Shown here: piece by piece, positions 1 through 40,129 of the stretch | Layout: the number at the start of each line of letters is the position of its first letter | Position numbering within the stretch: position 1 is the first letter of the stretch | Origin: Patescibacteria group bacterium | GTDB lineage: Bacteria > Patescibacteriota > Patescibacteriia > Magasanikbacterales > GWA2-37-8 | Direction: 5' to 3' | Assembly: GCA_004321885.1 (NCBI GenBank) | Contig: SCQK01000006.1 | Location: 1-40,129, forward strand | Length of the DNA: 40,129 nt | The notes under the pieces: generated by a model | Database searches by the model: none | Seen by the model: only the letters and a program-made list of their open reading frames with translations | What the model was told of the DNA's origin: nothing | Position numbers and translations under genes: made by a program

Positions 1-115
1 TTCTCGTGTAGTATGAACATACACGAGAATTATCCCAGAAAAAGGCGAAATAAGCTCTTACTTTAGCATAATTCACTGCCTAGCTTTCAACCGAATTAAT
101 TTAATCATCCCTAAT

Positions 116-607
116 ATGAAAGAAATTATTCTTGGCATTGACCCGGGGTTTGGGCGGGTGGGGTGGGGGGTGATTGAAAAAGAGAAAGGGGATTGGAAAT
201 GCGTGGCATACGGGTGTATAGAGACCCCGATGACTGACAAATTCGTGGATCGCCTCGCTGATTTGCATAGGCAGTTGAAATTGCTCATCAAAAAATATCA
301 TCCGACCCGCGTGGCCGTGGAGGATTTATTTTTTTTCAAAAATTTGAAGACGGCGATAAAAGTCGGGCAGGCGCGCGGGGTGATACTTCTGACCGCGGTG
401 GAAAACAAATTGCCGGTGGACGAGTTTACTCCTTTACAGGTGAAGCAGGCCATGACCGGCTATGGCCGGGCCGAGAAATGTCAGATGCAAAGATTAGTGG
501 GCATGCTCTTGGGTTTGAAAGAAAAAATAAAATCCGATGACGCGGCCGACGCGCTGGCCGTGGCCTTGTGCGCCGGACAATCCTTATGGGTAAAAAAGAT
601 TCTGTAG
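116..607 (+). CDS. ruvC: Holliday junction resolvase RuvC
   Basis: 163-aa ORF with the N-terminal ILGIDPGxxxxGWGV motif and downstream conserved acidic residues typical of RuvC (RNase H-like fold); length is typical. Confidence 0.9.
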   Translation: MKEIILGIDPGFGRVGWGVIEKEKGDWKCVAYGCIETPMTDKFVDRLADLHRQLKLLIKKYHPTRVAVEDLFFFKNLKTAIKVGQARGVILLTAVENKLPVDEFTPLQVKQAMTGYGRAEKCQMQRLVGMLLGLKEKIKSDDAADALAVALCAGQSLWVKKIL

Positions 608-1128
608 TCGCGGCTATCCCCTCCTTTATAAGGAGGGGATTGAGGGGAGGTAATTTTGTTCTTATCCTTCCGAATATCCGCAGCGGGCACAACGTGGGCG
701 CGATTTTTCGCACGGCCGACGGCGCCGGGATTTCAAAATTGTATTTGTGCGGTTACACGCCGCGCCCTCCGCATGTGCAAATTGATAAAGTTTCGTTAGG
801 CGCGGAAAAGTGGATGCCGTGGGAATATCACAGTCAAGCCGGATGCCTGCTTAAAAAATTAAGAAAAGAGGGGTATAATATAGTAGCGTTGGAGCAGACG
901 CCCGCGAGCGGTAATATTTTTCAATGGAAACCAAAATTTCCATTAGCGTTGGTGGTAGGCAACGAAAAGACCGGCGTGTCAAAGCCGCTGTTAAAATTAT
1001 GCGACAGCGCGGTAGAGATTCCGATGGCCGGCAAAAAGAGCAGTTTGAACGTCAGCGTGGCCGCCGGAGTGGCGATGTACTTCGTTAATTCCCCTCCCCT
1101 TTATAAGGGGAGGGTTAGGGAGGGGTAG
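586..1128 (+). CDS. SpoU/TrmH-family RNA 2'-O-methyltransferase
   Basis: ORF 568..1128 (GTG); the first ATG is at 586. Motifs VLILPNIRSGHNVGAIFRTADGAGISKLYL and C-terminal LNVSVAAGVAMYF are typical of SPOUT methylases. An N-proximal segment (618-650) and the last 12 codons (1091-1128) are copies of palindromic element A read in-frame, so the true start and end are uncertain. Confidence 0.75.
   Translation: MGKKDSVVAAIPSFIRRGLRGGNFVLILPNIRSGHNVGAIFRTADGAGISKLYLCGYTPRPPHVQIDKVSLGAEKWMPWEYHSQAGCLLKKLRKEGYNIVALEQTPASGNIFQWKPKFPLALVVGNEKTGVSKPLLKLCDSAVEIPMAGKKSSLNVSVAAGVAMYFVNSPPLYKGRVREG
618..650. repeat. palindromic element A, copy A1 (CCCCTCCTTTATAAGGAGGGG + GAGGGGAGG)
   Basis: Perfect inverted repeat 618-638; lies inside the 5' region of the SpoU ORF, 11 nt after the ruvC stop. 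Confidence 0.8.
1091..1128. repeat. palindromic element A, copy A2
   Basis: CCCCTCCCCTTTATAAGGGGAGGG + TTAGGGAGGGGTAG; forms the last 12 codons and stop of the SpoU ORF and the SD of the next gene. Confidence 0.8.
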
Positions 1129-1131
1129 AGT

Positions 1132-1857
1132 ATGCAATCCACTTTATTTATATATAAACATCTCTGCGCTCGCTTGCCGCCACTTTTTCCGACCGAGCAT
1201 TTGGAATCGGCGCGCGCGGAAATCGCCAGACTGGAAAGAGAAAAAAATACCGGCGTGGAGGACGTGGAAAACTCCATGATAAAGTTTGGCTACGAGGCCT
1301 GGCCGTGGAACCAAGCGTACAGGGAATTTTTGGAAAACGCCGAAGCCCAGGTGGGCGAGCATTTTTTACTGCCGCATCTTTCCGATGAGATGCGCGAAAA
1401 ATTTGAGGATTACCGCCACTATGGCATGGGCTTGCATGATTTGCATTCCGGCCGGTCGGCCGAGTATTTTACTTCGGACGAACGCGCTCTCTTGTGTGAA
1501 GCGCTCGTGGAAACACAAAAACAGTTGCGCGCGTATGTTGACCGCGATATTTGCGGTTTGAGCAAGAAAAAGTATCTGGCGCGAGTGAAGGAATTTGCCA
1601 GAATTTTGGAGCAGATAAAAGAAAAGATGGATGAACTGCGCGCGTTGGCAGATAAGGAAGAGGAGCATCCGGCGCTGGCCGGCGAGATTCGCCAGCGCGT
1701 GCGCTTGTTTGAACACGGGCTTTGTTTGCTGGGGCCGGATTTGGATTATGACGCGGTGTGCGGCTCAATTGACTTTTTTCATGGTCGGAGACAAGATTTA
1801 AGTAGGATGAGGGGGATAAATATTCCGAAACAGATAGATTTTTACAACCAGGTATGA
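1132..1857 (+). CDS. hypothetical protein
   Basis: 241-aa ORF; strong SD supplied by element A (GGGAGGGGTAGAGT ATG); 4-nt overlap (ATGA) with the downstream DJ-1 gene; no recognisable motif. Confidence 0.6.
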   Translation: MQSTLFIYKHLCARLPPLFPTEHLESARAEIARLEREKNTGVEDVENSMIKFGYEAWPWNQAYREFLENAEAQVGEHFLLPHLSDEMREKFEDYRHYGMGLHDLHSGRSAEYFTSDERALLCEALVETQKQLRAYVDRDICGLSKKKYLARVKEFARILEQIKEKMDELRALADKEEEHPALAGEIRQRVRLFEHGLCLLGPDLDYDAVCGSIDFFHGRRQDLSRMRGINIPKQIDFYNQV

Positions 1858-2372
1858 AAAAAGTTTTGTTTGTAATCGCTCACGAGGGATTTCGGCCGGA
1901 GGAATATTACGAGCCGAAGAAAATTTTGATGGCGGCCGGAGTGGAATTTGTTACCGCGAGCAATGCGGCCGGTATGGCCACGCCGAAATTCGGCGATGAA
2001 TTGGCGAAAGTGGATTTGGTTTTGGACGACGTGAAAACGGACGATTATAATGGAATATTTTTTGTGGGCGGGCCGGGGGCGTTGGAACATTTGGACAACG
2101 AAAAATCTTATCGGATTATCAAAGAAGCGGCGGAAAAGGGGAAAGTTTTCGGCGCTATTTGCATTTCACCAAGAATTTTGGCGCGCGCCGGAGTTTTGAA
2201 AAACAAAAAAGCCACCGGGTGGAACAAGGACAATGAATTGGGTAAGATTTTGGCGGATGCCGGCGCGAATTACATCAAGGAGTCAGTCGTCGTCGATGGC
2301 AAACTGGTGACGGCGAGCGGCCCGTCCGCGGCGCAAGAGTTTGGCAAAAAGATTTTGGATAAATTGTCGTAG
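1854..2372 (+). CDS. DJ-1/PfpI family protein (class I glutamine amidotransferase-like)
   Basis: 172 aa; nucleophile-elbow Cys in GAICISP and the overall pattern of the DJ-1/PfpI family. Confidence 0.85.
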   Translation: MKKVLFVIAHEGFRPEEYYEPKKILMAAGVEFVTASNAAGMATPKFGDELAKVDLVLDDVKTDDYNGIFFVGGPGALEHLDNEKSYRIIKEAAEKGKVFGAICISPRILARAGVLKNKKATGWNKDNELGKILADAGANYIKESVVVDGKLVTASGPSAAQEFGKKILDKLS

Positions 2373-2380
2373 TCTCCATT

Positions 2381-2689
2381 ATGGAAGTGCAATATTTTGA
2401 TGATCAACTCGAGGAATTCATCAAAAATTTGGAAGAATCGACTGTGGCTAAAGTCGTGAGAACAGTCGAGCTTTTGCGCCGATTTGGCCATCTGCTCGGG
2501 ATGCCTCATAGCAAAAAAGTTGGTAGTCATCTGTATGAATTACGCATACATGGAAAGCAGAAAGTCAGGATACTCTACACTTTTAAGGGTAGCGTCATTA
2601 TGCTTCTACATGGTTTTATCAAAAAATCTTCCAGAATTCCTACCAAAGAATTGCAAACTGCGCTCCAGAAGTTGGCGCGCTTGACATAA
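2381..2689 (+). CDS. higB: type II toxin, HigB/RelE-like (Gp49-like, COG4679 family)
   Basis: 102-aa ORF immediately upstream of an XRE-HTH gene; sequence pattern (..HLYELRIHG..VRILYTF.G..IMLLHGFIKKS) is typical of HigB/Gp49-like mRNA interferases. Confidence 0.75.
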   Translation: MEVQYFDDQLEEFIKNLEESTVAKVVRTVELLRRFGHLLGMPHSKKVGSHLYELRIHGKQKVRILYTFKGSVIMLLHGFIKKSSRIPTKELQTALQKLARLT

Positions 2690-2710
2690 TATAACATATA
2701 TGTTATATTA
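2681..2710 (+). promoter_or_regulatory. sigma70-like promoter (TTGACA-17-TATATT) overlapping a perfect 24-bp palindrome TAATATAACATATATGTTATATTA; putative HigA operator
   Basis: -35 at 2681-2686 (overlaps the higB stop), 17-nt spacer, -10 at 2704-2709; the palindrome 2687-2710 is centred in the spacer/-10; higA ATG at 2718 implies a leaderless or near-leaderless transcript. Confidence 0.55.
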
Positions 2711-2717
2711 GTTTTAT

Positions 2718-2990
2718 ATGAAATCTTTTACAGCGTTAAAAAAACAACTGTTGAAAAATAAAAAGGTTAAAAAGGCATACGATGAACTAGGTCCGGAATT
2801 TGCGTTGGCTAGCACACTTATTGAGAAACGAATCATACGAGGGCTGACCCAAGAGGCTTTAGCAAAAAAGGCCGGCACCAAACAATCCGCGATTGCCCGT
2901 TTAGAATCGGGAACTTATAACCCCTCATTTGCTTTTTTGAAAAAAGTTTCCAAGGCGTTGGACGCGCAGTTAATGGTGACTATTCATTAA
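2718..2990 (+). CDS. higA: HTH XRE-family antitoxin HigA
   Basis: 90 aa; C-terminal helix-turn-helix IRGLTQEALAKKAGTKQSAIARLESG; paired downstream of higB. Confidence 0.8.
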   Translation: MKSFTALKKQLLKNKKVKKAYDELGPEFALASTLIEKRIIRGLTQEALAKKAGTKQSAIARLESGTYNPSFAFLKKVSKALDAQLMVTIH

Positions 2991-3012
2991 TTCCGATTTC
3001 TCTCAAATCAAA

Positions 3013-3041
3013 ACCGCGATGATTGACATCGCGGCTTTTTT
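3013..3041 (+). terminator. rho-independent terminator
   Basis: CCGCGATG-N5-CATCGCGG stem followed by CTTTTTTG. Confidence 0.7.
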
Positions 3042-3153
3042 GTATTACTAATAGTTGTTGCTCTTTGCGCGTTCCTCAATTTTGAGGAAAACCTGGGCCC
3101 CGGGCAGGGGCAAAAGGCTTTTCGGGCGATAACAAGCTTGAAAGGAGACGACC

Positions 3154-4077
3154 ATGGGTAAGAGTTATGAGGAAGTTTGGCGTGGGCTCACCGGCGGCCA
3201 GCAGGAAGCGCTTCAGCGCAAGCTTTGGCTCGCGGCTGGCGGCCAGGATACAGGTGAGGAAGGACTCGCGACCATCTTGCGAGATGAGCAGAAAATCACG
3301 CTCGTGGACGCGATAGTGAAGCTCGCGGACAAGCGCGGCCGCTGCATCCCCATTCCGGGGATGCGGGGCAGGGTCGTGGACGCCAATCGCAATTTCCGGC
3401 TTGGCCATCTCGAGATCAGCACCGTGGGCATCCTCTACAATCTTCGGCAATTTTTCGCGCCGGAGATGAAGTTTCCTTCGGAAGCGGAGTTTGCGCGGCG
3501 TGTTGCCGATCTGATCGCGCTGGCGGAGAAGGATAAGCAGACGAAGAACCTGCTCAAGGGGGCGTACTGGCCTTTGTGCTTTCCGCAACTCGCGGTTGTG
3601 GACTATGGCCGTTCGCTGGAGGAGATTTTCCTGCCGGCGGTCAAGCGTTCGTACGAGGCCGCGTTCCCCGGTCGGAATTTCAAGAACTACCGCGCGGATG
3701 AGCTGGTCGAACAGGTGACCGTCGCCGCGGGCACTCGTCACGAGATGCTCCTCGCAAAGATGGCCGAGGGTCCGGTCGTCGGCCTTTGGTTCGCCAATCC
3801 GCTCCAGGGTTTTGGCATCCATGCCGACCGCGAGCAAATCGCTGCGTTCCCCGAGAGTTTCATACTCTCTGGCGCGATTGACACCGCGACCGCGATGGTG
3901 GCTGACCCGCAGACGCTCTGTCGGAGCTACAAGACCCCCAGCTACGTCTGTGCTGCCAACGTTTGGTATCACAACAGCTCGCCGTACTTCCGGGCCGATG
4001 ACGACAAGCTCTACTTCAGCGTGGGTGTCATCGACGCCAGCGACTTCAGCTCCGGTGGTTTGCTCTTTCTCGGGTAG
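3154..4077 (+). CDS. hypothetical protein (compositionally GC-rich, probably horizontally acquired)
   Basis: 307-aa ORF with protein-like composition, preceded by AAAGGAGA SD. The opposite-strand ORF 3076..3972 is Arg-rich junk typical of the antisense of GC-rich coding DNA. The segment is visibly GC-richer than its flanks. Confidence 0.55.
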   Translation: MGKSYEEVWRGLTGGQQEALQRKLWLAAGGQDTGEEGLATILRDEQKITLVDAIVKLADKRGRCIPIPGMRGRVVDANRNFRLGHLEISTVGILYNLRQFFAPEMKFPSEAEFARRVADLIALAEKDKQTKNLLKGAYWPLCFPQLAVVDYGRSLEEIFLPAVKRSYEAAFPGRNFKNYRADELVEQVTVAAGTRHEMLLAKMAEGPVVGLWFANPLQGFGIHADREQIAAFPESFILSGAIDTATAMVADPQTLCRSYKTPSYVCAANVWYHNSSPYFRADDDKLYFSVGVIDASDFSSGGLLFLG

Positions 4078-4173
4078 TCCAGTTTAGTTGTTCCTTCCTC
4101 TTTCCCGTTCGTTCGCGAACGGGATCCCACTTGAGTTTTTATAATGATGAAGATTCAAGTGGGATGAAAAACT

Positions 4174-4205
4174 CCACCCTTTATTCCTCCCCTATAAGGG
4201 GAGGG
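4174..4205. repeat. palindromic element A, copy A3
   Basis: CCTCCCCTATAAGGGGAGG core (4186-4204), 15 nt from element B1. Confidence 0.75.
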
Positions 4206-4212
4206 ATTTGGT

Positions 4213-5232
4213 TTAAGCAAGGGATTGCTTCGTCGCTTCGCTCCTCGCAATGACAGTAGAAGGTTTAATGGTTGAGAATTTGGCCAGCATTTTTTTGATA
4301 CCATTTTTATCCAAGATTCCTTTGAGCGAGCCGACTTCGGAAATCACTCCGCAACTATTAGCGATGCCCCAGCTTAGGGCGAGCGGGATCTCGTGTCCGT
4401 AAAAGCGAGCCGATAGATACCCGGCCGAAAAAGCGTCGCCGGCGCCGGTTTTGGCCACCACTTTTACCGGAAAACTTTCCAAGCGCCAGACCTCATCCAC
4501 GTTGCCGGCCCAGGCCCCGTTGGCCGCGTCGGTTATTACCACTTCCTTGGCGCCATCATTTAGCAGTTTACGTATCAAACCGGCGACTGATTTGGCTTTG
4601 GCCAACGTCAGGTCGCTGATTTTTTCCGCCTCTTCCAGATTCACTATTAAAACATCGGTTCGTTTCAACATCTCGCGTACTTTTGGCAAGGCGTTTTTAA
4701 TTTGGAAACTGCCCGGATTAAAAGCTAAGCGCGCTGTGCCGTGTTTGTCCAAAAAAGCCAATAATTTTTCTTGCAAATTTTCAAACCCTTCGCTCAAGCT
4801 GGTGTAATAAATCCAGTCAACCGGCGGCACGGTTCGCGGCCAGTCGTATTTTCGTTTTTGATGGTAAGATAAAATAGTGCGTTCGCCCTTGAAATTCAAA
4901 ATAATGGAATAGCGGGTAAGAGTCCTGGGGTCTTGGCTGGTCAAACTTGTGTCCACGTTGTTTTTTTTCAGCTCTTCCAAGATCAGCTTGCCGTTGGCGT
5001 CGGTGCCTAGCGAAGTAATGGCCGCGCATTTGAGCCCCAGCTTGGTAGCGCCCACAGCCACATTAGCCGCGTTGCCTCCGAGTGATTGAAAGCTGCCGGT
5101 AATGGGCACCTTACTGGCGTAGTCCAAACATAACTGACAATTTTCGTGATTAACATCGCATTGGACCGTTGCGTCATCTATAAAAACATGAGTGTCAATC
5201 ACCGCGTCGCCGATGGTAATGAGGTTGTACAT
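4213..5232 (-). CDS. PfkB-family carbohydrate kinase (ribokinase-like)
   Basis: 339 aa; N-terminal GxxxxD and C-terminal TGAGDAFSAGYL PfkB signatures; SD GGGAGGGG (part of element A4) 7 nt upstream of the ATG; the last ~13 codons (VIARSEATKQSLA) are encoded by palindromic element B1, so the native C-terminus is probably shorter. Confidence 0.8.
   Translation of the reverse strand: MYNLITIGDAVIDTHVFIDDATVQCDVNHENCQLCLDYASKVPITGSFQSLGGNAANVAVGATKLGLKCAAITSLGTDANGKLILEELKKNNVDTSLTSQDPRTLTRYSIILNFKGERTILSYHQKRKYDWPRTVPPVDWIYYTSLSEGFENLQEKLLAFLDKHGTARLAFNPGSFQIKNALPKVREMLKRTDVLIVNLEEAEKISDLTLAKAKSVAGLIRKLLNDGAKEVVITDAANGAWAGNVDEVWRLESFPVKVVAKTGAGDAFSAGYLSARFYGHEIPLALSWGIANSCGVISEVGSLKGILDKNGIKKMLAKFSTIKPSTVIARSEATKQSLA
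4221..4256. repeat. palindromic element B, copy B1 (one arm)
   Basis: GGGATTGCTTCGTCGCTTCGCTCCTCGCAATGACAG; forms the C-terminal codons of the PfkB kinase ORF. Confidence 0.75.
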
Positions 5233-5239
5233 ATATTTA

Positions 5240-5297
5240 CCCCTCCCTCGCCCTCCTCCCGAAACAAGTTCGGGACAAGCTCTTGTAAAGGGGAGGG
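5240..5297. repeat. palindromic element A, copy A4 (with an internal 25-nt insertion forming its own hairpins)
   Basis: CCCCTCCCTCGCCCTCCTCCC-GAAACAAGTTCGGGACAAGCTCTTG-TAAAGGGGAGGG; supplies the SD for the PfkB kinase (minus strand). Confidence 0.7.
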
Positions 5298-5304
5298 TAA
5301 TTGT

Positions 5305-6252
5305 TTACCCTTTCCATTTATTAAGATATTCAATGGCCGCCAGGGCCGCAATAATCCCCTGCCCGGTGGAGATGCCGATTTGTTTGTAGGGGATATTGGT
5401 CACGTCGCCGGCCGCGAAAATACCCGGGCAGTTGGTGCGGCATTTGTAGTCCACCACGATTTGTCCGATTTTATCTTTTTCAACGCAGTCAATGAATTGT
5501 GAATTGGGAATCTGGCCGGCGTGCACCATTACACCCTGGACTTCAATCGTTTTTTCTTTTCCTTTCGCGTCCGCGTATTTCAGTCCGCTCACTCTGCCTT
5601 CACCGACTATTTCCTCGGTTGTGGCCCCGTAAATTATTTCCACATTGGACAGTTCTTTTACTTTGTCTATCAAGATATTTTCGCCCTTTGGAAAGCCGCC
5701 GCTTGTTTCCGGCGTGTTCTGGTATTTGCTGATTAAAAAAACTTTTTTGGCCAAATGCGTCATCATCAGCGCTGATTCCAATGCCGCGTTGCCCGAACCG
5801 ACAGTGGCCGTAACCTTGCCCTTAAACAGCGGCCCGTCGCAAACAGTGCAATAGGTAACGCCTTTTTGGTACAATTCTTTTTCACCCGGCACTTTCAAAT
5901 GGCGCGGGTGAATGCCCGTGGCGATAATCACGGTTTTGGTTTCGTATTTTTTTTCTTCGCCCTTGGTGTTTTTGACGATGACAACGTGATGTTTTTTTTG
6001 CGGTTCAATGCTTTCCACGCGCCAGCCCTCGTCTATTTTCACGCCATAAAATTTCACGTGCTCATTGAATTTTCGCGCCAATTCAAATCCTTGGATTTCA
6101 AGAATACCGGGCCAGTTGTTGACTACGCCGGACAGGGCCACTTCGCCGCCGATGTTATCGGTGACGATTTTGAAATTAAGTTTCCGGCGCGCCGCGTAAA
6201 TGGCCGCGCTGCTGCCGGCCGCCGCCGCGCCGATGATTAGCAGGTCTAACAT
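5305..6252 (-). CDS. trxB: thioredoxin-disulfide reductase
   Basis: 315 aa; FAD motif GAAAAGSSAAIY, redox-active CTVCDG, NADPH GxGxxA motif. Confidence 0.85.
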   Translation of the reverse strand: MLDLLIIGAAAAGSSAAIYAARRKLNFKIVTDNIGGEVALSGVVNNWPGILEIQGFELARKFNEHVKFYGVKIDEGWRVESIEPQKKHHVVIVKNTKGEEKKYETKTVIIATGIHPRHLKVPGEKELYQKGVTYCTVCDGPLFKGKVTATVGSGNAALESALMMTHLAKKVFLISKYQNTPETSGGFPKGENILIDKVKELSNVEIIYGATTEEIVGEGRVSGLKYADAKGKEKTIEVQGVMVHAGQIPNSQFIDCVEKDKIGQIVVDYKCRTNCPGIFAAGDVTNIPYKQIGISTGQGIIAALAAIEYLNKWKG

Positions 6253-6911
6253 ATATTTGTCATTGCAGTGAGCTCTTTATACGTTTTTTTAATGTCTTTC
6301 GCCATCACAAGGGCGCTGCCGACGCAGAAAATATCCACGCCCCATGATTTTATTTCGGCGATGTTGCTACTTTTAATCCCCCCGTCCACGGCGATGAGCG
6401 GCCGATACCCCCTCCCCTGTCCTCCCTCTAAAAGGGGGAGGGAAACCAATGTCTTAACTTTCTCTTTCACCTCGGGCAGAAATTTCGCTCCTTGTTTGCC
6501 CGGGCGCACTGTTAGAAACAAAACCAAATCCACTAAATTCAAATATGGCTCTATGGCCGACAGCGGCGTTTCCGGATTAAGAGCGATGCCCGCTTGCCAG
6601 CAGTTACCATGGATGGCGGCGATGATTTTTTCGGGATCGTCAGCTGTTTCAATATGAAATATCACCCGAAAAACATTTTTTACTTCTTTCCATTTTTCCA
6701 TTTCCGCCAGCGGGTCGGCCGCCATCAAATGCAATTCCCATTTCAAACCGCTTTTCAGGCCGTTGATTTTTTCAATATCGCCGAATGATTTATTCGGCAC
6801 AAAGACCCCGTCCATCACGTCTATCTGGGCGTAATCGCAGACGCCTTTCAGTTTTTTCGCTTGCGTCGCGAATTCGTCAAAAGAGGAAACAAGTATGGTC
6901 GGGATAATCAT
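6246..6911 (-). CDS. rpe: ribulose-phosphate 3-epimerase
   Basis: 221 aa; IIPTILVSSF...IDVMDGVFVPN motif and C-terminal VDGGIK; an in-frame copy of element A (6408-6444) encodes an inserted LEGGQGRGYRP segment. Confidence 0.8.
   Translation of the reverse strand: MIIPTILVSSFDEFATQAKKLKGVCDYAQIDVMDGVFVPNKSFGDIEKINGLKSGLKWELHLMAADPLAEMEKWKEVKNVFRVIFHIETADDPEKIIAAIHGNCWQAGIALNPETPLSAIEPYLNLVDLVLFLTVRPGKQGAKFLPEVKEKVKTLVSLPLLEGGQGRGYRPLIAVDGGIKSSNIAEIKSWGVDIFCVGSALVMAKDIKKTYKELTAMTNIC
6408..6444. repeat. palindromic element A, copy A5, in-frame inside rpe
   Basis: CCCCCTCCCCTGTCCTCCCTCTAAAAGGGGGAGGG; translated on the minus strand as LEGGQGRGYRP within ribulose-phosphate epimerase. Confidence 0.75.
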
Positions 6912-6912
6912 A

Positions 6913-7353
6913 CTATTCAGCCGTCTGTATTTTATTCAATCTGCGTTTGTATCTGTCTTCGCCGCTAAACTCGGTTTTCAAAAATGTTTTCACAATAGCG
7001 GCCGCGTGTTCGTCGGAAAGTATTTTTCCAGCCAAGCATAACACGTTGGCGTTGTTGTCCCGGCGCCCCATTTCCACGCCTTTGATGTTGTAGCCCAAAA
7101 TCGCCCGCACGTCGCGCACCTTGTTGGCCGCGATGCACATTCCCTGCCCGCTGGCGCATATCAAAATGCCGAAATTGTCGTCGTCTTTCGCCACTTCTTC
7201 GGCCAAAGGCAAAGCAAAGTCCGGGTAATCGTCGGTTTCCACGTATTCACCGGCGCCCATGTCTTTGGCCTCTATGTTTAGCTCGTTTTTCATGTAGCGC
7301 AAGAGATGTTTTTTGAGTTGATAGCCGCCGTGGTCGGCCGCGATGTAGATCAT
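6913..7353 (-). CDS. rpiB: ribose-5-phosphate isomerase B
   Basis: 146 aa; IAADHGG and ICASGQGMCIAANK motifs of RpiB/LacAB; 1-nt spacing to rpe. Confidence 0.85.
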   Translation of the reverse strand: MIYIAADHGGYQLKKHLLRYMKNELNIEAKDMGAGEYVETDDYPDFALPLAEEVAKDDDNFGILICASGQGMCIAANKVRDVRAILGYNIKGVEMGRRDNNANVLCLAGKILSDEHAAAIVKTFLKTEFSGEDRYKRRLNKIQTAE

Positions 7354-7390
7354 AGTGTTGGTATATTATTGTATTCATTGTACCTTTTTC

Positions 7391-7419
7391 TTGACTATTG
7401 TTCAAGCTTGCATATATTA
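7391..7419 (+). promoter_or_regulatory. putative sigma70 promoter for the CBS gene
   Basis: TTGACT at 7391-7396, ~16-17-nt spacer, TATATT/TATTAT -10; divergent from rpiB. Confidence 0.4.
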
Positions 7420-7455
7420 TACCTGTATAGGGCCATAATTTTTAATTTTAATCGT

Positions 7456-7908
7456 ATGCGAGTAGCAGACATCATGGAAAAAAATGTGATTACCGTGACC
7501 AAGGATACGCCATACGAGGAAGTGGCGAAAATTTTGTACGAGCATAATATCAGCGGGGTGCCGGTTTTGGATGAAGGCGAAAAAATAGTCGGCATTGTTT
7601 CGGAAAAAGATATTTACCGCGTGTTGTATCCATATTATAAAAGTTATTACGAACACCCGGAGAGTTACACGGATTTGGAAGAACGGGAATGCAAGGCCAG
7701 CGAAATTAAGGACCATCGCGCCGAGGTGTTTATGTCAAAAAACGTGGTGCCGATCAAGCCCGAGGACCCGGTGATGCTGGCCGGCTCCATCATGCTGGCT
7801 AAAAACATCAGCCGGTTACCGGTGGTGGAAAGCGGCAAGGTGGTGGGCATTATCAGCCGCAAGATGATCTACCGCGCGATTTTGAAAAGATGTTTTGACT
7901 TTAAGTGA
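7456..7908 (+). CDS. CBS-domain pair protein
   Basis: ORF 7306..7908; internal ATG at 7456 (MRVADIMEKNVITV...) begins two tandem CBS motifs (ISGVPVLDEGEKIVGIVSEKDI ... ISRLPVVESGKVVGIISRKMI); the upstream 50 codons are AT-rich promoter sequence. Confidence 0.75.
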   Translation: MRVADIMEKNVITVTKDTPYEEVAKILYEHNISGVPVLDEGEKIVGIVSEKDIYRVLYPYYKSYYEHPESYTDLEERECKASEIKDHRAEVFMSKNVVPIKPEDPVMLAGSIMLAKNISRLPVVESGKVVGIISRKMIYRAILKRCFDFK

Positions 7909-8005
7909 GGCCTTTACTTTTAATTATAAACAGGTAAAATACGAGCGGTAGCCGCAGGCTACTGTTTTTGAACCCAAAAAACAGACCAGAAGAGGAGAGG
8001 ATACA

Positions 8006-9046
8006 ATGGACCGGATGCCAAAGATTGCTTTGATAGTGGGGAGCGGCGGGTTTGAAGGGCAGGAGGGGTTCGCGGAGGAGTGGCGGTTTTACCCGCTGAC
8101 GCCATTTGGCTGGCCATCGGCTCCGATTAAGGTCGGCCTGTTCAATGGCGTCAGAATCGCTCTGGTTCTGCGTCATGGCGAAGGGCACACCTTGCTGCCA
8201 TCCGAGGTGCCGTATCAAGCGAACATCTATGCCCTGAAAATGCTGGGCGTTGATACGGTCGTGGCTCTCACCACTGTCGGCAGTTTGGACAGAAGGTTCA
8301 AGCCTGGCGACCTCGCTATCGTGCGGCAGATGGTGGACCACACCAATGGCCGGCCGTCCACGTTCTTTGGACGGGGAATCGCGGCGCATGTTGTCATGGC
8401 TGACCCAGTGTGCCCTCACATGTCCGACCTGTTGTACCAGACGGCGAAGTTCTGCGGTCTGGTGCACATTCGGAAAGCCGTTGAAACCGCTCTGCATGAC
8501 AGTGCGGTTCTCAAGGTGATGGAGGGGCCGGCATTTTCCACCGGCGCCGAGTCGCAGATGAATTACAGAAACCCTCTGCCAAATCTCATCGGCATGACGG
8601 CCATGCCCGAGGTCAAGCTGTTTCGCGAGGCCGAGATGCGCGTGGTCTATCTGGCGATAATCACCGACAACGACTGTTGGTGCGAAAGGGATGTGGTCAG
8701 CGCTGGATTGGTGGCGGAGAACTCGGGCAAAGTGAGTCCGATCGTGCGTAAGCTGCTGGCTCGGGTGCTCGTGGCGTTCCAAGCCAAAAGGAAGTGGCTG
8801 GCCCGAAGGAAACGTCGGCCAGACAGATGTTCTTGTGTGTCGGCGTTGGACGGTCCGGCCATCGCGACCGACTTGGCCCACATCAGCGATGGGGTGAAGC
8901 GCCGTCTGCATCCGATTCTCAAGCGTCGGCTTGCGCTGGGGAGTAAGGAGCAGTTACCCAGCATCAGTTCGGAAGAGATGTGTCTGGAGCGTCTGGCACA
9001 TTCCCGGGTCAGGCCGAAGCTGGCGGCCGACATGCAACAGCAGTAG
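8006..9046 (+). CDS. mtnP: S-methyl-5'-thioadenosine phosphorylase-like (PNP/MTAP family) with a basic C-terminal extension
   Basis: 346 aa; RHGEGHTLLPSEVPYQANIYALKMLGVDTVVALTTVGSL, MEGPAFSTGAESQMNYR and MTAMPEVKLFREAE..Y..I..TDNDCW match MTAP/PNP-II signatures; the C-terminal ~90 aa are Arg/Lys-rich and not part of the canonical fold; the segment is GC-rich. Confidence 0.75.
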   Translation: MDRMPKIALIVGSGGFEGQEGFAEEWRFYPLTPFGWPSAPIKVGLFNGVRIALVLRHGEGHTLLPSEVPYQANIYALKMLGVDTVVALTTVGSLDRRFKPGDLAIVRQMVDHTNGRPSTFFGRGIAAHVVMADPVCPHMSDLLYQTAKFCGLVHIRKAVETALHDSAVLKVMEGPAFSTGAESQMNYRNPLPNLIGMTAMPEVKLFREAEMRVVYLAIITDNDCWCERDVVSAGLVAENSGKVSPIVRKLLARVLVAFQAKRKWLARRKRRPDRCSCVSALDGPAIATDLAHISDGVKRRLHPILKRRLALGSKEQLPSISSEEMCLERLAHSRVRPKLAADMQQQ

Positions 9047-9065
9047 ACAAGGAGCCGTTTCTAAC

Positions 9066-9116
9066 CCCCGCATCGCCAACGAAAGGAGGAGCGCGATGCG
9101 GGGTTTATGTTTTTTG
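9066..9116 (+). terminator. rho-independent terminator
   Basis: CCCCGCATCGC ... GCGATGCGGGG stem followed by TTTATGTTTTTTGG. Confidence 0.55.
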
Positions 9117-9135
9117 GCAACAGCCCTTTTTGAAA

Positions 9136-9164
9136 TTGACAAAAAGCGTCAAAAATCATATAAT
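9136..9164 (+). promoter_or_regulatory. consensus sigma70 promoter for ileS
   Basis: TTGACA (9136-9141), 17-nt spacer, TATAAT (9159-9164). Confidence 0.6.
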
Positions 9165-9175
9165 TCTATCAATTA

Positions 9176-9208
9176 CCCCTCCTTAATCCTCCCCTTATTA
9201 AGGGGAGG
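9176..9208. repeat. palindromic element A, copy A6 (SD of ileS)
   Basis: CCCCTCCTTAATCCTCCCCTTATTAAGGGGAGG; GGAGG lies 6 nt before the ileS ATG. Confidence 0.8.
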
Positions 9209-9214
9209 AAAAAT

Positions 9215-12145
9215 ATGCTTTACGACGCGAACAAAAACGAACAGGAAATTTTGGACTTTTGGGACAAAGACAAAATTTTTGAAAAGTCCGTCAACGAGCG
9301 GCCCGAGAACAAGCCGTATGTTTTTTATGATGGTCCGCCTTTCGCCACCGGTCTGCCGCATTACGGGCATTTTGTGCCCTCGCTCATGAAAGACATTGTG
9401 CCGCGTTATTTCACCATGCGCGGGTATCGCGTTGAGCGCAAGTGGGGCTGGGATTGCCACGGTTTGCCCGTGGAAAATATTATAGAAAGAGAATTGAACT
9501 TAAACAGCAAGAAAGATATAGAAAATTTTGGCATAGATAAATTCAACGAGGCCTGCCGCGCCACAGTTTTACGCTACGCCGAAGAATGGAAAAAAACCAT
9601 CAAGCGCATGGGCCGCTGGGTGGACATGGAAAACGATTACAAAACCATGGATTTGTCTTATATGGAAAGCGTCTGGTGGGTTTTCAAACAGCTTTGGGAT
9701 AAAAGTTTAATTTACAAAGGCCACAAAGCCATGCACATTTGTCCGCGTTGCGTCACCCCGCTTTCCAATTTTGAGGTAACGCAGAATTATAAAGACATTA
9801 AGGATATATCAATCACGGTAAAATTTAGAATAAAAAATCCGCAAAAACTTGATTTGCCGGCCGATTCGTATGTCTTGGCTTGGACGACCACTCCATGGAC
9901 CCTGCCTGGCAATGTGCTGCTCGCCGTGAATGAAACAATAGAATACGCGTTGGCGCATTTGGTTGGAGAAGAAACCGCGTATATTGTTGCCAAAGACAGG
10001 ATAGAAAAAGTGATGGGCGATAAAAAATACGGAATTTTGAAACATGTGGCCGGGGCTGATTTGGCTGGTCTGGAATATGAGCCGCTGTTTCCGTATTTTA
10101 GCGACACAGCCAACGCTTTCCGCGTGGTGGCCGCTGATTTCGTGTCCACCGCAGACGGTACCGGCGTGGTGCATATCGCGCCCGCGTTCGGCGAAGACGA
10201 CTACAACGTTGGAAAGCAAGAAAACATACCTTTGGTCCAGCATGTCACCATGGAAGGCAAGTTCAAAGACCAGGTAAAGGATTTTGCCGGTTTGGAAGTC
10301 AAGCCCAAAGAAGAGCCGGCAAAAACCGACGTGGAAATAATAAAATGGCTGGCGCGCGCGGGCAAGCTTTTTAGCAAAGAAAAAATTGAGCACAGCTATC
10401 CTTTTTGCTGGCGTTGCGATACGCCCCTGCTCAATTACGCCGCCACCAGCTGGTTCGTGAAGGTGGCGCAAATGAAGGAAGCGCTTTTGAAAAATAATGA
10501 GCAGATAAATTGGGTGCCCGGGCATATCAAACAAGGCCGTTTTGGCCTGTGGCTGGAGAACGCGCGCGACTGGGCTATTTCCCGCAACCGTTATTGGGGC
10601 ACGCCGCTGCCGGTGTGGGAATGCCGGCAGGAAAATTGCGGCGGCGCGGTCGCGCTCGGCTCGGTGGCCGAGTTTGAAAAATTGGCCGGTCAGAAAATTT
10701 CCGATTTACACAAACATATAATTGACAAGATAGAGTTTGATTGTCCGCAGTGTGGCGGAAAAATGAAGAGAATCCCCGAGGTGCTGGATTGCTGGTTTGA
10801 ATCCGGCTCCATGCCTTACGGCCAAAAGCATTACCCTTTTGAAAACAAGGCAAAGTTTGAAGCCGGTTTTCCGGCCGAGTTTATCGCCGAAGCCCAGGAC
10901 CAGACCCGCGGCTGGTTTTACACCCTTCATGTTTTGGCCACAGCGCTTACCGGAGCGCCTCATTCGGCGATTCCGTCCAAACAAAGCGCGCCCGCATTTA
11001 AGAATGTGATAGTCAACGGCATGGTACTGGCCGAGGACGGTAAAAAAATGAGTAAGCGCTTAAGAAATTATCCCGAGCCGGATGTGGTGATGGAGAAATA
11101 CGGCGCCGACGCCATGCGCTATTATTTGGCGACTGCGCCGGTGATGTCCGCCGAGTCAATTAATTTTTCCGAAGACGGAGTGCGGGAAATGTACAACAAG
11201 GTTTTGAATACCCTGTGGAATGTGGAGGAATTTTATCTGATGTATGCGGGCGCCAAGTTGGAAAAGAAATTCAGGCCCGAGCATGTTTTGGACAGATGGA
11301 TTTTAGCGAAGCTGCAAGCGCTGTCAGAAGATGTTACCCGCGGTATGGGCAGCTACCGGCTGGTAGACGCCAGCCGTCCGATTATGGGGTTTATCGCCGA
11401 GCTGTCGCAGTGGTACGTGCGCCGCTCGCGCGATCGGTTCAAGGGTGACGACCAAAAAGACAAAGAGCAGGCCCTTAATACTTTATATGTCGTTCTCAAC
11501 ACACTGGCGAAGGTAATGGCGCCGTTTACGCCCTTTATCGCTGAAAAGGTTTACCGTGATTTGGGCGGCGAGGGGTCGGTGCATTTGCAGGCCTGGCCCG
11601 AAGCGGACAAAAAGTTAGCCGACAACGATGTACTAACTGAAATGGCCGTGGCGCGCAAGGTAGTGGAGCTGGGGCTGGCCTTGCGGGTCGAGCAGGGCAT
11701 CAAAGTAAAACAGCCACTTAAAAAATTGCTGGTGATGAGCTATAAATTGAATAGTGAATTGCGCGAGCTCGTGGCCGAAGAATTGAACGTGAAAAAGGTG
11801 GAATTGGCGAAAGGCATGGAGCATGAAGAAGGCGTGATTTGGAAAGAGGAAGGGCAGCTGAAGGTTGGGCTGGATATGGTAATTGACGAAGCATTGAAAA
11901 AAGAAGGTCTGGCGCGCGAGGCGGTGCGAGCCATAAACCAGATTCGTAAGGACAACAAGCTGACTATCAGCGATGTGGTTGTCGTGAAGTATCACACTAC
12001 GGACAGACAACTGCTGGCGGTGTTTGGCGACTTCGCCGAAGAGATAAAAAAGAGCGTGCTGGCCAAGGAATTGTTTGAGACAGAGGAAGAGGGGATGCGA
12101 GAAGTGGATATCGGCGGCGCGAAATTAAAATTAAAAATAGAATAA
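9215..12145 (+). CDS. ileS: isoleucine--tRNA ligase (type 2)
   Basis: 976 aa; class I HIGH variant PHYGH, KMSKR motif (KMSKRLRNYPEP), editing-domain and anticodon-binding regions; SD GGAGG 6 nt upstream, supplied by element A6. Confidence 0.95.
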   Translation: MLYDANKNEQEILDFWDKDKIFEKSVNERPENKPYVFYDGPPFATGLPHYGHFVPSLMKDIVPRYFTMRGYRVERKWGWDCHGLPVENIIERELNLNSKKDIENFGIDKFNEACRATVLRYAEEWKKTIKRMGRWVDMENDYKTMDLSYMESVWWVFKQLWDKSLIYKGHKAMHICPRCVTPLSNFEVTQNYKDIKDISITVKFRIKNPQKLDLPADSYVLAWTTTPWTLPGNVLLAVNETIEYALAHLVGEETAYIVAKDRIEKVMGDKKYGILKHVAGADLAGLEYEPLFPYFSDTANAFRVVAADFVSTADGTGVVHIAPAFGEDDYNVGKQENIPLVQHVTMEGKFKDQVKDFAGLEVKPKEEPAKTDVEIIKWLARAGKLFSKEKIEHSYPFCWRCDTPLLNYAATSWFVKVAQMKEALLKNNEQINWVPGHIKQGRFGLWLENARDWAISRNRYWGTPLPVWECRQENCGGAVALGSVAEFEKLAGQKISDLHKHIIDKIEFDCPQCGGKMKRIPEVLDCWFESGSMPYGQKHYPFENKAKFEAGFPAEFIAEAQDQTRGWFYTLHVLATALTGAPHSAIPSKQSAPAFKNVIVNGMVLAEDGKKMSKRLRNYPEPDVVMEKYGADAMRYYLATAPVMSAESINFSEDGVREMYNKVLNTLWNVEEFYLMYAGAKLEKKFRPEHVLDRWILAKLQALSEDVTRGMGSYRLVDASRPIMGFIAELSQWYVRRSRDRFKGDDQKDKEQALNTLYVVLNTLAKVMAPFTPFIAEKVYRDLGGEGSVHLQAWPEADKKLADNDVLTEMAVARKVVELGLALRVEQGIKVKQPLKKLLVMSYKLNSELRELVAEELNVKKVELAKGMEHEEGVIWKEEGQLKVGLDMVIDEALKKEGLAREAVRAINQIRKDNKLTISDVVVVKYHTTDRQLLAVFGDFAEEIKKSVLAKELFETEEEGMREVDIGGAKLKLKIE

Positions 12146-12149
12146 GAGC

Positions 12150-12220
12150 GCGGGTATTGTATAACGGTATTACCGCAGGTTTCCAACCTGCTGACACGGG
12201 TTCGACTCCCGTTACCCGCT
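12150..12220 (+). tRNA. tRNA-Gly (anticodon TCC)
   Basis: Acceptor stem GCGGGTA/TACCCGC, anticodon stem GCAGG/CCTGC with loop TTTCCAA, T-loop GGTTCGACTCC; no encoded CCA. Confidence 0.8.
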
Positions 12221-12235
12221 CAATTTTTCTTTTAT

Positions 12236-12565
12236 ATGCGTGAATCAGAGTATGTGAAAATTATGGTGGGCGTGCCGGTGGAAGCGGCCGATGCCGTGCG
12301 CCAGGCCATGGGCGAGGCGGGCGCCGGCGTACAGGGAAATTACAAGTTTTGTTCGTTTTCTTTTTCCGGCACGGGCAGATTTTTACCAATGGCCGGAGCG
12401 AATCCGGCCATCGGCGCAGTGGGTAAACCGGAAGAAGTGGCGGAAGAAACGATTATGACTATTTGCCGCAAGGATTTGGTCGGCCAGGTGATTGCCGCGA
12501 TTAAGAAAGCCCATCCCTACGAGGAGCCGGCCATAGACATTTTGCCCAGATTAGAGGTAGAATAA
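12236..12565 (+). CDS. standalone homolog of the Nif3/YqfO insertion domain (PII/CutA-like fold)
   Basis: 109 aa; GNYKFCSFSFSGTGRFLPMAGANPAIG ... AHPYEEPAIDILP resembles the insert domain of YqfO-type Nif3 proteins (recalled from memory, not searched). Confidence 0.5.
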   Translation: MRESEYVKIMVGVPVEAADAVRQAMGEAGAGVQGNYKFCSFSFSGTGRFLPMAGANPAIGAVGKPEEVAEETIMTICRKDLVGQVIAAIKKAHPYEEPAIDILPRLEVE

Positions 12566-12583
12566 GAAAAAGGCGGCAAGAAT

Positions 12584-13696
12584 ATGTATTTGATTTTTGG
12601 GTTAGTCATGGTTGGAATTATTGGCGCCTATTTGGCCAGTCATTATTTTTTTTACCGCTCGCTGGTGTATTTTTTTAATATTGTCAAGACAGAAAACAAA
12701 ACCATTTTAGCCGCGGCGCTGTTTGTTTTGGCCATCAGCTACATTGTGGCTTCCATTTTGGCGCATATCAAAGAAAACGCGGCCACTCGCGCTTTTTATT
12801 TTTCCGCTTCGCTGTGGCTGGGCGTGGCTGTGAATTTGACTGCGGCTTTCGTTTTGGTTTGGGCGACGGCGCTGTTTGCCAGACTGGCCGGCTGGCAGTT
12901 TGATTTAAGAATTTTGGCTGGGCTGGCGATTGTTGCCGCTTTGGCCTATTCGGCCTATGGGTTGTGGAGCGCGTACAACCCGGCCATAAAAAATATTTCA
13001 ATAAAAATAAAAAATTTGCCGGCCGGGTGGCGGGGCAAAAGGGCCGTTCTTATTTCCGACGTGCATTTGGGGCATGTGTTTGACGATGATTTTTTGAAAG
13101 AAGTGGTGGAAAAAATAAACGGGCAAAATCCGGACGTGGTTTTTATTGCCGGCGATTTGTTTGACGGGATGGACGGCGATTTGCATCTGCGTGTCCGGCC
13201 CCTCGATGATTTGCGGGCGTCGCTGGGGGCGTATTTTATCACCGGCAACCACGAGACGTATTTTGGCGTGGAGCGGGCTTTTGAGATTTTGCGAAAAACC
13301 AAAGTGAAGATTTTGGACGACCGCATGGAAAATATCAATGGCCTGCAAATTTTGGGTGTGAGTTATCCGTGGCGCAATGAGCGCAAAGACGTTTTGCGAA
13401 CAATAAAAAATATGCCCGGATTTGACCCGGGCCGGCCGTCGGTTTTGATGTATCACAGCCCGTCGGCGCGGCGCGAAGCCAAAACAGCCGGAGCGAGCCT
13501 GCTGCTTTCGGGGCACACGCACGCGGGTCAGATTTTTCCCATCAATTTTATTACGCGGTTCATTTTCGGCAAATATCATTATGGTTTGCGTGTTGAGGGC
13601 GATTTTGCTACGTATACCTCTAGCGGGGTGGGCGCTTGGGGGCCGACTATGCGCACAGGCCGTCGGCCGGAAATCGTGGTAATTAAGTTTGAATGA
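12584..13696 (+). CDS. membrane-anchored calcineurin-like metallophosphoesterase
   Basis: 370 aa; ~4 N-terminal TM helices, then SDVHLG ... GDLFDG ... GNHE ... GHTHAGQ metal-binding motifs. Confidence 0.8.
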   Translation: MYLIFGLVMVGIIGAYLASHYFFYRSLVYFFNIVKTENKTILAAALFVLAISYIVASILAHIKENAATRAFYFSASLWLGVAVNLTAAFVLVWATALFARLAGWQFDLRILAGLAIVAALAYSAYGLWSAYNPAIKNISIKIKNLPAGWRGKRAVLISDVHLGHVFDDDFLKEVVEKINGQNPDVVFIAGDLFDGMDGDLHLRVRPLDDLRASLGAYFITGNHETYFGVERAFEILRKTKVKILDDRMENINGLQILGVSYPWRNERKDVLRTIKNMPGFDPGRPSVLMYHSPSARREAKTAGASLLLSGHTHAGQIFPINFITRFIFGKYHYGLRVEGDFATYTSSGVGAWGPTMRTGRRPEIVVIKFE

Positions 13697-13710
13697 GAGG
13701 GGGTGGATAT

Positions 13711-14073
13711 ATGTGGAAGAAAATTTTAGGCTACGGCGTTCTGCTCTATGTTTTGATGTTCGTGATTGTTTCGGTTTTTATCGGATTTAAGATTTACGGT
13801 AACAGTTGGGCGCCGATTGTGACGGCTGTTATCGGCGGCGTTATCTCGTATATTTTGGCCGGCCGCGTAAAGCCGGCCAGCGCCGGGGCGGCATTGGGCT
13901 ATGGCATCGGCTGGGTAGTGGTGGGCGTGATTCTGGATTTCATCATCACCATGCGGTTTAATCCGGTCATATTCTCTGCTTGGCAGTTGTGGCTGGGCTA
14001 CGCGCTGGTCTTGTTGGCGCCGTTATTGGCGGTAAAAAAACCGGCGGCGGCTCCTTCGGCTCCGACCATGTAA
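13711..14073 (+). CDS. hypothetical integral membrane protein
   Basis: ORF 13693..14073; ATG at 13711 is preceded by GGGGGTGG SD; four predicted TM helices; 4-nt overlap context with the upstream gene. Confidence 0.55.
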   Translation: MWKKILGYGVLLYVLMFVIVSVFIGFKIYGNSWAPIVTAVIGGVISYILAGRVKPASAGAALGYGIGWVVVGVILDFIITMRFNPVIFSAWQLWLGYALVLLAPLLAVKKPAAAPSAPTM

Positions 14074-14091
14074 TTTTAAAAAGGCAGGAAA

Positions 14092-14127
14092 AACGCCGCC
14101 CGAAGTTGACAGGCGGCGTTTTTTTTA
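14092..14127 (+). terminator. rho-independent terminator
   Basis: AACGCCGCC-N11-GGCGGCGTT followed by TTTTTTTAG. Confidence 0.7.
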
Positions 14128-14153
14128 GTATATTTAAGCCGAACATCAAAGGC

Positions 14154-14225
14154 GCGGGTGTAGCACAATGGTTAGTGCGTGTGCTTGCCAAGCATAAGAC
14201 GAGGGTTCGATTCCCTTCACCCGCT
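14154..14225 (+). tRNA. tRNA-Gly (anticodon GCC)
   Basis: Acceptor GCGGGTG/CACCCGC, D-arm GCAC..GTGC, anticodon loop TTGCCAA, T-loop GGTTCGATTCC. Confidence 0.8.
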
Positions 14226-14226
14226 C

Positions 14227-14299
14227 AGCGGGGTAGAGCAACTGGCAGCTCGCAGGGCCCATAACCCTGAGGTTCCCGGTTCAAGTCCGGGCCCCGCAA
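14227..14299 (+). tRNA. initiator tRNA-fMet (anticodon CAT)
   Basis: Anticodon loop CCCATAA; three consecutive G:C pairs closing the anticodon stem (GGG/CCC), a 1:72 A*A mismatch and an A11:U24 pair, all hallmarks of bacterial initiator tRNA; starts 1-2 nt after tRNA-Gly. Confidence 0.75.
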
Positions 14300-14307
14300 C
14301 AACGTAG

Positions 14308-14364
14308 GACGAGCGGAAGTGTTCCGCCTCTGTTCTGACATGGTCAATCCATGCCAACAACGAG
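14308..14364 (+). repeat. direct repeat DR1 (~55 bp) bounding the Fic cassette, immediately 3' of tRNA-fMet
   Basis: GACGAGCGGAAGTGTTCCGCCTCTGTTCTGACATGGTCAATCCATGCCAACAACGAG; ~90% identical to DR2; contains the inner palindrome GCGGAAgtgTTCCGC. Confidence 0.7.
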
Positions 14365-14469
14365 TAGGCTAACGATGACCCTCAGAACGAGGGTCATTTG
14401 GTTTCAGATTAGTCAGCAACTCTTGACCTATCTTATATAATCATATATACTCAAAATATAAGATGATAT

Positions 14470-15549
14470 ATGCTGAGAATCCAAAATCGCGGCCGGGGGA
14501 ATCGCCTTGACCGCCGACTAGCCAATCTTCCGTCCGGAGTCTGGTCCAAAATCGCGCAGGTAGATGAACTTAAGGGCCAGTGGATTGCCGGGGCTGAACT
14601 TTCGTCCCAGGTTTTGGGCCGCTTAAAGCGGTCGGTTTTGATTACCTCCGCCGGTGCTTCTACTCGCATTGAAGGCGCGCGACTATCCGACGAAGACGTC
14701 GAAAAAATGATGCGCGGCATTGATATTCAGAAATTCAGAGATCGTGACAAGCAAGAAGTGAAAGGGTATCATGAGCTTCTGGGGAATATGTTTGATTCTT
14801 GGAAGAGTTTGCAGTTCTCCGAGAACGCCATCAAACATTGTCACAAAGAACTCCTCAAATATGTGGAGAAAGACGAGGCGCATCGGGGCAGATACAAGAA
14901 GCAAGAGAATCGCGTGCAGATGGTAAATGCGGCCGGACAACCCGTGAGCGTGCTTTTTGATACCACACCGGCATATTTGGCGCCCAAAGAAACGCAGGAG
15001 CTCGCACAGTGGACGCGGAAGGCTCTGGAAACCGGCCAACATCATCCGTTGTTAGTCATCGGTAACTTTGTCGTTGAGTTCTTGGCCATCCATCCTTTCA
15101 CCGATGGTAACGGGCGTCTGTCGCGCGTTCTCACCAATCTGCTATTGCTCAAAGCGGGGTACCTTTATGTTCCATACGTATCGCACGAGAAGCTCATCGA
15201 GGACAACAAGCCAGATTACTATGTAGCCCTGCGGCGCAGCCAGAGGACGTTCAGGTCAAAGAGAGAAGACATTGCCCCGTGGCTCCATTTTTTTCTGGAT
15301 GTCGCGTTCAAGCAGGCGCAAATGGCGGTTGACTTGCTGTCCAAAGAAAACATTGAAAAACTGTTATCGCCAAAGCAACTGCAAGTCTGGCAGTACTTGC
15401 AGGGAGTAATTGAAGCGACAGCCGGAAAGATAGCCAAAGCCACAGGCGTCGCGCGTCCAACTATCAACCAGGCAGTGGACAAGCTCTTACGCTTGAAGAA
15501 GGTGGAACGCATCGGCCTTGGGCCCACGACAAGATACCGGAAGTTATGA
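14470..15549 (+). CDS. fic: Fic/DOC family protein with a C-terminal winged-HTH
   Basis: 359 aa; canonical Fic motif HPFTDGNGRLSR; C-terminal KIAKATGVARPTINQAVDKLLRLKKVERIG HTH; GC-rich relative to the genome. Confidence 0.85.
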   Translation: MLRIQNRGRGNRLDRRLANLPSGVWSKIAQVDELKGQWIAGAELSSQVLGRLKRSVLITSAGASTRIEGARLSDEDVEKMMRGIDIQKFRDRDKQEVKGYHELLGNMFDSWKSLQFSENAIKHCHKELLKYVEKDEAHRGRYKKQENRVQMVNAAGQPVSVLFDTTPAYLAPKETQELAQWTRKALETGQHHPLLVIGNFVVEFLAIHPFTDGNGRLSRVLTNLLLLKAGYLYVPYVSHEKLIEDNKPDYYVALRRSQRTFRSKREDIAPWLHFFLDVAFKQAQMAVDLLSKENIEKLLSPKQLQVWQYLQGVIEATAGKIAKATGVARPTINQAVDKLLRLKKVERIGLGPTTRYRKL

Positions 15550-15604
15550 CGAGCGGAAGTATTCCGCCTCTGTTCTCTGACATGGTTAATCCATGCCAAC
15601 GACG
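15548..15604 (+). repeat. direct repeat DR2
   Basis: GACGAGCGGAAGTATTCCGCCTCTGTTCTCTGACATGGTTAATCCATGCCAACGACGG; starts at the Fic stop codon; followed by a degenerate partial copy GGGCGGAAGTATTTCGCCGCTCG (15608-15632). Confidence 0.7.
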
Positions 15605-15705
15605 GATGGGCGGAAGTATTTCGCCGCTCGCCACAGGGCAGATTGGCCAATCATAGATTAAAGGGCATCGTATTAGACACCCTTTTGTTGTCCGCATAAA
15701 TCAAA

Positions 15706-15751
15706 AACTCCCGCACAAGCGCTCTGCCGAAGCAGTTCTTGTGCGGGAGTT
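15706..15751 (-). terminator. strong hairpin terminator (14-bp perfect stem) for the minus-strand hypothetical gene
   Basis: AACTCCCGCACAAG-N18-CTTGTGCGGGAGTT, flanked by an A-run on + (T-run on the minus strand). Confidence 0.65.
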
Positions 15752-15794
15752 TATCGTTCGAGGACTTAACGCATTAAGCTAATGCATAGTGGTC

Positions 15795-16442
15795 CTACTT
15801 GTACGCAAGGAAGGCAGTGCCTCTTCCCCATCCACCCCGAGCCCACCAACTGACGACCAATTCGAGGGTGGGGTGTGGAACCGAAGCATCCACCTCGCCC
15901 AACGCACGCGCATGAAAGCCAGGATTGGGACCCCTGACGACAACTGCGGGCACGCGAGGCCCATCCTCCGTGCTGGGGAAATCAGGATCTTCCGGTTTTG
16001 TGCCCTCCCAGACAGAACCCAGAGCTATCATGCAGTGGCACGCACAGTAGATCTCAAACCAGAATGGGTCGTTGAAGGCGAGCAGGTGTTCGATCCCGGC
16101 CGGCTTGAAACCGACACAGCGAATGTGTTCCACCGCATGCTCTGAACACGTGTCGTGGTTAGACACGAAGACCTTCAACTCCACCGTTTTTTTCCCAGTG
16201 CCCTTGATCGGGAAGTGCTCATAGGTGAGGTCACTATCCACCTTGCCGTAATGGCCATCGGAGGTCATCTCCCCCAGCGAACGGCTGTAGTCGATGGTGA
16301 CTGTTTTCTTCGAGTGTAGAGGATGAAGTACCTCCACCTTGCGGGGGTCCCGCAGATATGCCTGCAGGCCTTCCCTGGTGACCCGGCCGGACTTGATTTG
16401 TGCATGGAGTTCTGTGAGCTGCTCAACAGTCGGGGTAGGCAT
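15795..16442 (-). CDS. hypothetical protein (GC-rich cassette gene)
   Basis: ORF 15795..16502; the internal ATG at 16442 (MPTPTVEQ...) is preceded by GGGAGAG SD; Cys/His-rich middle region (HDTCSEHAVEHIRC ... YCACHC); no family recognised. Confidence 0.55.
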   Translation of the reverse strand: MPTPTVEQLTELHAQIKSGRVTREGLQAYLRDPRKVEVLHPLHSKKTVTIDYSRSLGEMTSDGHYGKVDSDLTYEHFPIKGTGKKTVELKVFVSNHDTCSEHAVEHIRCVGFKPAGIEHLLAFNDPFWFEIYCACHCMIALGSVWEGTKPEDPDFPSTEDGPRVPAVVVRGPNPGFHARALGEVDASVPHPTLELVVSWWARGGWGRGTAFLAYK

Positions 16443-16614
16443 GGATTCTCTCCCTGCATCCGTTGGTAAAAGCACCAACACATTCGGCTTCATGCCGAAC
16501 ATGTTGGAGGTTAGCCAGCGGACACACTGTGGCCAGGAGCCAATCTCCCAGCCTTATTTCTAAGCCGGAGTGGGCTCAAAAATAGGGCAAGGAGATCATT
16601 GTAAAGAGCAGACC

Positions 16615-16643
16615 AATATAGCATATTTGGAAGTTTTTGTCAA
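16615..16643 (-). promoter_or_regulatory. putative sigma70 promoter (minus strand) for the 15795-16442 gene
   Basis: On the minus strand: TTGACA (rc of 16638-16643), 17-nt spacer, TATATT (rc of 16615-16620). Confidence 0.4.
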
Positions 16644-16740
16644 TGATAGCGCTTCCAAAAGATACGGCTTTGAATATATGAAGAACAAACCCTAATTGCT
16701 TTCTCAAGAATTTTGGTTATCCCCAACGAGGGCCGTTTTT

Positions 16741-16764
16741 ACGTAGTCCTTCCATGCCAACACA
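16741..16764 (+). repeat. truncated third copy of the cassette direct repeat (DR3)
   Basis: ACGTAGTCCTTCCATGCCAACACA shares the ACGTAG(G) lead and the TCCATGCCAAC core of DR1/DR2. Confidence 0.5.
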
Positions 16765-16768
16765 CACA

Positions 16769-16800
16769 AAAGAACCCCGATTAAATCGGGGTTCTTTTTG
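16769..16800 (-). terminator. rho-independent terminator (bidirectional hairpin) downstream of the AI-2E transporter gene
   Basis: AGAACCCCGA-TTAAA-TCGGGGTTCT followed by TTTTTG. Confidence 0.7.
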
Positions 16801-16812
16801 TCAGTGAAAATT

Positions 16813-17907
16813 TTATCCCTGCTTTTCCAATTCTTTCCGATACTGGTGTTCGTACATCTCCCAGAAAGAAATGAGCAGGGCGGTGATGATGGGGCCGATG
16901 ACAAAACCCGAGATGCCGAAGACAACTAAACCGCCCAGAGTGGAAAACAGTATCAGCAAAGGGTGCATCTGCGTGTCTTTGCCCACCAGAATCGGACGCA
17001 GGATGTTGTCGATGGTGCCGATAATCAGGGCGCCGAAAATGATAATTAAAATGCCCTGCCAGATATTGCCCAGCGCGAACATGATGATAGCCGCCGGCAA
17101 CCAGATGATATAGGAACCCAGGCCCGGGACAATGGAAGTAAGAACCATAATCAGCCCCCAGACTAAAGCCCCTTTAATTCCCACGATAAAAAACAGTATG
17201 GTGCCCAAGGCGCCCTGGATCAGCCCGACCAGCAGGGTGCCTTTGATGGCGGCCCGCGCCGTGGAGGCGAACTTTTGATACAACATCATTTCGTTTTTGT
17301 CGCCGATGGGGGACAGGCGCATCAATTTTTTTAAGAATCGTTCGCCGTCGCGCAAAAAGTAAAACATGGTGTAGAACATGATGATAAACATCACGATGAA
17401 TATCAGCGAATTCTGGGTGAAATTTTTGACCGTATTGAAAATAAAGTCGCCGAATGTTTTGCTCGCTTCCGCCAGTTTGTCTATCCAGAATTGTTCGTCA
17501 AAATTCAGTTTGCTGGCATAGGGGTTGTTTTTTATTTTTTCAAAAATTTGCGAGGCGCTACTTATGATGTGGCCGCGGTTGCTGTCCAGGGTGCCATAGA
17601 GGTCGATGGATTCCTTGATGAGCAAACTGCCGAGCAGGGTAACCGGGATGATAATGATGACCAGGATAAGCAAAAGCGACAGCACCACGCTTAGGTTGGT
17701 GTATTTTATTTTCGCCCGCAATTTTCGGTAGACCGGATAAAAGATGCTGGCGATAATGGCCGCCCAAAAAAGCGGATAGAAAAACACGCGCACGATATAG
17801 AAGAAGTAGAGCGTGATGGCGGCCAGCAGGCCGAAGAAAATGACGTTGCGTACTTTGGTGAAATCCATAGGAATGACAATAATGATATTATAGCAATTTT
17901 TTTTCAT
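16813..17907 (-). CDS. AI-2E family transporter (PerM/YhhT-like, UPF0118)
   Basis: 364 aa; 8 TM helices and the characteristic central and C-terminal membrane topology of AI-2E permeases. Confidence 0.8.
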   Translation of the reverse strand: MKKNCYNIIIVIPMDFTKVRNVIFFGLLAAITLYFFYIVRVFFYPLFWAAIIASIFYPVYRKLRAKIKYTNLSVVLSLLLILVIIIIPVTLLGSLLIKESIDLYGTLDSNRGHIISSASQIFEKIKNNPYASKLNFDEQFWIDKLAEASKTFGDFIFNTVKNFTQNSLIFIVMFIIMFYTMFYFLRDGERFLKKLMRLSPIGDKNEMMLYQKFASTARAAIKGTLLVGLIQGALGTILFFIVGIKGALVWGLIMVLTSIVPGLGSYIIWLPAAIIMFALGNIWQGILIIIFGALIIGTIDNILRPILVGKDTQMHPLLILFSTLGGLVVFGISGFVIGPIITALLISFWEMYEHQYRKELEKQG

Positions 17908-19313
17908 TCCCGCAACAACACATCGCTAATCGTTTGTTTGGAGATAATTTTTAAGGCCCAAACTAAAATAGCGTAAACAGCCGCGCCGATGAGAATGGAA
18001 AGAAAAATGTTAAGCGGCTGAATGGAGAGAACCAAGAGGCCCATCAGGGCGCTGGCAAAAAATATTTTGACCGCGTTTTTTATTTTTGGCCGATAGCCGG
18101 CGTGGCGCGATATCACAATCGTTAGGGCGATGCCGGCGAAGAATTCGGAAAAAATCGTCACTCCGGCCGCGCCCCAAACGCCATAGCGGGGTATAAAAAT
18201 TAAATAGCCGGCGAGCGAAAGCAAAGCGTCTATGATGGTGATTTTCATAAGCTGGCGCTGGCGGCCGAGCGCTATGGCGATACTGCCGGAAACCGAGCCA
18301 TAGCAAATGCCCAGGATGGCGATGGAAAGCAGGCGCAAAACAGGCCCGGCTTGGCTAAACTCTGCGCCGGCGATTAGCCGCATAATGGGCGGGGCCAGGG
18401 CCAGAATGCCGGCCACCATCGGCGTCACGATGACCAAGACTAAGTCAATGCTCATTTGAAATCTTTTCTTGAACTCTTCAAACAGGCCGCGCGACCAGGC
18501 ATAAGCAATCAAGGGCAACATGATGCCCATTGTTAAAAAAATCGCCTGGGCCGCGATGTCCAGCACGCGATAGGCCGCGCCGTAAAATCCCACCTCCACT
18601 TGTCCGGTATAGAGAGGCAAGAGCAGGCGGTCCCCTTGCAGATAAATAGTGTTGAACATGATGGCGACGGCCAGCGGCCAAATTTTCGCGAACAGGGTTT
18701 TAGAGATAGCGCCATCAAAATCAAATTTCACTTTGGGCGCGTTCAGCCAAAGATAGGCGGTGTAAACCACGCTTGAGATTGTAATCACAAGCATCATCGG
18801 CAAAAAACCGGCGTGCGCGCGAAACAGCAGAAACAGACCGATTACCAAAACCAGCCGCCCGATTACTTCGCCCAACGCCTGTATTTTTATTTTTAATTGG
18901 TTTTGGCACCAGCCGATAAAAATGTTATTTAAGGAAACGCAGATAAATGACAGGGCCATCACGAGTACGGCCAATTTAATTTCCCAGGGATAGGGAAAGA
19001 AAAAAATCAAAAAAGGCGACAGCCCCTGTAAGACAAGCGCCGTGGCAAAGCGCCAGCTAAACAGCACATTGAGCAGTTTGTTTTTGTCGTACGTCGGCTC
19101 GGCCAGCATGCTGGCCGTGGTAACGGTAAAGCCGAAATCGCACAAGATGCCGATGAATTGCAAAAAGCCGGCGGCTGTAACATACCAGCCGAATTTTTCG
19201 GCGCCCAGGGCCCGGCCCAAAATCGCCACAGCCAAAAGACCCAATAAAACACTGACTGCTTTGCCGGTTAGCTGGATGGTCGTATTTTGCGCGATTTGAC
19301 GGGTGAGGGACAT
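17904..19313 (-). CDS. MOP-superfamily oligosaccharide flippase (Wzx/MurJ-like polysaccharide biosynthesis protein)
   Basis: 469 aa; ~14 TM helices; N-terminal QNTTIQLTGKAVSVLLGLLAVAILGRALGAEKFGWY typical of polysaccharide-biosynthesis flippases; 4-nt overlap with the AI-2E gene. Confidence 0.8.
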   Translation of the reverse strand: MSLTRQIAQNTTIQLTGKAVSVLLGLLAVAILGRALGAEKFGWYVTAAGFLQFIGILCDFGFTVTTASMLAEPTYDKNKLLNVLFSWRFATALVLQGLSPFLIFFFPYPWEIKLAVLVMALSFICVSLNNIFIGWCQNQLKIKIQALGEVIGRLVLVIGLFLLFRAHAGFLPMMLVITISSVVYTAYLWLNAPKVKFDFDGAISKTLFAKIWPLAVAIMFNTIYLQGDRLLLPLYTGQVEVGFYGAAYRVLDIAAQAIFLTMGIMLPLIAYAWSRGLFEEFKKRFQMSIDLVLVIVTPMVAGILALAPPIMRLIAGAEFSQAGPVLRLLSIAILGICYGSVSGSIAIALGRQRQLMKITIIDALLSLAGYLIFIPRYGVWGAAGVTIFSEFFAGIALTIVISRHAGYRPKIKNAVKIFFASALMGLLVLSIQPLNIFLSILIGAAVYAILVWALKIISKQTISDVLLRE

Positions 19314-19385
19314 AGTGACTTCTTTGATTCTGATGGTGTATTAAAGTATAGCATACTTTGCCCCTGTAAAAAATTTGGCGCCTGT

Positions 19386-19394
19386 GGTATATTG
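19386..19394 (+). promoter_or_regulatory. extended -10 promoter (TGgTATATT) for the SpoIID-like gene
   Basis: TGn + TATATT, 20 nt upstream of the ATG at 19415; region divergent from the flippase gene. Confidence 0.4.
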
Positions 19395-19414
19395 AGAAGG
19401 CGACTTTTGCTTCT

Positions 19415-21259
19415 ATGTTGAAATTAAAAATTTTCTTCCTGCCGTTTTTGGCCATAATATTTTTTGGCGGCGCGGGCGCTGCGCGGGCTTTGGATTTTAC
19501 GCCGCCGCCTTTTCGCGACCCCTCGTATGGCGCTAAATACGTTGGCCAGTCCGCGGCCGACCCCATAGCAATGAACGCGGGCGAGAGCAAGACAGTGACA
19601 GTTAAATTCAAAAATACGGGCCAGACGGCCTGGCCGGCCTCGGGGAAAAATTATGTTTCCGTTTACACGATTGCTCCGAATTACCGGCCCAGCCTGTTCA
19701 CGGGGCAAGGCTGGCCGGCGGAAAGTCAGGCCGCGAAAGTTACGGCCGCGGTTTCATCCGGCAAAATCGGAGAATTCAAAATCAAATTAACCGCGCCCAA
19801 AACAGCGGGCGAATACATCGAACGTTTTAATTTAGCCGCCGAAAACAAAACTTGGATAAAAGGCGGTTACTTTTACCTTAAGGTAAAAGTAACCGCGAAC
19901 GCGCGCGCGAGCGGCAACTCGGCTCGGGTGGATGACGAAGCCGCACAAATTAACAAAGAATACCGGGCGCATTTACTTACGTTTTCCGCGCGGAGCGTGC
20001 AGGCCAAGGGCGGCGAGCCCATTTTTTTTAAGGTGCGTTATATCAACGACGGCACAGCCGCCTGGAAAAATTATTTATGGCAGGAGGCAGGTTCGAGCGC
20101 CGGCAAAATAGCCGTAGCATCCGCGGCCGGCGGCAGAGTTGCCATAGCCGATACGAGCTGGCTGTCTGCCGCCAAAATTAAAACCGAAGAAAAAACTGTC
20201 GCCCCGAACGAGCCGCTTGATATTGAATATAGTTTTAGAGCGCCGGTAAAAATCGGTGAATACGCGGCCCGATTCCAGCTGACGGCCAACAATCACACCT
20301 TGGACGGGGGGACTTTGGAATTGCCCGTAACAGTCACGGCCGACGCGCCGGTTGACTACCAGGAGCCGGTGTTTACGAGTACCCGCCGGCTTATCAGCGA
20401 GCCCAATATTCGCGTGGGCCTGTATAAAGCGGATAAAGAAGTGAAATTTTTATCGGATTTTCCTTATCAGGTTTACAGCGGCGAGGTTTTAATGGGCACG
20501 CTTTTCGCCCAGGCGCCGGCCACGCTTTCTTATGCCGGCGGCGCATACACATTCGCCAGCGCTGATTTGAATTTCAGCGCCAGCCAGCCCGTTCGCTTTG
20601 TGCCCGATGACATAAAATACTATTTTACTTTGGTAAATTACGACCGTCGCGCGGCCTGGAAGGGCAATAAAAATTTCAACGTGTATCGCGGGGCCATGGA
20701 ATTCAAGTATTCCCCCAAAAGCGACGCGCCGTTTGTGATAAACGAATTGCCCTTGGATTTGTACGTGGCCGGCATTGCCGAAACCTCCAATGGCGCGGCC
20801 ATGGAATACATCAAGGCCCTGCTGGTTGCCGCGCGCACCTATGCCTATTATCAAATCAACAATGGCGTGCCGGCGGATAAGCGCACTTACGACGTGGTGG
20901 CCACCACCGCCGACCAGCTTTATTTGGGGTACAATTCCGAGGCGTTGATGCCGCGCGTGGTGCAGGCGGCTCAGGCCACTTACGGCGAGATGGTCACCTA
21001 CAACGCCGCGCCGGTGATTACGCCGTATTTTGGCCATAGCGACGGCCGCACCCGCGCCTGGACAGAAGTGTGGGGCGGCAGCGCCAAGCCATGGCTGGTC
21101 GGCGTGGAAGCGAAATATGACGCCGGGCAAAAAATGTGGGGGCATGGCGTGGGCATGAGCGCCCAAGACGCCTCTCAACGCGCCGACAAAGACGGCTGGA
21201 CCTACGACCAGATTTTGCAATATTATTACACCGGCACGGAAACGGAAAAAATTTATTGA
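19415..21259 (+). CDS. SpoIID/LytB-domain protein with N-terminal signal peptide and tandem Ig-like repeats
   Basis: 614 aa; C-terminal ALLVAARTYAYYQ ... YDVVATTADQLYLGYNSE ... PVITPYFGHSDGRTRAW is the SpoIID/LytB amidase-enhancer domain; the N-terminal ~330 aa contain 3-4 repeats of a ~100-aa module (GESKTVTVKFKNTGQTAW..., GEPIFFKVRYINDGTAAW..., IGEYAARFQLTANNHT). Confidence 0.8.
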   Translation: MLKLKIFFLPFLAIIFFGGAGAARALDFTPPPFRDPSYGAKYVGQSAADPIAMNAGESKTVTVKFKNTGQTAWPASGKNYVSVYTIAPNYRPSLFTGQGWPAESQAAKVTAAVSSGKIGEFKIKLTAPKTAGEYIERFNLAAENKTWIKGGYFYLKVKVTANARASGNSARVDDEAAQINKEYRAHLLTFSARSVQAKGGEPIFFKVRYINDGTAAWKNYLWQEAGSSAGKIAVASAAGGRVAIADTSWLSAAKIKTEEKTVAPNEPLDIEYSFRAPVKIGEYAARFQLTANNHTLDGGTLELPVTVTADAPVDYQEPVFTSTRRLISEPNIRVGLYKADKEVKFLSDFPYQVYSGEVLMGTLFAQAPATLSYAGGAYTFASADLNFSASQPVRFVPDDIKYYFTLVNYDRRAAWKGNKNFNVYRGAMEFKYSPKSDAPFVINELPLDLYVAGIAETSNGAAMEYIKALLVAARTYAYYQINNGVPADKRTYDVVATTADQLYLGYNSEALMPRVVQAAQATYGEMVTYNAAPVITPYFGHSDGRTRAWTEVWGGSAKPWLVGVEAKYDAGQKMWGHGVGMSAQDASQRADKDGWTYDQILQYYYTGTETEKIY

Positions 21260-21264
21260 ATATT

Positions 21265-22314
21265 ATGGTACCGGAAAAGAAACCAATCAACGTGGCTGTC
21301 TGCGAAACAATGTTACAGTTTTTGCGCGATAATGGTCATGATATAAAACCCCTTTTCGCGCGCCTGCCTTACTCGGAAGAATATTTTAAGGGCGGCGGAC
21401 GTTGGGTGGAAGAGTGGGTGGTAAATACCGTGGCTGATTATATTCGCGGTCTTTACGGCTCTTATGAGATTTTGGAAAAAATGAGCGAAGACGCGTTTCG
21501 TCGCCGGCAATTCGGCTTTTTAAGCGCCATTCTTACTTTTTTGTTCAGCCCCCAGCGCGTGGCCAGCATTCTTATGAAAATAATTGACAGATTTTTGGAC
21601 AAAACCGCCGAACAGAAAAAGATTGAATATGGCGATGGCTATTTTAGATGGGTGTTGGCCAGAAAAAAAGAATACGGCCCGGCTCCGAGCGGCGCGCAGA
21701 TTTTTGCGGGCAAGGGCAATGTCAAAGGCCTGATCACGCATTTTGGCTGCGCCGATGTAAAAATAAAACTTAGCCGTTGTTACGTGTCTATAGATAAAAT
21801 GGGGCCGCTCGGGGGTAAAAAATATCGGATATTAGAGAATGGCGATGTTGAGTCCGTTGAGTTGTTAAGCAATGTTAAAAAGATAGTTGGGCATTTGGAC
21901 AAAGATGGCGCATTTTTTTTGGCTGGCACCCTATACGGCGCCAAGGACGCGGAGGTGGAAGTAACCTGGAAACCGTTGCGGCGGATGGAGAGTCTGCGGT
22001 TGTACGTCGGCGGCCTAAGGCTGGTGGGGTCAGTCAATAAAATAAACAGAAAGCGCAAGGCGGAATTAAAAAAGAAGCTGGCCGCCACGAAAGACATCCG
22101 GGAAAAATTAAAATGGGAAAAAAATTGGATTTCGGCTTTGCGACGCAAGCTGGAACAAAATGTCCTGGCGATAAATGATAGAATGAAAGGGAAGCAAGTC
22201 AATTTATATCAAAAATACGTCGAATTGAAAGAGTGGGAAGAAAAGGGTTTGGAACAGGAGAAAATGGTCATCCAACTTAAAGCTGAAATAGAAAAAACAA
22301 AACAATGCCTATGA
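21265..22314 (+). CDS. hypothetical protein with a C-terminal coiled coil
   Basis: ORF 21136..22314; the ATG at 21265 immediately follows the SpoIID stop (21259); the upstream 43 codons overlap SpoIID and are Arg-rich antisense-like; ~80 C-terminal residues are heptad-rich (KRKAELKKKLAATKDIREKLKWEKNW...). Confidence 0.55.
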   Translation: MVPEKKPINVAVCETMLQFLRDNGHDIKPLFARLPYSEEYFKGGGRWVEEWVVNTVADYIRGLYGSYEILEKMSEDAFRRRQFGFLSAILTFLFSPQRVASILMKIIDRFLDKTAEQKKIEYGDGYFRWVLARKKEYGPAPSGAQIFAGKGNVKGLITHFGCADVKIKLSRCYVSIDKMGPLGGKKYRILENGDVESVELLSNVKKIVGHLDKDGAFFLAGTLYGAKDAEVEVTWKPLRRMESLRLYVGGLRLVGSVNKINRKRKAELKKKLAATKDIREKLKWEKNWISALRRKLEQNVLAINDRMKGKQVNLYQKYVELKEWEEKGLEQEKMVIQLKAEIEKTKQCL

Positions 22315-22670
22315 AAACAACGGACGTTTTTAGAGAAAAATTGCGCCTGCGCCCCAATCCTTTCATTACATCTTTTATGGTGAACAAGATGGAAGAGGCG
22401 CAAAGCGAAAATGAAAAATTGGCCGAGGCGGTGGCGGCTGAAGAAAAAGTCAACGCTGATTTGCGCGCGGCCATCGCCGAGGCGGAAAAACTGAATGAAA
22501 AGTTGGAAGAGCAAGAACGGCTGTTGCGCGCCGGCGAACAGCAGATTGAGTCCGATCTCAATCAAAATATAGAGTGGCTCTCCAAATTCAAAGAGATAAC
22601 CAAAGAAAGAAGCAAGCGCATAGCGGAATTGGAGGTCGAGCTGGCCGGTTTGCGCGGGAAAAAAGTATGA
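22305..22670 (+). CDS. hypothetical coiled-coil protein
   Basis: 121 aa, almost entirely heptad/charged (EKLAEAVAAEEKVNADLRAAIAEAEKLNEKLEEQERLLRAGEQQIE); overlaps the upstream gene by 10 nt and the downstream gene by 4 nt. Confidence 0.5.
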   Translation: MPMKTTDVFREKLRLRPNPFITSFMVNKMEEAQSENEKLAEAVAAEEKVNADLRAAIAEAEKLNEKLEEQERLLRAGEQQIESDLNQNIEWLSKFKEITKERSKRIAELEVELAGLRGKKV

Positions 22671-23584
22671 ATTTTACGCGGAGTTTGTTTACGGTTGCGA
22701 TTTTGGGCGCCGTGGCGCTCGGTTTTATTTGGCCGGCTTCTGGTTTGTGGGCCGGGCCGTTTCTTTCGTATATCTTGATGGCCATGATGTTTTTCAGTTG
22801 TTTGAATATTAATTTGTCGGATTTAAAAAAAACGAGGCAAATGTGGTGGCGTTATTTTTTTATTCTGATTTTTATTTTTGTCTTGCCGGCCGCGGTCGCT
22901 TTTCTTTTTAGAAATTTGATGGACAGCCAGATTTACGCCGGTTTGATTTTGGCCGCGGCCGTGCCTTCGGCTGTTTCCGTGGTGGCCTTGTCGCATATTT
23001 TGGGGGGTCAGCCCGACAAGGCGCTGGTGGCCACCACGTTGGCGCATTTATTGTCCCCGCTCGCCACCCCGCTGGTGGTTTTGCTTTTTGCCGGGCAAGC
23101 GGCGGCGATAAATTTTGGCAGCATTTTTTGGCTGATTGCCAAACTGATTTTTATTCCCTTGGCCGCGGCGCAGTTTGTTCGTTTTTTGGGGTGGCATAAA
23201 AAAATGCGGGCCTATTCGGCGCCGCTAAATGTTTTGTTGCTGATTATTATAGTTCTGGGCATTATCGCGCCGGCCTCGGGATTGGCGCGCGCGCATTTTT
23301 GGGAGTTGTTTTTGGTGGGCGGAATCGTCTGCGTAATTTTATTTTTAGAAGTCGTCGTCTCTATTTGGTTTGGCCGCACCAAGAAAGAAGATATTACCTG
23401 GGCCGTGGTGGACACCTATAAAAATTTTACCCTGTCTTCGGTGGTGGCTTTGCAGGCTTTCGGCCCGCTCGCCGTGCTGGGCTCGGTGGCTTATAGCGTG
23501 CTGGATAATTTTCTTATCGCGGGCTTGCAGTGGTGGGCGCGGCGGAAGCGTGGAACTTTCGGTCTTCGGCGGCCAAAAGGATAA
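22667..23584 (+). CDS. polytopic membrane transporter, probably BASS/SBF-like (bile acid:Na+ symporter superfamily)
   Basis: ORF 22574..23584; the ATG at 22667 (MNFTRSLFTVAILG...) gives ~305 aa with ~9-10 TM helices and the two-repeat hydrophobic pattern of the BASS/AEC families; assignment is tentative. Confidence 0.5.
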   Translation: MNFTRSLFTVAILGAVALGFIWPASGLWAGPFLSYILMAMMFFSCLNINLSDLKKTRQMWWRYFFILIFIFVLPAAVAFLFRNLMDSQIYAGLILAAAVPSAVSVVALSHILGGQPDKALVATTLAHLLSPLATPLVVLLFAGQAAAINFGSIFWLIAKLIFIPLAAAQFVRFLGWHKKMRAYSAPLNVLLLIIIVLGIIAPASGLARAHFWELFLVGGIVCVILFLEVVVSIWFGRTKKEDITWAVVDTYKNFTLSSVVALQAFGPLAVLGSVAYSVLDNFLIAGLQWWARRKRGTFGLRRPKG

Positions 23585-24077
23585 GCTGTTCGCGCAGTTT
23601 GTGCGGGCGCGGGGCGTTGTAGATGATAAATTTTGGCACCGGGCCGGCTGTTTGCAGTATCACGTTGCCGTAATTAAAAATAGAAGCAAGCATGCCATGC
23701 ACTTCGGAGGTGATGTCTTGGATTTGATACAGGTCAACCTCGGAAATGGTGCGCGCGAACAGCGATATTTGCCTGATGTCCACCAGCCGGTCATTGGTAA
23801 TAATCCACATATCCAGATAAAAGGCCACGAAATGCGAGTAAAAAAAGAGGCAGACTGAAAGCAGATAGACGCTGGCGGCCAGGATGGCGACCGTGGTTGC
23901 CGTCGGGGAAGCGAGTAGGTTGGGAAAGAGCGCGCCCATGAGCCAGTAGATTCCGGCTGGCACAGCCAAAAGCACGATAAACCAAAACACGTAGGGCACG
24001 AAAGTAATGGGGTGGCGTCTGACAGTGGCCTTTACTTGTTCGTAGGGTTTTTGATGGATGATGTTGAGGAGGGGCAT
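23514..24077 (-). CDS. bacterial PH-domain (bPH_2/YdbS-YdbT-like, DUF304) membrane protein
   Basis: 187 aa; two N-terminal TM helices followed by the conserved W..TNDRLVDIRQ ... block of membrane-flanked PH domains; the 3' end converges into the previous gene. Confidence 0.6.
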   Translation of the reverse strand: MPLLNIIHQKPYEQVKATVRRHPITFVPYVFWFIVLLAVPAGIYWLMGALFPNLLASPTATTVAILAASVYLLSVCLFFYSHFVAFYLDMWIITNDRLVDIRQISLFARTISEVDLYQIQDITSEVHGMLASIFNYGNVILQTAGPVPKFIIYNAPRPHKLREQLILLAAEDRKFHASAAPTTASPR

Positions 24078-24081
24078 AAAA

Positions 24082-24351
24082 TTAAAATGAATTAAAAGGA
24101 AGGATGGAAGAAATCCAGTCGGTATTCCAAATTGTTATCGGAGTTTGCCAGTAAACGCCCTGCAAAAAATACCAGGCGCCGTAAAAGATAAGCGCGCACA
24201 GGGCGCCTACGATGAAAGTAACGAGAAAGCTGGCCAGGGTAAGCGAGCCGGTACTCGTGATGTGGGCGACGTTAATGAGAGAGAAAATGAAAAAGATTAT
24301 CAGAAAAATAAAATAGAGGATGAGAAATGAGTACAAAGGTATGGTGAGCAT
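24082..24351 (-). CDS. small hypothetical membrane protein (3 TM)
   Basis: 89 aa, strongly hydrophobic, 5-nt spacing to the PH-domain gene, 37 nt downstream of ruvB. Confidence 0.45.
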   Translation of the reverse strand: MLTIPLYSFLILYFIFLIIFFIFSLINVAHITSTGSLTLASFLVTFIVGALCALIFYGAWYFLQGVYWQTPITIWNTDWISSILPFNSF

Positions 24352-24388
24352 AAAATGTCATTCCCCCGACTTAGTCGGGGGAATCCAG

Positions 24389-25414
24389 TTATAATAAATT
24401 TTGTGTTTTTGGCGCGTCGTGCCTCAGATGTCTGTAGGCCGCGGCGGTGGCTTTGCGGCCGCGCGGGGTGCGTTCCAAAAAGCCGATTTGCAAAAGGAAC
24501 GGTTCGCAGATGGTTTCAATGGTGTCCATTTCTTCGCTGATGGCCGCGGCCAGGGTGTTTAGCCCGGTGGGGCCGCCGCTGAATTTTTCTATCAAAGCGC
24601 CGAGCAGGCGGCGGTCAATGTCATCCAGTCCGTATTCGTCCACGGCCAGCATATCCAGCGCGGCCGAGGCGGTTTTTTCGTTCACGCCCTCTTCGTCTTT
24701 TACCTGCGCGAAGTCGCGGATGCGGCGCAAGAGCCGGTTGGCGATGCGCGGGGTGCGGCGGCTGCGTTTGGCGATGACCGAGGCGGCTTCGGGCTCAAGC
24801 CGGACTCCCAAGATGGTGGCGTTGCGGCGCAGAATTTTTTCCACGTCTTCGTGTTCGTAAAAATTGAGGTGAAAAGTGTGGCCAAAGCGGTCGCGCAGAG
24901 GAGCCGAGAGCATGCTCATTTTGGTGGTGGCGCCGATGAGGGTGAAGCGAGCCAATGGCATGCGGATACTGCGGGCGGTCGGTCCTTTGCCGATGATAAT
25001 ATCCAAAACATAATCCTCCAAAGCCGGGTAAAGCACTTCTTCTATGCTTTTGTTGAGTCGGTGAATTTCATCAATAAACAGCACGTCGCCCTCTTGCAGA
25101 TTGGAAAGTATGGCGGCCAGGTCGCCCACCTTTTCCATGGCCGGTCCGGACGTTATTTTTATGCTGTTGTTCATTTCATGGGCGATAATATGCGCCAGGG
25201 TGGTTTTGCCCAAACCCGGGTTGCCGTAAAGCAAAACATGTTCCAGATTTTCGCCGCGCTGTTTGGCTGCCTGCATGGAAATGCCGAGGTTTTGTTTGAT
25301 CTGTTCCTGGCCCACAAAATCGGCCAATTGCTTTGGGCGCAGGGTAATATCAAAAATCACGTCGTCTTGCTCGACTTGGGGTTCTATGACTCTGGGTTCG
25401 GCTTCGGTGTCCAT
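24389..25414 (-). CDS. ruvB: Holliday junction branch migration helicase RuvB
   Basis: 341 aa; Walker [12 protein letters not shown], Walker B DEIHRL, sensor/arginine finger and C-terminal winged helix; SD from element A7. Confidence 0.9.
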
Positions 25415-25425
25415 AATTGCGTTTT

Positions 25426-25460
25426 CTCTCCCCTTGATAAGGGGAGAGCGAGAGAGGGGT
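25426..25460. repeat. palindromic element A, copy A7 (upstream of ruvB)
   Basis: CTCTCCCCTTGATAAGGGGAGAG + CGAGAGAGGGGT. Confidence 0.7.
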
Positions 25461-25487
25461 AAAAACTACTATCATTATATCCCATAC

Positions 25488-25516
25488 TTGACAATATCGC
25501 AAAAATGTGCTATTAT
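25488..25516 (+). promoter_or_regulatory. consensus sigma70 promoter (TTGACA-17-TATTAT) for the 25646 gene
   Basis: TTGACA at 25488-25493, 17-nt spacer, TATTAT at 25511-25516. Confidence 0.55.
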
Positions 25517-25645
25517 AGGCCGTTCTTTTTATAATAATCCTAGTTTTCTTTTAGCCTACTTTAGCCAAAGTAGATGAAAAGAAGGCTGGAATAGTAAGTA
25601 CCATTCTCGGCGAGTTTTGGCGAAACCCCCAGAAAGGAGACCGTC

Positions 25646-26281
25646 ATGATGAATCTTGTGAAGAAGACCTACCTGGTTTGCGAGTTCGCTCCTGCCTTCC
25701 TGGACATCGTGGATGACGGGGAGCGCGGCGGTTTGTATCTGCCGGGCATCATGGATGCGTTGAAGCAGCTCAGAGAGGTTGAGATCTCATCTCGTGATCT
25801 CTCTCAACTCAAAATCCCGGAAGGTGTTTACCGCTTTCGCTTCTTTGACTGCCTGGAGGCGATTGTGAAAGAAGCGGGGGAGAAAGTCGTTCTCCGTAGC
25901 AAGGAGATGAGCCATTCCCCGTGGCATTACTCGGAGGAACAGGGCCGCCTGTTCACGCCGGACATGCCTGACTTCCTCACCGAGGAGGAAGACAAACGGC
26001 TGGACGAAGCTGGTCTGACCTGGGAGAAAAACCACGACGAGCTGGAGAAGTGGTGTCTCCGAGAGGCGGATCAGAAACTACTCACGCGCCTTCGACAGGT
26101 AAGGTGTATCGTGAAGCGCGCGTTCGTTCTCTTCCGTCTTCCGGACACTACGTCCTATGACCAGGACACGGTTTCCTTGGAGGACAGCGACATCTTCCTC
26201 CCCCGTGGGGAGATCGAGATCGACAACATCGTCGACCGTTGGGAGAACCCCAACGCCAGACATTTCTGCGTTCCTTGCTAG
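25646..26281 (+). CDS. hypothetical protein (GC-rich island gene)
   Basis: 211 aa; SD AAAGGAGA 7 nt upstream; acidic, no recognised motif; GC-rich relative to flanks; followed by a weak hairpin + T-run (26361-26386). Confidence 0.5.
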   Translation: MMNLVKKTYLVCEFAPAFLDIVDDGERGGLYLPGIMDALKQLREVEISSRDLSQLKIPEGVYRFRFFDCLEAIVKEAGEKVVLRSKEMSHSPWHYSEEQGRLFTPDMPDFLTEEEDKRLDEAGLTWEKNHDELEKWCLREADQKLLTRLRQVRCIVKRAFVLFRLPDTTSYDQDTVSLEDSDIFLPRGEIEIDNIVDRWENPNARHFCVPC

Positions 26282-26395
26282 CATCCCAATCTCCGCGTTA
26301 AGTCGCGGAAGGAGGTGCCTCGCCGGAATCTGTGCAAGTAGTTTCCGGCCAATCAAAAAGCAGATTTCAACGAAGTCTGTTTTTTGTTTAACCTC

Positions 26396-26424
26396 TTGAA
26401 AAACGGCTCTTTTCGTGCTATAAT
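26396..26424 (+). promoter_or_regulatory. consensus sigma70 promoter (TTGAAA-17-TATAAT) of the two-gene AbiEii-like module
   Basis: -35 at 26396-26401, spacer 17, -10 at 26419-26424; first ATG at 26443. Confidence 0.6.
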
Positions 26425-26442
26425 ATCAATAGAAGATATTGT

Positions 26443-26667
26443 ATGAATGTAGCTCTCAATATCAAAAATTTATTATGGGATGTTGACGCAAAAAAAGTGG
26501 ATGCAAGCAAACACAAAAGTTTTTTAATTTCGCGAATTTCTGAAAAAGGCGGTACGCGAGAAATAGCCTGGTTGCGCCGCCAATATTCGGATAAAGACAT
26601 CAAGAAAATCGTGGCGAAAAGCCGCAATGTTTCGGCAAAGACAAAAAATTTTTGGAAGCTGTTTTAA
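26443..26667 (+). CDS. small protein (74 aa) translationally coupled to the AbiEii-like nucleotidyltransferase; putative antitoxin/partner
   Basis: Lys-rich 74-aa ORF directly downstream of a consensus promoter; its stop TAA is immediately followed by the ATG of the next gene (TAATATG). Confidence 0.5.
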   Translation: MNVALNIKNLLWDVDAKKVDASKHKSFLISRISEKGGTREIAWLRRQYSDKDIKKIVAKSRNVSAKTKNFWKLF

Positions 26668-26668
26668 T

Positions 26669-27298
26669 ATGTTTTATCCAGAGGCGCTGACCGCGGAATC
26701 AATCGCTTTAATAAAAAAAATTAATGCGAGCAAATGGCTGTCTGATTTTTATTTGGCCGGCGGTACGGGTTTGGCTTTATGGTATGGCCATCGGCAATCG
26801 GTTGATTTGGATTTTTTTAGAAAAAGCGATATTGCCACCAAGCAATTGATAAAAAAATTGTCTTCGCTCGGCAGATTCAAATTATTGAATGAAGAAGAAA
26901 ACACGGTGGAGGGGATACTGGAAAAGGTGAAAGTTAGTTTCATGACTTATCCGTATGGTTTGTTGCGCAAGCGTCAGCCGTATGATGGCGTTATCTTTTT
27001 AGCAGAACCATTGGATATCGCCGTCATGAAAGTCGGAGCGATCGCCGACAGAAATACGAAGAAAGATTTTATTGACCTGTATGTTTTTTTACGGCGCGAG
27101 AACATGAGTTTAAAAAATTTGTTATCGCATCTGCGAAAAAAATTCAGCCGCGTGAATTACGATATTTTTCATTTATACAAATCCCTTGTCTATTTTGAGG
27201 ATGCCGACAAAGAACCTATGCCGAGGATGTTTATTGATTTAAAATGGGAAAAGGTCAGGCGATTTTTTAAAGACGAGGTTAGGAAGCTGGTGGCATGA
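26669..27298 (+). CDS. nucleotidyltransferase of the AbiEii/AbiGii (DUF1814-like) toxin family
   Basis: ORF 26627..27298, start re-chosen at 26669; LAGGTGLALWYGHRQSVDLDFF matches the GGTAL..HR.S.DLDF nucleotidyltransferase signature of AbiEii-type proteins. Confidence 0.6.
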   Translation: MFYPEALTAESIALIKKINASKWLSDFYLAGGTGLALWYGHRQSVDLDFFRKSDIATKQLIKKLSSLGRFKLLNEEENTVEGILEKVKVSFMTYPYGLLRKRQPYDGVIFLAEPLDIAVMKVGAIADRNTKKDFIDLYVFLRRENMSLKNLLSHLRKKFSRVNYDIFHLYKSLVYFEDADKEPMPRMFIDLKWEKVRRFFKDEVRKLVA

Positions 27299-27336
27299 GT
27301 ATCCGGCTTGGCATAAGCCCGGCCCGCTATCCGTTT

Positions 27337-27360
27337 TCCCCCGAAAGGGGGATTTTTTTA
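27337..27360 (+). terminator. rho-independent terminator
   Basis: TCCCCC-GAAA-GGGGGA followed by TTTTTTT. Confidence 0.75.
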
Positions 27361-27463
27361 AATTCTACGGTGTGGATAACTAATTTAGTATGAGTTTATA
27401 GGAGTTGACTTTTTGGCGAGGATAAGGCAAAATTCGCCTGCTTTGGGCACCCCCTTGCAAGTG

Positions 27464-27472
27464 TGGTATAAT
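27464..27472 (+). promoter_or_regulatory. extended -10 promoter (TGgTATAAT) upstream of nrdJ
   Basis: TGnTATAAT at 27464-27472, ~150-nt structured leader before the nrdJ ATG at 27626. Confidence 0.5.
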
Positions 27473-27496
27473 AGCATCCGCGTCAGTAAGAAAATA

Positions 27497-27538
27497 CCAC
27501 ATCTTGTGGTCTAACCGCGCTTAAAATACTATATATAG
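27497..27538 (+). promoter_or_regulatory. two NrdR-box-like palindromes (CCACATCTTGTGG and CTATATATAG) spaced ~31 bp centre to centre
   Basis: Box 1 at 27497-27509 and box 2 at 27529-27538 lie just downstream of the promoter; spacing and the CwAtATaTwG core resemble NrdR operators recalled from the literature. Confidence 0.4.
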
Positions 27539-27625
27539 CTTTTTGCCCTGCGGGCAAAAGATATAAACTTATTCCTTCGGAAGTTATCCGCCTAAGGCGG
27601 ACAACTTCGCTCACTCATTTCGTTT

Positions 27626-30600
27626 ATGGTAAATAACCTCGCCACCAAGACATTTGTTCTGGATACTGACTTCAAATACGCGCCGGAAACCGGTTTGCGT
27701 TTTAAGCGGCATTTTACCAAAGCAGGCGCTAATCCTTATGATTTGTTCACTTACGAGTTGCGCTCGTCCCTTATCCGCGAGCCCAGCGGCCAGATTGTGT
27801 TTGAAATGAAAGAGGTGGAAGTGCCTGTTACCTGGTCCCAGGTGGCCACCGACATTTTAGCGCAAAAATATTTTCGCAAGGCCGGAGTGCCGAAATATAA
27901 TCCGGACGGCTCGCCCATGCTTGGGGCCGACGGGCTACCGGTACTCGGCTGCGAAACCAGCATTAAGCAGGTGGCGCACCGAATGGCCGGCACCTGGCGG
28001 TATTGGGGAGAGAAGTACGGCTATTTTGCCTCGGCCGAGGACGCGCAGGTGTTTTACGACGAGCTGGCCTACATGCTCATCGCCCAGATGGCCGCGCCCA
28101 ACTCGCCCCAGTGGTTCAACACCGGTTTGTACTGGGCTTATGGCATCAATGGCCCGGCCCAGGGGCATTATTATACCGACCATAACACGGACATCACCCA
28201 GCTTTCGCCTGATGCCTATTCACGAAGTCAGGCGCACGCGTGTTTTATCCAAGGAGTCAAAGATGACTTGGTAAATGAAGGAGGAATTATGGATTTATGG
28301 CTGCGCGAAGCGCGGATATTTAAATATGGTTCGGGCACTGGCACAAATTTTTCGGCTTTGCGCGGCGCCGGCGAAACACTTTCCGGCGGCGGCACCTCCT
28401 CGGGCTTGATGAGCTGGCTTAAAATCGGGGACCGCGCGGCCGGGGCCATTAAATCCGGCGGCACCACGCGCCGCGCCGCCAAAATGGTAATCCTAAACAT
28501 TGACCATCCGGACATTGAAGAATTTATTGACTGGAAAGTGCGCGAGGAAAAAAAAGTGGCGGCTCTGATCGCCGCCGGCTATGATAATGCCTATGAGGGC
28601 GAGGCCTACCAGACCGTTTCCGGACAAAATTCAAACAACTCGGTGCGCGTGTCCCAGGAATTTTTGGAAGCCGTGGAAAGTGACAGTGACTGGAAATTAA
28701 CCTGGCGCACCGACCCCGACAAATTCAAAGCTGTTAAGGCAAAAAAATTGTGGGATAAAATCGCTTCGGCGGCCTGGTCCTGCGCCGACCCGGGCGTGCA
28801 ATTTGACACCAATATCAACGACTGGCACACCTGCCCAAAATCGGGCCGTATCAATGCCAGCAATCCTTGCGCGGAATTTATGTACCTGGACTCAAGCGCT
28901 TGTAATCTCGCTTCCATCAACCTGGCGCATTTTTATGACGCGGATAATTTGACCTTTGATGCAGACGGATTTAAGTACACTTCGCGCTTGTGGACTGTGG
29001 TTTTGGAAATCAGTATTTTGATGGCTCAATTTCCAAGCTATGAGATTGCCAGAACCACTCAAGACACCCGCAGTCTGGGTTTGGGCTATGCCAATATCGG
29101 CAGTGTGCTGATGACCGCGGGCCTGCCCTATGATTCGCCCGAGGCCATGGCTTTCGCCGGCGCTGTTACCGCCCTCATGACCGCCGAGTCGTTCGCCGCC
29201 TCGGCCGAGCTGGCCAAAAATTTGGGGGCGTTCAAGTATTTTGCCGCTAATCGCGATGACATGTTGCGTGTGGCGCGCAATCACCGGCGCGCGGCTTACA
29301 GCGCCCCGGCGGAAGAGTACGAAGGCATCGCCATTAAGCCCGCCGGCATAAATGAACAGTACGCGCCGGCTTATCTGCTGGCCGAGGCGCGCGCGGCCTG
29401 GGACAGGGCCCTGGAGCTGGGGGAAAAATACGGCTTTCGCAACGCCCAGCTCACCCTGCTCGCGCCTACCGGCACCATCGGCCTGGTAATGGACTGCGCC
29501 ACCACCGGCGTGGAGCCGGATTTCGCTTTGGTGAAATTTAAAAAATTGGCCGGCGGTGGATATTTTAAGATTGTCAACGAATCCGTGCCCGTGGCTTTGC
29601 GCGTGCTGGGCTACAGCGACTTGCAGATAAATGATGTAGTGAATTATTTGCGCGGACACTCCACTTTGCGTCAGGCCCCGCATATCAATCATCAAACTTT
29701 GCTGGAGAAAGGCTTTACGGCCGATGAGCTGGACAAATTGGAAAAAGCCCTGCCCATGAGTTTTGAATTGCAGTTTGCCCTAAATGTTTGGACACTGGGT
29801 GAGGACTGCCTGAAACGGCTGGGCTTTACCAGCGAGCAGTATAATGACAATAATTTTAATTTGCTGGCGGCGCTGGGATTTTCCGCCGATGATATAGCGG
29901 CGGCCAATGAATATGTTTGCGGGGCCATGACCATAGAAGGCGCGCCGCATTTGCGCAAAGAGCATTACGCGGTGTTTGACACGGCCAACAAGAACGGCAA
30001 AAAAGGCCAGCGCTACATTCATTACCTCGGCCACATCCGCATGATGGCCGCGGTCCAGCCGTTTCTTTCCGGCGCCATTTCTAAAACCATAAACATGCCG
30101 AACGAGGCGACGATAGACGACGTCAAAACCGCTTACGTGGCCTCATGGAAACTTGGGCTCAAGGCCGTTGCTTTGTATCGTGATGGGTGCAAGCTGTCGC
30201 AACCCTTGTCCGCGAAATCAAATAAGAAAAAAGAGGACAAGGCTGAGGAGCCGGTCAATGCCGCGCCCGCCCAGTATGTTTTGACCGATAAAAGCGACCA
30301 CGTGATTCGTCAGATGATTTCTGAAACCCAGGCCATGACCAAGTACGCGCACGACGGCTCCAGCCAGGGCACGAAAATTTACATTCACGGCGAACAGCGC
30401 AAGATGCCGTACAAGAGAAGCGGGCTGACGATTAAAGCCAAGGTCGCGGGCCAAAAAATATTCTTGCGCACCGGCGAGTATCCGGACGGCAAACTGGGCG
30501 AGATATTTATTGATATGTATAAAGAGGGCGCGGCTTTTCGTAGTTTGCTCAATTGTCTGGCCATCTCCATTTCCACGGGCCTGCAATACGGCATACCATT

Positions 30601-31069
30601 GGAAGAATACGTGGAAAAATTTACTTTTACGCGCTTTGAGCCCAGCGGCATGACCGACCACCCGAACGTGCGCTCGTGCACCTCCATCATTGATTTTGTC
30701 TTCCGCGTGCTGGGCATGGAATATCTGGGGCGGATGGATTTTGTGCAGGTGAAACCGGTCGGCATCCAAAAAAACCGGGCCGAGCAGATGGCGAAATTGG
30801 CGGCCGAGAAAGCCGGGCAGAGATTGCTGGAGTTAAACGGGGCGGAGACGGAAATTGAAGAAGTGGAAGAAATAGTTCAGCCGAGTTTGCCCAATATGCC
30901 GCGGACAGACGCGGCGGGAAAAGGCGAGGTGACTTCCGACGCAATGAACCAGCAACTCGCGGGCATGATGGGCGACGCGCCGCCGTGCGCTACTTGCGGG
31001 CATGTCACTATACGAAACGGCAGTTGCTATAAGTGTTTGAATTGCGGGAGTACGACCGGGTGTTCTTGA
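27626..31069 (+). CDS. nrdJ: adenosylcobalamin-dependent ribonucleotide reductase (class II)
   Basis: 1147 aa; N-terminal ATP-cone-like region, RNR active-site Cys/Asn/Glu blocks (NPCAEFMYLDSSACNLASINL), C-terminal Zn-ribbon CATCGHVTIRNGSCYKCLNCGSTTGC typical of class II RNR. Confidence 0.9.
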   Translation: MVNNLATKTFVLDTDFKYAPETGLRFKRHFTKAGANPYDLFTYELRSSLIREPSGQIVFEMKEVEVPVTWSQVATDILAQKYFRKAGVPKYNPDGSPMLGADGLPVLGCETSIKQVAHRMAGTWRYWGEKYGYFASAEDAQVFYDELAYMLIAQMAAPNSPQWFNTGLYWAYGINGPAQGHYYTDHNTDITQLSPDAYSRSQAHACFIQGVKDDLVNEGGIMDLWLREARIFKYGSGTGTNFSALRGAGETLSGGGTSSGLMSWLKIGDRAAGAIKSGGTTRRAAKMVILNIDHPDIEEFIDWKVREEKKVAALIAAGYDNAYEGEAYQTVSGQNSNNSVRVSQEFLEAVESDSDWKLTWRTDPDKFKAVKAKKLWDKIASAAWSCADPGVQFDTNINDWHTCPKSGRINASNPCAEFMYLDSSACNLASINLAHFYDADNLTFDADGFKYTSRLWTVVLEISILMAQFPSYEIARTTQDTRSLGLGYANIGSVLMTAGLPYDSPEAMAFAGAVTALMTAESFAASAELAKNLGAFKYFAANRDDMLRVARNHRRAAYSAPAEEYEGIAIKPAGINEQYAPAYLLAEARAAWDRALELGEKYGFRNAQLTLLAPTGTIGLVMDCATTGVEPDFALVKFKKLAGGGYFKIVNESVPVALRVLGYSDLQINDVVNYLRGHSTLRQAPHINHQTLLEKGFTADELDKLEKALPMSFELQFALNVWTLGEDCLKRLGFTSEQYNDNNFNLLAALGFSADDIAAANEYVCGAMTIEGAPHLRKEHYAVFDTANKNGKKGQRYIHYLGHIRMMAAVQPFLSGAISKTINMPNEATIDDVKTAYVASWKLGLKAVALYRDGCKLSQPLSAKSNKKKEDKAEEPVNAAPAQYVLTDKSDHVIRQMISETQAMTKYAHDGSSQGTKIYIHGEQRKMPYKRSGLTIKAKVAGQKIFLRTGEYPDGKLGEIFIDMYKEGAAFRSLLNCLAISISTGLQYGIPLEEYVEKFTFTRFEPSGMTDHPNVRSCTSIIDFVFRVLGMEYLGRMDFVQVKPVGIQKNRAEQMAKLAAEKAGQRLLELNGAETEIEEVEEIVQPSLPNMPRTDAAGKGEVTSDAMNQQLAGMMGDAPPCATCGHVTIRNGSCYKCLNCGSTTGCS

Positions 31070-31082
31070 TGCAAGTTACATT

Positions 31083-31661
31083 ATGAAAATCTATACCAAA
31101 ACCGGCGACACCGGTGAGACGTCGTTGTTAGGGGGAAAGAGGGTGAGTAAGAGCTGTGTGGAAATGAAAGTAGTTGGGGAAATTGATGAACTTAACGCGG
31201 CTTTGGGATTGGCTGTGTCACACTGTCATTCTGACCACGACGTAACGTCGGGGGAAGAATCCCTTGTTTTAATCATCAAAGACATTCAGCGCGATTTATT
31301 TAAATTAGGTGCGGAAATCGCTTCAGCTCAAACTGTCATTGCGACCCGCCCGGAGGCGGGGAAGCAATCACGGACAATCAGCGGCGAAGAAACAAAAAAA
31401 TTGGAAACAAAAATAGACCAACTCTGGCCCCAAATGCCCGAGTTGAAAAATTTTATCCTGCCCGGCGGGTGCGAGACGGCCGCGCGTCTGCACCTGGCCC
31501 GCGCGATTTGCCGCCGCGCCGAACGCGAACTGGTGGCCTTTGGCCAAAAGAAAAAAATCAGGACGGCATTGTATAGATACTTCAATCGCCTAAGCGATTT
31601 TCTCTTTACCGCGGCCCGCTGGGCCAATCATCAGAATGGAATCACAGAAGAGCCACGCTAA
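31083..31661 (+). CDS. PduO-type ATP:cob(I)alamin adenosyltransferase
   Basis: 192 aa; N-terminal MKIYTKTGDTGETSLLGGKRVSK and the C-terminal helical bundle of the PduO/MMAB family; contains two in-frame insertions derived from palindromic element B (31223-31263 and 31333-31369). Confidence 0.8.
   Translation: MKIYTKTGDTGETSLLGGKRVSKSCVEMKVVGEIDELNAALGLAVSHCHSDHDVTSGEESLVLIIKDIQRDLFKLGAEIASAQTVIATRPEAGKQSRTISGEETKKLETKIDQLWPQMPELKNFILPGGCETAARLHLARAICRRAERELVAFGQKKKIRTALYRYFNRLSDFLFTAARWANHQNGITEEPR
31223..31263. repeat. palindromic element B, degenerate copy B2, in-frame in pduO
   Basis: CTGTCATTCTGACCACGACGTAACGTCGGGGGAAGAATCCC (compare GTCATTGCGAG ... GAAGCAATCCC with an inner CGACGTnACGTCG hairpin as in B5). 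Confidence 0.6.
31333..31369. repeat. palindromic element B, copy B3, in-frame in pduO
   Basis: CTGTCATTGCGACCCGCCCGGAGGCGGGGAAGCAATC, near-identical to the first arm of B4. Confidence 0.7.
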
Positions 31662-31690
31662 AATAGCAGACCCTTTTGTTTTGGTGAGTG

Positions 31691-31772
31691 TGGTCCGGGT
31701 GGGAATCGAACCCACATGCCTTGCGGCACGAGATTTTAAGTCTCGCGTGTATGCCAGTTCCACCACCGGACC
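31691..31772 (-). tRNA. tRNA-Leu (anticodon TAA)
   Basis: On the minus strand: acceptor GGTCCGG/CCGGACC, anticodon stem-loop CGAGA-CTTAAAA-TCTCG, long variable arm TGCCGCAAGGCATG (class II), T-loop GGTTCGATTCC. Confidence 0.8.
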
Positions 31773-31828
31773 GTTGCCGCAACAATATCACAAATTAAAG
31801 CGCGGATCAAGGACACCGCTGCGATTTT

Positions 31829-31837
31829 ATGATATAA
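31829..31837 (+). promoter_or_regulatory. extended -10 promoter (TGaTATAAT) for the pilin-like cluster
   Basis: TGnTATAAT ~60 nt upstream of the 31899 ATG; element A8 lies between the promoter and the start codon. Confidence 0.4.
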
Positions 31838-31850
31838 TGTTAGCGCATAT

Positions 31851-31884
31851 ACCCCTCCCTCGCCCTCCCCTTATAAAGGGGAGG
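31851..31884. repeat. palindromic element A, copy A8 (upstream of the pilin cluster)
   Basis: CCCCTCCCTCGCCCTCCCCTTATAAAGGGGAGGG. Confidence 0.8.
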
Positions 31885-31898
31885 GATAAACCCATTTC

Positions 31899-33704
31899 AT
31901 GCCAAGGAGAGATAGAAAAAAAATCGCGCGCGGATTTAGTTTGTTGGAAGTGGTGCTTTCCGTCGGCATTTTTGTTTTGTTCGCTTTTGGCATTTACGGC
32001 GGCATCAATTTGATATTCAAAATTGTTTACCAGTCGCGCATGCGCATTTTAGAAACCGCGATTTTGGCCGAGAAATTGGAAATCGCGCGCAACCTGCCCT
32101 TTGACAGCGTGGGCATAATAAACGGCTCGCCCGCGGGCCTGCTGCCCCACACCACGACCACCATCAGAAACGGGCAGGTCTTCACCCTAATTACCACGGT
32201 GAGAAACATAGACGACCCTTTTGACGGCCTGGCCGGCGGCTCGCCCAACGACACTTCGCCGGCTGATTACAAGTTAGTGGAAATTTCCGCCATTTGTCAG
32301 ACCTGTCTGCAAAAAATCCCGGTAATTTTAAGCACCACTGTGGCGCCGAAAAATTTGGAAGGCGCCACCAGCAACGGCTCGCTTTTTATTCAGGTGTTTG
32401 ACGCCCAGGGTTTGCCCGTGGTCGGCGCCAATGTGAGCGCCACCAATACCGCGCGCGCGCCAAACGTGGTGATACAAGACACCACCGACAATACCGGCTG
32501 GCTAAAAATTATAGACACCACCACCGGCACGCAAAGCTATTATATTTCCGTCACTAAAAACGGCTTTTCGCGCGATTATTCGGTTGACGCGGCTTCCATA
32601 GGGGCCACGCCCATCAAGCCTCCGTCCACAGTTGTTACTCAAACCGTCACCGAGGTTAGTTTTTCCATAGACCGCGTCGGCTCAATGAATTTACACACCA
32701 TCAATTCAGGCTGTTCGGCCATCGCCAATGCCGATTTTAATATCAGAAGCGAACGGCTCCTTGGCACTAATCCGGATGTTTACAAATACAATCAAAATTT
32801 AACCACGAACGGCTCGGGCAATTACGCCTTTGCCAGCATGGAATGGGGCAAATATCATTTCAGCGCCACCAATACGCCCTATGATATCGCCGGCTCCATT
32901 CCCATGCTGCCGGCGGATTTGGCGCCGGGCGCGGCCCAGGACGTCTCTTTGATTTTAACCTCGCAATCCCCCAATTCATTGCTGGTGAAAGTAAAAGACG
33001 CGGGTACTGGCCTGCCGCTTTCCGACACGTTGGTTCATCTTACCAAAAGCGGCTATGATGAAAGTAAAACAACCGGTTATGGATTTATGCGCCAAACCGA
33101 TTGGTCCGGCGGAAGCGGCCAGGTAACCAGCACAGACCCGGCGCGCTATTTTGCCGATGACACCAACGTGGACAACAATTCTCCGGCCGGGGATTTGAAA
33201 TTAAAAAAAGCCGGCCCTGATTATCTAAACAGCGGCTGGCTGGAGTCTTCCACTTTTGATCTGCAAACGCAAGTTGATTTTCATAGTTTAATTTTTCAGC
33301 CGGTCACCCAGCCGCCGCAGACCGGGACCGAACCCATAAAATTTCAGATGGCCGCCACCAATACCCCCAGTTCCAGCGGCTGGGTTTATCTGGGCCCGGA
33401 CGGCGCCACCAGCACTTATTATGTTTCCACCAGCAGTTTGGTGTGGAGCGGCTTGGATAACAATCGCTATCTGCGTTACAAAGTATTTTTGAGCACGGCT
33501 GACACAGGCTATACTCCATTGCTGTCCGAAGTCTCCATCACCTATACCAATAACTGCGTGCCGCCCGGGCAGGTGTTTTTTGGCGGGCTTGGCGCCGGCA
33601 GTTACACATTGGAAGTTTCGCGAAATGGCTATATCACCAACAGCGGGCTGGTGGATGTGGCCGGCGCCACCGACGCGGTGGTAAATTTGTCTCCGAATAT
33701 ATGA
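31899..33704 (+). CDS. large type IV pilin-like protein (prepilin-type N-terminal cleavage/methylation domain)
   Basis: 601 aa; class III signal KKIARG|FSLLEVVLSVGIFVLFAF with Gly-1 and Glu+5, then a Thr/Ser/Asn/Gly-rich beta-type region of ~550 aa. Confidence 0.75.
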   Translation: MPRRDRKKIARGFSLLEVVLSVGIFVLFAFGIYGGINLIFKIVYQSRMRILETAILAEKLEIARNLPFDSVGIINGSPAGLLPHTTTTIRNGQVFTLITTVRNIDDPFDGLAGGSPNDTSPADYKLVEISAICQTCLQKIPVILSTTVAPKNLEGATSNGSLFIQVFDAQGLPVVGANVSATNTARAPNVVIQDTTDNTGWLKIIDTTTGTQSYYISVTKNGFSRDYSVDAASIGATPIKPPSTVVTQTVTEVSFSIDRVGSMNLHTINSGCSAIANADFNIRSERLLGTNPDVYKYNQNLTTNGSGNYAFASMEWGKYHFSATNTPYDIAGSIPMLPADLAPGAAQDVSLILTSQSPNSLLVKVKDAGTGLPLSDTLVHLTKSGYDESKTTGYGFMRQTDWSGGSGQVTSTDPARYFADDTNVDNNSPAGDLKLKKAGPDYLNSGWLESSTFDLQTQVDFHSLIFQPVTQPPQTGTEPIKFQMAATNTPSSSGWVYLGPDGATSTYYVSTSSLVWSGLDNNRYLRYKVFLSTADTGYTPLLSEVSITYTNNCVPPGQVFFGGLGAGSYTLEVSRNGYITNSGLVDVAGATDAVVNLSPNI

Positions 33705-33713
33705 GTATTATCC

Positions 33714-33799
33714 CTGTCATTGCGAGGACCCGCCCAGGGCGGGGACGAAGCAATCTCTTGCAATTACGCATGGGATTGCTTCGCTTCGCTCGCAATGAC
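33714..33799. repeat. palindromic element B, complete copy B4 (both arms)
   Basis: GTCATTGCGAG-GACCCGCCCAGGGCGGGGAC-GAAGCAATC ... GGATTGCTTCGCTTCGCTCGCAATGAC; the arms are reverse complements; lies between pilin genes 1 and 2. Confidence 0.8.
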
Positions 33800-34390
33800 A
33801 TGCGCGGCATCACGGTCGTGGAAGTGCTGGTGGCCGTGGCGCTTTTTGGTTTTTTGATAGTTTCCATCGCCTGGATTTTTTTGACCAGCTGGAAATCAAA
33901 CAGCATTGTTTGGGAACAGCTGGCCACGCAAAACGAGGGCCGCAAAGCCACCCAGGATTTTGTCAATGAACTGCGCACGGCTTCGGCTTCAAGCGGCGGG
34001 GCCTATGCCATAGAATCAGCCGCCACCTCATCCATAGTTTTTTATTCCAACATTGACGCGGACACTTTCAAAGAGCGCGTGCGTTATTTTCTTTCCGGCG
34101 CCACTCTCAAAAAAGGCGTCATCAAGCCGACCGGCGACCCGTTTGTCTACAATCCGGCCAATGAAATCATTACCGAAGTGGCGCACGATGTGGCCATGGC
34201 CGGCGCCCCGATTTTCACGTATTATAATGCAAATTTTAGCGGTTATTCTTCGCCTTTGCCCGCGCCAGTTACCACGACAATGATAAGGGTGGTAAATATC
34301 TCCTTGAAATTAGAAGAGGACCCGCATTTGTCTCCGGCGCCGTTTAACATTGAATCTAAAGTGATGATAAGAAATTTGAAAGACAACTGA
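33800..34390 (+). CDS. prepilin-type pseudopilin/minor pilin
   Basis: ORF 33701..34390; the first 33 codons are the in-frame translation of palindromic element B4; the ATG at 33800 gives MRG|ITVVEVLVAVALFGFLIVSIAW, a canonical prepilin signal with Glu+5. Confidence 0.7.
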   Translation: MRGITVVEVLVAVALFGFLIVSIAWIFLTSWKSNSIVWEQLATQNEGRKATQDFVNELRTASASSGGAYAIESAATSSIVFYSNIDADTFKERVRYFLSGATLKKGVIKPTGDPFVYNPANEIITEVAHDVAMAGAPIFTYYNANFSGYSSPLPAPVTTTMIRVVNISLKLEEDPHLSPAPFNIESKVMIRNLKDN

Positions 34391-34391
34391 T

Positions 34392-35768
34392 ATGCGAAAA
34401 AAATTTTTGCGCGGCAACATTCTCCTCTTTGTTCTCATCTTCGGCACCATCAGCGTGTCTATTATCGCGGTGGGGCTCACGGGCTACGGCATTTCGGAAA
34501 ATCGCGCTTCGGTGAAAAAGTTCAACCGCGAGCTGGCCTTCCAGGTGGCGGACGCGGGCGTCAATTATTATCGCTGGCATTTGGCGCACGCGCCCGCTGA
34601 TTATTGGGACGGTAATGCCAGCACTACGCCCGGGCCGTACGTGCATGATTACAAGAATAAAGACGGCGCCGTGATCGGGCAGTATTCCTTGCAAATCGCC
34701 ACGCCGACCTTGGGCGCGAGCGTGGTGACCATAGTTTCCACGGGCTGGCTGAATGAACAGCCGAACTCAAAAGTAAAAATCAAAGCGCGCGTGGGTTTTC
34801 CTTCGCTCACTGATTACGCTTTTCTGACCAACACCGACGTCTGGATTGGTGATACCGAAGTAACGCACGGCAAATTCCACGCCAATGGCGGCATCCGTTT
34901 TGACGGCCTGGCCGACGCGCCGGTAACAAGCGCCGTGGCCACCTATACCTGCAAGAGTTTTCACGGTTGCGGAGCCGGGCAGGTGAAAGACGGCATCTGG
35001 GGCCAGGGCGGCCCCAAAAGTTTGTGGAGCTATCCCATGCCGGCCAAGGACTTCACGGCCATCACAGCCAAGCTGGCGGAAATTTACACCAACTCGGACC
35101 CGGCCAAGGGCGGCATCAGGTTTTCTTCCTCGGGCCAGCAGGGCTGGCTGTTGCGTTTTTCCTCGTCCACCACGCCCGGCCAGTTGACCGCTTACAAAGT
35201 GACGGCCACGGACTGCTACAAGGCCAAAGACGTGGGCGGCAGCAGTTATTTTTGGCCTTGCATAGACATCAAAACCCTGGGCACGGGCACTGCTTATGAT
35301 ATGCCGGCCAACGGCTATATTTTTGTGGATGACACAGTGTGGGTGGACGGCGGCGTAAACGGCCGCGCTGTCATCGGCACTGGCGTCGGGAAAAGCATTA
35401 TTTTGAATGGCAATATTTTATACAAGGCCAAAAACGGCGAGCATGTGCTGGGGCTGATGGCCGAGCAGAATGTGCTCATTCCGCACAACTCGCCCAATTA
35501 TCTGGAAGTGGACGCGGCTATGCTGGCGCAAAATGGCGCCACCAAAAGATACTATTACCCCGGCGATATGAAAGAAAGTCTGTATATTTTTGGTTCCATC
35601 ATCACCAATAAATTGTGGACTTGGAGCTGGGTTTCGGGCGGGGGCGCCGTGGTTTCGGGCTATCGCAATACCAACTCCACTTATGACGAGAATCTGACTT
35701 TTGCTCCGCCGCCGGGGTTTCCGGTGGGCTCGGAATACCGGCTTTTGAGTTGGGAAGAAATAAAATGA
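34392..35768 (+). CDS. PilX-like minor pilin/pilus assembly protein (PilX_N-type N-terminus)
   Basis: 458 aa; N-terminus MRKKFLRG|NILLFVLIFGTISVSIIAVGL followed by RELAFQVADAGVNYYRW, which matches the PilX N-terminal domain pattern (no Glu+5); large C-terminal beta-rich domain; start 2 nt after the previous stop. Confidence 0.65.
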   Translation: MRKKFLRGNILLFVLIFGTISVSIIAVGLTGYGISENRASVKKFNRELAFQVADAGVNYYRWHLAHAPADYWDGNASTTPGPYVHDYKNKDGAVIGQYSLQIATPTLGASVVTIVSTGWLNEQPNSKVKIKARVGFPSLTDYAFLTNTDVWIGDTEVTHGKFHANGGIRFDGLADAPVTSAVATYTCKSFHGCGAGQVKDGIWGQGGPKSLWSYPMPAKDFTAITAKLAEIYTNSDPAKGGIRFSSSGQQGWLLRFSSSTTPGQLTAYKVTATDCYKAKDVGGSSYFWPCIDIKTLGTGTAYDMPANGYIFVDDTVWVDGGVNGRAVIGTGVGKSIILNGNILYKAKNGEHVLGLMAEQNVLIPHNSPNYLEVDAAMLAQNGATKRYYYPGDMKESLYIFGSIITNKLWTWSWVSGGGAVVSGYRNTNSTYDENLTFAPPPGFPVGSEYRLLSWEEIK

Positions 35769-35804
35769 TTGAAAAGCCGGGAGGATTTTGCTATACTTAT
35801 CTAT

Positions 35805-36674
35805 ATGGCCAAATCAATAAAAAAACTTGTCGTGCCGGTCGCGGGCCTGGGCACCCGTTTTTTGCCAGCCACCAAGGCCCAGCCCAAAGAAATGATGCCG
35901 GTGGTGGACAAGCCGATTATTCAGTATGTGGTGGAAGACGCGGTGGCCTCGGGCATCACTGATATTATTTTGGTTACGGGCCCCAGCAAGCGGGCCGTGG
36001 AAGACCATTTCAGCCCGAATTACGAACTTATCAATTTATTAAAAAAACAAAAAAAAGAGGCCGTGGCCGAGGAAGTGAAAAAAATTTCCGACCTGGCCAA
36101 CTTCATTTTCATCCGCCAAAAAGGGCCGTATGGCAACGGCACGCCGGTGCTTTGCGCCAAAGCGCTTCTGGGAGATGAGCCGTTTGCCGTGATGTGGGGC
36201 GATGAATTTTTCTACTCGCCGGATAAGCCCCATCTGAAACAGCTTATAGATGTATATGAAAAATATGGTGATCCGGTTATCACAGCCCACGAAACCGACG
36301 ATGAGGGCACAAGCAAGTATGGTATTATTGACGGCGTTGAAGTAGAGAAGGGTGTTTATCAGGTAAAAAAAATAGTAGAAAAACCCGGCCCGCAAAAGAC
36401 CCCGTCTCATTTGGGTATGTTTGGATCTTTTATTTTAACAAATGATGTCTTTGAAGCTTTGGAAAATACCAAGCTGGGTAAAGACGGAGAATTGTGGCTG
36501 GCCGATGCTAACGCCAAGGTGCTTAAAAAACGTCCATATTATGCTTGCTTGGTAGATGGCCAGTATTATGATACTGGCTCCAAGCTCGGGTATTTGAAAG
36601 CGAACGTGGAGTTCGCTTTGCGGGACAAAAAATTGGGCAAAGAATTTAAAAAATATCTTAAAAGCATTTTGTAA
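35805..36674 (+). CDS. galU: UTP--glucose-1-phosphate uridylyltransferase
   Basis: ORF 35769..36674 (TTG); the ATG at 35805 gives MAKSIKKLVVPVAGLGTRFLPATKAQPKEMMPVVDKP, the canonical GalU N-terminus. Confidence 0.85.
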   Translation: MAKSIKKLVVPVAGLGTRFLPATKAQPKEMMPVVDKPIIQYVVEDAVASGITDIILVTGPSKRAVEDHFSPNYELINLLKKQKKEAVAEEVKKISDLANFIFIRQKGPYGNGTPVLCAKALLGDEPFAVMWGDEFFYSPDKPHLKQLIDVYEKYGDPVITAHETDDEGTSKYGIIDGVEVEKGVYQVKKIVEKPGPQKTPSHLGMFGSFILTNDVFEALENTKLGKDGELWLADANAKVLKKRPYYACLVDGQYYDTGSKLGYLKANVEFALRDKKLGKEFKKYLKSIL

Positions 36675-36683
36675 AAAATTGGT

Positions 36684-38075
36684 ATGCCGAAATTTACAAA
36701 ACTACTCCCTTTGTTTTTGCTAACGGGTTTTTTGATTCTCGCCGGTTTTGGCTGCAAGGGCATTACCAAAGAGCAGGCCGCGGCCATCAGGCCGGTGGCT
36801 TTGGAATATTGGACAGTGGCCGATGACGTGGATGAAATGCAAAAGCTGATAGACCAGTACCGGGCCGCGCGGCCGTATCTCACCGTGAACCTGCGCCAAC
36901 TGCGCGGCAATGAGCTTTATCCGCGTCTGCTGGAGGCGCTTTCCGAAGACAAGGGGCCGGACATTGTTTCAGTAAGCAACAAGTGGCTGCGTTTGTTTTT
37001 GCCCAAACTGGCCCCTATGCCAGATAGTGTCAAAGATGCCACCGTAATTGTAACCAAGAATCAGCTGGGCGGCACTGACACGGTAATAAAAAATATTACC
37101 CAAAGTCTGCCTGGCGCCATAAACATTGACCGCGAATACGTGCGCGCAGTGAAAAACGACGTGGTAGTAAACGGCCATGTCTATGGCCTGCCTTTGTCTT
37201 TTGACACCATGGCTCTTTTTTATAATAAAGACATGCTGGACAAAGCCGGCATTGCCGAGCCGCCCAAAACCTGGGAGGACTTGCAAAAACAGGTCAAAAA
37301 ATTAACGCGCTTCAACAAGCAGACCGGCAAAATCACGCAAGCGGGCGCGGCGCTCGGCAACGGCAACGTGGATTCGTTTGATGATTTACTTTATCTATTA
37401 TACAGGCAGAGTGATTTGGATTTTACCGACGCCAACGGACAGGTTAGATTTAATCTGGTGAGGGCCGGACAGGAAAACAGCGATGTTAATCCTTTTAAGG
37501 TGGTGGGGTTTTTCACGGATTTTGCCAATCCCGAGCGCGACACCTACTCGTGGAACAAAGATATGGGCGGGGCCTTGGAGGCCTTTGTTAGCGGCAAGAC
37601 CGCTTTTATGCTGGGCTACAATTTTCAGCTTGATTTAATAAAAGCGCGCGCCCCCGGGCTTAATGTGGAAGTGACGCCTATGCTGCAGCTGAACCCCGAG
37701 GCCCCGGCCAACGCGGCCAGCTATTTTGTGCAGACGGTTATCGGCAAATCCAAGCGCCAAAACGAGGCCTGGGGATTGCTCAATTATTTGGCGCATTCGC
37801 GCGCGACCAAAGATTATTTGGACCGTAGCGGTCGGCCTTCGGCTTTGCGCGCGTACATAGAGGCGCAAAAACAAGACCCGAAATTGGCGCCTTTCGCGGC
37901 CCAGGTTTTGGCAGCCGAGAATTGGTACCGCGGGACAGATTATCCGGCGGCCATGACAGCCATCAGCGAAATGCTGGATGACTGGCTAAAACCCGCGTTG
38001 CCAGACGCCAATCCGGATGAAGTAAAACAAAATATTCTAAACGCCGCCGCGGCCAAGGTAAATCAAACGTTGTAG
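36684..38075 (+). CDS. ABC transporter substrate-binding protein, family 1 (sugar-type), probable lipoprotein
   Basis: 463 aa; signal peptide ending ...LAGFGCKG (Cys anchor); FYNKDMLDKAGIAEPPKTWEDL and overall pattern of extracellular solute-binding protein family 1; no permease or ATPase genes follow in the window. Confidence 0.75.
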   Translation: MPKFTKLLPLFLLTGFLILAGFGCKGITKEQAAAIRPVALEYWTVADDVDEMQKLIDQYRAARPYLTVNLRQLRGNELYPRLLEALSEDKGPDIVSVSNKWLRLFLPKLAPMPDSVKDATVIVTKNQLGGTDTVIKNITQSLPGAINIDREYVRAVKNDVVVNGHVYGLPLSFDTMALFYNKDMLDKAGIAEPPKTWEDLQKQVKKLTRFNKQTGKITQAGAALGNGNVDSFDDLLYLLYRQSDLDFTDANGQVRFNLVRAGQENSDVNPFKVVGFFTDFANPERDTYSWNKDMGGALEAFVSGKTAFMLGYNFQLDLIKARAPGLNVEVTPMLQLNPEAPANAASYFVQTVIGKSKRQNEAWGLLNYLAHSRATKDYLDRSGRPSALRAYIEAQKQDPKLAPFAAQVLAAENWYRGTDYPAAMTAISEMLDDWLKPALPDANPDEVKQNILNAAAAKVNQTL

Positions 38076-38086
38076 TTGGTCGGGAA

Positions 38087-38121
38087 TCCCTCCCCTATTA
38101 GGGGAGGGGCAAGGGGAGGGG
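38087..38121. repeat. palindromic element A, copy A9 (SD of TrbC-like paralog 1)
   Basis: CCCTCCCCTATTAGGGGAGGG + GCAAGGGGAGGGG, 7 nt before the ATG at 38128. Confidence 0.8.
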
Positions 38122-38127
38122 TATTTT

Positions 38128-38613
38128 ATGCGCCTTATCAATTTATATTTTTTTCTGGCTTTGCTTTTAGCGGTTTTTTTGTCCCCTGTCATTCCCGCGC
38201 AAGCTGAAAGTCCCTTTGGCACTGATGACGAGCAGGCTGGGCAGGCAAAGAAAAACGTTCAAGAGAAAGAAACCAAATCAAGCGAGCGCGCTTTGCCTTC
38301 GGTATTGCCAAACTGCGCCAAGACCGGCGATTTGTCCGCGAGTTCGCCCTGCCGCGATGTTTCCATATTCGTGGAGCTTGGCATCAACATCGCGCGCTAT
38401 TTGTTTTCCATTATCGGCGCGCTGGCCCTCTTAATGTTCGTCTACGGCGGCTTTATGCTGATACTGTCGGCCGGCAGCGCCGAGCGGGTGAAAAAAGGCG
38501 GTGAAATAATGCTGGCGGCTATGGTGGGACTCCTAATTTCATTTACCGCCTATATGCTGGTGCGCTTTTTGGGCGGGGCCGTGGGGCTTGGGAGTGAGTT
38601 TAAGTTGAAGTGA
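38128..38613 (+). CDS. TrbC/VirB2-like pilin family protein, paralog 1
   Basis: 161 aa; signal peptide, ~75-aa variable region with 2 Cys, then a conserved C-terminal two-helix hairpin ALALLMFVYGGFMLILSAGSAERVKKGGEIMLAAMVGLLISFTAYML; SD from element A9. Confidence 0.7.
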   Translation: MRLINLYFFLALLLAVFLSPVIPAQAESPFGTDDEQAGQAKKNVQEKETKSSERALPSVLPNCAKTGDLSASSPCRDVSIFVELGINIARYLFSIIGALALLMFVYGGFMLILSAGSAERVKKGGEIMLAAMVGLLISFTAYMLVRFLGGAVGLGSEFKLK

Positions 38614-38675
38614 CCCCGCTTAGCGGGGTTATTCTGACCATGCACCGCTCTGGTGCAGGGGAAGGATCCCTTAGT

Positions 38676-39290
38676 ATGAACAAGAAAAAAGTTGGAATGG
38701 TTATCATAATTTTATTGGCGGTATTTTTTTCTTTTTTGTTTGTTTCGTTTTCAGTAAAAGCCGCTTCAAATTGTTGGTGTAGCGTGCAGAACAAATGCAC
38801 TTTAAATATCCCGGCGGAAGAATGCGTGACGTTTGGACCAGATTGCCAATCGCAAGATACCTGCCCTGGTTATGTGGCTTGTTTTTGTGCCATGAAAAAT
38901 AATAGCTGTGAATTAGTGAAAGGCGGCGGGGAAGATTGTCAGGCGGCAGGTTGTAATATTTTAACCGAATGTCCCAAACCAGCGGAAAAACAGACTGACA
39001 CGTTTAGTAATTTACAACAGCAGGCCGCGAGTGGTCTGAATCCGGCCGGGTTTGGCGAGGTGCCGGATTTTATCGGTCAAGTTTTGAAGTTTCTAATGGG
39101 CGCCTTGGGTTCAATCGCTTTGGCGCTGTATGTGTGGGCTGGGTTTTTGTGGATGACCGCGGCTGGCAATGCTGAGCGCGCGGGCAAGGCCAAGACACTG
39201 TTGTTTTGGACCACTTTGGGCGTGGTGGGCGCTTTGGCCAGTTACACGCTCGTTAAGTTTATTTTCCAGGCCCTGGAACTAAGCGTATGA
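38676..39290 (+). CDS. TrbC/VirB2-like pilin family protein, paralog 2 (Cys-rich ectodomain)
   Basis: ORF 38610..39290, start re-chosen at 38676 (MNKKKVGMVIIILL...); 14 Cys in an ~80-aa variable domain, then the conserved hairpin SIALALYVWAGFLWMTAAGNAERAGKAKTLLFWTTLGVVGALASY. Confidence 0.7.
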   Translation: MNKKKVGMVIIILLAVFFSFLFVSFSVKAASNCWCSVQNKCTLNIPAEECVTFGPDCQSQDTCPGYVACFCAMKNNSCELVKGGGEDCQAAGCNILTECPKPAEKQTDTFSNLQQQAASGLNPAGFGEVPDFIGQVLKFLMGALGSIALALYVWAGFLWMTAAGNAERAGKAKTLLFWTTLGVVGALASYTLVKFIFQALELSV

Positions 39291-39688
39291 AAAAATTTTT
39301 ATTACTTTGTTTAGTTATATTTTTAGTCGCGTTATTTTTTCCTTTGGCGGGCTTGCGGGCCGAGGAGGCAAAAAAAGATTGCGCGCCCGACAGCACAGGC
39401 CAAATCGTGTGCAAATTACAGCCGCCGCTCTTGGGCAAAGATAAAAAACCCGTTACTGACCCGGCCGCGCTTGTCGGCATTATCATCAAGGGAGTTTTGG
39501 GCATTGTAGGTGCGCTCGCTTTATTGATGGTTTTTTGGGGCGCGGCTGGCTGGCTGTTCGCGGCCGGCAATCCGGAGAAAATTAAAGCCAGCACCAAAAC
39601 GATTGTTTGGGCTTTAATTGGGTTGCTGATAATTTTTGCCAGCTATATGTATATGAACGGCGTTTTGAAGTTTATGTTTGGCGGTTGA
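39287..39688 (+). CDS. TrbC/VirB2-like pilin family protein, paralog 3
   Basis: 133 aa; signal peptide, short variable region with 2 Cys, conserved hairpin ALALLMVFWGAAGWLFAAGNPEKIKASTKTIVWALIGLLIIFASYM; 4-nt overlap with paralog 2. Confidence 0.7.
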   Translation: MKKFLLLCLVIFLVALFFPLAGLRAEEAKKDCAPDSTGQIVCKLQPPLLGKDKKPVTDPAALVGIIIKGVLGIVGALALLMVFWGAAGWLFAAGNPEKIKASTKTIVWALIGLLIIFASYMYMNGVLKFMFGG

Positions 39689-39709
39689 TGGGAAAAGTGG
39701 TATACTATT

Positions 39710-39795
39710 GTCATTGCGAGCAAAGCGAAGCAATCCCATACATAATTGCAAGGGATTGCCGCGCCCCGACGTGACGTCGGGGCTCGCAATGACAG
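39710..39795. repeat. palindromic element B, complete copy B5
   Basis: GTCATTGCGAGCAAAGCGAAGCAATCCC ... GGGATTGCCGCGCCCCGACGTGACGTCGGGGCTCGCAATGACAG; lies between TrbC-like paralogs 3 and 4. Confidence 0.8.
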
Positions 39796-39835
39796 TAACA
39801 ATTATGCACTCAAAATTCCGAAAGGGGGTGAATGT

Positions 39836-40129
39836 ATGAAAAAGTTAATCGCGATTGCTCTAATAGCGGTGTCTTTGGCTTTGGTTTTGGGCGCAACCGA
39901 CGTTTTGGCGCAACAACAGATAACCACCAATGATATTGGCTTGAAAGAAGCGGGTAGCACTGGTTTAGGCAATAAGGACGTCAGAGAAACAACCGGTCTT
40001 ATCATCAAAACCGCCATGGGCCTCTTGGGCATCGTGGCTGTGGTGATTATCCTTATCGGCGGCTTTACCTGGATGACGGCCGGCGGCAATGACGAGAAAG
40101 TTACCCAGGGCAAGAAATGGATTTTCTCG
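39836..40129 (+). CDS. TrbC/VirB2-like pilin family protein, paralog 4 (3' end beyond the window)
   Basis: ATG at 39836 preceded by AAAGGGGGTG SD; MKKLIAIALIAVSLALVLGATDVLAQQQ signal, then AMGLLGIVAVVIILIGGFTWMTAGGNDEKVTQGKK, the same conserved hairpin; the frame remains open to the window end. Confidence 0.6.
   Translation, partial: MKKLIAIALIAVSLALVLGATDVLAQQQITTNDIGLKEAGSTGLGNKDVRETTGLIIKTAMGLLGIVAVVIILIGGFTWMTAGGNDEKVTQGKKWIFS

Follow-up and report, generated by a model that had tools for sequence, protein, structure and literature searches.

The 40,129-nt window, the whole stretch of Patescibacteria DNA analysed here, shares with three syntenic relatives the gene order RuvC-SpoU-g240...PfkB-TrxR-Rpe-RpiB...IleS and carries nine dispersed copies of a short, hairpin-forming repeat.

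A three-box repeat occurs nine times in the window

All nine copies described in the initial annotation were present at the places given there. A covariance model trained on these nine and on six copies from outside the window matched exactly the same nine: eight scored 39–56 bits (E 1e-11 to 1e-17), the ninth, which bears an insertion, scored 14 bits, and no further match above about 7 bits was found anywhere in the 40 kb. Likewise, a three-box pattern gave 4 matches in the window versus 0 in 100 shuffles. The repeat unit is about 36 nt long and consists of a pyrimidine C-arm, an AT loop of 5–7 nt, a complementary purine G-arm, a spacer of 3–5 nt, a second G-box and TA, the end being T(A). 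Thus, while the hairpins proposed earlier are real, the unit is built of three boxes and not of the two that a simple palindrome would have, and the literal consensus with two 9-nt arms matches none of the copies, the arms of which measure 7–9 nt. Folding predicted stable stems of -18 to -20 kcal/mol. T-runs are absent from the copies and canonical terminators are present elsewhere in the window; the nine copies are not terminators. Both orientations are represented, and the strand given below is the reading direction from the C-arm to TA.

618..652, plus strand: copy 1, 45 bits, CCCCTCC-TTTATAA-GGAGGGG-ATTGA-GGGGAGG-TA
1091..1127, plus strand: copy 2, 56 bits, takes the place of the 3' end and stop codon of spoU
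4170..4205, minus strand: copy 3, 39 bits, the one copy between convergent genes, 3154-4077 (plus) and pfkB (minus)
5238..5297, minus strand: copy 4, 60 nt, with a loop insertion of about 24 nt at 5257-5285
6406..6442, minus strand: copy 5, 43 bits, in-frame insertion in rpe
9174..9208, minus strand: copy 6, 51.5 bits, fills the ileS 5' leader
25426..25461, plus strand: copy 7, 45.5 bits, arms CTCTCCCC and GGGGAGAG, a compensated variant
31850..31885, minus strand: copy 8, 53.6 bits, in the leader of gene 31899-33704
38088..38123, plus strand: copy 9, 42.6 bits, between a solute-binding-protein stop codon (38075) and a T4SS-pilin-like gene at 38128

Of the nine, copy 3 alone has a T-type third box (GGGTGGAG), and it lacks the terminal TA. 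Copy 4 lies between the stop codon of a thioredoxin-reductase-like gene (5305) and the pfkB start (5232); its internal insertion, correctly recognised in the initial annotation, forms a hairpin and has no second occurrence in the window. In copy 9, the G-arm and third box together make up a canonical four-tract G-quadruplex motif, and the predicted folding energy was -49 kcal/mol with G-quadruplexes allowed, compared with -28 kcal/mol as a hairpin.

Copies lie in gene junctions, 5' leaders and reading frames where relatives have none

For comparison we used three syntenic Magasanikbacteria-like loci, in which IleS is 67–71% identical. These relatives contain 0–1 weak matches per 23 kb, as opposed to nine in the window, and the element is absent from the orthologous junctions and leaders of all three. 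The RuvC/SpoU/g240 junctions, which hold a 35–37-nt element here, measure 1–5 nt or overlap in the relatives, the junction occupied by copy 2 among them; the interval of copy 4 is taken up by small ORFs, and the ileS leaders of the relatives have neither the element nor a Shine-Dalgarno (SD) sequence. Protein alignments placed three copies (618, 1091 and 6406) within coding sequence as in-frame insertions, two in spoU and one in rpe. Copy 1 encodes a 14-aa insert, AAIPSFIRRGLRGG, in the 5' part of spoU when SpoU is aligned with that of the three relatives, copy 2 appends SPPLYKGRVREG and a stop to SpoU, and copy 5 translates as SLPLLEGGQGRG inside rpe (ribulose-phosphate 3-epimerase), where Rpe has 8–9 extra residues precisely at the copy compared with the three relatives. 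Since the element is missing from the relatives and sits in frame within genes, the copies are best read as insertions and not as conserved regulatory sites, in keeping with the dispersed, insertion-derived family suggested before. Searches for a target-site duplication and for a same-species pair of empty and filled sites found neither and, because the relatives are distant, the case for a gain in this lineage rests mainly on the in-frame inserts and on how tight the junctions are. On these sequence comparisons, the repeat is shown to have evidently entered a Magasanikbacteria-related lineage by insertion into gene junctions, into 5' leaders and, in frame, into two genes.

The hairpin is maintained across a widespread family

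Scanning genomes with the three-box pattern returned at least 120 loci, and scanning metagenomes for the AT-loop palindrome likewise returned at least 120; in both, the matches span many phyla among the loci listed. A third box accompanied 85 of 126 metagenomic palindromes among the matches listed. The base interrupting this box was T in 54, A in 33 and C in 1 of the metagenomic palindromes, the spacer was mostly 3–4 nt, and TA came next in 46 of 88. Across 125 distinct members, 97.6% of stem cells were paired, compensatory changes were seen at 9 of 10 stem pairs, and double-change cells numbered 99, compared with 17.7 in shuffles. Compensatory changes hence maintain hairpin pairing throughout the family.

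Start-proximal copies in a genome that rarely uses Shine-Dalgarno sequences

Every copy contains GGAGG and so offers a strong SD-like sequence, and six copies do lie close to real start codons, as had been claimed: these are all the copies with a co-oriented downstream gene, and the distance from their last G to the ATG is 6, 7, 6, 11, 13 and 6 nt. The ATGs of g1132, pfkB and ileS correspond to conserved N-termini. Copy 1, in turn, has no in-frame start codon 3' of its G-box. The further proposal that folding would occlude the SD holds for only half of the six. In the copies at 1091, 5238 and 38088, it is the third box, not part of the main hairpin, that adjoins the start codon (GGGAGGGG, 6 nt 5' of ATG 1132, in copy 2; 7 nt 5' of the pfkB ATG in copy 4; GGGGAGGGG, 6 nt 5' of the ATG, in copy 9). 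It is only in the copies at 9174, 25426 and 31850 that the SD is inside the stem. These three are read C1-C2-loop-G towards their genes and each directly follows a promoter-like site. Copy 6, on the plus strand, begins 9 nt past a 12/12 sigma-70-type match from the promoter scan (9136-9164), its G-arm ends 6 nt 5' of ATG 9215, and folding gave its SD region a mean unpaired probability of 0.20. In the ruvB leader, copy 7, on the minus strand, begins 12 nt past a promoter-like site (25502-25474) and has its G-arm 11 nt 5' of the ATG, and copy 8, on the plus strand, begins 11 nt past a TG-extended -10 site (31810-31838) with its G-arm 13 nt 5' of the ATG. Four copies show the opposite reading, at operon-internal positions. 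This perfect split by orientation is more order than random insertion would give, and could reflect a host function or strong selection.

A 4-mer SD core was present in only 4 of 32 element-free genes of the window and GGAGG in 0 of 32, and the relatives are similarly SD-poor. The repeat copies supply the only GGAGG-type SDs of the window. The initial annotation took six copies for the only recognisable ribosome-binding sites (RBSs) at their start codons, but at an SD rate of 4/32 this is the norm here and not evidence of function. Among 76 oriented metagenome members, only 4 (in one reading) and 3 (in the other) had an SD-spaced long ORF downstream.

Inverted copies bracket predicted DUF559 nuclease genes

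Apart from ABC-transporter ATPases and response regulators, DUF559 was the sole recurrent ORF family among the 240 element-selected loci listed. A profile search of these loci found 19 DUF559 genes, 18 of which had a family hairpin at most 200 nt upstream. Conversely, loci fetched by DUF559 protein identity alone had hairpins upstream in 6 of 7 cases and downstream in 6 of 7, against a hairpin background of 0.07–0.43 per kb; these seven loci comprised Patescibacteria, Gracilibacteria, two gut/Bacteroidales-context contigs, cyanobacteria and one 62%-GC contig. The same flanking was seen in cultured S. meliloti, Deinococcus psychrotolerans, Sphingomonas, N. gonorrhoeae and at E. coli ycjD, which in K-12 adjoins a published BoxC copy. 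In Deinococcus, the pair has the reverse arrangement of that seen in most other cases, and the number of flanking elements varies among ten strains of one DUF559 locus. Often, the gene-proximal G-box lies 1–12 nt 5' of the nuclease ATG. At 36 of 37 positions, copy 2 of the window is identical to an element that precedes a DUF559 gene in another locus, L208. The co-occurring proteins matched PF04480 (E 1e-29 to 1e-43) and 3HRL (E 2e-17). Together, these data show that inverted copies bracket small genes for predicted DUF559 (Vsr-like PD-(D/E)XK) nucleases in many phyla. This adjacency is a correlation, and the 40-kb window itself encodes neither a DUF559 gene nor a transposase. The link between DUF559 and the repeat, analogous to that between RAYT and REP, appears to be undescribed, and we know of no biochemical activity of DUF559 proteins on three-box or BoxC-type repeats.

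Weighing explanations for the repeat

Considering that six of nine copies lie 6–13 nt before real start codons, we asked how well they would fit dedicated translational riboregulators, in which the stem hides the SD until temperature, a helicase, a protein or an upstream ribosome opens it. The three leader copies with an SD in the stem (-18 to -23 kcal/mol, with low unpaired probability for ileS), their start a few nt past predicted transcription starts and the confinement of GGAGG-type SDs to the repeats all speak for this idea. However, the element is missing from the orthologous leaders and junctions of the relatives, three copies are intragenic and one is between convergent genes, the genes served are functionally unrelated (ileS, ruvB, pfkB, the pilin-like gene and others), and the start-proximal G-box is outside the main stem in three of six copies. 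Moreover, only about 5% of the family precedes a start codon, the host rarely uses SDs, and the architecture is that of BoxC. We consider such riboregulators unlikely and do not uphold the view that the repeats are translational-control devices rather than simple REP elements. Host-beneficial hairpins for mRNA stability or processing, as for some REP elements, are conceivable though doubtful, and would be compatible with a selfish origin: as stem-loops, they might protect the 3' ends of upstream cistrons or cap the 5' terminus of primary transcripts. REP and PU-BIME repeats have been reported as mRNA stabilisers (PMC2267715), the stems are stable, four copies begin 6–11 nt after, or overlap, an upstream stop codon, and in three cases a predicted transcript has the copy at its very 5' end. 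Yet the relatives do not share the positions, intragenic copies could not serve in this way, and stems of 8–10 bp without a U-tract are not terminators.

That the copies are palindromic operators for the DNA-binding regulator of a regulon is very improbable, even though the cores are perfect palindromes and three copies follow closely on -10 boxes, where a repressor would classically bind. The other six are away from promoters, three of them in coding sequence, the genes involved are unrelated, conservation extends beyond the palindrome to the asymmetric third box, and the element crosses phyla with lineage-specific arms and compensatory changes, which point to a hairpin rather than to a duplex recognition site. 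Pairing of the C-arm with a T-type third box would break Watson-Crick rules, which leaves this box unexplained by an alternative hairpin. The G-arm and third box might instead fold into a G-quadruplex or, on the hairpin, into an intramolecular triplex of the purine motif, a non-B DNA or RNA structure that would affect replication or transcription or be the feature recognised by a nuclease. Four G3-4 tracts separated by 1–3-nt loops are present in the copies at 1091 and 38088, and the third-box interruption is A or T in 87 of 88 cases, which fits G.G:C, A.A:T and T.A:T triplets, but families with CTCTCC arms are poor in G-quadruplex potential, the sequence features would also fit simple recognition by a protein, and we regard this reading as quite unlikely. 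An assembly or vector artefact repeated identically, named in the initial annotation as an outcome that would overturn its reading, has nothing more than the repetitiveness itself in its favour and can practically be dismissed: the copies differ from each other (75% mean column identity) and are embedded in intact reading frames, the sequence of copy 9 recurs identically in an independent Logan contig (L121), and the family has relatives in finished genomes, including E. coli K-12.

We therefore favour, with a probability of about 0.7, a reading of the nine copies as non-autonomous selfish repeats of the BoxC type, from a widespread three-box family to which E. coli BoxC also belongs, with a G-box that can serve as an incidental or exapted RBS. 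A DUF559 nuclease may maintain or mobilise such repeats, as RAYT does for REPs, and the window copies would either be relics or be solo ends or derivatives that depend in trans on a DUF559 gene at another place in the genome. The SD-like GGAGG would be intrinsic to the element and not host-designed: a box for structure or recognition that the nuclease gene also uses as its RBS. In a very compact, SD-poor genome such as this one, the surviving start-adjacent copies would be those whose G-box permits downstream translation, so that their survival would reflect tolerance or exaptation, and effects on host expression, be it through a stem-loop at the 5' terminus, a hairpin between cistrons or a strong SD, would be secondary.

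Relation to known repeats and nucleases

The E. coli BoxC element, reportedly first described by Bergler et al. in 1992 upstream of envM (now fabI), resembles the window repeat in its published three-box layout, CCCCTCACCC-TAA-CCCTCTCCCC-loop-GGGGCGAGGGG, and a covariance model of window and metagenome copies matched K-12 eco:9_BoxC (29 bits, E 4e-8). BoxC is similarly dispersed and mostly intergenic, with no known function or mobilising enzyme. As far as Bachellier et al. (1999) are quoted in PMC2267715, it measures 56 bp and has about 32 copies, 22 being listed in PMC2267715 itself. In contrast, the window copies are shorter (36 nt), have AT-only loops of 5–7 nt and are located within genes and next to start codons in a Patescibacteria genome of about 50% GC. 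Their arms are CCTCC/GGAGG instead of CTCTCC/GAGAGG and the third box is A-type, which is why they read as SD and anti-SD.

REP/REPIN sequences and their RAYT (TnpA-REP) genes, the 'REPtrons', are also short GC-rich palindromes in many copies with lineage-specific arms, and a single-copy nuclease gene is bracketed by inverted copies (PMC2817692, PMC3116915, PMC3733652). The association with DUF559 described above follows this very logic. However, the window repeat has no GTAG or CGTC tag, its asymmetric third box has no REP counterpart, its copies are single units and not doublets, and the RAYT protein is an HUH Y1 transposase, whereas here a PD-(D/E)XK Vsr-like nuclease (PF04480) is found. 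Rickettsia palindromic elements likewise are palindromic selfish repeats that add short peptides in frame to proteins, as here in rpe and twice in spoU, but in the account of Ogata et al. (2000) relayed in PMC3184786 they are 105–146 bp long, restricted to Rickettsia and unrelated in sequence, with neither an SD-like core nor an associated nuclease gene in that account. Precedents for repeats that supply or preserve translation signals are Neisseria REP2, which carries a promoter, RBS and ATG immediately upstream of genes, and the mycobacterial MIRUs between operon cistrons (PMC3184786). Both differ in sequence and architecture; REP2 is longer and has its own promoter, unlike the window element, for which the three upstream promoter regions share only consensus hexamers.

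The repeat-associated nuclease belongs to a clade of Vsr-fold enzymes (Vsr, DUF559/YcjD, PDB 3HRL, I-Bth0305I). Repeats of this type are not a demonstrated substrate of any DUF559 protein. For Caulobacter VsrA, a role in the repair of T:G mismatches has been discussed (PMC12907096). The DUF559 clade has been grouped with Vsr and a group I intron homing endonuclease (PMC3424549), and this grouping with I-Bth0305I provides a precedent for a selfish, homing-type role.

A three-box repeat unit occurs nine times in the window

GC-rich inverted repeats were found at all nine sites named by the initial annotation, and none of them matches the literal 9+9 consensus of its title. Once all copies had been put in one orientation, the repeat unit proved to be asymmetric and about 36 nt long (range 35-37). 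It starts with a pyrimidine arm, CCCTCCCC, followed by a 5-7 nt AT loop, the complementary purine arm GGGGAGGG, a spacer of 3-5 nt and a second G-box, GGGAGGGG (the third box), and it ends with TA. Both orientations are present in the window, so that the reverse complement reads C-box, spacer, C-arm, loop, G-arm. The three-box pattern matched four window copies and nothing in shuffled sequences, while R1, a covariance model built from the window copies and six outside copies, scored eight copies between 39 and 56 bits; the ninth, which bears an insertion, reached 14 bits, and there was no further credible match across the 40-kb window. At gathering thresholds Rfam recognised only four tRNAs in the window and left the elements unmatched. 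The copies, given by their start positions, are placed as follows.

Placement of the nine copies in the window
618, 1091, 5238 and 38088: arm-loop-arm-G-box on the local coding strand; at or just past the end of the upstream gene
9174 (ileS leader), 25426 (ruvB leader) and 31850 (leader of gene 31899): opposite reading; fill the leaders and begin 9-12 nt past promoter-like -10 boxes
4170 and 6406: one copy between convergent genes, one inside rpe

A role as intrinsic terminators was considered and rejected, as the copies lack T-runs and only the one at 4170-4205 passes a lax scan; canonical terminators lie elsewhere, at 14089-14123 and 16768-16798. A perfect 12+12 hairpin at 24360-24384, ATTCCCCCGACT-t-AGTCGGGGGAAT, between ruvB and a small downstream gene, is terminator-like and passes a pyrimidine/purine hairpin filter, but is not a three-box element. 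The window also holds a second dispersed hairpin family, GTCATTGCGAG-N(8-30)-GAAGCAATC.

Copies of the second hairpin family
4223-4254, minus strand
33716-33755, plus strand
about 39700-39730, plus strand
about 39760-39800, minus strand

The pfkB gene reads through the copy at 4223 and thereby carries 11 additional residues (VIARSEATKQSLA) that are absent from relatives.

Window copies were gained by insertion

The window, which is one entire contig (40,129 nt) of a Patescibacteria MAG, encodes ordinary housekeeping and pilus genes, and the IleS encoded there shares 67-71% identity with Magasanikbacteria-like sequences. In three syntenic loci from relatives, in which gene order is kept, the element is absent. 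The junctions between ruvC, spoU and the next gene measure 1-5 nt or overlap in these relatives, and each of them holds a 35-37-nt element in the window. Compared with its relatives, window Rpe contains an extra SLPLLEGGQGRG, which is exactly the translated element; SpoU carries an in-frame insert of 14 aa near its N-terminus, and its C-terminus and stop codon have been replaced by a second copy. Counting the rpe insert and the two spoU copies, three of the nine copies are thus read as protein. In-frame insertion into genes is also known from Rickettsia palindromic elements; these measure 100-150 bp according to PMC3184786, against 36 nt for the window unit, and the sequences are unrelated. 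We conclude that the window family was gained by insertion, the relatives used for comparison being distant. With regard to the terminal inverted repeats and target-site duplication of MITEs, the element itself consists of one hairpin and a box; its flanks are A/T-rich, and no consistent duplication was seen at the window copies.

Weak R1 matches in two relatives' loci (L123 at 18874 and L122 at 18263) were rejected as family members, since they are different hairpins within a long spacer downstream of gatB. This spacer (L123 18385-19000, L122 18213-18381), the source of the only weak R1 matches outside the window, looks structured and is possibly a non-coding RNA.

Copies beside start codons and their relation to translation

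According to the initial annotation, the copies are hairpins placed at translation starts; six supply the only recognisable ribosome-binding site (RBS) there, and folding would occlude it. Six of the nine copies do end 6-13 nt before start codons, and orthologue alignment confirms three of these six starts as true N-termini, but such placement is not a property of the family at large (see below). Only four of the 32 window genes that are not adjacent to an element have so much as a 4-mer Shine-Dalgarno (SD) core between -20 and -5, GGAGG precedes none of them, and the relatives' genes, ileS and pfkB included, likewise lack an SD. That the copies are the only recognisable RBS at their genes is therefore a weak argument, as nearly every gene here is without one. 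Folding placed the SD within the stem at the three leader copies, as had been proposed, but not at the operon-internal copies, where it is the third box that lies next to the start, outside the main hairpin. In an SD-sequestering riboregulator or RNA thermometer the paired SD would keep its position among orthologues; here, the orthologous leaders of three relatives contain no element and no SD.

Two regularities are left unexplained by insertion: the SD-like spacing in six of six copies, and the neat split in orientation between leaders and operon junctions (n=7), which by our own calculation would arise by chance in about 3% of cases (1 in 35). In view of both, the copies may have secondary effects on the host. 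We also observed that the window genome is almost free of SD sequences and that several of its genes begin immediately behind a promoter-like -10 box, which may make them leaderless or short-leadered.

The family is found in many phyla

We scanned public species genomes with the three-box pattern and metagenomes with the AT-loop palindrome only. Each scan returned at least 120 loci from many phyla; for the three-box pattern in species genomes, this compares with about 100 matches expected by chance in a GC-aware estimate. The species-genome matches listed came mostly from high-GC Proteobacteria. Among the metagenome palindromes listed, 85 of 126 were followed by the third box, even though it was not part of the search pattern. 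Its G-run was interrupted by T in 54, by A in 33 and by C in one of the matches listed, the spacer before it was mostly 3-4 nt long, and TA followed it in 46 of 88. Over 125 distinct members the stem was 97.6% paired, with compensatory changes at nine of ten stem pairs, which demonstrates that the hairpin of the family is under selection. In the two readings, four and three of 76 oriented members lay upstream of a long ORF at SD spacing, so that placement at start codons is not a family property.

Carriage by phages as the vector of spread was rejected, the palindrome being rare in viral contigs (only three matches). Literature searches with the literal element sequences returned only human or G-quadruplex papers. 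In Devosia and related Alphaproteobacteria, four loci (L011, L069, L086 and L118) contain three-box elements paired as inverted doublets, with a distance of 60-110 nt between the two and with conserved flanking sequence; these doublets are REPIN-like, whereas the window units are single.

Elements flank DUF559 nuclease genes

When the ORFs of the 240 element-selected loci listed were compared all against all, three families proved to recur in over ten loci: ABC ATPases, response regulators and a protein of about 120-140 aa. The last is DUF559 (PF04480; E 1e-29 to 1e-43), a Vsr-like PD-(D/E)XK nuclease family, and its sole solved relative is 3HRL. The next ORF clusters were housekeeping families. 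A profile search identified 19 DUF559 genes in the 240 loci listed, 18 of which have an upstream element. The three-box elements flank the PF04480 genes in inverted orientation within about 200 nt, typically in the order [arm-loop-arm-spacer-G-box-TA] ATG...DUF559...stop [TA-C-box-spacer-arm-loop-arm], and the G-box of the upstream element often lies 1-12 nt before the DUF559 ATG. In one locus (L208), the upstream element is identical to window copy 1091 at 36 of 37 positions.

To guard against selection bias, seven further loci were picked by DUF559 protein identity alone. Family hairpins were present upstream in six of the seven and downstream in six of the seven, the background density being 0.07-0.43 hairpins per kb. 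Arm sequences at DUF559 loci vary by lineage (CCTCCCC, CTCTCC, TTCCCC, CTCCCC). The number of flanking three-box elements also varies among ten metagenome strains sharing a GAF-DUF559-RRF locus (L247-L256; upstream spacers of 283-379 nt, downstream spacers of 205-567 nt), pointing to recent gain or loss of copies. Many DUF559 homologues were found on contigs of less than 1 kb, which would be the consequence of repeats breaking the assembly. When six cultured genomes were inspected, full-length flanking R1 matches were found in S. meliloti, Deinococcus, Sphingomonas, N. gonorrhoeae and E. coli; in Deinococcus psychrotolerans the arrangement sits between paaD and paaZ. The window family is thus associated with DUF559 genes in many other genomes. 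In the 40-kb window itself, tblastn detected no DUF559 gene, and no transposase or other nuclease candidate was found.

The E. coli BoxC repeat has the same layout

The DUF559 gene of E. coli K-12 is ycjD. About 170 nt downstream of it lies CCCCTCGCCCCTCTGGGGAGAGGGTTAGGGTGAGGGG, which is the published BoxC copy eco:9_BoxC and is matched by R1 at 29.1 bits (E 4e-8). According to PMC2267715, BoxC, a dispersed repeat, is 56 bp long, numbers about 32 copies and has no known function. Published BoxC sequences and all nine window copies share the three-box layout, and both elements are dispersed and multicopy in one genome, with nine copies per 40 kb in the window and, for a BoxC query, a median of 16 matching sites in each E. 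coli genome (5426 genomes). The window unit differs in its length of 35-37 nt, AT loops and CCTCC-type arms from BoxC, which measures about 50-56 bp and has an enterobacterial consensus. Given this mismatch in length and consensus, the window element is a divergent relative and not the enterobacterial BoxC family itself; we conclude that the window family is a divergent member of BoxC-type repeats. Among the open-access papers and preprints searched, none that mentions DUF559 or ycjD ties them to repeats.

At NC_000913.3 1351039-1351760 (L272 5040-5761), degenerate three-box copies and eco:9_BoxC both lie after ycjD. In phylogroups that carry eefRABCD, this operon takes the ycjD site (PMC12817139).

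A possible repeat-plus-nuclease system

The window family shares with REP/REPIN sequences the form of a short, imperfect palindrome that is present in many copies. REPs are defined by a conserved GTAG or CGTC tetranucleotide tag at one end (PMC3733652), which is absent here, the element running from the pyrimidine arm to GGGG-TA. REPINs further accompany a repeat-flanked gene for a Y1 (IS200-like) RAYT, and a RAYT or other transposase partner was rejected, as none is present in the window or recurrent in the 240 loci listed. By analogy with RAYTs and REPs, we infer that DUF559 nucleases maintain or spread the repeats. GGAGG is probably a part of the element proper that, in some lineages, doubles as the RBS of the nuclease gene, and copies beside start codons probably persist in this compact, SD-poor genome because they are compatible with translation or have been exapted for it. 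The interruption of the third box by A or T, together with four G-tracts, suggests, speculatively, a triplex or G-quadruplex; in a test of mirror against direct symmetry of the third box, single central interruptions fitted either.

BoxC-type repeats and DUF559 (YcjD-like, Vsr-fold) nucleases might form an unrecognised pan-bacterial repeat-plus-nuclease system, a PD-(D/E)XK counterpart of REP/RAYT, in which the purine arm and third box could form a triplex or G-quadruplex on the hairpin, and this structure could be the nuclease's recognition feature. In SD-poor Patescibacteria, exaptation would have turned the A-type G-box into a strong, portable RBS, for instance at ileS and ruvB. We regard this joint reading as tentative, with a probability of roughly 0.35. 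If true, it would account for where BoxC came from and assign a function to a large DUF family. Should the DUF559 link prove functional, a repeat family that has lacked a mechanism through decades of study would gain a candidate enzyme, and a widespread domain of unknown function would gain a role; such a link would also explain why these short G/C-tract hairpins disrupt metagenome assemblies and give rise to spurious ORF extensions. The BoxC/YcjD link is directly testable in E. coli. The window result itself guards against taking a selfish repeat for a designed translational switch, and accounts for odd annotation such as the extended SpoU, the inserted Rpe loop and isolated, super-strong SDs in an SD-poor genome.

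Other genes in the window

Three regions resemble toxin-antitoxin modules, and a further one encodes a long ribonucleotide reductase.

Additional features of the window
2381-2990: toxin-antitoxin-like; Gp49-like gene and HTH gene
14470-15549: toxin-antitoxin-like module; Fic-domain gene
26443-27298: toxin-antitoxin-like; DUF6922 gene and AbiEii nucleotidyltransferase gene
27626-31069: class II ribonucleotide reductase of 1147 aa with a TSCPD domain

The barrel domain of the reductase was matched in two stretches, which, together with the length of the protein, would fit an insertion, possibly an intein.

Follow-up and report, generated by a model that had tools for sequence, protein, structure and literature searches.

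Toxin-antitoxin modules of reverse order must produce an excess of antitoxin despite the toxin gene coming first, and two solutions are known: an autoregulated upstream promoter combined with a constitutive internal one, as in mqsRA and rnlAB, and a second promoter, placed where the toxin gene begins and repressed by the antitoxin, as in hicAB and toxTA. How the same demand might be met in a patescibacterial genome is the question raised by a locus within a stretch of 40,129 nt (contig SCQK01000006.1, positions 1 to 40,129; hereafter the window). Run SRR8426592 contains the contig as well. We consider it probable that this reverse-order module carries its only HigA operator where higB and higA meet, inside a sigma-70-type promoter close to consensus, and not upstream of the toxin gene.

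The module consists of higB (2381-2689, + strand), which encodes a 102-aa toxin of the Gp49-like type (HigB2-type, RelE/ParE superfamily) and ends in a TAA codon at 2687-2689, and higA (2718-2990, + strand), which encodes an antitoxin of 90 aa whose XRE-type HTH domain comes after some 30 N-terminal residues. The toxin gene is located 5' of the antitoxin gene on the same + strand, a reverse order likewise found in about 64 related loci. Upstream is a DJ-1/PfpI gene (ORF coordinates 1854..2372, + strand; PF01965 in Pfam, E 3.9e-36), whose TAG stop codon at 2370-2372 leaves a gap of 8 nt to the higB ATG at 2381. A previous sequence-only reading of this DNA had placed the toxin-first pair 8 nt after the DJ-1 gene; recomputing the gap gave the same value, and all the coordinates of that reading were correct on rechecking. 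The DJ-1 gene closes a tightly packed + strand string encoding RuvC, a SpoU methylase, a protein of unknown function and DJ-1. Downstream of higA, an intrinsic terminator-like hairpin (3014..3041, + strand; 8 pairs, 6 of them G-C, with T6 after the hairpin) would be the predicted end of the higA and higBA transcripts. The module is also a low-GC island, with values of 0.36-0.41 compared to about 0.5.

In comparisons with Pfam the toxin matched Gp49 (PF05973, E 2.3e-20) over profile positions 1-89 of 90, and its closest solved structure was Streptococcus pneumoniae HigB (6AF3_A, E 4.7e-6), with only a weak match to TIGR02683, under the cutoff of that model. Three key residues of S. pneumoniae HigB, R68, F90 and K92, are matched in the alignment by R55, F79 and K81; for R73 of the same protein, the HMMER alignment pairs K61 and the shared RIL motif pairs R63, and R63 is probably the counterpart. 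The antitoxin matched HTH_3 (E 4.7e-14), its recognition helix region being GTKQSAIARLESG, and a profile built from 35 HigA homologues had S. pneumoniae HigA (6AF3_B, E 6e-9) as its top PDB match. The search for HigA homologues yielded 621, with at least 582 matches in genomes, and the exact protein is annotated as belonging to a Patescibacteria bacterium. By these family assignments, which are direct observations, the module is a type II toxin-antitoxin system of the HigBA-like kind, combining a toxin of the Gp49/HigB2 branch with an XRE-HTH antitoxin, for which toxicity and neutralisation are the predicted roles. The earlier HigB/HigA label is therefore apt for the Gp49/HigB2-like branch of the RelE/ParE superfamily, but not for the Proteus HigB family.

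A promoter scan of positions 1-4300 ranked a site at the higB-higA junction first, with 11 of 12 matches and a TG extension, to a sigma-70-type consensus that may not be the one used by the host, as a member of the Patescibacteria. This predicted promoter, TTGACA-17-TATATT (2681-2709), spans the higB stop codon. Its -35 hexamer TTGACA (2681..2686, + strand) encodes the final two codons of higB (Leu-Thr), and its extended -10 element TGtTATATT (2701..2709, + strand) comprises a TG at 2701-2702 and the hexamer TATATT at 2704-2709. When 5000 sequences of 610 nt were simulated at the module's composition, 2% contained a promoter match of at least 11/12. The whole window holds six sites at this level, all with 17-nt spacers, against 0.4 expected, and because of this excess the genome appears to use canonical sigma-70-type promoters. 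A minus-strand promoter on the symmetric -10 was rejected, as it lacked an acceptable -35. The internal promoter overlapping the end of higB that the sequence-only reading had proposed is thus borne out as a prediction, being the best site in the region and having a geometry conserved across loci.

The same junction contains a perfect palindrome, TAATATAACATATATGTTATATTA (2687-2710; 24 bp, 12+12 nt, 100% complementary, no loop), which takes in the higB stop codon (2687-2689), extends across the promoter spacer and supplies the -10, whose hexamer coincides with the right operator arm. The part conserved across relatives is an 18-bp core (2690-2707, TATAAC-ATATAT-GTTATA), and the outer 3+3 bp that extend it to 24 are found in some loci only. 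None of 5000 simulations (610 nt, module composition) produced a perfect palindrome with arms of 12 nt or more, and in simulations of the whole window no palindrome arm exceeded 11 nt; chance does not account for the site. The junction was the sole match to this element in the 40-kb window, with no second HigA operator found. We propose the 24-bp palindrome as the putative HigA operator.

A palindrome so placed could also act in RNA, as a hairpin in a bicistronic transcript that marks a processing site, stabilises the RNA, acts as an attenuator or prevents translational coupling. The 24-nt sequence can indeed form a 10-bp hairpin ending 7 nt before the higA AUG. However, the fold of 2670-2735 has a free energy of -9.5 kcal/mol (z = -0.27), and 70 of 200 shuffled sequences fold as well or better; the arms are conserved in sequence, with no compensatory change; there is no T-run past the hairpin; the conserved -35 at a fixed distance is left unexplained; and in Firmicutes relatives the element sits at the promoter upstream of the operon. 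With a fold no better than shuffles and no covariation, the hairpin reading was rejected as extremely improbable.

No comparable signals were found in front of the toxin gene. Within the window, neither a palindrome nor a sigma-70-like site lies in the 110 nt that precede higB, and no Shine-Dalgarno (SD) motif is located directly upstream of higB. The sequence-only reading had concluded from the lack of a promoter and ribosome-binding site that higB is expressed by read-through. Its first part stands, as neither element was found directly upstream; against it, weaker promoter-like sites lie inside the DJ-1 gene (2023-2051 and 2092-2119) and SD-less genes are common here. Transcription of higB by read-through from the upstream gene string is accordingly graded as plausible. 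The canonical layout, with an autoregulated promoter/operator upstream of the toxin gene, is absent in the window, a point that concerns regulation and not family membership. No HigA operator was found before higB in the Patescibacteria loci either, apart from a weak 10/12 match in 2/56. A -10 of leaderless type, often TG-extended, lies 6-9 nt before the higB ATG in 21/56 relatives, 11 of these at 6 nt, where other positions have about 2 each; the window offers only TAGTCT, at 5 nt from the ATG and lacking both a -35 and a TG. Many loci have a terminator or a tRNA gene ahead of higB, or show it in varied contexts.

The junction was then compared across 79 loci with HigA homologues of 51-71% identity, almost all from Patescibacteria by labels that were taken from record titles, several source genomes being doubtfully labelled. 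The same cassette was found directly upstream of higA in 69 of the 79 loci: TTGACA, a spacer of 16-18 nt, the palindrome TATAAC-N6-GTTATA with its right arm serving as the -10 (TATAnT), 6-9 nt, and ATG. A locus was counted if the palindrome matched at 10/12 or better in the 130 nt preceding higA, a level reached by about 3.5% of random 120-nt windows of the same loci, real sites included. Within these 69 loci the -35 matches at 5/6 positions or more in 52, the spacer is exactly 17 nt in 44, and the -10 matches at 5/6 or more in 58, with the final T likewise in 58. The palindrome core carries 1.1-2.0 bits per position; four of the six left-arm positions (A, T, A, C) do not vary across the 69 loci, which is partly due to selection on that pattern, and the central ATATA, which was not a selection criterion, carries 1.1-1.9 bits per position. 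The palindrome occurs at the junction only in 54 of 58 loci. These sequence elements, with their conservation and geometry across about 70 loci, are observed directly. Three of the loci have MITE-like elements inserted into the cassette. An exact-pattern scan of viral contigs for phage carriage of the cassette gave 0 matches, and the phage and plasmid protein matches are distant (at most 55% identity, in the HTH region only).

The pattern of conservation bears on what the palindrome does. Because the left arm and centre, which lie in the spacer, are conserved though RNA polymerase makes no base-specific contact there, a dimeric DNA-binding protein is indicated. The alternative is a junction promoter that is real but constitutive, with the palindrome being simply an AT-rich, promoter-shaped sequence through which HigA does not regulate. 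Such an arrangement has precedents in the constitutive internal antitoxin promoters of mqsRA and rnlAB (PMC7167474), and since the right arm is the -10, RNA polymerase could explain part of the conservation. Yet the left arm and centre are conserved like the -10 itself, the module holds no other candidate operator, and Firmicutes relatives with the same recognition helix have the palindrome at most 1 nt from a separate, non-overlapping -10 (TACAAT). We regard a constitutive promoter as quite unlikely, and take the palindrome to be the probable site of HigA action.

The Firmicutes relatives, L067, L069, L080 (Moorella mulderi) and L081 (Desulfofundulus), have the same TATAAC-N6-GTTATA palindrome, located upstream of higB, and an identical HigA recognition helix (QSAIARLESG). 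In the three loci where the promoter was read (L067, L080 and L081) the palindrome lies 0-1 nt after TTGnnn-17-TACAAT (TTGCTT in L067), and higB and higA overlap by 4 nt. SD-like motifs precede higA, namely GGAG in L067 and L069, AGGTGGAG in L080 and AAGG in L081. The position of the operator differs between the two clades, since the Firmicutes palindrome is upstream of higB. Among plasmid relatives, that of Leptospira weilii pLiSL16 (L082) shows the palindrome-in-spacer, 6-nt-to-start layout; in L082 and L083 (Vibrio parahaemolyticus), as in the Firmicutes, the promoter/operator stands before the toxin gene, and higB and higA either overlap or are separated by 2 nt, unlike in the window.

The relationship of the cassette to higB indicates what is under constraint. 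The -35 falls in the three higB frames in 28, 14 and 4 loci, over the higB stop codon in 12, after the stop in 5, and in 6 loci there is no higB; as it occurs in every higB frame, the constraint acts on the DNA and not on the HigB C-terminus. The cassette with higA exists without higB in six loci and with a truncated higB in four, so it can stand alone. An earlier claim, that HigA would autoregulate its own synthesis independently of the toxin, gains support from these toxin-less cassettes, from the conserved geometry and from the Firmicutes palindrome; the perfect 24-bp palindrome inside the promoter was likewise confirmed in sequence and position, its operator role being favoured by the comparison.

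The orphan copies and varied flanks are also pertinent to a different view, that the palindrome is a recombination or mobile-element site joining independently mobile toxin and antitoxin cassettes. The low GC of the module, the existence of higA cassettes without higB and the MITE-like insertions in three loci could be cited in its favor. The orientation of the element and its distance to the higA ATG and the -35 are constant, however, half-sites and spacing suit an HTH dimer, no recombinase gene is associated, and the junction is constant while the flanks outside the module vary, which leaves this view with hardly any credibility.

The position of the promoter relative to higA suggests how the antitoxin would be translated. 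The higA ATG at 2718 lies 7 nt past the palindrome and 8 nt past the -10, an in-frame TAG at 2709-2711 means that no earlier higA start is possible, and no SD motif was found before higA in the window. The transcription start is predicted at 2716..2718 (+ strand), A2716 being 7 nt past the -10, the standard -10 to +1 geometry; the leader before the AUG, inferred from the position of the -10, would be 0-3 nt. Among the related loci the distance from -10 to ATG is 6-9 nt in 60/69 and the codon aligned to HigA Met1 is ATG in 55/69, the latter figure under a start-calling which favoured ATG, an ATG within 18 nt being taken as the higA start in the other loci. In the remaining loci the distance to the called start was 11-45 nt (9/69), with an apparent -5 in one. 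An SD-like motif 5' of higA was found in 1/56 related loci. SD motifs are present in 12 of the 36 long ORFs of the window and lacking in 24; because SD-less ORFs are common in this genome, SD absence is weak evidence alone, and the argument for a leaderless mRNA consequently rests on the conserved -10-to-ATG distance. The (near-)leaderless higA mRNA that the sequence-only reading had envisaged is therefore backed by the spacing and by the rarity of SD-like motifs among relatives, and remains a prediction.

Alternatively, the internal promoter may be weak or inactive, higA being expressed mainly from a bicistronic higBA read-through mRNA, with the palindrome a relic or acting at another level. 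Geometry speaks against this: the -35, spacer, -10 and ATG distance are conserved in about 60 loci, in any frame. In addition, orphan higA copies retain the cassette with unrelated sequence upstream, and higB often stands behind a terminator or a tRNA gene, or in varied context. On the other hand, the predicted internal higA promoter of Acinetobacter baumannii higBA2 showed no activity (PMC5906591), and with so many SD-less genes in this genome, SD-less internal initiation may be normal. On balance we consider an inactive promoter unlikely.

From these sequence data we infer an active promoter bound by HigA, its transcription start, translation of a leaderless mRNA and the source from which higB is transcribed; in the preferred reading these would combine as follows. 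RNA polymerase would start about 7 nt past the -10, at the higA AUG or 1-3 nt before it, giving a leaderless or near-leaderless, antitoxin-only mRNA. A HigA dimer, alone or bound to HigB, would occupy TATAAC-N6-GTTATA, covering spacer and -10; the occupied operator would occlude the promoter and thereby exert negative feedback on antitoxin synthesis. The toxin gene would be read from whatever lies upstream, here probably by read-through from RuvC-SpoU-unknown-DJ-1, and would be without transcriptional control by HigA. As higA on the read-through RNA is SD-less, most HigA would probably come from the internal promoter.

In 41/63 related loci the 18-bp operator includes the stop codon of higB, and in 7 more of the 63, the window included, that codon stands directly 5' of it. 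One could imagine that HigA on the operator roadblocks polymerases that come in from upstream, cutting higB transcripts short of the stop codon and limiting the toxin co-transcriptionally without an upstream operator. The non-stop higB mRNAs would then be subject to trans-translation, with HigB tagged for degradation, and efficient toxin production would require a drop in HigA occupancy. We judge this very improbable, and the position of the stop codon is explained equally well by compact common ancestry.

If antitoxin-only feedback at the junction is true, autoregulation in these modules would represent antitoxin homeostasis and not toxin control, and toxin dosage would be set by the host operon into which the module has inserted. 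It would be a third and more extreme layout than the two known solutions, in which the only operator lies in a strong predicted antitoxin-only promoter, apparently leaderless, in loci labelled as many Patescibacteria lineages, and the toxin gene depends on whatever transcription its insertion site provides. The literature on Patescibacteria/CPR yielded nothing specific on this cassette, nor was anything specific found on leaderless higA; the cassette is perhaps the first set of repressor, operator and promoter to be defined by sequence for Patescibacteria. It would also provide a test case for leaderless translation in this group, useful for the genetic tools under development, and the Firmicutes and Patescibacteria modules, with the same operator and helix in different positions, offer a natural comparison of layouts.

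The junction layout is best seen as a variant of known designs, and its logic resembles that of the P2 promoters of hicAB (Escherichia coli) and toxTA (Haemophilus influenzae). These promoters are antitoxin-repressed with antitoxin-only output, and the whole module is read from an upstream promoter unrepressed by the antitoxin (PMC7167474; PMC6957337). The reverse order is shared, and an antitoxin-only repressed promoter is predicted here from the layout. However, P2 of hicAB and toxTA is situated at the toxin gene's 5' end, where it removes the ribosome-binding site or start codon, and yields an RNA with an untranslatable toxin ORF, whereas the promoter described here lies at the 3' end (2681-2709) and its RNA would begin at the antitoxin AUG. 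The dedicated upstream promoter of those systems is not evident in the window, and the protein families differ, hicAB comprising HicA/HicB and ToxTA a different antitoxin branch, in contrast to Gp49 plus HTH_3. With mqsRA and rnlAB the module shares, at the sequence level, the reverse type II order and a promoter that is placed inside the toxin ORF or where it ends and serves the antitoxin alone; in those systems, though, the internal promoters are constitutive and the autoregulated operator is upstream (PMC7167474), an arrangement inverted here, where the sole palindrome is in the internal promoter.

The closest solved homologues, S. pneumoniae HigBA (6AF3/6AF4; PMC7984235), are also encoded toxin-first, with an HTH-dimer HigA acting on AT-rich palindromes, but there the promoter that precedes higB contains four palindromes and autoregulation is canonical and bicistronic (PMC7984235). 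The plasmid-borne higBA2 of A. baumannii (PMC5906591) likewise has an Xre-like HTH antitoxin, HigA2, and a predicted internal higA promoter; in that system the internal promoter was experimentally inactive and autoregulation takes place at the upstream promoter (PMC5906591). Finally, lambda cI (from PRM) and PaaR2 of paaR2-paaA2-parE2 (PMC8630535) are HTH repressors with transcripts starting at their own AUG and self-bound operators, as proposed for HigA. Their promoters are parts of divergent switches of the phage type, with PaaR2 acting as a third-component regulator, whereas in the present module the predicted leaderless gene is the antitoxin itself, downstream of the toxin.

The module comprises two genes on the + strand: higB (2381-2689), whose 102 aa product matches the Gp49 toxin family over its full length (PF05973, E 2.3e-20), and higA (2718-2990), encoding a 90 aa XRE-type HTH protein (HTH_3, E 4.7e-14). 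The nearest solved structures for the two products were HigB and HigA of Streptococcus pneumoniae (6AF3), with E-values of 4.7e-6 in a single-sequence search for the toxin and 6e-9 with a 35-sequence profile for the antitoxin. Upstream of higB is a tight string of + strand genes encoding RuvC, a SpoU methylase, a protein of unknown function and, last, DJ-1/PfpI, and the ORF coordinates confirmed the 8-nt gap previously read between the DJ-1 stop codon and the higB start. Past higA, a hairpin with a T6 run (3014-3041) resembles a terminator. The GC content of the module (36-41%, compared to about 50% in the flanks) is consistent with its horizontal acquisition. Directly 3' of this terminator, a 307 aa ORF without a Pfam match (3154-4077), which has a strong Shine-Dalgarno motif (GAAAGGAGA), reaches 61% GC, so two compositionally foreign inserts stand next to each other.

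The junction between both genes holds a -35 box, TTGACA (2681-2686, +), separated by a 17-nt spacer from a -10 box, TATATT (2704-2709, +), preceded by TG. This predicted promoter, which the sequence-only reading had placed across the end of higB, was exactly as described, matching 11 of 12 positions and ranking first among the promoter-like sites within 1-4300 in a promoter scan. Recomputation also reproduced the perfect 24-bp palindrome (2687-2710), the first bases of which are the higB stop codon and the last of which lies 7 nt from the higA ATG; no second copy was found in the window. Because of an in-frame TAG at 2709-2711, the higA start cannot be earlier. In 5000 simulated 610-nt sequences of local composition, a comparable palindrome never appeared (0/5000), and 2% had a promoter-like site matching at 11 or more of the 12 positions. 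The 40-kb window contains six promoters at this threshold against 0.4 expected, all with 17-nt spacers, so the organism appears to use canonical sigma-70-type promoters. The five other near-consensus TTGACA-17-TATAAT-type sequences, at 9136, 14106, 25488 and 26396 (+) and 16643 (-), are candidates for strong promoters in this Patescibacteria member. Another perfect palindrome, of 34 bp (19863-19896, GCGGTTACTTTTACCTT/AAGGTAAAAGTAACCGC), followed by a (CG)n run, sits within a 614 aa ORF (19415-21259) with Ig-like and SpoIID domains; unusual for a coding region, it may reflect either an artefact of assembly or a genuine site that forms a hairpin.

A HigA profile scan of species-representative genomes gave 582 confirmed matches, the best 80 of which were read. 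Nearly all of these 80 belong to Patescibacteria/CPR genomes (Uhrbacteria, Magasanikbacteria, Peregrinibacteria, Saccharibacteria, Gracilibacteria, Paceibacterota, Microgenomates lineages and others), the names on some genome records being doubtful. A HigB homolog is encoded directly 5' of higA in 64 of the best 80 loci and in the window, most commonly with a gap of 21-24 nt. Within 130 nt 5' of higA, TATAAC-N6-GTTATA was matched in at least 10 of 12 positions in 69 of the 79 testable loci (40 perfect, 24 with one mismatch), compared to about 3.5% of random 120-nt windows from the same loci, and the palindrome was confined to the junction in 54 of 58 loci. The palindrome-anchored consensus reads TTGACA, 3 nt, TATAAC-ATATAY-GTTATA, nT; its central ATATA, outside the selection pattern, carries 1.1-1.9 bits per position versus 0.0-0.5 bits in flanking coding sequence, and 58/69 loci have the T that closes the -10. 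Matches of at least 5/6 were detected for the -35 in 52 and for the -10 in 58 of the 69, with spacers of 17 nt (44 loci), 16 nt (12) or 18 nt (13), and the -10 lies 6-9 nt from the higA ATG in 60. It is unlikely that the palindrome acts as an RNA hairpin, as its fold (-9.5 kcal/mol) has a z of -0.27, covariation and a T-run are both absent, and the conserved -35 would be left unexplained.

This -35 occupies all three higB frames (28, 14 and 4 loci), being read as TTG ACA (Leu-Thr) in the window and as xTT GAC in most relatives; it also lies across the higB stop codon in 12 loci, past it in 5, and without any higB in 6, so that the constraint acts on the DNA rather than on the C-terminus of HigB. 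Such frame-independent conservation is hard to square with the most serious rival, an inactive internal higA promoter, for which there is the experimental precedent of A. baumannii higBA2 (PMC5906591). Only 1 of 56 loci has a Shine-Dalgarno-like motif 5' of higA. The codon aligned with HigA Met1 is ATG in 55/69 loci; in the remaining ones the start was set at an ATG no more than 18 nt away.

RNA polymerase makes no base-specific reading of the promoter spacer, and the left palindrome arm, located inside it, is conserved to the same extent as the -10. This, together with the arrangement in Firmicutes, strongly supports the assignment of the palindrome as a putative HigA operator. Firmicutes loci L067, L069, L080 (Moorella mulderi) and L081 (Desulfofundulus), at 51-55% identity the most distant of the set, show the canonical layout: the two genes share 4 nt in L067, L080 and L081, higA is preceded by a Shine-Dalgarno-like motif (GGAG in L067 and L069, AGGTGGAG in L080, AAGG in L081), and TATAAC-N6-GTTATA stands 5' of higB in all four, 0-1 nt past TTGnnn-17-TACAAT in L067 (TTGCTT), L080 and L081. 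Their HigA recognition-helix region, GT(K/R/C)QSAIARLESG, shares the QSAIARLESG core with the Patescibacteria proteins. A constitutive junction promoter without HigA control would account for neither the conserved left arm nor this arrangement. Phylogenetic footprinting supports the internal promoter-operator proposed in the sequence-only reading. More distant plasmid relatives from Leptospira weilii and Vibrio parahaemolyticus, with toxin and antitoxin genes overlapping or 2 nt apart, likewise have palindrome and promoter 5' of the toxin gene. The putative operator therefore has two alternative positions, of which the one at the junction is most simply read as derived within the Patescibacteria clade. 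On the L. weilii plasmid pLiSL16 (L082, 455-499), TTGACA-17-TATATT carries an imperfect palindrome (TATACCATATTTGATATA) in spacer and -10, 6 nt from the toxin gene's GTG; the leaderless promoter-operator design recurs here ahead of the toxin.

Six loci (L018, L033, L041, L055, L057, L066) have the cassette and higA without higB upstream, and four more (L015, L026, L076, L079) keep only a C-terminal higB remnant, which suggests frequent loss of the toxin and retention of a predicted self-regulated HTH protein. The persistence of orphan cassettes is expected if higA expression needs its own promoter and unexpected if it needs transcription through higB; it is also difficult to reconcile with an inactive promoter. 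Four related loci (L047 1650-1707, L028 2385-2454, L023 2377-2499, L010 1887-1946) contain MITE-like inserts, 60-125 bp long and bounded by inverted repeats (CCCCGTTAGAA...TTCTAACGGGG). Those of L047 and L028 lie at the -35 with TTGAC duplicated on both sides, regenerating a -35 beside the operator, whereas that of L023, flanked by duplicated TATG, lies 3' of the cassette and 5' of the higA ATG, parting higA from its promoter.

Regarding higB, neither a promoter- or operator-like sequence in the 110 nt upstream nor a Shine-Dalgarno motif was found in the window, which agrees with the earlier view of a gene with no RBS or promoter of its own; the closest promoter-like sites on the + strand, all weak, fall within the DJ-1 gene. 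It is therefore plausible, though unproven, that higB is expressed by read-through from the DJ-1 string, perhaps with termination-reinitiation over the 8-nt gap. Only 12 of the 36 long ORFs of the window have a Shine-Dalgarno motif, about two thirds lacking it. Across the whole window, GGGAGGGGTA occurs in 10 copies (at most one mismatch; 1.65 expected), at 1089-1127, 5238-5247, 9174-9183, 25452-25461, 31850-31888 and 38102-38123, at times doubled or as inverted pairs. Several copies precede a start codon by 4-11 nt (those at 1132, 31899 and 38128, and at 5232 on the minus strand), and the motif resembles an extended Shine-Dalgarno-like box serving a subset of genes. The context of higB varies among relatives, a same-strand gene ending at most 30 nt upstream in 12/55 loci and terminators, tRNA genes or divergent genes preceding it in others; no operator was found in the higB upstream regions of these relatives. 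In about one third, a -10 that is often TG-extended precedes the higB ATG by 6-9 nt (e.g. L010, L046, L062, L065, L070, L077), and TAnnnT ends 6 nt before this ATG in 11/56 loci versus about 2 per position elsewhere. This suggests that higB itself is leaderless in that third, and both module genes may be leaderless in many Patescibacteria.

We infer that the junction promoter is active and strong, and would produce an mRNA for higA alone, with no more than 0-3 nt of leader, translated as a leaderless message. HigA, possibly partnered by HigB, would bind the palindrome over the spacer and the -10 and turn off its own synthesis, while higB expression would be set by the insertion context, beyond HigA control.

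A literature search found no description of this cassette or of toxin-antitoxin regulation in Patescibacteria. The cassette is a new regulatory layout within a known type of toxin-antitoxin system, unsurprising in principle and of relevance to toxin-antitoxin researchers and CPR biology. According to reviews, an autoregulated promoter upstream drives the transcription of reverse-order modules, and antitoxin excess comes from extra promoters, constitutive in mqsRA and rnlAB (PMC7167474, PMC10643148). In S. pneumoniae HigBA, the nearest structural homolog, the palindromes lie 5' of higB (PMC7984235). Leaderless autoregulated repressors are known, such as lambda cI and PaaR2 (PMC8630535). The nearest logic is that of P2 in hicAB and in H. 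influenzae toxTA, an antitoxin-repressed promoter with antitoxin-only output, the upstream promoter not being repressed by the antitoxin (PMC7167474, PMC6957337). However, those P2 promoters are located at the start of the toxin gene, whereas the junction promoter lies at its end and its RNA is predicted to start at the antitoxin AUG.

Follow-up and report, generated by a model that had tools for sequence, protein, structure and literature searches.

The window analyzed here, a stretch of 40,129 nucleotides, is one 40-kb contig of a Patescibacteria (CPR) genome, positions 1 to 40,129, in which 41 open reading frames (ORFs) were tabulated. The features on which this account draws are collected in Table 1. 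The sequence context GAAAGGAGAC is found 5' of the ORF at 3154-4077 and again 5' of the 211-aa ORF. Directly upstream of 3154-4077 lies a HigB/HigA module, which is AT-rich (GC 0.40-0.41) and whose terminator forms the left bracket of the GC-rich 307-codon gene; on the 3' side hairpins follow directly, and then a convergent sugar-kinase (PfkB) gene. The RNA of positions 4070-4215 folds at -62.9 kcal/mol (z = -6.65). The first of these hairpins has no T run after it, and no hairpin was seen at the matching position in the relatives of the gene described below. The last, the REP-like palindrome, is probably a bidirectional terminator shared with the PfkB gene; CTCCCC-N-GGGGAG matches seven times in the window against zero expected, with six of the matches intergenic and the one at 26198 inside ORF 25646-26281.

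Table 1. Features of the window considered in this analysis.
Feature	Position	Strand	Basis and remarks
HigB-like (Gp49) toxin and HTH_3 antitoxin	2381..2990	+	PF05973 2.3e-20, PF01381 4.7e-14 (Pfam)
Intrinsic terminator of HigA-like gene	3014..3034	+	Terminator scan: 8-bp stem with 6 G-C pairs, then T run
Shine-Dalgarno AAGGAG	3142..3147	+	6 bases 5' of the ATG at 3154; read from sequence
307-aa ORF, TAN33773.1, EPN28_01315	3154..4077	+	Likely belongs to a family of DGR variable (target) proteins in Patescibacteria
Variable-region equivalent, W271 to stop	3964..4077	+	Codon alignment with VR/TR pairs
G+C-rich hairpin TCCCGTTCG-TTCG-CGAACGGGA	4103..4124		9-bp stem, 4-nt loop; 26 nt past the stop codon
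Second, long hairpin TCCCACTTGA...TCAAGTGGGA	4125..4165		RNA fold
REP-like palindrome CTCCCC-TATAA-GGGGAG	4183..4207		Terminator scan
MTAP-family nucleoside phosphorylase	8006..9046	+	PF01048 2.2e-28; GC 0.594
Fic (SoFic-like) cassette, gene 14470-15549	14305..15611	+	PADLOC SoFic 8.7e-42
235-aa ORF	15795..16502	-	GC 0.569; strongest tetranucleotide outlier of the window (z = 3.4)
211-aa ORF, EPN28_01440	25646..26281	+	TTGACA-17-TATTAT promoter, strong RBS

Compositional outliers in the window

The mean GC across the window is 50.6%, and the gene means are 0.51 for GC and 0.61 for GC3. The ORF at 3154-4077 tops all 41 in GC (GC 0.606, GC3 0.760; z = +2.3 each), followed by the MTAP-like gene with a GC3 of 0.726. 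Codon usage is most deviant in 25646-26281 and 3154-4077, the latter at the second-largest distance. In 1-kb tetranucleotide profiles the four strongest outliers are 15501-16500 (z 3.4), 3251-4250 (z 3.3), 25501-26500 (z 2.9) and 8001-9000 (z 2.9). These are the same four segments that a preliminary description of this DNA had singled out by eye, and the sliding-window GC and tetranucleotide z-scores that it had suggested, run here on the 40-kb window, confirm them as outliers. Its wording, GC-rich islands in an AT-richer genome, fares less well: with a GC of about 50% the sequence is not AT-rich, and the excess in GC is clear for 3154-4077 and 8006-9046, but only mild for 25646-26281 (GC 0.557, z 1.1) and absent from the Fic gene, which is average at 0.518, just the neighboring ORF at 15795-16502 being raised. 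The antisense ORFs of these segments are indeed long and rich in arginine (9.5-12.8% Arg), which is the usual by-product of a sense strand that is GC-rich and poor in A at third positions. Stretches of 500 bp with equal GC also occur inside ordinary genes, at 20751-21250, in RuvB (24501-25000) and in RNR (29001-29500).

Each segment had also been described as bracketed by hairpins or terminators, and two of them as having consensus promoters of their own. At 3154-4077 the brackets are present, as the terminator at 3014-3034 and three hairpins within 4078-4212, although one of the three is the recurrent palindrome and so not specific to an island. As for promoters, the 211-aa gene has one, but none matching the consensus was found upstream of 3154.

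The remaining segments appear to be of different kinds. The product of 8006-9046 matches the MTAP model TIGR01694 at 1.6e-62, which is below the cutoff of that model, and MTAPs in the PDB at E-values down to 4.5e-55; it is an ordinary metabolic gene, set in a pentose and nucleoside salvage neighborhood. The Fic cassette lies directly after tRNA-Gly(gcc) and tRNA-Met, and a 65-nt direct repeat delimits it, with one copy at 14305-14369 and the other at 15545-15611. Because of these tRNA neighbors and repeats, this segment suits an acquired cassette better than 3154-4077 does. The product of 15795-16502 belongs to no family in Pfam, NCBIfam, PADLOC or PHROGs. The 211-aa protein, which had been said to match nothing, finds only itself among 5.8 billion proteins, but a full HMMER scan returned 24 weak relatives sharing its N-terminal ~100 aa; the scanned relatives of 100-200 aa contain no Pfam domain, and an AF2 single-sequence model is uninformative (pLDDT 37). 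This ORF is a near-orphan.

A protein family linked to diversity-generating retroelements

The 307-aa protein has no match in Pfam (E ≤ 0.01), NCBIfam (E ≤ 1), PHROGs or PADLOC, and a sequence profile search of the PDB gave nothing better than E 0.19. The earlier remark that it matches nothing therefore holds for the curated libraries; however, 129 homologs of ~300 aa each were found at E ≤ 1e-3. All of the identifiable relatives come from Patescibacteria-type MAGs, the nearest being 57% identical, and the family is found almost only in Patescibacteria. No near-identical second copy is present among 5.8 billion proteins, where the protein forms a cluster of one member. Two of the relatives, P0003 and P0002, are 57% and 55% identical to it over 97-99% of the query (E 1.4e-92 and 5.5e-94, respectively). 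The gene of each is followed by bAvd and RVT_1, with pairs of template repeat (TR) and variable region (VR), and the 307-aa protein is therefore homologous over its full length to proven targets of diversity-generating retroelements (DGRs).

The same arrangement recurs at 13 related loci, where the homolog is followed by a TR, bAvd and a reverse transcriptase (RT), and where the mismatches between repeat and gene fall at TR adenines; this combination is the signature of a DGR. At locus L001, for example, the last 122 nt of the gene reappear 569 nt downstream with 87% identity, and all of the mismatches are TR adenines. A TR was found in 13 of the 13 loci having Avd and RT; in 12 of them 0-6 of 10-23 mismatches are at positions other than adenine, and in L002 the count is 11 of 30. 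The cassette order in these relatives is target, TR, Avd on the minus strand and RT on the plus strand, and these partners lie about 270-550 nt 3' of the gene. The family has a VR class with the consensus WQSADYSLNFKANDDKLNFDN..NANDNYSGGLLFLG. After the VR, YTTGG repeats with heptad spacing are present in 12 of the 13 DGR-linked relatives and in most of those that lack an RT, and they are absent after the TR. The DGRs of Patescibacteria are reported to form a clade of their own, with targets that typically have no recognizable domain or transmembrane segment (PMC8144416). The 307-aa protein has neither a signal peptide nor a transmembrane segment.

The predicted structure of the 307-aa protein has a pLDDT of 94, with a helical N-terminal part and a C-terminal part (residues 138-307) that is predicted to adopt a C-type-lectin-like fold, and so places the VR in a fold that tolerates variation. 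Foldseek, which the preliminary description had proposed for detecting remote homologs, returned nothing significant for this model against the PDB and BFVD, the top matches being GHKL-ATPase noise with a probability of at most 0.04. In the relatives the TR duplicates the final ~120 nt of the target gene; reverse transcription of its RNA is error-prone at adenines, and the resulting cDNA replaces the VR. Some 10-15 codons, for which the TR mostly reads AAC, are in this way re-randomized on the surface of the C-terminal C-type-lectin-like domain, which presumably binds a ligand.

In a codon alignment that took in the VR/TR pairs of L001, L002, L031, L027, L025, L026, L007 and L004, positions 3964-4077 of the window are the counterpart of the stretch templated by the TR in the DGR-linked relatives. 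Opposite AAC or AAG of the TR stand the window codons TAC 3994, CGG 4000, GAT 4006, TAC 4021, GTC 4036, AGC 4048 and TTC 4054. When the window VR is compared with the nearest foreign TR, that of L001, it differs at 14 of 22 adenine sites (64%) and at 19 of 65 others (29%; Fisher p = 0.0055). The proven targets L001, L002 and L031, when set against foreign TRs, show adenine-site divergence in the same range, and the window VR thus carries the imprint of adenine mutagenesis. The remainder of a DGR is missing from the window. Repeat finding and an adenine-tolerant sliding comparison gave no TR-like copy of 3964-4077 on either strand of the 40 kb; the best TR candidates for the last 131, 91, 71 and 61 nt, on either strand, have 42, 25, 20 and 11 non-adenine mismatches, which is noise. 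None of the 40 ORFs of the window that were scanned matches RVT_1, and the L001 and L002 RTs, used as tblastn queries against the window, gave nothing; bAvd was likewise not found in the window, either by Pfam in the 40 ORFs scanned or by tblastn. The absence of all three defining partners, TR, RT and Avd, speaks against a DGR target in this genome; that the window copy belongs with such targets is read from its homology and from the VR imprint.

We suggest that a DGR once diversified this copy, which would now most likely be a binding protein of fixed specificity; such an uncoupled orphan is slightly favored over a remote target. As a live remote target, the gene would have positions 3964-4074 rewritten in trans by a DGR whose TR, Avd and RT are encoded at another place in the ~1-Mb genome, and we give this a little less than an even chance. 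Non-adjacent and remote targets are documented precedents in the literature (PMC5758913), and about half of the family loci with sufficient flank have no RT within 10 kb. The VR of L014 fits the TR of L007 with 0 of 65 non-adenine and 16 of 22 adenine-site mismatches, and that of the RT-less L034 fits, with 19 of 29 adenine and 4 of 91 other mismatches, the TR that L003 carries on a different contig of the MAG to which L034 belongs; these fits show that remote targets exist in the family. The window ORF is moreover intact, with 64 of 75 family-conserved positions retained, and the adenine-site bias of its VR would be expected of such a target. However, the heptad YTTGG repeats that most RT-less relatives keep are missing here, where one motif is seen in 120 nt after the VR with 1.1 expected, compared with 2-8 in the relatives. 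The stop codon is followed by TCC in place of the usual TGC. At its 5' side the VR has a constant part (W-Q/R-S-x-x-x-S-L, TGGCAGTCC...TCGCTC) that diverges more here than in any other family member and is one codon shorter. No EPN28-tagged RT is present in the best 120 of more than 5,878 RT relatives, a weak argument against a remote DGR as most of the matches are untagged. Scanned against JGI metagenomes, the 3' end of the VR had 0 matches. On balance these differences tip our preference toward the orphan.

Base composition and the question of acquisition

The preliminary description took the GC excess of the 307-aa gene as a sign of recent acquisition, possibly from a host or a phage. In this explanation the gene would be a recent arrival, with a phage, a host or some other lineage as its donor, and its GC would be a donor signature that has not yet ameliorated. 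It ranks first among the compositional outliers of the window, an AT-rich toxin-antitoxin module adjoins it, and DGRs are known to move horizontally, GC deviation having been used as an indicator of this (PMC5758913). Genomic neighbors also point in this direction: we looked for orthologs in syntenic positions, which the preliminary description had regarded as an argument against acquisition, and the neighbors differ at all related loci, with none of those of 3154-4077 kept beside any relative.

The behavior of the family as a whole argues otherwise. The GC of the target gene is above that of its flanks in 32 of 32 loci, by a mean of 11.7 ± 4.6 points (10.2 in the window), whatever the GC of the host, which ranges from 31 to 55%; at the same time the GC of the gene tracks that of the host flanks (r = 0.77). 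The deviation of their cassette partners is the reverse, Avd lying 6 and RT 8 points below the flanks. At third codon positions A is 0.55 times as frequent as in the neighboring genes (28 of 29 loci), and in the window it is 4.9% compared with about 17-19%. High GC, and above all a very low level of third-position adenine, is thus intrinsic to the family and has come to equilibrium with each host, and the GC richness of the gene is not evidence of recent acquisition. The idea that expression-linked codon bias suffices to explain the excess in GC3 was rejected, as EF-G of L002 has a GC3 of 0.683 where the target of that locus has 0.958.

Candidate donors and mobility signatures are also lacking. 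The nearest relative, at 57% identity, leaves no near-identical donor, and searches of 50,697 phage records, of PHROGs and of 2.9 million viral contigs returned no relative of the 307-aa protein. Neither an integrase nor a tRNA nor direct repeats border 3154-4077, a toxin-antitoxin pair upstream being all that is present. The gene shares with genomic islands its deviant composition, but neither a donor-derived deviation nor mobility signatures at its borders. We therefore consider a recent foreign origin improbable. Mobility of the gene is nonetheless plausible, given a retroelement-linked family, the lack of synteny and the toxin-antitoxin neighbor; its composition provides no evidence for it. 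Taken together, we regard it as likely that the 307-aa protein is a DGR variable protein by family and that its composition is a trait of that family.

A more general proposition, which we put forward as doubtful, is that the DGR targets of Patescibacteria are depleted of sense-strand synonymous-site adenine, and for that reason GC-rich, along the whole ORF and not in the VR alone; if the bias is caused by the DGR, GC islands whose antisense ORFs are long and Arg-rich would be a signature, readable from composition only, by which targets could be found. Possible causes of the depletion are selection against mutagenizable adenines outside the VR and biased repair after cDNA homing.

Other identities for 3154-4077 can be set aside with more confidence. 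FGE, PvdO and the C-terminal domains of EgtB, OvoA and SenA share the fold predicted for the 307-aa protein, and the latter might on that account be an enzyme of the FGE/EgtB/PvdO type (formylglycine-generating or sulfoxide-synthase-like) and no variable binding protein. We find this very unlikely: there is no sequence match to these proteins and no evidence of catalytic residues, Pfam FGE-sulfatase and PDB sequence matches are absent, identity to such enzymes is 2-10%, the C-terminal 40 residues are TR-templated in 13 relatives, and an FGE-like fold is itself the scaffold of DGR variable proteins such as TvpA. That the real gene is the long open antisense frame of 298 aa (3076-3972, minus strand), as the public gene call chose at the related DGR locus L037, or that the region is non-coding, can be dismissed, since 129 of 129 homologs align to the plus-strand frame over its full length, a strong RBS lies at 3142-3147, GC3 (0.76) exceeds GC1 and GC1 exceeds GC2 in the plus frame, and the antisense product with its 12.8% Arg is a typical shadow ORF.

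Implications and relation to known systems

These results would turn a 'hypothetical protein' on an apparent foreign island into a retroelement-diversified binding protein without its diversifier, carried by an ultra-small and probably host-attached bacterium. They also call for caution in island-finding, as a 10-point excess in GC and deviant codon usage are here properties of the family and not evidence of transfer. If the family-wide pattern, in which AT-rich RT and Avd genes accompany a target that is rich in GC and poor in adenine, is general, it could aid the finding of DGR targets, orphans included, and could help to avoid antisense mis-annotation of the kind seen at L037; together with the repeats flanking the VR it could point to unexplored constraints on adenine mutagenesis and homing in the CPR clade of DGRs.

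The closest structural parallels are DGR variable proteins with a C-type-lectin fold, namely Mtd of Bordetella phage BPP-1, TvpA of Treponema denticola, TaqVP of Thermus aquaticus and the archaeal AvpA, with which the 307-aa protein is predicted to share this fold, although it has no detectable sequence similarity to them. Its N-terminal region differs from theirs and contains no recognizable tail-fiber, lipoprotein or other module, and in contrast to these systems the window copy is without TR, RT and Avd. [quoted passage not shown] The relatives of the window gene have heptad YTTGG repeats at the VR flank, where the described arrangement is an IMH with a GC-rich inverted repeat; it is possible that the YTTGG repeats are the target-recognition element of the Patescibacteria DGR clade, and if they are, the window copy, which lacks them, would be a target no longer subject to diversification.

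The remote targets of Treponema and Legionella-type DGRs (Wu et al. 2018) resemble the window copy in having no RT nearby; the window copy differs from them in that no TR is known for it and the repeat element at the VR flank is missing. From the CPR DGRs described as 'clade 2' (Roux et al. 2021; PMC8144416) and as the 'CPR set' with ungrouped or UVR1-6 VRs (Wu et al. 2018; PMC5758913), the window copy differs in being uncoupled from any cassette. The family to which it would belong nevertheless has the same host group and the same cassette order as these systems, and its members, like the targets reported there, have no recognizable domain, transmembrane segment or signal peptide.

A retroelement-associated family

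The 307-aa product, identical to TAN33773.1 (EPN28_01315), had no match in Pfam, NCBIfam, PADLOC or PHROGs. The preliminary description, in which it matched nothing recognisable, therefore holds for these libraries, but not for protein searches, which recovered 129 homologues at E <= 1e-3, all of about 300 aa and none (0/129) with a precomputed Pfam domain. With few exceptions these come from Patescibacteria-type metagenome-assembled genomes (MAGs). Structural comparison names OvoA, SenA, EgtB and many animal C-type-lectin domains. In the family alignment the body is conserved and every C-terminus closes with SGGLLFLG, preceded by around 30 highly variable positions.

Identity becomes clear from the genomic surroundings of L001 and L002, the nearest homologues that lie on long contigs; in both, the gene is followed by bAvd on the opposite strand and by an RVT_1 reverse transcriptase (RT). 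At L001 a repeat of the gene's final 122 nt lies 569 nt downstream with 87% identity, and wherever the two differ the downstream one has an adenine. Read in codons, this template encodes WQSADYSLNFKANDDEANFDNRNLDANDNYSGSVLFVG, and its AAC and AAG codons are those that vary in the gene. A repeat with adenine-only mismatches is what defines, at the level of sequence, a diversity-generating retroelement (DGR), with a template repeat (TR) and a variable region (VR) at the 3' end of the target gene. A scan of the genome collection added 33 loci of the family. Avd and RT lie directly downstream of the target in 13 loci in all, and in 13/13 an adenine-biased TR stands 270-550 nt past the stop codon; no TR is present in the window, nor in some 13-14 loci whose downstream flank reaches 2 kb or more.

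Several members carry labels outside Patescibacteria, namely L004, L011 and L014 (Gammaproteobacteria), L018 (Gastranaerophilales) and L028. Where the Gammaproteobacteria label sits on low-GC contigs, it looks like a misnaming of CPR bins; L028 is OY970295.1, a 3.59-Mb Thermodesulfovibrionales chromosome, where the GC excess of the family copy is near nil (+1.8 points).

Compositional outliers in the window

At 40,129 bp, the window spans an entire contig of a Patescibacteria (CPR) MAG, and its gene content is cellular, including RuvC, RuvB and class II ribonucleotide reductase (RNR), IleRS, sugar and redox genes (RpiB, Rpe, PfkB kinase, TrxB) and type IV pilin-like proteins. At least four GC-rich islands in an AT-richer genome had been proposed. 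The genome is not AT-rich, with a mean window GC of 50.6%. The four places are the top outliers in a 1-kb tetranucleotide scan (z 2.9 to 3.4); the 307-aa gene is the GC-richest of 41 ORFs (GC3 0.760; z = +2.3), and it and the 211-aa ORF deviate most in codon usage. The islands were nevertheless partly overstated, as the GC of the Fic gene, described as GC-rich, is average for the window, and 500-bp stretches within RuvB and RNR are equally GC-rich. Long Arg-rich antisense ORFs are present as described (9.5-12.8% Arg) and are shadows of GC-rich sense genes poor in third-position adenine (A3). The hairpins noted around several genes are likewise there, and are accounted for by a recurring intergenic REP-like palindrome, probably a bidirectional terminator, with seven pattern matches in the window against none expected. 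Toxin-antitoxin modules make up the AT-rich islands (GC 0.39-0.41); in one of them a small ORF, bearing its own promoter-like sequence, precedes the toxin gene.

Coordinates of features in the window and at related loci
Feature	Position	GC	Remark
REP-like palindrome CTCCCC-N5-7-GGGGAG	1094-1112, 4187-4203, 9189-9207, 25428-25446, 31865-31883, 38090-38106		intergenic
Degenerate REP-like copy	6407-6446
Further palindrome match	26198		intragenic, chance-like
HigB-like (Gp49) + HTH_3 pair	2381-2990
307-aa gene	3154-4077 (+)	0.606	rank 1
Pentose and nucleoside salvage cluster	4213-9046
MTAP-family phosphorylase	8006-9046	0.594	rank 2
tRNA-Gly(gcc)	14154-14226
tRNA-Met	14227-14300
Direct repeat, ~65 nt	14305-14369 and 15545-15611		weaker copy 16725-16772
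Fic gene	14470-15549	0.518
235-aa ORF	15795-16502	0.569	rank 3
Promoter TTGACA-17-TATTAT	~25489-25517		211-aa ORF
211-aa ORF	25646-26281	0.557	rank 4
Small ORF	~26444-26667
AbiEii nucleotidyltransferase toxin module	26440-27298
L037 target (other CPR family)	4373-5077	0.614	locus 0.421; RT 0.355
L037 antisense gene call	4319-5386
L038 target (other CPR family)	4154-5065	0.541	vs 0.496
L007 YTTGG heptads	10856-10920
L014 palindromic insert	~1028-1070
L017 palindromic insert	10871-10913

The MTAP-family phosphorylase has a C-terminal extension of about 88 aa and fits the neighbouring pentose and nucleoside genes; the salvage cluster beside the 307-aa gene comprises a PfkB-family kinase, TrxB, Rpe, RpiB, a CBS protein and this phosphorylase. 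The SoFic-like Fic gene lies immediately 3' of two tRNA genes and is bracketed by a direct repeat, which together are good evidence that it sits in an inserted cassette; the segment looks like a defence cassette inserted beside tRNA genes. The orphan 235-aa ORF, for which no library gave a match, may lie in a second cassette. The 211-aa ORF was rightly called unrecognised: an indexed search of 5.8 billion proteins returned only itself, and full HMMER leaves it a near-orphan with 24 weak relatives over the N-terminal ~100 aa only. No Pfam domain was found in the 100-200-aa relatives that were scanned. This ORF has its own consensus promoter and shares the RBS context GAAAGGAGAC with the 307-aa gene.

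GC excess of the target gene

Recent acquisition of the 307-aa gene from a host or phage, as first suggested, finds no support in phage or viral searches, which gave no relatives, nor in searches for a near-identical donor or border signatures, and its composition is a family trait. Target GC exceeds flank GC in 32/32 loci, by a mean of 11.7 points (sd 4.6; +10.2 in the window), and the two are correlated (r = 0.77, p = 2e-7); recent import would predict the reverse of such a constant, host-tracking offset. High GC does not extend to the whole cassette, since among the 13 examples Avd lies 6 points and RT 8 points under flank GC. Past mobility is plausible, given that the family is retroelement-associated and non-syntenic between genomes and that the gene adjoins the AT-rich HigB/HigA module.

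The first 80% of the target shows an excess of +8 to +12 points and the VR one of +17 to +22; the higher VR value fits the published GC-rich segments flanking the mutagenised part of TR and VR (PMC5758913). At third positions A occurs at 0.55 times the level in neighbours (lower in 28/29 loci; 4.9% in the window gene), C at 1.67 times and T, slightly down, at 0.83 times. Two unrelated CPR target families (L037, L038) are likewise GC-rich; at L037 the public gene call is a 355-aa antisense ORF in place of the real 234-aa target. Across L001-L033, L037 and L038, CPR DGR targets are GC-rich and A3-poor over the entire ORF, and cassette Avd and RT have a higher AT content than the host. Codon bias of the ordinary, expression-linked kind does not seem enough to cause the high GC3, which at L002 is 0.683 in EF-G vs 0.958 in the target. 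A tie between this composition and adenine mutagenesis is speculation.

Status of the window copy and relation to known DGRs

The window copy has an intact ORF with a strong RBS and retains 64/75 family positions of at least 85% conservation, inside the range of its divergent subclade. No TR-like sequence was found on either strand of the 40 kb, and no RT or Avd domain in the window (0/40 ORFs scanned; tblastn likewise); three hairpins follow the gene inside 135 bp, and then comes the convergent PfkB kinase gene. Against the nearest foreign template, that of L001, its VR differs at 14/22 adenine sites and 19/65 other sites (p = 0.0055), the same pattern that proven targets have against foreign templates; this indicates that the window VR has been through adenine mutagenesis.

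Most family loci (L003-L033) carry 2-8 heptad-spaced YTTGG motifs, (TTCTTGG)n, right after the stop codon and VR and before a terminator hairpin, where about one motif is expected by chance. In 12/13 DGR-linked relatives they follow the VR and not the TR, past which only 0-1 motifs occur; a candidate role for them is that of a cis element, specific to the VR, for homing in the DGR clade of this family. At L014 and L017 a GC-rich palindromic insert of about 40 nt (GCCCGCCCG...CGGGCGGG), within or just before the heptad flank, resembles a small mobile hairpin element.

On balance we lean slightly towards the window copy being an uncoupled orphan of fixed specificity rather than a live remote target: the heptads are not found at 4078-4200, the stop codon is followed by TCC and not TGC, and the VR has the family's most divergent 5' constant segment, one codon shorter. 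These features also count against its being the live target of a DGR elsewhere in the genome, a reading to which we give somewhat less than an even chance and which draws on apparent remote targets in the family. L014, with no RT within 10 kb, agrees with the L007 template at 65/65 non-adenine sites, and the second copy L034, itself RT-less, fits the template that lies on a different contig of its MAG, with mismatches at 19/29 adenine sites and 4/91 others. This Portnoybacteria MAG holds the target gene on L003 (WJLL01000040.1) and L034 (WJLL01000039.1); the two VRs differ at 15 positions, and the single TR beside the L003 RT fits both. Provided the binning is correct, the pair would show that a target of this family can be non-adjacent.

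DGRs are plentiful in Patescibacteria, make up an RT clade of their own there and mostly have targets without recognisable domains (PMC8144416, PMC5758913). Known biology thus largely explains our finding that the 307-aa gene is a previously unannotated gene of the DGR-target kind, seen without its diversifier. Two points of interest are left: that CPR DGR targets are adenine-poor and GC-rich along the whole gene, and that heptad repeats flank the VR. Like known Patescibacteria DGR targets, the 307-aa gene has no curated domain; unlike its DGR-linked relatives, it stands in the window without TR, Avd or RT.

Follow-up and report, generated by a model that had tools for sequence, protein, structure and literature searches.

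The closest described system is the superfamily of CGTC-tagged repetitive extragenic palindromes (REPs), with families CGTC-1 to CGTC-4 (Di Nocera, De Gregorio & Rocco 2013, BMC Genomics 14:522; PMC3733652). In the sections of that paper drawn on here, its members are defined by an unpaired 5′ CGTC tag (TGTC in many repeats, with CCTC an accepted variant), by stems of 8–9 bp that open with AT, by a loop of 4–5 nt and by a short unpaired CCA tail. They occur mainly as head-to-head dimers with the tags outside, include heterodimers and intragenic copies, and are not linked to a transposase; according to its authors, bulged variants may have escaped the survey. The same sections equate RPE-4 and RPE-6, two Rickettsia palindromic elements (RPEs), with CGTC-4 and CGTC-1, respectively, and assign Neisseria dRS3 to CGTC-1. 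RPEs (Ogata et al. 2000, 2002) are palindromes carried in frame in the housekeeping genes of a reduced-genome host, at positions compatible with the protein fold. REPINs (Bertels & Rainey 2011) are inverted REP doublets that form a long hairpin and replicate as a unit, mobilised by REP-associated tyrosine transposases (RAYTs).

We compared these systems with a palindrome family, family B, found in a window that comprises the whole 40,129-nt stretch of contig SCQK01000006.1 from a Patescibacteria group bacterium (assembly GCA_004321885.1). The original prediction had described a dispersed, ~85-bp composite palindrome with nested hairpins, present in two complete and three single-arm copies. The palindrome is genuine and its inner hairpins fold as had been proposed: the window holds two ~86-bp inverted dimers, which direct reading and a repeat finder place within 1 nt of the two complete copies, and four single units, of which those at 4221, 31224 and 31334 are the single-arm copies. 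The features are as follows.

33715–33800: dimer 1, a head-to-head heterodimer with TGTC tags outermost, seen by direct reading, repeat finder, generic scan and folding
33715–33757, plus strand: left unit of dimer 1, apical hairpin CCCGCC-CAG-GGCGGG
33758–33771: core spacer between the two tails of dimer 1
33772–33800, minus strand: right unit of dimer 1, short form GAG-CGAAGC-GAA
39709–39794: dimer 2, a head-to-head heterodimer in the orientation opposite to dimer 1
39709–39737, plus strand: short unit of dimer 2
39752–39794, minus strand: long unit of dimer 2, apical hairpin CCCCGACGT-C-ACGTCGGGG
4221–4255, minus strand: single unit, canonical long form TGTC-ATTGC-GAGGA-GCGAAGC-GAC-GAA-GCAAT-CCC
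24356–24387, plus strand: single unit TGTCATTCCCCCGACTTAGTCGGGGGAATCCA, found by the generic scan
31224–31263, plus strand: single unit, ATTCT...AGAAT stem variant, apical hairpin CCACGACGT-A-ACGTCGGGG
31334–31371, plus strand: single unit, ATTGC...GCAAT stem, apical hairpin CCCGCC-CGGA-GGCGGG

The unit at 24356–24387, absent from the original list of copies, has a perfect 11-bp stem (ATTCCCCCGAC-TTA-GTCGGGGGAAT) closed by a 3-nt loop; its tag is TGTC and its tail CCA. It represents a sister sub-family that resembles CGTC-1/CGTC-4. At up to one mismatch, GTCATTGCGAG occurs six times in the window against 0.61 expected, a number reached in none of 100 shuffles. For the window dimers the repeat finder reports an inverted repeat of 59 nt that is 88% complementary, and the spacer of dimer 2 is ~88% identical to the reverse complement of that of dimer 1. 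What had been described as arms are complete REP units, each carrying TGTC as its 5′ tag and ending in a 3′ tail.

Each unit begins with a YGTC tag (TGTC in 8 of 8 window units), followed by the hairpin base ATTGC/GCAAT, an internal loop that is GA-rich and conserved (GAGGA / GACGAA), an apical stem-loop that varies freely and frequently has a GNA triloop, and a 3-nt 3′ tail of CCA, CCC or CTC (CCN), the tails in the window being CCC, CTC, CAC and CCA. The compensated alternatives ATTCT/AGAAT and ATTCC/GGAAT also occur as hairpin bases, and the stem base covaries between sub-families. In a wider set of 592 units from 240 loci in other genomes, GTC is preceded by C in 385, T in 181, A in 13 and G in 13 (Y in 96%), and 300 units end in a CCA tail and 140 in CTC. 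All units open with ATT and close with AAT, with A-T pairs at stem positions one and two. The apical segment is paired in 129 of 151 long-form units, compared with 8.8% of shuffled controls, and these hairpins comprise 64 distinct sequences with several closing pairs and mostly GNA loops. Dimers consist of two units with tags outward and a spacer of 14–30 nt, and fold as one long Y-shaped hairpin; as single-stranded DNA, the window dimers reach down to −33.2 kcal/mol (z = −8.0 and −9.7). For the GA-rich single unit at 4221, the nearest-neighbour folding model returns zero stability. GNA triloops and tandem G·A pairs are hallmarks of stable DNA mini-hairpins, and it is on published work on such DNA hairpins, not on the folding model, that GA pairs and the GNA loop may be taken to stabilise this unit. 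Read by eye, the canonical short-form unit lacks a stop codon in five of its six reading frames.

We consider it probable, at roughly 0.7, that family B belongs to the CGTC-tagged REP superfamily as one of its sub-families, with the account of dimer copying given below. Like the superfamily as described in the cited sections of PMC3733652, it has a CGTC/TGTC tag, stems that open and close with AT and a 3-nt tail that is commonly CCA; it occurs mostly as head-to-head dimers, often heterodimers, that may fold into a single large hairpin; it lies downstream of genes, between co-directional or convergent genes, or in frame within genes; and it spans several phyla without an associated transposase. 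Unlike the 8–9 perfect base pairs and 4–5-nt loop given there, ATTGC-type units have a 5-bp stem, a GA-rich internal loop and a variable apical hairpin, and the unit at 24356, with its 11-bp stem and 3-nt loop, also falls outside this geometry. The peptides VIA..KQS, ..LAMT and ..ARND encoded by family B are missing from that paper's list of intragenic REPs, and the paper reports no CGTC repeats from Patescibacteria, Chloroflexota, Planctomycetota or Cyanobacteria. A literature search with the exact 11-mers and six encoded peptides returned unrelated primer matches or nothing. Measured against the superfamily's description in those sections, rather than against every consensus, family B is apparently a sub-family with a bulged stem that had not been catalogued, and its phylum is a new one for the superfamily. 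Elements of this kind have been known since 2013, and the finding itself is not a discovery; what it would add is a wider host range for CGTC REPs, including Patescibacteria and other phyla outside the original survey, and the definition of a bulged-stem sub-family whose apical hairpin is modular. Membership in this published superfamily, as outlined in the cited sections, had gone unremarked in the original prediction.

Family B resembles the RPEs in its in-frame, fold-compatible placement in housekeeping genes and in its reduced-genome host, and the unit at 24356 shares the ATTCC...GGAAT stem with the RPE-4/RPE-6 group. However, stem and loop sequences differ between the two, RPE-1 (~150 bp) is unrelated, and the host is a free-living or episymbiotic Patescibacterium rather than an intracellular alphaproteobacterium; the link is drawn solely through the equation of RPE-4 with CGTC-4 and RPE-6 with CGTC-1 in the cited sections of PMC3733652. 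As in REPINs, the inverted doublet forms a long hairpin that would act as the unit of replication, singlets have the look of decayed remnants, target sites are not duplicated, and a tetranucleotide tag stands 5′ of the hairpin foot. In contrast, the tag is GTAG (GTRG) in REPINs and YGTC in family B, no RAYT or other Y1 gene was found adjoining family B copies, and RAYT–REPIN pairs are lineage-specific, whereas family B spans phyla. Neisseria dRS3, a short palindrome (ATTCCC...GGGAAT) that belongs to the same superfamily, is similar to the unit at 24356, but dRS3 forms large mosaic clusters and serves as an integration target, and nothing comparable is present in this window. QMITE2 of Coxiella was considered as the same element and rejected, as it is built on a GTAG REP.

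The copies lie, as had been predicted, at gene boundaries and in frame within genes: at the 3′ end of PfkB, twice in PduO, and as dimers in the pilin region. The unit at 4221–4255 codes for the final residues of a PfkB-family ORF (...STVIARSEATKQSLA*), contributing the peptide TVIARSEATKQS..., and the stop codon follows 6 nt past the unit. Dimer 1 lies between the gene for a 601-aa protein and a pilin-like gene, filling the gap from the stop of ORF 31899–33704 to the ATG at 33800; if translation started instead at the ATGA-overlapping ATG at 33701, dimer 1 would be read as a 33-aa extension of a prepilin-like leader. Dimer 2 follows the third T4SS-pilin paralogue (39287–39688), with an unannotated ORF running off the window downstream of it. 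The stop codon of ruvB and the start of the following gene are 37 nt apart, and the unit at 24356–24387 lies in this gap, overlapping GGGGGAA, a possible ribosome-binding site 12 nt ahead of the next ATG. Neither a transposase or HUH domain nor a RAYT (Y1 transposase) gene is present in the 40-kb window. A suggested co-localisation with a second repeat family, family A, is not supported, as it comes down to one adjacency (4206 versus 4221), with all other copies 0.5–1.8 kb from the nearest family A copy.

Within PduO, the unit at 31224–31263 is in frame and corresponds to residues C48–S60 in the α1–α2 loop, and that at 31334–31371, likewise in frame, to residues V85–S96 in a second inter-helix loop. 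Most of the 120 homologues compared are 178–180 aa long and lack the two segments. The closest homologue (L201) has the unit corresponding to 31334–31371 minus its apical hairpin, and an empty site in L205 is directly comparable with a filled site in L203. In alignments with solved PduO structures both units fall opposite gaps, and AlphaFold places the encoded segments in inter-helix loops with block pLDDT of 67–73, compared with >90 in the helices. Comparison with patescibacterial homologues shows the two units to be insertions into inter-helix loops and not native sequence. They share the hallmark of RPE-type elements, in-frame insertion at structurally permissive sites of conserved genes. 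The same loops have been struck by at least four repeat families in other lineages, and pduO can be regarded as a natural experiment, a small gene hit repeatedly, its two loops having taken in palindromic repeats of at least four families in different candidate-phyla-radiation lineages. In a metagenome scan with the PduO alignment, the homologues among the matches listed had at most 49% identity and were mostly from outside the candidate phyla radiation.

Chance matches of short arms and an artefact of this contig, the two alternatives named in the original prediction, do not account for the family. The copies match well past their 11-nt ends and occur far outside the contig, and because exact full dimers are present in at least 120 genomes of about eight phyla, family B is not an assembly artefact. 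Orthologous intragenic dimers are 85–93% identical in the arms, ~50–55% in the spacer and 64–75% in flanking coding DNA, which shows the arms, not the spacer, as apparently under stronger constraint than the gene itself, though recognition by a transposase need not be what conserves them: gene conversion could do so, as could a role in binding RNA or protein. Copies of one lineage have their spacer in common, as seen in the window dimers and in pairs from L017, Solimonas and Bradyrhizobium, and therefore the dimer appears to be the copied unit. No transposase lies between or beside neighbouring dimers at the 240 loci, where the genes are ordinary. A search elsewhere for a REPtron-like gene bracketed by two dimers yielded no mobilisation gene; the bracketed genes encode a HAD hydrolase, a glycosyltransferase, an O-antigen ligase, an HTH protein, a tail collar protein and AzlC.

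Phages or plasmids as the main vehicles are unsupported by matches in curated phage genomes and plasmids: three phage records match, each over about one third of the query (one arm), and plasmid matches fall mostly in alphaproteobacterial megaplasmids, with no annotated feature beneath the match. Many IMG/VR viral contigs carry dimers beside terminase, portal, connector, tail and baseplate genes, with no mobilisation genes among the neighbours. These neighbourhoods are plausibly alphaproteobacterial prophages or gene-transfer-agent-like clusters.

On the probable reading of family B as a CGTC-type REP, the dimer appears to be what is copied, single units are dimer remnants or solo copies, and copies arrive without target-site duplication and persist where harm is small, downstream of genes, in short operon spacers, in protein loops and in N- or C-terminal tails. 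The tag, hairpin foot and internal loop may be recognised on single-stranded DNA by a trans-acting enzyme, most plausibly an HUH/Y1-type nuclease by analogy with GTAG-REP/RAYT and IS200/IS605; we infer present-day mobility only from differences between lineages. A comparative search for whatever mobilises or maintains CGTC REPs is more tractable thanks to carriers whose genomes are very small. It is a distinctly unlikely extension of this account that CGTC-type REPs are propagated or maintained by a conserved host function, kept even in ~1-Mb Patescibacterial and Rickettsial genomes, and not by a dedicated transposase. Compatible with it are the near-invariance of tag, hairpin foot and GA loop over about eight phyla, the conservation of the arms above that of essential coding DNA even within genes, and the lack of a linked transposase at any copy; if true, repeat-carrying minimal genomes would narrow the search for the factor to a few hundred shared genes.

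It is unlikely, though a real possibility, that family B is instead an RNA-level regulatory module, in which the transcribed hairpin stabilises the upstream mRNA, marks processing or attenuates translation of the next gene, and proliferation is secondary. The window dimers, folded as RNA from either strand, give −51 to −56 kcal/mol (z = −8 to −9.5), and gene pairs that are co-directional (112) or convergent (43) are enriched in dimers relative to divergent ones (27). The arms are conserved in orthologous copies, and the unit at 24356 overlaps the possible ribosome-binding site; the cited sections of PMC3733652 likewise argue that many REPs act as RNA. However, wobble-type mismatches show no sense-strand bias (147 G·T versus 167 A·C, a crude count that includes unpaired spacer columns), the window dimers are oppositely oriented within same-direction operons, neither is followed by a T-tract or appears among terminator scan sites, and GNA triloops and tandem G·A pairs are typical of DNA mini-hairpins. 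Against Rfam covariance models only tRNAs exceed the gathering score, with a best E-value of 0.71 over a dimer, and copies within coding loops are hard to explain as regulators.

The original interpretation, partly supported overall, had implied a MITE-like element with target-site duplications. A conventional MITE, derived by deletion from a DDE-type insertion sequence and mobilised via 12-nt terminal inverted repeats, would fit the ~86-bp size, the dispersed copies and the terminal repeats TGTCATTGCGAG / CTCGCAATGACA, but these repeats simply consist of tag plus stem from a pair of inverted REP units, and single units have just one such end. Target-site duplications of k = 2–8 at offsets 0–3 are at or below chance across 129 dimers, no insertion sequence with these ends is present in the window or the 240 loci, and identical ends recur across phyla, unlike those of typical species-specific MITEs; we regard a MITE as very improbable. 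That the element is a peptide cassette, kept in genes for the function of the encoded peptide (VIA..KQS, SLRG..RRSN, ..LAMT), is scarcely credible. Such peptides are present in PfkB, PduO and the pilin-like N-terminus and recur in many PduO homologues, yet the frame in which the same DNA is read changes from protein to protein (VIAS.., SLRG.., CHSE..), most copies are intergenic, the PduO segments fall in the lower-confidence loops and structural gaps described above, and conservation tracks the nucleotide palindrome and not the peptide.

For annotators, REP repeats of this kind create spurious or extended ORFs in metagenome-assembled genomes, ending in ...LAMT, ...ARND or VIA..KQS tails. An intrinsic (Rho-independent) terminator was rejected as the identity of the dimers, given that no T-run follows them and their stem-loops are not among the terminator-like sites. 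The terminator scan does list 31249–31266 and 31250–31264, which overlap the 3′ end of the unit at 31224–31263, inside the pduO coding sequence.

Both complete copies and all three single-arm copies of the family B palindrome named in the original prediction were found by direct reading of the sequence, as two dimers and three single units, and a generic YGTC-AT...AT scan yielded a sixth locus.

4221-4255, minus strand, single unit (direct reading)
24356-24387, plus strand, sister-type unit with a perfect 11-bp hairpin (generic scan)
31224-31263, plus strand, single unit (direct reading)
31334-31371, plus strand, single unit (direct reading)
33715-33800, full dimer (direct reading)
39709-39794, full dimer (direct reading)

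All eight units carry a TGTC tag. With at most one mismatch allowed, GTCATTGCGAG occurs six times in the 40 kb against 0.61 occurrences expected, a number reached in none of 100 shuffles, and a repeat finder aligned the two dimers as mutual reverse complements over 59 nt at 88% identity, spacer included. Family B is a real feature and a known kind of repeat, seen here in a new phylum of hosts, and its intragenic insertions form an informative set. The suggestion that it co-localises with family A was not borne out, as a single family A copy (ending at ~4206) adjoins a family B unit (from 4221). Family A, whose palindrome reads TACCCCTCC...CCTCCCCTTATAAGGGGAGGG, has at least nine copies in the window, most of them between called ORFs.

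Family A copies: 614-652, 1086-1127, 4157-4208, 5235-5256, 6407-6446, 9171-9215, 25415-25462, 31847-31896, 38085-38136

We analyzed the anatomy of the element in 129 full copies from 120 genome loci among the matches listed, and in 592 units once viral contigs were added. Each unit reads Y-GTC, ATTGC, GAG(GA), an apical hairpin, (GAC)GNR, GCAAT and CCN; the base preceding GTC is C in 385 of the 592 units, T in 181, and A and G in 13 each, and the tail is CCA in 300 and CTC in 140. The most frequent cores are GAG-CGNAGC-GAA and GAGGA-GCGNAGC-GAC-GAA, and in the former N varies freely (A 31, C 30, T 12, G 4); this core is the GCGNAGC mini-hairpin between tandem G.A steps, a DNA hairpin noted for its exceptional stability. 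Among long-form units the apical segment is base-paired in 129 of 151, versus 8.8% of shuffles, through 64 distinct apical sequences, and in the window the mini-hairpin is swapped for CCCGCC..GGCGGG in two units and for CCCCGACGT.ACGTCGGGG in two others. The stem base covaries across sub-families (ATTGC/GCAAT, ATTCT/AGAAT, ATTCC/GGAAT). The conserved parts of the unit are the tag, the stem foot and the internal loop, while the apical segment merely needs to form a hairpin. The ~85-bp element consists of two such units with tags outward around a variable centre (median 26 nt, tails counted), and since typically one arm is long and the other short, it is a heterodimer. Folded as DNA, the dimers form a single Y-shaped hairpin of -33.2 kcal/mol (z = -8.0 and -9.7), and the palindrome extends outward by no more than the one tag base (100 of 129 dimers).

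These features can be compared with the CGTC-tagged REP superfamily as described by Di Nocera et al. 2013 (PMC3733652), where each repeat has CGTC or, often, TGTC as its tag, a stem that begins with AT and a CCA tail. Most copies form head-to-head dimers, tags outermost, and many of these are heterodimers that can fold as one large hairpin; copies lie downstream of genes or in frame within them, without an associated transposase. The same text assigns Rickettsia RPE-4 to CGTC-4, and Rickettsia RPE-6 and Neisseria dRS3 to CGTC-1. Family B shares all of the features described there but one, stem geometry: it departs from the perfect 8-9-bp stem and 4-5-nt loop of the superfamily. Because of this mismatch, and because its characteristic peptides are missing from the intragenic REPs listed in PMC3733652, family B, with consensus ATTGCGAG...GAAGCAAT, is apparently an uncatalogued bulged-stem sub-family of CGTC-tagged REPs.

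The units at 31224 and 31334 lie inside pduO, and these intragenic copies are insertions. In alignments of the protein to solved homologues, the two segments that the element encodes coincide exactly with gaps, and among 120 PduO homologues (P0001-P0120) the modal length is 178-180 aa, with proteins of modal length lacking both segments. AlphaFold places the segments at two inter-helix loops, with block pLDDT of 67-73 versus >90 in helices. Across lineages, at least four palindromic repeat families occupy these two loops in differing reading frames. Other Patescibacterial homologues bear the following inserts there.

Full family B dimers, two reading frames: P0039, P0051, P0118; P0049, P0068
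ATTCT-type single units: P0006, P0011 and others
CGTC-1-type dimer (IPAKEGIQ...LDPRIRGDD): P0049, P0050
Family A inserts: P0020, P0030, P0091 and others

This hot spot may reflect target preference or mere survival at permissive sites. For family A, peptides that match its reading frames (SPPARGGARGG and similar) are encoded in frame within the PduO loops in P0020, P0030, P0091, P0117 and P0022.

We compared the loops at the DNA level in eight relatives (L201-L208), of which L201, L202 and L207 came from Hainich groundwater and Logan runs. As the original prediction had proposed looking for, an uninserted site is present: loop 1 is empty in L205, and in L203 an 86-nt dimer takes the place of ~30 nt. 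The junctions of the loop-1 dimer are identical in L202, L203 and L208, so the insertion is orthologous in these three. In all four DNAs read at loop 2 (the window, L201, L204 and L206), inserts start within 1-2 bases of ...CAAAC (Q-T) codons. Flanking target-site duplications, which it had also proposed looking for, were absent at every offset among 129 dimers. The arms of orthologous intragenic dimers are 85-93% identical and the spacers 50-55%, and adjacent coding DNA is 64-75% identical (46-60% at third codon positions). In L208 (2020-2778; P0118), the mini-hairpin in the left arm of this orthologous dimer has given way to an extra nested hairpin, GGTCGCC-CAA-GGCGACT, which indicates that the apical position takes up new hairpins over time. 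In the uninserted PduO of L205 (3001-3537), the empty loop-1 site forms an AT-rich inverted repeat of its own, ATAACT-N13-AGTTAT, which hints that insertions might target pre-existing hairpins; palindromy is less clear at the other empty sites.

Family B is a hairpin repeat copied as a dimer and inserted without target-site duplication, with arms under nucleotide-level constraint. A trans-acting enzyme would recognise the tag and hairpin foot on single-stranded DNA, as we infer by analogy with RAYT/GTAG-REP and IS200/IS605; the DNA-type GNA mini-hairpins and the absent duplications support this reading. No mobilising enzyme for family B was found, and no transposase, integrase or HUH domain was annotated in the window, which carries housekeeping genes. 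Later papers citing PMC3733652 add nothing on mobilisation of CGTC REPs. It is less likely that family B is instead an RNA-level regulatory module kept for its function as RNA. The dimers fold as RNA at -51 to -56 kcal/mol; neither is followed by a T-tract, a terminator scan placed no site on either (its overlaps with family B were limited to a pair of short sites at the 3' end of the 31224 unit within pduO), and Rfam gave no match to family B.

Copies of family B are tolerated in loops, in tails and within short spacers. The window belongs to a metagenome-assembled Patescibacteria genome (P0001, 100% identical), of which it is a contig, and in it the final codons of the PfkB kinase come from the unit at 4221. 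The unit at 24356 lies within the 37-nt gap that follows ruvB. In the minus-strand transcript of 24356-24391, its 3' half (GGGGGAATGACA) precedes the start codon (ATG) of ORF 24082-24351 by 4-16 nt, and the hairpin may occlude the ribosome-binding site of that gene. The dimer at 33715 fills the gap ahead of a pilin-like gene for which domain annotation gave no pilin family match. Within 33701-33802, the upstream stop codon shares bases with an ATG at 33701 (ATGA), and a start at this ATG would turn the whole dimer into a 33-aa leader extension. Since this extension precedes MRG|ITVVE, which by eye resembles a prepilin cleavage site, signal peptidase might cut the repeat peptide off. The dimer at 39709 follows the third T4SS-pilin paralogue and precedes an unannotated ORF running off the window.

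Exact matches to the full dimer turn up in at least 120 species genomes, with carriers that include Alpha- and Gammaproteobacteria, Desulfobacterota, Bacteroidota, Chloroflexota, Patescibacteria, Planctomycetota, Cyanobacteria and Ca. Moduliflexus, with Bradyrhizobium, Sphingomonas, Mucilaginibacter, Pedobacter and Flavobacterium among the cultured carriers. Flanking genes of 231 dimers are co-directional in 112 cases, convergent in 43 and divergent in 27. Many dimer-bearing IMG/VR contigs (L209-L328) encode terminase, portal, connector, tail-completion and BR0599/phiJL001-gp84-type baseplate genes, often with the dimer between terminase and portal; these are plausibly prophages or gene-transfer-agent-like clusters, possibly of Alphaproteobacteria. 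The element is almost absent from curated phage genomes, and plasmid matches are mainly alphaproteobacterial megaplasmids.

Elsewhere in the window, a Fic-domain gene (14470-15549) lies between direct repeats of ~65 nt that are 86-94% identical and begin directly after two tRNA genes (14154-14299).

14305-14369, direct repeat
15545-15633, direct repeat
16735-16762, weaker third copy

These could be the termini of an integrated element, or else a segment flanking the tRNA genes that was duplicated. The window also encodes a toxin-antitoxin pair, Gp49 (HigB-like) with HTH, and a toxin of the AbiEii nucleotidyltransferase type (2381-2990 and 26627-27298).

Follow-up and report, generated by a model that had tools for sequence, protein, structure and literature searches.

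How does a small repeat come to be translated as part of a housekeeping enzyme, and what allows it to stay there? The question is raised by rpe, the gene for ribulose-phosphate 3-epimerase (Rpe), on a contig of a Patescibacteria group bacterium, where a short stretch of the reading frame resembles a palindromic repeat, referred to here as element A, of which further copies lie in the surrounding DNA. The whole stretch of DNA that was analysed, 40,129 nt in length, is called the window. Is the segment in rpe a genuine copy of the element, was it inserted or is it an ancestral loop of the protein, and what has become of it since? That tiny palindromes colonise essential genes in frame is textbook knowledge for Rickettsia, and REPs have been seen to do so in a few other bacteria; the process is met here in the CPR/Patescibacteria, whose reduced genomes are usually called streamlined. 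The answer also affects how "insertions" and lineage-specific loops in CPR proteins are read, where both annotation and structure prediction can be misled.

The host gene and its product

The gene that carries the segment is intact. As the first-pass annotation had claimed, the rpe frame stays open throughout, and the uninterrupted 221-residue product matches Pfam family PF00834 (Ribul_P_3_epim) over residues 2-201 with E=2e-39. A search of the PDB likewise returns Rpe proteins, with a best E of 1.5e-29, and an AlphaFold model based on a 35-sequence alignment (pLDDT 93.4, pTM 0.91) is matched by Foldseek to the Rpe crystal structures 2fli, 3ovp and 5umf with a TM of 0.85. Residues D31, D34, H61 and D176 are invariant in the clade alignment. 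In 35 of 35 aligned clade members Gln (AQIDVMDG) takes the place of the first His of the H-x-D motif, the corresponding stretch of 2fli being YVHIDIMDG. The gene order rpiB-rpe-trxB-pfkB is conserved, and codon comparison of the window rpe with its counterpart at locus L001, the loop being left out, indicates that rpe is under purifying selection (dN/dS 0.067, dS 0.67, 195 codons). The insert-bearing enzyme is presumably active.

Element A in the window

When intact, element A is about 36-38 nt long and reads 5'-TA-CCCCTCCC-TAA-CCCTCCCCTT-ATA-AAGGGGAGGG. Its three boxes are related to one another in two different ways: boxes 2 and 3 are reverse complements, giving a hairpin, and box 1 is the reverse, or mirror image, of box 2, being neither a direct repeat nor a second complement of it. 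The 40 kb window holds nine copies (Table 1), for which the consensus is TA-CCCCTCCC-(TAA/TCG)-CCCTCCCCTT-ATA-AAGGGGAGGG, and the number of exact 34-mers of the element expected there by chance is zero. Seven of the copies are wholly intergenic, one overlaps the 3' end of the ORF for a SpoU-type methylase and one lies inside rpe; all, the rpe copy included, are singlets. No transposase domain was found in the 39 window ORFs scanned.

Table 1. Element A copies, the rpe gene and the parts of the rpe copy, with their positions in the window
Feature	Positions	Strand	Basis
Intergenic copy of element A, with ruvC and the SpoU-type methylase gene on either side	614..652	-	
Element A copy, encoding the last 12 residues and stop codon of the SpoU-type methylase (...NSPPLYKGRVREG-stop)	1089..1127	-	
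Element A copy, box 1 degenerate, between convergent genes	4170..4208	+	
Element A copy with an extra 33-nt hairpin in its loop, between the PfkB-family kinase gene and trxB	5237..5298	+	
rpe (ribulose-phosphate 3-epimerase, 221 aa, intact ORF, host of the insert)	6246..6911	-	ORF list
Element-derived codons (13) SLPLLEGGQGRGY, Rpe residues 158-170	6405..6443	-	Translation; absent from closest ortholog
rpe copy of element A, canonical orientation	6407..6445	+	nhmmer E=1.5e-4, full length
rpe copy, TA end	6406..6407	+	
rpe copy, box 1 CCCCCTCCCC	6408..6417	+	
rpe copy, spacer TGT	6418..6420	+	
rpe copy, box 2 CCTCCCTCT	6421..6429	+	
rpe copy, loop AAAA	6430..6433	+	
rpe copy, box 3 GGGGGAGGG	6434..6442	+	
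Element A copy immediately before ileS (ATG at 9215); CATATAAT stops 9 nt ahead of the ATG	9174..9213	+	
Element A copy ahead of ruvB (ATG at 25414); its three boxes share one variant (CTCTCCCC type)	25423..25461	-	
Element A copy ahead of the ORF at 31899, with the end of GATATAAT 12 nt before it	31850..31889	+	
Element A copy separating the pilin-like ORF at 38128 from a solute-binding protein gene	38085..38123	-	

Six of the eight intergenic window copies end 1-9 nt ahead of a start codon. For instance, the copy that encodes the end of the SpoU-type methylase, which agrees with the consensus of the Nostocales copies described below at 36 of 37 bases, stops 4 nt short of the ATG at 1132, and the G-rich strand of the copy with the extra hairpin ends 4 nt ahead of the PfkB ATG. 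Three window copies have a TATAAT box 9-12 nt upstream. Judged by position, start-proximal copies in the window can act as a 5' leader in which the G-rich box is a possible ribosome-binding site. As a general role of the family, the donation of a ribosome-binding site was rejected, with only 15 of 108 copies, or 9 of the 99 from metagenomes, lying within 30 nt of a start codon.

The element-derived segment of rpe

The plus strand at 6406-6446 reads TA-CCCCCTCCCC-TGT-CCTCCCTCT-AAAA-GGGGGAGGG-AAAC, and the protein context of the insert is ...KEKVKTLV-SLPLLEGGQGRGY-RPLIAVDGGIK, in which both the peptide and the conserved Rpe blocks on either side of it are those described at first sight. The identification of this segment as a copy of element A is also upheld. 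A profile HMM made from six intergenic window copies, with the rpe copy left out, matches positions 6407-6445 over model positions 2-39 at E=1.5e-4 (17.5 bits), and 30 dinucleotide shuffles of the window give zero matches to the profile at E<=0.01. The segment is confirmed, on the strength of its sequence, as a full-length but diverged member of the family.

The extent of the divergence is considerable. No full-length member has diverged further than the rpe copy, whose identity to the canonical copies is about 68-76%, a similarity that is inflated by low complexity. Its box 2 has decayed, with the result that both the mirror and the Watson-Crick relations are broken, and it is one of only two among 25 informative variants to break the mirror rule; decay of this kind fits a relic that is free of element-level selection. 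At the level of the peptide, the match is between the family frame-1 peptide SLPFIRGGLGRG, as found at loci L097 and L101, and SLPLLEGGQGRG in Rpe, the Rpe peptide being a diverged version of this recurrent one. The first description of the segment as a GC-rich hairpin survives in part, in that the element copy is present but its hairpin is imperfect and has an inner stem of 6 bp. In the mRNA, RNAfold predicts pairing of the two outer boxes at -21.7 kcal/mol with a z-score of only -0.7, and the score is weak because shuffles of C-runs and G-runs of like composition fold well too.

Insertion or ancestral loop

Whether the segment was gained or simply retained is a question for the orthologs. 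A search of 5.8 billion proteins recovered the window protein, annotated "Patescibacteria group bacterium", together with P0002, the closest ortholog, which has 209 residues and is 84% identical by BLASTP and 87% identical in the alignment. The gene for P0002, at L001 (Logan run SRR8426596), has about 90% nucleotide identity along its length and 27 nt fewer at the insert. The event was not a clean insertion, since about 20 nt beside the gap, adjoining the insert, cannot be aligned with the ortholog. Read in codons against P0002, 13 element-derived codons have been gained and about four ancestral ones, RLDK in the ortholog, have been lost. An indel of 11-12 residues had been anticipated; the segment is indeed missing from the closest ortholog but the net difference is 27 nt, or 9 residues.

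In 100 orthologs the spacing between the PG..G and DGG motifs is 30 residues in 66, 34-35 in 24 and 51-58 in six, and it is 39 in only two, of which the window Rpe is one. Set against the crystallised Rpe proteins of the PDB, the loop of the window Rpe is longer by just 0-5 residues. The alignment of orthologs had been fixed beforehand as the comparison by which an insertion would be told from an ancestral loop, and its outcome is that the nearest ortholog has a short loop without the segment and that the spacing is short in 66 of the 100, from which the segment is an insertion and not an ancestral loop. A neighbour-joining tree places P0001 and P0002 as sisters, and this relationship together with the distribution of spacings makes the long loop the derived state. 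A search for a filled and an empty site in near-identical surroundings found none, so that the exact insertion boundaries are not defined by such a pair, and no consistent target-site duplication flanks the window copies.

The loop in the fold and its repeated use

Within the AlphaFold model the insert is found between the helix at 148-157 (α6) and the strand at 172-176 (β7), where it is modelled as a small two-strand excursion whose block 161-170 has a pLDDT of 73 against a model mean of about 93. The check by structure model that was proposed at the outset has thus placed the insert where a surface loop was expected. The α-to-β connections of a TIM barrel are on the side opposite the catalytic face, which is formed at the C-terminal ends of the strands, and the loop position is therefore permissive. 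In the model the insert would be a small surface hairpin on the non-catalytic, N-terminal face of the barrel.

This loop has received other DNA as well. A separate clade of Magasanikbacteria (P0003, P0010, P0014, P0015 and P0023) has inserts of 21-28 residues that share the same ...PLIAVDGG boundary, and the DNA that encodes the inserts is palindromic, yet different between members. The rpe loop at L002 consists of an inverted pair of two A-like hairpins, the loop at L084 contains TGTCATCCCCGTGAAAACGGGGAT...TTCCCGCTTTCGCGGGAATGACA, and that at L085 contains the hairpin GCCTGCCTG...CAGGCAGG. The recurrence of palindromes in the Rpe loop means either that the loop is exceptionally permissive or that resident palindromes attract more insertions. 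A profile scan of 83 rpe neighbourhoods from GTDB representative genomes (1.24 Mb) returned nothing at E<=0.01, with weak look-alikes of element A at L021, L019, L016 and L002; the closest representatives do not, therefore, generally share the expanded family.

Element A in other genomes

A 34-nt degenerate pattern, run as an exact scan against JGI metagenomes, yielded 54 loci, and the 396 kb that they comprise contain 99 matches to the profile. Several of these loci have the element in frame within other housekeeping proteins, the identities of which (PrmC, UvrC and WecG/TagA) were assigned with Pfam. A PrmC/HemK homolog at L117 has two in-frame insertion sites, with a profile-detected doublet at one of them, UvrC at L112 has an in-frame doublet, and a WecG/TagA-NUDIX protein seen in three samples (L094, L118 and L121) has the in-frame singlet LPLLNPPLIKGREGW. 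Judging by the genes around them, L117 and L133 belong to Candidatus Magasanikbacteria GW2011_GWC2_37_14, and L118 belongs to Candidatus Falkowbacteria. A WecG ortholog of 75% identity has a diverged copy of the same insert (PLLNPPLSKGRKEW), which marks this as an older insertion common to both, and further WecG orthologs have other palindrome-like inserts both at this site and elsewhere. For the canonical WecG insertion, a search for a near-identical empty site found none, as the closest orthologs reach at most 82% identity in the alignment and 73% by BLASTP. Rickettsia-like in-frame behaviour is thus both real and recurrent in the Magasanik- and Falkowbacteria lineages of the CPR.

The host range extends beyond the CPR. 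An identical element is present in Nostocales loci of Desmonostoc, Nostoc and Aetokthonos, where element A forms one half of an inverted doublet within a composite repeat of about 130-150 nt; the flanks of this composite are conserved, about 30 nt long and possibly TIR-like. A BLAST search of PLSDB with the Nostocales doublet finds it on plasmids of Nostoc, Dolichospermum, Planktothrix and Pseudanabaena, and one plasmid doublet sits inside an annotated PKS CDS of Nostoc. Single three-box units are also found in PLSDB, on pPRO2 of Pelobacter propionicus and on a Photobacterium replicon or plasmid. The viral contigs of IMG/VR gave no match to element A, Rfam has no family that matches it, and a literature search by sequence did not find the sequence of the element, only unrelated primer matches.

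Origin and fate of the insert

How, then, did the segment reach rpe, and why has it lasted? We consider it probable that it is an old and decayed copy of the small, non-autonomous element A, inserted after the split from the nearest relative and tolerated in the α6-β7 loop of Rpe. A canonical element A would have entered the loop-coding DNA, perhaps with a loss of 12 nt of the target, after the lineage had separated from its nearest sampled relative, turning about four codons into 13. The G-rich strand would have arrived as the coding strand, in one of the three frames of element A that are free of stops, the other three having a TAA in the loop or the spacer. The insert would have survived because its frame is stop-free, because its length keeps the downstream frame and because the loop is on the non-catalytic face. 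The insert-bearing product would fold and work, and the rpe copy would then have drifted under protein-level rather than element-level constraint. The insert is most likely a neutral passenger in Rpe, translated as a short surface hairpin, and we infer that it arrived by transposition-like spread and not by recombination.

Could the insert instead have been recruited for a function, be it as an RNA or DNA signal, such as a Shine-Dalgarno-like pause or a hairpin for mRNA stability, or in the protein itself, perhaps at an oligomer contact? The coding strand of the insert does carry GGGAGG/GGGGAGGGGG, its mRNA fold is predicted at -21.7 kcal/mol, six of the eight intergenic window copies are 1-9 nt before a start with a G-rich box as a possible ribosome-binding site, and the insert has been kept while rpe is under purifying selection. 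However, the rpe copy is without the mirror and hairpin signature that the family conserves, the closest ortholog and most of the clade manage without the insert, and the start-proximal copies amount to just 15 of 108 (9 of 99 in metagenomes, within 30 nt). The unrelated palindromes found in the same loop elsewhere also fit a permissive site better, and recruitment seems improbable. A mechanism other than transposition would be templated recombination, gene conversion, repair from another copy or the replacement of an earlier insert. This would suit the flanks that cannot be cleanly aligned, the four or so missing ancestral codons and the absence of an evident target duplication at the window copies, and the finding of three different palindromes in the same loop within one Rpe clade suggests replacement or nesting. 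Such an origin is nevertheless unlikely, given that the window contains no donor with matching flanks, that canonical copies are found in frame in unrelated genes of several genomes and that spread across phyla is more easily explained by a mobile element.

The notion that the segment is an ordinary lineage-specific variable loop, resembling element A through chance low-complexity similarity, has already been largely refuted and is very unlikely to be correct. The Rpe loop does vary in length (30, 34-35 or 39 residues), the PDB proteins differ by just 0-5 residues there and the z-score of the fold is not significant, but chance would have to account for a full-length profile match at E=1.5e-4 in which box order, spacers and TA end all agree, when shuffles give no matches. 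It would also have to account for the match between the peptide SLPLLEGGQGRGY and the family frame-1 peptide SLPFIRGGLGRG, and for a sister ortholog that is without the segment. Finally, short GC-rich repeats can mislead assemblers, and a repeat might have been collapsed or joined into rpe as an artefact of assembly or sequencing. An independent Logan assembly (run SRR8426592, contig L140) is nonetheless identical to the window from 6204 to 8467, at 100% over 2264 nt, and because this identity runs across the insert it argues against misassembly. The ORF, moreover, is complete and its frame preserved, and in-frame copies of a like kind occur in many independent assemblies, which leaves an artefact with a very low probability.

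Comparison with known repeats

The obvious point of reference is the family of Rickettsia palindromic elements (RPEs), which are about 100-150 bp in length and lie in frame in genes (Ogata et al.; PMC10969869), and which are restricted to Rickettsia and have a CGTC end (PMC3733652). Element A resembles the RPEs in being a palindromic repeat that is found in frame in unrelated housekeeping genes and is translated at a surface site compatible with the fold, and it too occurs in host-dependent bacteria with small genomes. It is set apart from them by its length, 36-39 nt against about 100-150 bp, and by its terminal tag, as element A ends TA...GGGA(A) and has no CGTC. It also differs in its pyrimidine/purine strand bias, in its three-box layout of mirror plus hairpin and in its cross-phylum distribution. 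The evidence supports the view that element A is Rickettsia-like by behaviour and not by membership. The comparison with Rickettsia elements drawn in the first-pass annotation is accordingly sustained for the in-frame, stop-free position in a surface loop and for the use of several housekeeping genes, but not for length or terminal tag.

A second comparison is with REP and REPIN elements. Short REPs tagged with GTAG or CGTC occur within genes of several phyla, often repair genes (PMC3733652), and REP/REPIN elements are mobilised by RAYT tyrosine transposases (PMC3116915). Element A is similar to these in being an imperfect palindrome of 20-40 nt with many, mostly extragenic copies, some of which are at times in frame, including one in a DNA-repair gene, which for element A is that of UvrC. 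Inverted doublets of element A, with spacers of about 6-16 nt, are seen at L112, L116, L117 and L133 and in the Nostocales loci, and the rpe of L002 has a doublet as well. The differences are that element A has no GTAG or CGTC tag, only a conserved GTA/TAC (GGTA plus a variable base), with GTAG read in just one of nine window copies, and that the window contains no RAYT gene. The RAYT-linked REP of Nostoc punctiforme was considered as a candidate for element A and dismissed, its sequence being different. We know of no description of a REP in which a third box mirrors the stem. A literature search found no report of in-frame palindromic repeats in the CPR, as had been supposed from the start, although the novelty is narrower than this suggests in that short REPs in frame are known outside Rickettsia (PMC3733652).

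The Nostocales copies invite a further comparison. The nesting of the Nostoc element A in a composite of about 130-150 nt is a feature in common with the small dispersed repeats and MITEs of cyanobacteria. In 2008 Elhai et al. reportedly described very small, hairpin-bearing dispersed repeats in Nostocales, often nested within larger repeats, and one of the small dispersed repeats known from Nostoc may be the same as element A.

A possible triple helix

What might the third box be for? The three boxes co-vary across 66 distinct copies. The mirror relation between boxes 1 and 2 fits 23 of the 25 informative box combinations and a direct repeat fits three, these being counts that are not independent in that the variants are related by descent. 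When box 1 was permuted among the copies, none of 5000 permutations reached 23 mirror fits. In register, C/C/G, T/T/A or A/T/A triples account for 336 of 352 cells; the same count does not exceed 208 when box 1 is shifted by 1-3 nt, or 242 under the direct-repeat model. A direct repeat or an alternative Watson-Crick partner was rejected as the identity of box 1, the direct model accounting for no more than 69% of cells and the mirror model for 95%. A G-quadruplex was similarly rejected as the conserved feature, as variants such as GGGGAGAA drop the G-tracts and retain the mirror rule. The conserved 5' TA is in register too, and the element is partitioned as 10+3+10+3+10 nt.

Triple helices are built from Hoogsteen triples (C+·G-C and T·A-T) or from reverse-Hoogsteen triples (G·G-C, A·A-T and T·A-T). 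By these pairing rules, the layout of element A would be the design of a 36-nt intramolecular triple helix. The C-rich strand would use C+·G-C and T·A-T Hoogsteen triples, and the G-rich strand would use G·G-C, A·A-T and T·A-T reverse-Hoogsteen triples; the recurrent alternation of T and A at the interruption of box 1 would be permitted only by the scheme for the G-rich strand. The similarity to H-DNA is clear, as box 1 of element A mirrors box 2 (homopyrimidine), box 3 is the Watson-Crick partner and the whole length is covered. H-DNA is mostly treated as a matter of isolated tracts in a genome, whereas element A is a dispersed family with three-way covariation and a predicted triplex.

A tentative and rather speculative reading of the covariation and the cross-phylum spread is that element A is a self-contained intramolecular triplex module, made up of a 10-nt third strand, a 3-nt loop, a 10-bp hairpin and a second 3-nt loop, and that it represents a new class of structured mobile DNA. 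On the G-rich strand such a module would form a purine-motif triplex, and a mobilising enzyme could possibly recognise element A as folded single-stranded DNA. If the three-way covariation does reflect a real triple helix, the family would provide a natural triplex that has been repeated and tested by evolution, and with it a way to learn how very small repeats are recognised and moved from phylum to phylum.

The copies considered under the triplex-module reading are distributed over the Nostocales and other cyanobacteria, the Magasanik- and Falkowbacteria, and plasmids of Pelobacter and Photobacterium, and they are located both in intergenic leaders and in frame within housekeeping proteins.

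Architecture and distribution of element A

In element A, the three-box hairpin repeat, all three parts co-vary. Across the copies in the window, in the 54 metagenome loci that match its pattern (L086-L139) and in the further loci L141-L143, box 1 mirrors box 2, to which box 3 is complementary. The full 36 nt are partitioned as 10+3+10+3+10 which, as read from the sequence, is how an intramolecular triple helix would be laid out.

The element is also found far outside the CPR. It is present nearly base for base in the Nostocales and other cyanobacteria, where the copies are mostly inverted doublets within a larger composite repeat; a plasmid of Pelobacter propionicus and a replicon of Photobacterium carry it too. 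Together these occurrences comprise metagenome loci L088, L106, L110 and L119, plasmid matches H1-H19, L141 at 1501-1537 and L143 at 61-98.

Features of the window
Feature	Positions	Strand	Remark
3' end of SpoU-type methylase	1087-1128	+	end of ORF; overlaps element A copy 1089-1127
CATATAAT or GATATAAT boxes	9150-9173; 25462-25486 (-); 31826-31849		upstream of three element A copies
Second repeat family, TGTCATTGCGAG...CGAAGCAATCCC	4209-4252 (-); 33742-33800; 39709-39767		distinct from element A
Rpe metal-binding motif	6825-6851	-	Rpe residues 21-29
Two tRNA genes	14154-14299
Imperfect direct repeat, ~65 nt	14305-14369; 15545-15633		86-94% identical
Fic-domain gene	14470..15549
Isoleucyl-tRNA synthetase	9215-12145		976 aa
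Toxin-antitoxin-type genes	2381-2990; 26627-27298		Gp49-like/HTH pair and AbiEii nucleotidyltransferase

Repeats as coding sequence and as leaders

The end of the SpoU-type methylase is a second coding use of element A within the window. Its Pfam match stops at residue 171 of 186, after which the ORF enters the overlapping copy to give the C-terminus ...NSPPLYKGRVREG*, the stop codon being formed from the terminal TA of the element plus a G. One copy of the second repeat family likewise encodes a C-terminal tail (...TVIARSEATKQSLA*), that of a PfkB-family kinase whose Pfam match stops at residue 301 of 339; the TGTCAT end of this family resembles the palindrome inserted in rpe of the related locus L084. 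Among WecG/TagA-NUDIX proteins of Falkowbacteria and relatives (alignment A4), lineage-specific inserts with repeat-like peptides (NPPSPSGRGGQGGEG, PPPLRRGTGGGEDLNLN and LPAEA...RRAKAGD, for example) occupy several different sites, which suggests widespread colonisation by in-frame repeats.

Three element A copies begin 9-12 nt after the end of a CATATAAT or GATATAAT box and themselves end 1-9 nt upstream of a start codon. The 5' leader there consists almost wholly of the element, whose G-rich box is the likely ribosome-binding site.

Other features of Rpe and the window

All 35 aligned clade members carry Gln at the position of the first metal-binding His in the H-x-D motif of Rpe (alignment A1; AQIDVMDG versus YVHIDIMDG in the crystal structure 2fli), a substitution that may signify a clade-wide change of metal coordination.

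The direct repeats flank the Fic-domain gene on both sides, with the tRNA genes immediately upstream of this unit, and resemble the termini of a small integrated element. The syntenic orthologues of the isoleucyl-tRNA synthetase in related Magasanikbacteria (L084, 5004-8705; L085, 3947-7657) are 1233-1236 aa long and contain a match to the His_Phos_1 (phosphoglycerate-mutase-like) domain.

Follow-up and report, generated by a model that had tools for sequence, protein, structure and literature searches.

Patescibacteria have tiny genomes with few recognised mobile elements, and their acquisition of accessory genes is poorly understood. Elements moved by HUH enzymes insert 3' of a short target without duplicating it, carry a hairpin a few nucleotides before the 3' cleavage site, and occur as tandem arrays and as miniatures consisting of ends only. 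Integron arrays and CALINs are made of single-gene units placed head to tail, each with a structured 3' repeat of about 60 bp, can include ORF-less units and can lack a nearby integrase. REP and BIME elements are small GC-rich hairpins just past stop codons and tRNA genes. Elements that target tRNAs are known to accrete in tandem and to leave decayed remnants, e.g. the tycheposons of Prochlorococcus (10.1101/2020.12.28.424599), which are found on the 3' side of an intact tRNA at a hot spot reused in related genomes, where newer units displace older ones outward and cargo-only remnants persist without integrase.

Here we describe a locus, from an uncultured Patescibacteria (CPR) genome, that appears to resemble each of these systems in the traits just listed and departs from each in others. 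Unlike in tycheposon-type islands, its repeats do not derive from part of the tRNA, with which they have just CAAC or CAACAACG in common, there is no integrase or integrase fragment, and the units are single-gene units of ~1.2 kb plus one of 58 bp. Unlike integrons, it has no inverted R''/R' cores (RYYYAAC...GTTRRRY), since AAC stands at both ends on the same strand; its repeat folds into a pair of small hairpins instead of a single long, bulged one, with the unit boundary 5 nt past the second; its genes point in opposite directions, each with a promoter of its own, and the platform is a tRNA end rather than attI. Identity with an integron or CALIN was rejected, as neither attC cores nor an integron integrase or attI were found beside the array. 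With IS200/IS605 PATEs, IS91 and Helitrons it has in common a subterminal hairpin close to its 3' end, an end-only miniature and tandem order, and, as far as one locus can show, insertion behind a 4-5-nt target that is not duplicated, but its hairpins are dissimilar, the contig has no HUH gene, and the two to three copies are confined to one locus instead of being dispersed. REP/BIME elements are dispersed as well, whereas no other copy of the present module was found in the 37.5 kb of flanks or in 1.56 Mb of relatives. Altogether the locus looks like a small decayed insertion array without its own enzyme rather than a new kind of system, and is a modest variation on the tRNA-associated island.

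The locus and the boundaries of the insertion

A tRNA-Gly/tRNA-fMet pair directly before the repeats had been claimed in an earlier note on this DNA, and both genes were recovered by ARAGORN and Rfam, the Rfam scan scoring nothing besides these two. The features of the locus, numbered within the window (the whole stretch of DNA analysed, 40,129 nucleotides), are:

14154-14226, plus strand: tRNA-Gly (gcc); ARAGORN, Rfam tRNA at 72 bits.
14227-14300, plus strand: tRNA-Met (cat), initiator type, with the 3' end ...CCCCGCAAC as insertion target; ARAGORN, Rfam.
14297-14304, plus strand: 8-bp junction sequence CAACAACG, first copy, overlapping the tRNA 3' end; left edge of a 58-bp strain indel.
14301-16761, plus strand: entire insertion, 2461 bp, by comparison with the empty sites of relatives.
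14301-14358, plus strand: unit 0, 58 bp, cargo-less (DR1, module 14305-14362); sequence reading and repeat analysis.
14355-14362, plus strand: 8-bp junction sequence CAACAACG, second copy; right edge of the 58-bp strain indel.
14359-15600, plus strand: unit 1, 1242 bp, with terminator hairpin (14375-14397), promoter (14423-14451), Fic gene and DR2 module; sequence and promoter/terminator reading.
14470-15549, plus strand: Fic gene, 359 aa, class II-like Fic AMP-transferase with C-terminal winged helix; PF02661, E = 1.9e-13, weak wHTH matches.
15545-15604, plus strand: DR2 module, beginning at the Fic stop codon; HP1 15553-15567, core TCCATGCCAAC 15590-15600, junction CAACGACG 15597-15604.
15601-16761, plus strand: unit 2, 1161 bp, with a partial first hairpin (15609-15625), a hypothetical gene (minus strand) and terminal TCCATGCCAAC; repeat analysis.
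15705-15752, no strand: perfect hairpin with 15-bp arms between the convergent Fic and hypothetical genes, candidate bidirectional terminator; inverted-repeat search.
15795-16442, minus strand: hypothetical gene, 215 aa, 5 Cys and 12 His; open reading frame.
16615-16643, minus strand: promoter-like site of the hypothetical gene, TTGACA-17-TATATT preceded by TG; promoter reading.
16751-16762, plus strand: DR3, third exact core copy, TCCATGCCAAC(A) = TCCATGCCAACA, 12 nt; right edge of the insertion.
16768-16798, no strand: ancestral bidirectional terminator, common to the tRNA operon and AI-2E; an equivalent hairpin lies directly 3' of the tRNA in empty sites.
16813-17907, minus strand: AI-2E family transporter gene, conserved right-hand neighbour; PF01594, E = 2e-58, synteny.

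The anticodon stem of tRNA-Met, as read from the sequence, is GGG/CCC and hence of the initiator type, and the 3' end of this tRNA is identical at 65 metagenome loci. An empty tRNA-fMet flank, suggested before as something to look for in relatives, was found in 11 of them (L089 and ten JGI/ENA loci), where the tRNA-Gly/tRNA-fMet pair converges on AI-2E at a distance of 47-88 bp and with nothing but a terminator in between; kinship with them is distant, AI-2E being 56-71% identical over the aligned stretches. Since tRNA-fMet abuts AI-2E without insert in these relatives, 14301-16761 is an insertion. It measures ~2.46 kb, begins 1 nt past the end of tRNA-Met, leaves the tRNA intact, and lies between the tRNA's ...CGCAAC and the ancestral terminator. 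Its right junction, ...GCCAAC followed by ACACACAAAAGAACCCCGAT, parallels the empty site of L094, ...CGCAAC followed by AAAACAACACAAAACTCCCCCGAT. In silico deletion of 14301-16761 leaves a gap of ~51 nt, near the range of the relatives, and this spacing indicates that the repeat module was imported with the inserted DNA rather than being native.

Two derivations of the module from the tRNA operon were rejected and a third was not supported. As a native tRNA trailer it aligns to the trailers of 65 relatives with a score of 22, compared with a shuffled mean of 21.5; as a duplicated tRNA 3' segment it has only CAAC or CAACAACG in common with the tRNA end; and, for the third, its second hairpin contains a TCAA reminiscent of a T-loop, yet as a degenerate T-arm or other piece of a tRNA it would have stem and loop of the wrong size and no acceptor partner.

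Four further relatives carry unrelated cargo at the same tRNA-fMet/AI-2E spot, which identifies it as an insertion hot spot; junction repeats were looked for at these four sites and none were found. The gap is thus a precisely delimited hot spot that is filled with different cargo across the clade. Of the site-specific integration proposed in the earlier note, the insertion at the tRNA-fMet 3' flank is supported, but the repeat is not tRNA-derived and, as shown below, DR1 and DR2 are not a simple attL/attR pair.

AI-2E is syntenic with polysaccharide-synthesis and SpoIID genes in the relatives, and on the upstream side lie tRNA genes and the genes of a small membrane protein and a phosphoesterase. 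A look-up of the membrane protein returned a single contig, which stops short of the junction, and synteny based on the phosphoesterase was uninformative, as none of 80 GTDB loci had the adjoining tRNA pair.

The repeat module and the three units

DR1 (14305-14362) and DR2 (15545-15604) are identical at 54 of 58 positions, with a 2-nt indel; the differences, from DR1 to DR2, are G/T, G/A, C/T and A/G. A 26-nt core pattern occurs twice in the 40-kb window, compared with 0 expected. Of the three copies of ~55 bp that had been reported, these two are therefore real, whereas DR3 consists only of the 12-nt exact core: identity over the surrounding 36 nt is 61%, and the copy escapes detection by nhmmer. 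The 11-mer core nevertheless has three exact copies in 40 kb versus ~0.02 expected by our own arithmetic. The inner palindrome described earlier, GCGGAAGT(G/A)TTCCGC, was recovered in DR1 (14313-14327) and in DR2 (15553-15567).

The minimum-free-energy fold of DR1 consists of two short hairpins, and as single-stranded DNA it folds with z = -3.2 (plus strand) and -3.9 (minus strand). In unit 0 the hairpins are HP1 (14313-14327; GCGGAA-GTG-TTCCGC) and HP2 (14339-14353; CATGG-TCAAT-CCATG), which have no sequence kinship, and the terminal TCCATGCCAAC lies at 14348-14358. HP1 starts 12 nt after a junction and HP2 ends 5 nt before one. The sole dyad near the junction is TGACATG-GTCAATC-CATGCCA (7-7-7); a Xer/dif module (IMEX, pdif), which would have a 28-bp dif-like site (11-6-11) at each boundary, is not apparent, as reading of the sequence gave no 11-6-11 dyad. 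A MITE with inverted ends was ruled out on sequence grounds. DR2 overlaps the Fic gene only by the gene's last five bases, and the partial further copy of the first hairpin follows right behind it.

The insertion is composed of three head-to-tail units, each terminating in the exact 11-mer TCCATGCCAAC. Unit starts read RACG..TAGG/ATGG, shared 5' ends that are short (~10 nt) and could be due to chance. DR1 is bounded by CAACAACG as an 8-bp direct repeat, and CAAC plus a purine (A or G) stands at the tRNA end, at both DR ends and at the right junction, giving every junction at the one locus available the form CAAC/R.

The explanation that we tentatively prefer is that non-autonomous units were inserted serially and site-specifically behind the tRNA CAAC by an enzyme supplied in trans. 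Three such units would have been added head to tail at one point, directly after the terminal CAAC of the initiator tRNA gene, and the right end of each would recreate the target, so that more units could join beside earlier ones. The ~58-bp repeat would be the right-end module, two small hairpins and then CCAAC, and presumably the binding and cleavage site of a putative recombinase or transposase which, not being encoded in the array or contig, would act in trans or have been lost. Unit 0 would then be a miniature consisting of ends only; unit 1 a Fic gene complete with terminator, promoter and coding sequence; and unit 2 a gene of unknown function whose right-end module would have decayed to the 12-nt core. 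In favour of this explanation are the empty sites, the ancestral gap, the hot spot, the shared unit ends, the strain polymorphism, the foreign cargo and the lack of further module copies in the collections searched. Against it stand the lack of a recombinase or transposase on the contig, the restriction of full module copies to two at one locus, the constancy of the two gene units among close strains, the microhomology around unit 0, the divergence of DR1 from DR2, the missing module at Fic homologues, the missing junction repeats at other occupied sites and the shortness of the shared 5' ends.

Strain polymorphism, searches and other explanations

The arrangement is not invariant among relatives, since it differs between strains. 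A strain contig (L082), 98.1% identical, lacks exactly the 58-bp unit bounded by CAACAACG and keeps Fic, its tRNA being joined straight to the Fic unit. Only unit 0 is polymorphic; the Fic and hypothetical-gene units were never seen absent from a close strain. As L082 keeps Fic without DR1, DR1 and DR2 are not simply attL and attR of a Fic cassette. This bears on the model of the earlier note, a classical tandem tRNA island in which one or two integrase elements entered at tRNA-fMet via a ~58-bp attB/attP block and the integrases and most of a third att site were later deleted, DR1, DR2 and DR3 being attL, attX and attR. The position at the 3' end of an intact tRNA, cargo bounded by direct repeats, relatives with empty sites, and the accretion and decay known from tycheposons count for this model. 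We nonetheless regard it as unlikely: besides the retention of Fic without the supposed attL, the repeat has no tRNA sequence beyond CAAC, the ancestral gap of ~51 nt is too small for a native 58-bp attB and no empty site resembles one, the half-copy right after DR2 is not predicted by a simple attL/attR pair, and an integrase remnant was not found on the contig.

The indel of unit 0 has 8 bp of microhomology at its edges, and replication slippage could account for it. Extended to the whole locus, the repeat might be no mobility site but a local duplication, 3'-UTR- or terminator-like, gained and lost by slippage or template switching at CAAC(A/G)ACG, while the Fic and hypothetical genes would have been brought in independently, through illegitimate or homology-facilitated recombination at an intergenic hot spot under little constraint. 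Consistent with this, the first hairpin plus CTCTGTTCT is terminator-like by score at both DR1 and DR2, DR2 starts at the Fic stop codon and has a partial copy in tandem behind it, the copies span no more than 2.5 kb, the search for an enzyme on the contig was negative, and repeats are missing from the other cargo at the hot spot. However, a strong terminator of the tRNA operon, much stronger than that of the module, stands 20 nt past DR1, and with the absence of DR1 from L082 this makes a terminator role there dispensable. Slippage also leaves unexplained why the same 11-mer lies at the extreme right edge, 6 nt from the ancestral terminator, and why the insert starts after CAAC and ends in CAAC. 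Moreover, DR1 and DR2 differ (4 substitutions and an indel in 58 nt) by more than the strain divergence in the Fic region (1.9%), which indicates that unit 0 is not a recent copy of DR2. Local duplication is, in our judgement, likewise an unlikely explanation.

Exact and degenerate repeat patterns had no occurrence in IMG/VR, GTDB genomes or JGI metagenomes (collections that exclude the source MAG), blastn of the repeat against plasmids and phages gave no match, and nhmmer on the window and 158 related loci (1.56 Mb) retrieved same-organism contigs only. Within the collections searched, the repeat is therefore not a widespread intergenic terminator motif; wide occurrence, like an invariant arrangement among relatives, would have contradicted the mobility proposed earlier, and neither was observed. 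Full copies of the module number two, both at one locus, with no independent second insertion site. The absence of an integrase, observed before, was confirmed for the 40-kb contig, which has no recombinase or transposase, no HUH (TnpA/Rep) gene and no integrase remnant; no recombinase Pfam match was obtained in the insert or in the 36 scanned ORFs.

A more specific mechanism, single-strand mobilisation by an HUH-type enzyme (IS200/IS605- or IS91/Helitron-like), would fit the lack of a target-site duplication beyond the target, the identity of the target with the 3'-terminal sequence, the spacing of HP2 and HP1 around the junction and the head-to-tail order of units; a 58-bp unit is too small for a double-stranded circle but feasible as single-stranded DNA. 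We consider it very improbable, since the two hairpins are dissimilar whereas IS200/IS605 ends have similar ones, a TnpA/Rep gene was not found on the contig, and other copies were found nowhere in the collections searched.

This lineage offers units with shared ends and strain-level presence or absence of a cargo-less unit. If the end module is an enzyme site, it would define a simple type of non-autonomous cassette and give a lead to the mobilising enzyme; otherwise the locus would be an ordinary decayed island. A bolder extension, which we think quite improbable, is that a gene-capture system specific to CPR bacteria has left this array as its trace. A trans-acting enzyme, possibly one that works on ssDNA, would add single-gene cassettes one behind the other exactly where the initiator tRNA gene ends, each cassette bringing a ~58-bp end module with two hairpins; the tRNA end would stand in for attI, and such a system would explain part of the varied cargo of the hot spot.

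Cargo and base composition

The first segment contains the Fic gene alone (PF02661), as had been stated. The protein has the Fic motif HPFTDGNGRLSR at residues 208-219, fitting HxFx(D/E)GNGRxxR, and an N-terminal inhibitory motif STRIEG at residue 64. With the C-terminal wHTH these are shared with SoFic-type (class II) proteins, and SoFic is the best NCBIfam match, but the protein scores far lower than the equivalog cut-off (54 versus 550 bits) and is part of a CPR-wide subfamily. More than 100 proteins spread over many CPR classes match it at 74-77% identity, and the gene stands alone in differing contexts; for comparison, the flanking housekeeping-type protein reaches at most 54% and AI-2E at most 66% identity to relatives. 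Being far more conserved across CPR classes than the adjacent core genes, Fic was counted as foreign cargo. Loci of Fic homologues in other genomes were free of tRNAs and of the module, and none had flanking repeats that were convincing.

In the second segment the gene, its own promoter and the hairpin described before as a terminator were recovered, the arms of the latter being 15 bp, but the two cargo genes are convergent and not divergent. The hypothetical protein comes from a large uncharacterised family whose fold is C-type-lectin-like, and within which it is divergent; it has no family match and is absent from the viral contigs searched. A role as recombinase or Fic partner was rejected, as a family match was missing, the fold is lectin-like and no link to recombination was seen. 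A diversity-generating retroelement, prompted by the lectin-like fold, was rejected as well: the repeats lie outside the hypothetical ORF, the DR1-to-DR2 differences given above are not those of a template/variable pair differing at adenines, and the contig has no RT. Two homologues of the hypothetical protein were seen on short contigs, one of them beside a PIN gene.

Both genes had been described as GC-rich against an AT-richer genome. This did not hold, as the GC content is 0.518 for Fic and 0.516 for the whole insert versus 0.506 for the window and a gene mean of 0.512 (sd 0.041); the hypothetical gene has 0.576, and two housekeeping-type genes are at 0.59-0.61.

Repeat module beside the tRNA pair

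The window spans an entire NCBI contig (40,129 bp) from the MAG of a Patescibacteria group bacterium; TAN33784-TAN33786 (locus tag EPN28_01390) are encoded on it, and its nearest relatives are Moraniibacteriota and Magasanikbacteria-like genomes. The locus adjoins two tRNA genes identified by ARAGORN:

14154-14226, tRNA-Gly(gcc)
14227-14300, tRNA-Met(cat)

Read from the sequence, the latter has a GGG/CCC anticodon stem, as initiator tRNAs typically do. Its anticodon loop, CCCAUAA (14259-14265), has C at position 33, where U is the usual base; the same holds for the relative's contig L089.

An earlier note described cargo bounded by direct repeats 3' of this tRNA as bearing the signature of site-specific integration. 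The arrangement is real and mostly correctly placed, and the integration reading holds in part. The two long repeats were confirmed, DR1 at 14305-14362 and DR2 at 15545-15604, with 54 of 58 positions identical and a 2-nt indel; the window has two matches to a 26-nt pattern derived from them, and shuffles have none. Both copies of this 58-bp module contain two small hairpins, HP1 (GCGGAA-GTR-TTCCGC) and HP2 (CATGG-TYAAT-CCATG), followed by CCAAC(A/G)ACG, and single-strand folds of the module beat shuffles (z -2.9 to -3.9). The proposed third copy, DR3, at the right edge, is much weaker than had been stated: only TCCATGCCAACA (16751-16762) is shared, and nhmmer did not detect the copy. The 11-mer TCCATGCCAAC is found in three exact copies in 40 kb against approximately 0.02 expected by our own arithmetic, and its single copy in 1.56 Mb of related loci was judged to be chance. 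Two features had been overlooked: a partial HP1 copy at 15609-15625, immediately after DR2, and an 8-bp direct repeat, CAACAACG, that brackets DR1 (14297-14304 and 14355-14362).

Insertion site and its occupancy in relatives

To the right of the insert lie genes for an AI-2E transporter, a polysaccharide-synthesis protein and SpoIID, in an order that is kept in relatives. In the NCBI contig L089, 47 bp that form a single bidirectional terminator separate the AI-2E stop from tRNA-Met and tRNA-Gly(gcc), which are encoded on the other strand. Metagenome contigs were scanned with the tRNA 3' end, by which 65 loci were returned. At ten of these the site is empty, the tRNA end and AI-2E being 53-88 bp apart, and four are occupied by 1.6-3.3 kb of unrelated cargo: a DnaJ-domain protein with two large proteins, a module of two genes, an NRAMP transporter, and NRAMP with a further gene. 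Occupied gaps between tRNA-fMet and AI-2E are found in L091, L103, L115 and L126 (also L107 and L154), and at none of these were junction repeats of at least 12 nt detected. The NRAMP gene at occupied sites has a structured leader, and in L115 a long inverted GC-rich repeat pair, GTCATTCCCGC...GCGGGAATGAC, which looks like a small palindromic repeat element, lies between NRAMP and AI-2E. On the far side of the tRNA pair from the insertion site, as far as tRNA-Gly(tcc), L089 (9400-16380) contains accessory genes, among them an rve integrase fragment, AbiEii, PDDEXK_11 and GNAT. The corresponding stretch of the window has a CutA-like gene, a phosphoesterase and a small membrane protein. The region looks like another variable segment with tRNA genes at its borders.

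The right junction of the window, ...TCCATGCCAAC followed by ACACACAAAAGAACCCCGATT, aligns with the empty site of relative L094, ...CCCCGCAAC followed by AAAACAACACAAAACTCCCCCGAT, and the inserted DNA is therefore 14301-16761. Its removal leaves a gap of approximately 51 nt, near the range of the relatives, which implies that the 58-bp module arrived as part of the inserted DNA and was not a native attB.

Unit structure and mechanism

The insert begins directly 3' of the tRNA's CAAC and likewise ends in CAAC. Cuts at each TCCATGCCAAC yield three head-to-tail units:

14301-14358, unit 0, 58 bp, starts AACGTAGG, ends only, no cargo
14359-15600, unit 1, 1242 bp, starts AACGAGTAGG, Fic gene
15601-16761, unit 2, 1161 bp, starts GACGGATGG, hypothetical gene

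A non-mobile 3'-UTR or terminator module, duplicated and spread by slippage, would agree with the terminator-like score of HP1 and with the local position of every copy, but is unlikely, since it leaves unexplained both the core at the insert's far right edge and the CAAC-to-CAAC boundaries.

Strain polymorphism was found in Logan contig L082 (SRR8426596), which is 98.1% identical to window 14275-15560 and joins ...CCCCGCAACAACG straight to AGTAGGCTAACG..., so that exactly unit 0 is absent while Fic and the start of DR2 are kept. L001, a contig of the sister run SRR8426592, shows no difference from the window and stops short of DR1. It follows that Fic does not require DR1 as an "attL", and that what varies is the 58-bp module as such. 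The divergence between DR1 and DR2 exceeds that between the two strains, so unit 0 did not arise as a recent copy of DR2; either L082 has lost it, through excision or through slippage at the 8-bp repeat, or it derives from another diverged copy. A classical attL/attR island, with the 58-bp block as its identity segment, is contradicted by the empty gap as reconstructed, by L082 and by the lack of tRNA sequence in the repeat; we consider it unlikely.

The best-supported reading, which we favour tentatively, is that non-autonomous units were inserted serially and site-specifically 3' of the tRNA's CAAC; the two-hairpin module would be their right-end recognition site, and the enzyme would act in trans or have been lost. 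Excision would then leave an empty-site junction of ...CCCCGCAAC joined to ACACACAAAAGAACCCC, and circle junctions would read ...TCCATGCCAAC joined to AACGAGTAGGC and ...TCCATGCCAAC joined to GACGGATGGGC. As had been claimed, no integrase is present: none of 36 scanned ORFs across the contig matches recombinase or transposase families. The present facts do not fix the enzyme class. The short common core (CAAC or CAACAACG) is compatible with tyrosine or serine recombinases of the short-core kind. Single-strand HUH systems would fit the absence of target duplication, a hairpin that lies 5 nt ahead of the junction and the 58-bp unit; against them stand the dissimilarity of HP1 and HP2 and the lack of an HUH gene among the scanned contig ORFs.

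The locus looks like an insertion array, decayed or non-autonomous, that occupies a tRNA hot spot of a CPR genome. It resembles tRNA-associated island hot spots in tandem accretion and decayed remnants, as in tycheposons (10.1101/2020.12.28.424599), but lacks both tRNA-derived repeats and an integrase, two defining features of tRNA-targeting elements. Like integron arrays, it is built of single-gene units that each bear a structured 3' site, and it includes one unit without an ORF, but attC cores, IntI and attI are missing. Within the window and the 1.56 Mb of related loci, the module does not behave as a dispersed REP-type repeat.

Cargo genes and other genes of the window

The cargo had been described as GC-rich and divergently oriented. 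Neither description stands: the two genes converge, and GC is 0.506 for the window, 0.518 for Fic, 0.516 for the whole insert and 0.576 for the hypothetical gene, with a gene mean of 0.512 (sd 0.041). Predicted regulatory features are:

14375-14397, terminator hairpin upstream of Fic
14423-14451, Fic promoter-like site, TTGACC-17-TATACT
15705-15752, perfect 15-bp-arm hairpin after the hypothetical gene's stop codon
16643-16615, near-consensus promoter of the hypothetical gene

The first, as a predicted terminator, insulates Fic from the tRNA operon. Between the promoter of the hypothetical gene and its start codon (16442), in a 5' leader of approximately 170 nt, lies a 14-bp-stem hairpin with a T-rich tail (16475-16507, minus strand), possibly an attenuator or regulatory structure.

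The Fic gene matches PF02661, and its protein has the catalytic motif HPFTDGNGRLSR, the N-terminal inhibitory motif STRIEG and a weak C-terminal winged-helix signal, with SoFic as top NCBIfam match. Over 100 proteins of Portnoy-, Peregrini-, Buchanan- and Parcubacteria and Omnitrophota, encoded by solitary genes in unrelated contexts, share 72-77% identity with it, while the flanking core proteins are less conserved, with 50-66% identity to their closest relatives (phosphoesterase at most 54%, AI-2E at most 66%). This conservation points to horizontal spread or very strong constraint; Fic GC is nonetheless host-like. At the homologue loci, L083 and L085-L087 among them, neither tRNAs nor the module lie beside the gene. 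A short AT-rich promoter/operator region upstream of Fic is conserved as well.

Elsewhere in the window, a likely toxin-antitoxin pair (2381-2990) consists of a Gp49/HigB-like toxin gene (PF05973) and the 90-aa ORF after it. An AbiEii-type toxin gene has a GC of 0.393 against the gene mean of 0.512 (26627-27298 and 25646-26281 region) and adjoins an unannotated 211-aa ORF with a GC of 0.557; together they are probably another acquired toxin-antitoxin pair. At the contig end, three consecutive genes (38128-39688) match T4SS pilin family PF18895.
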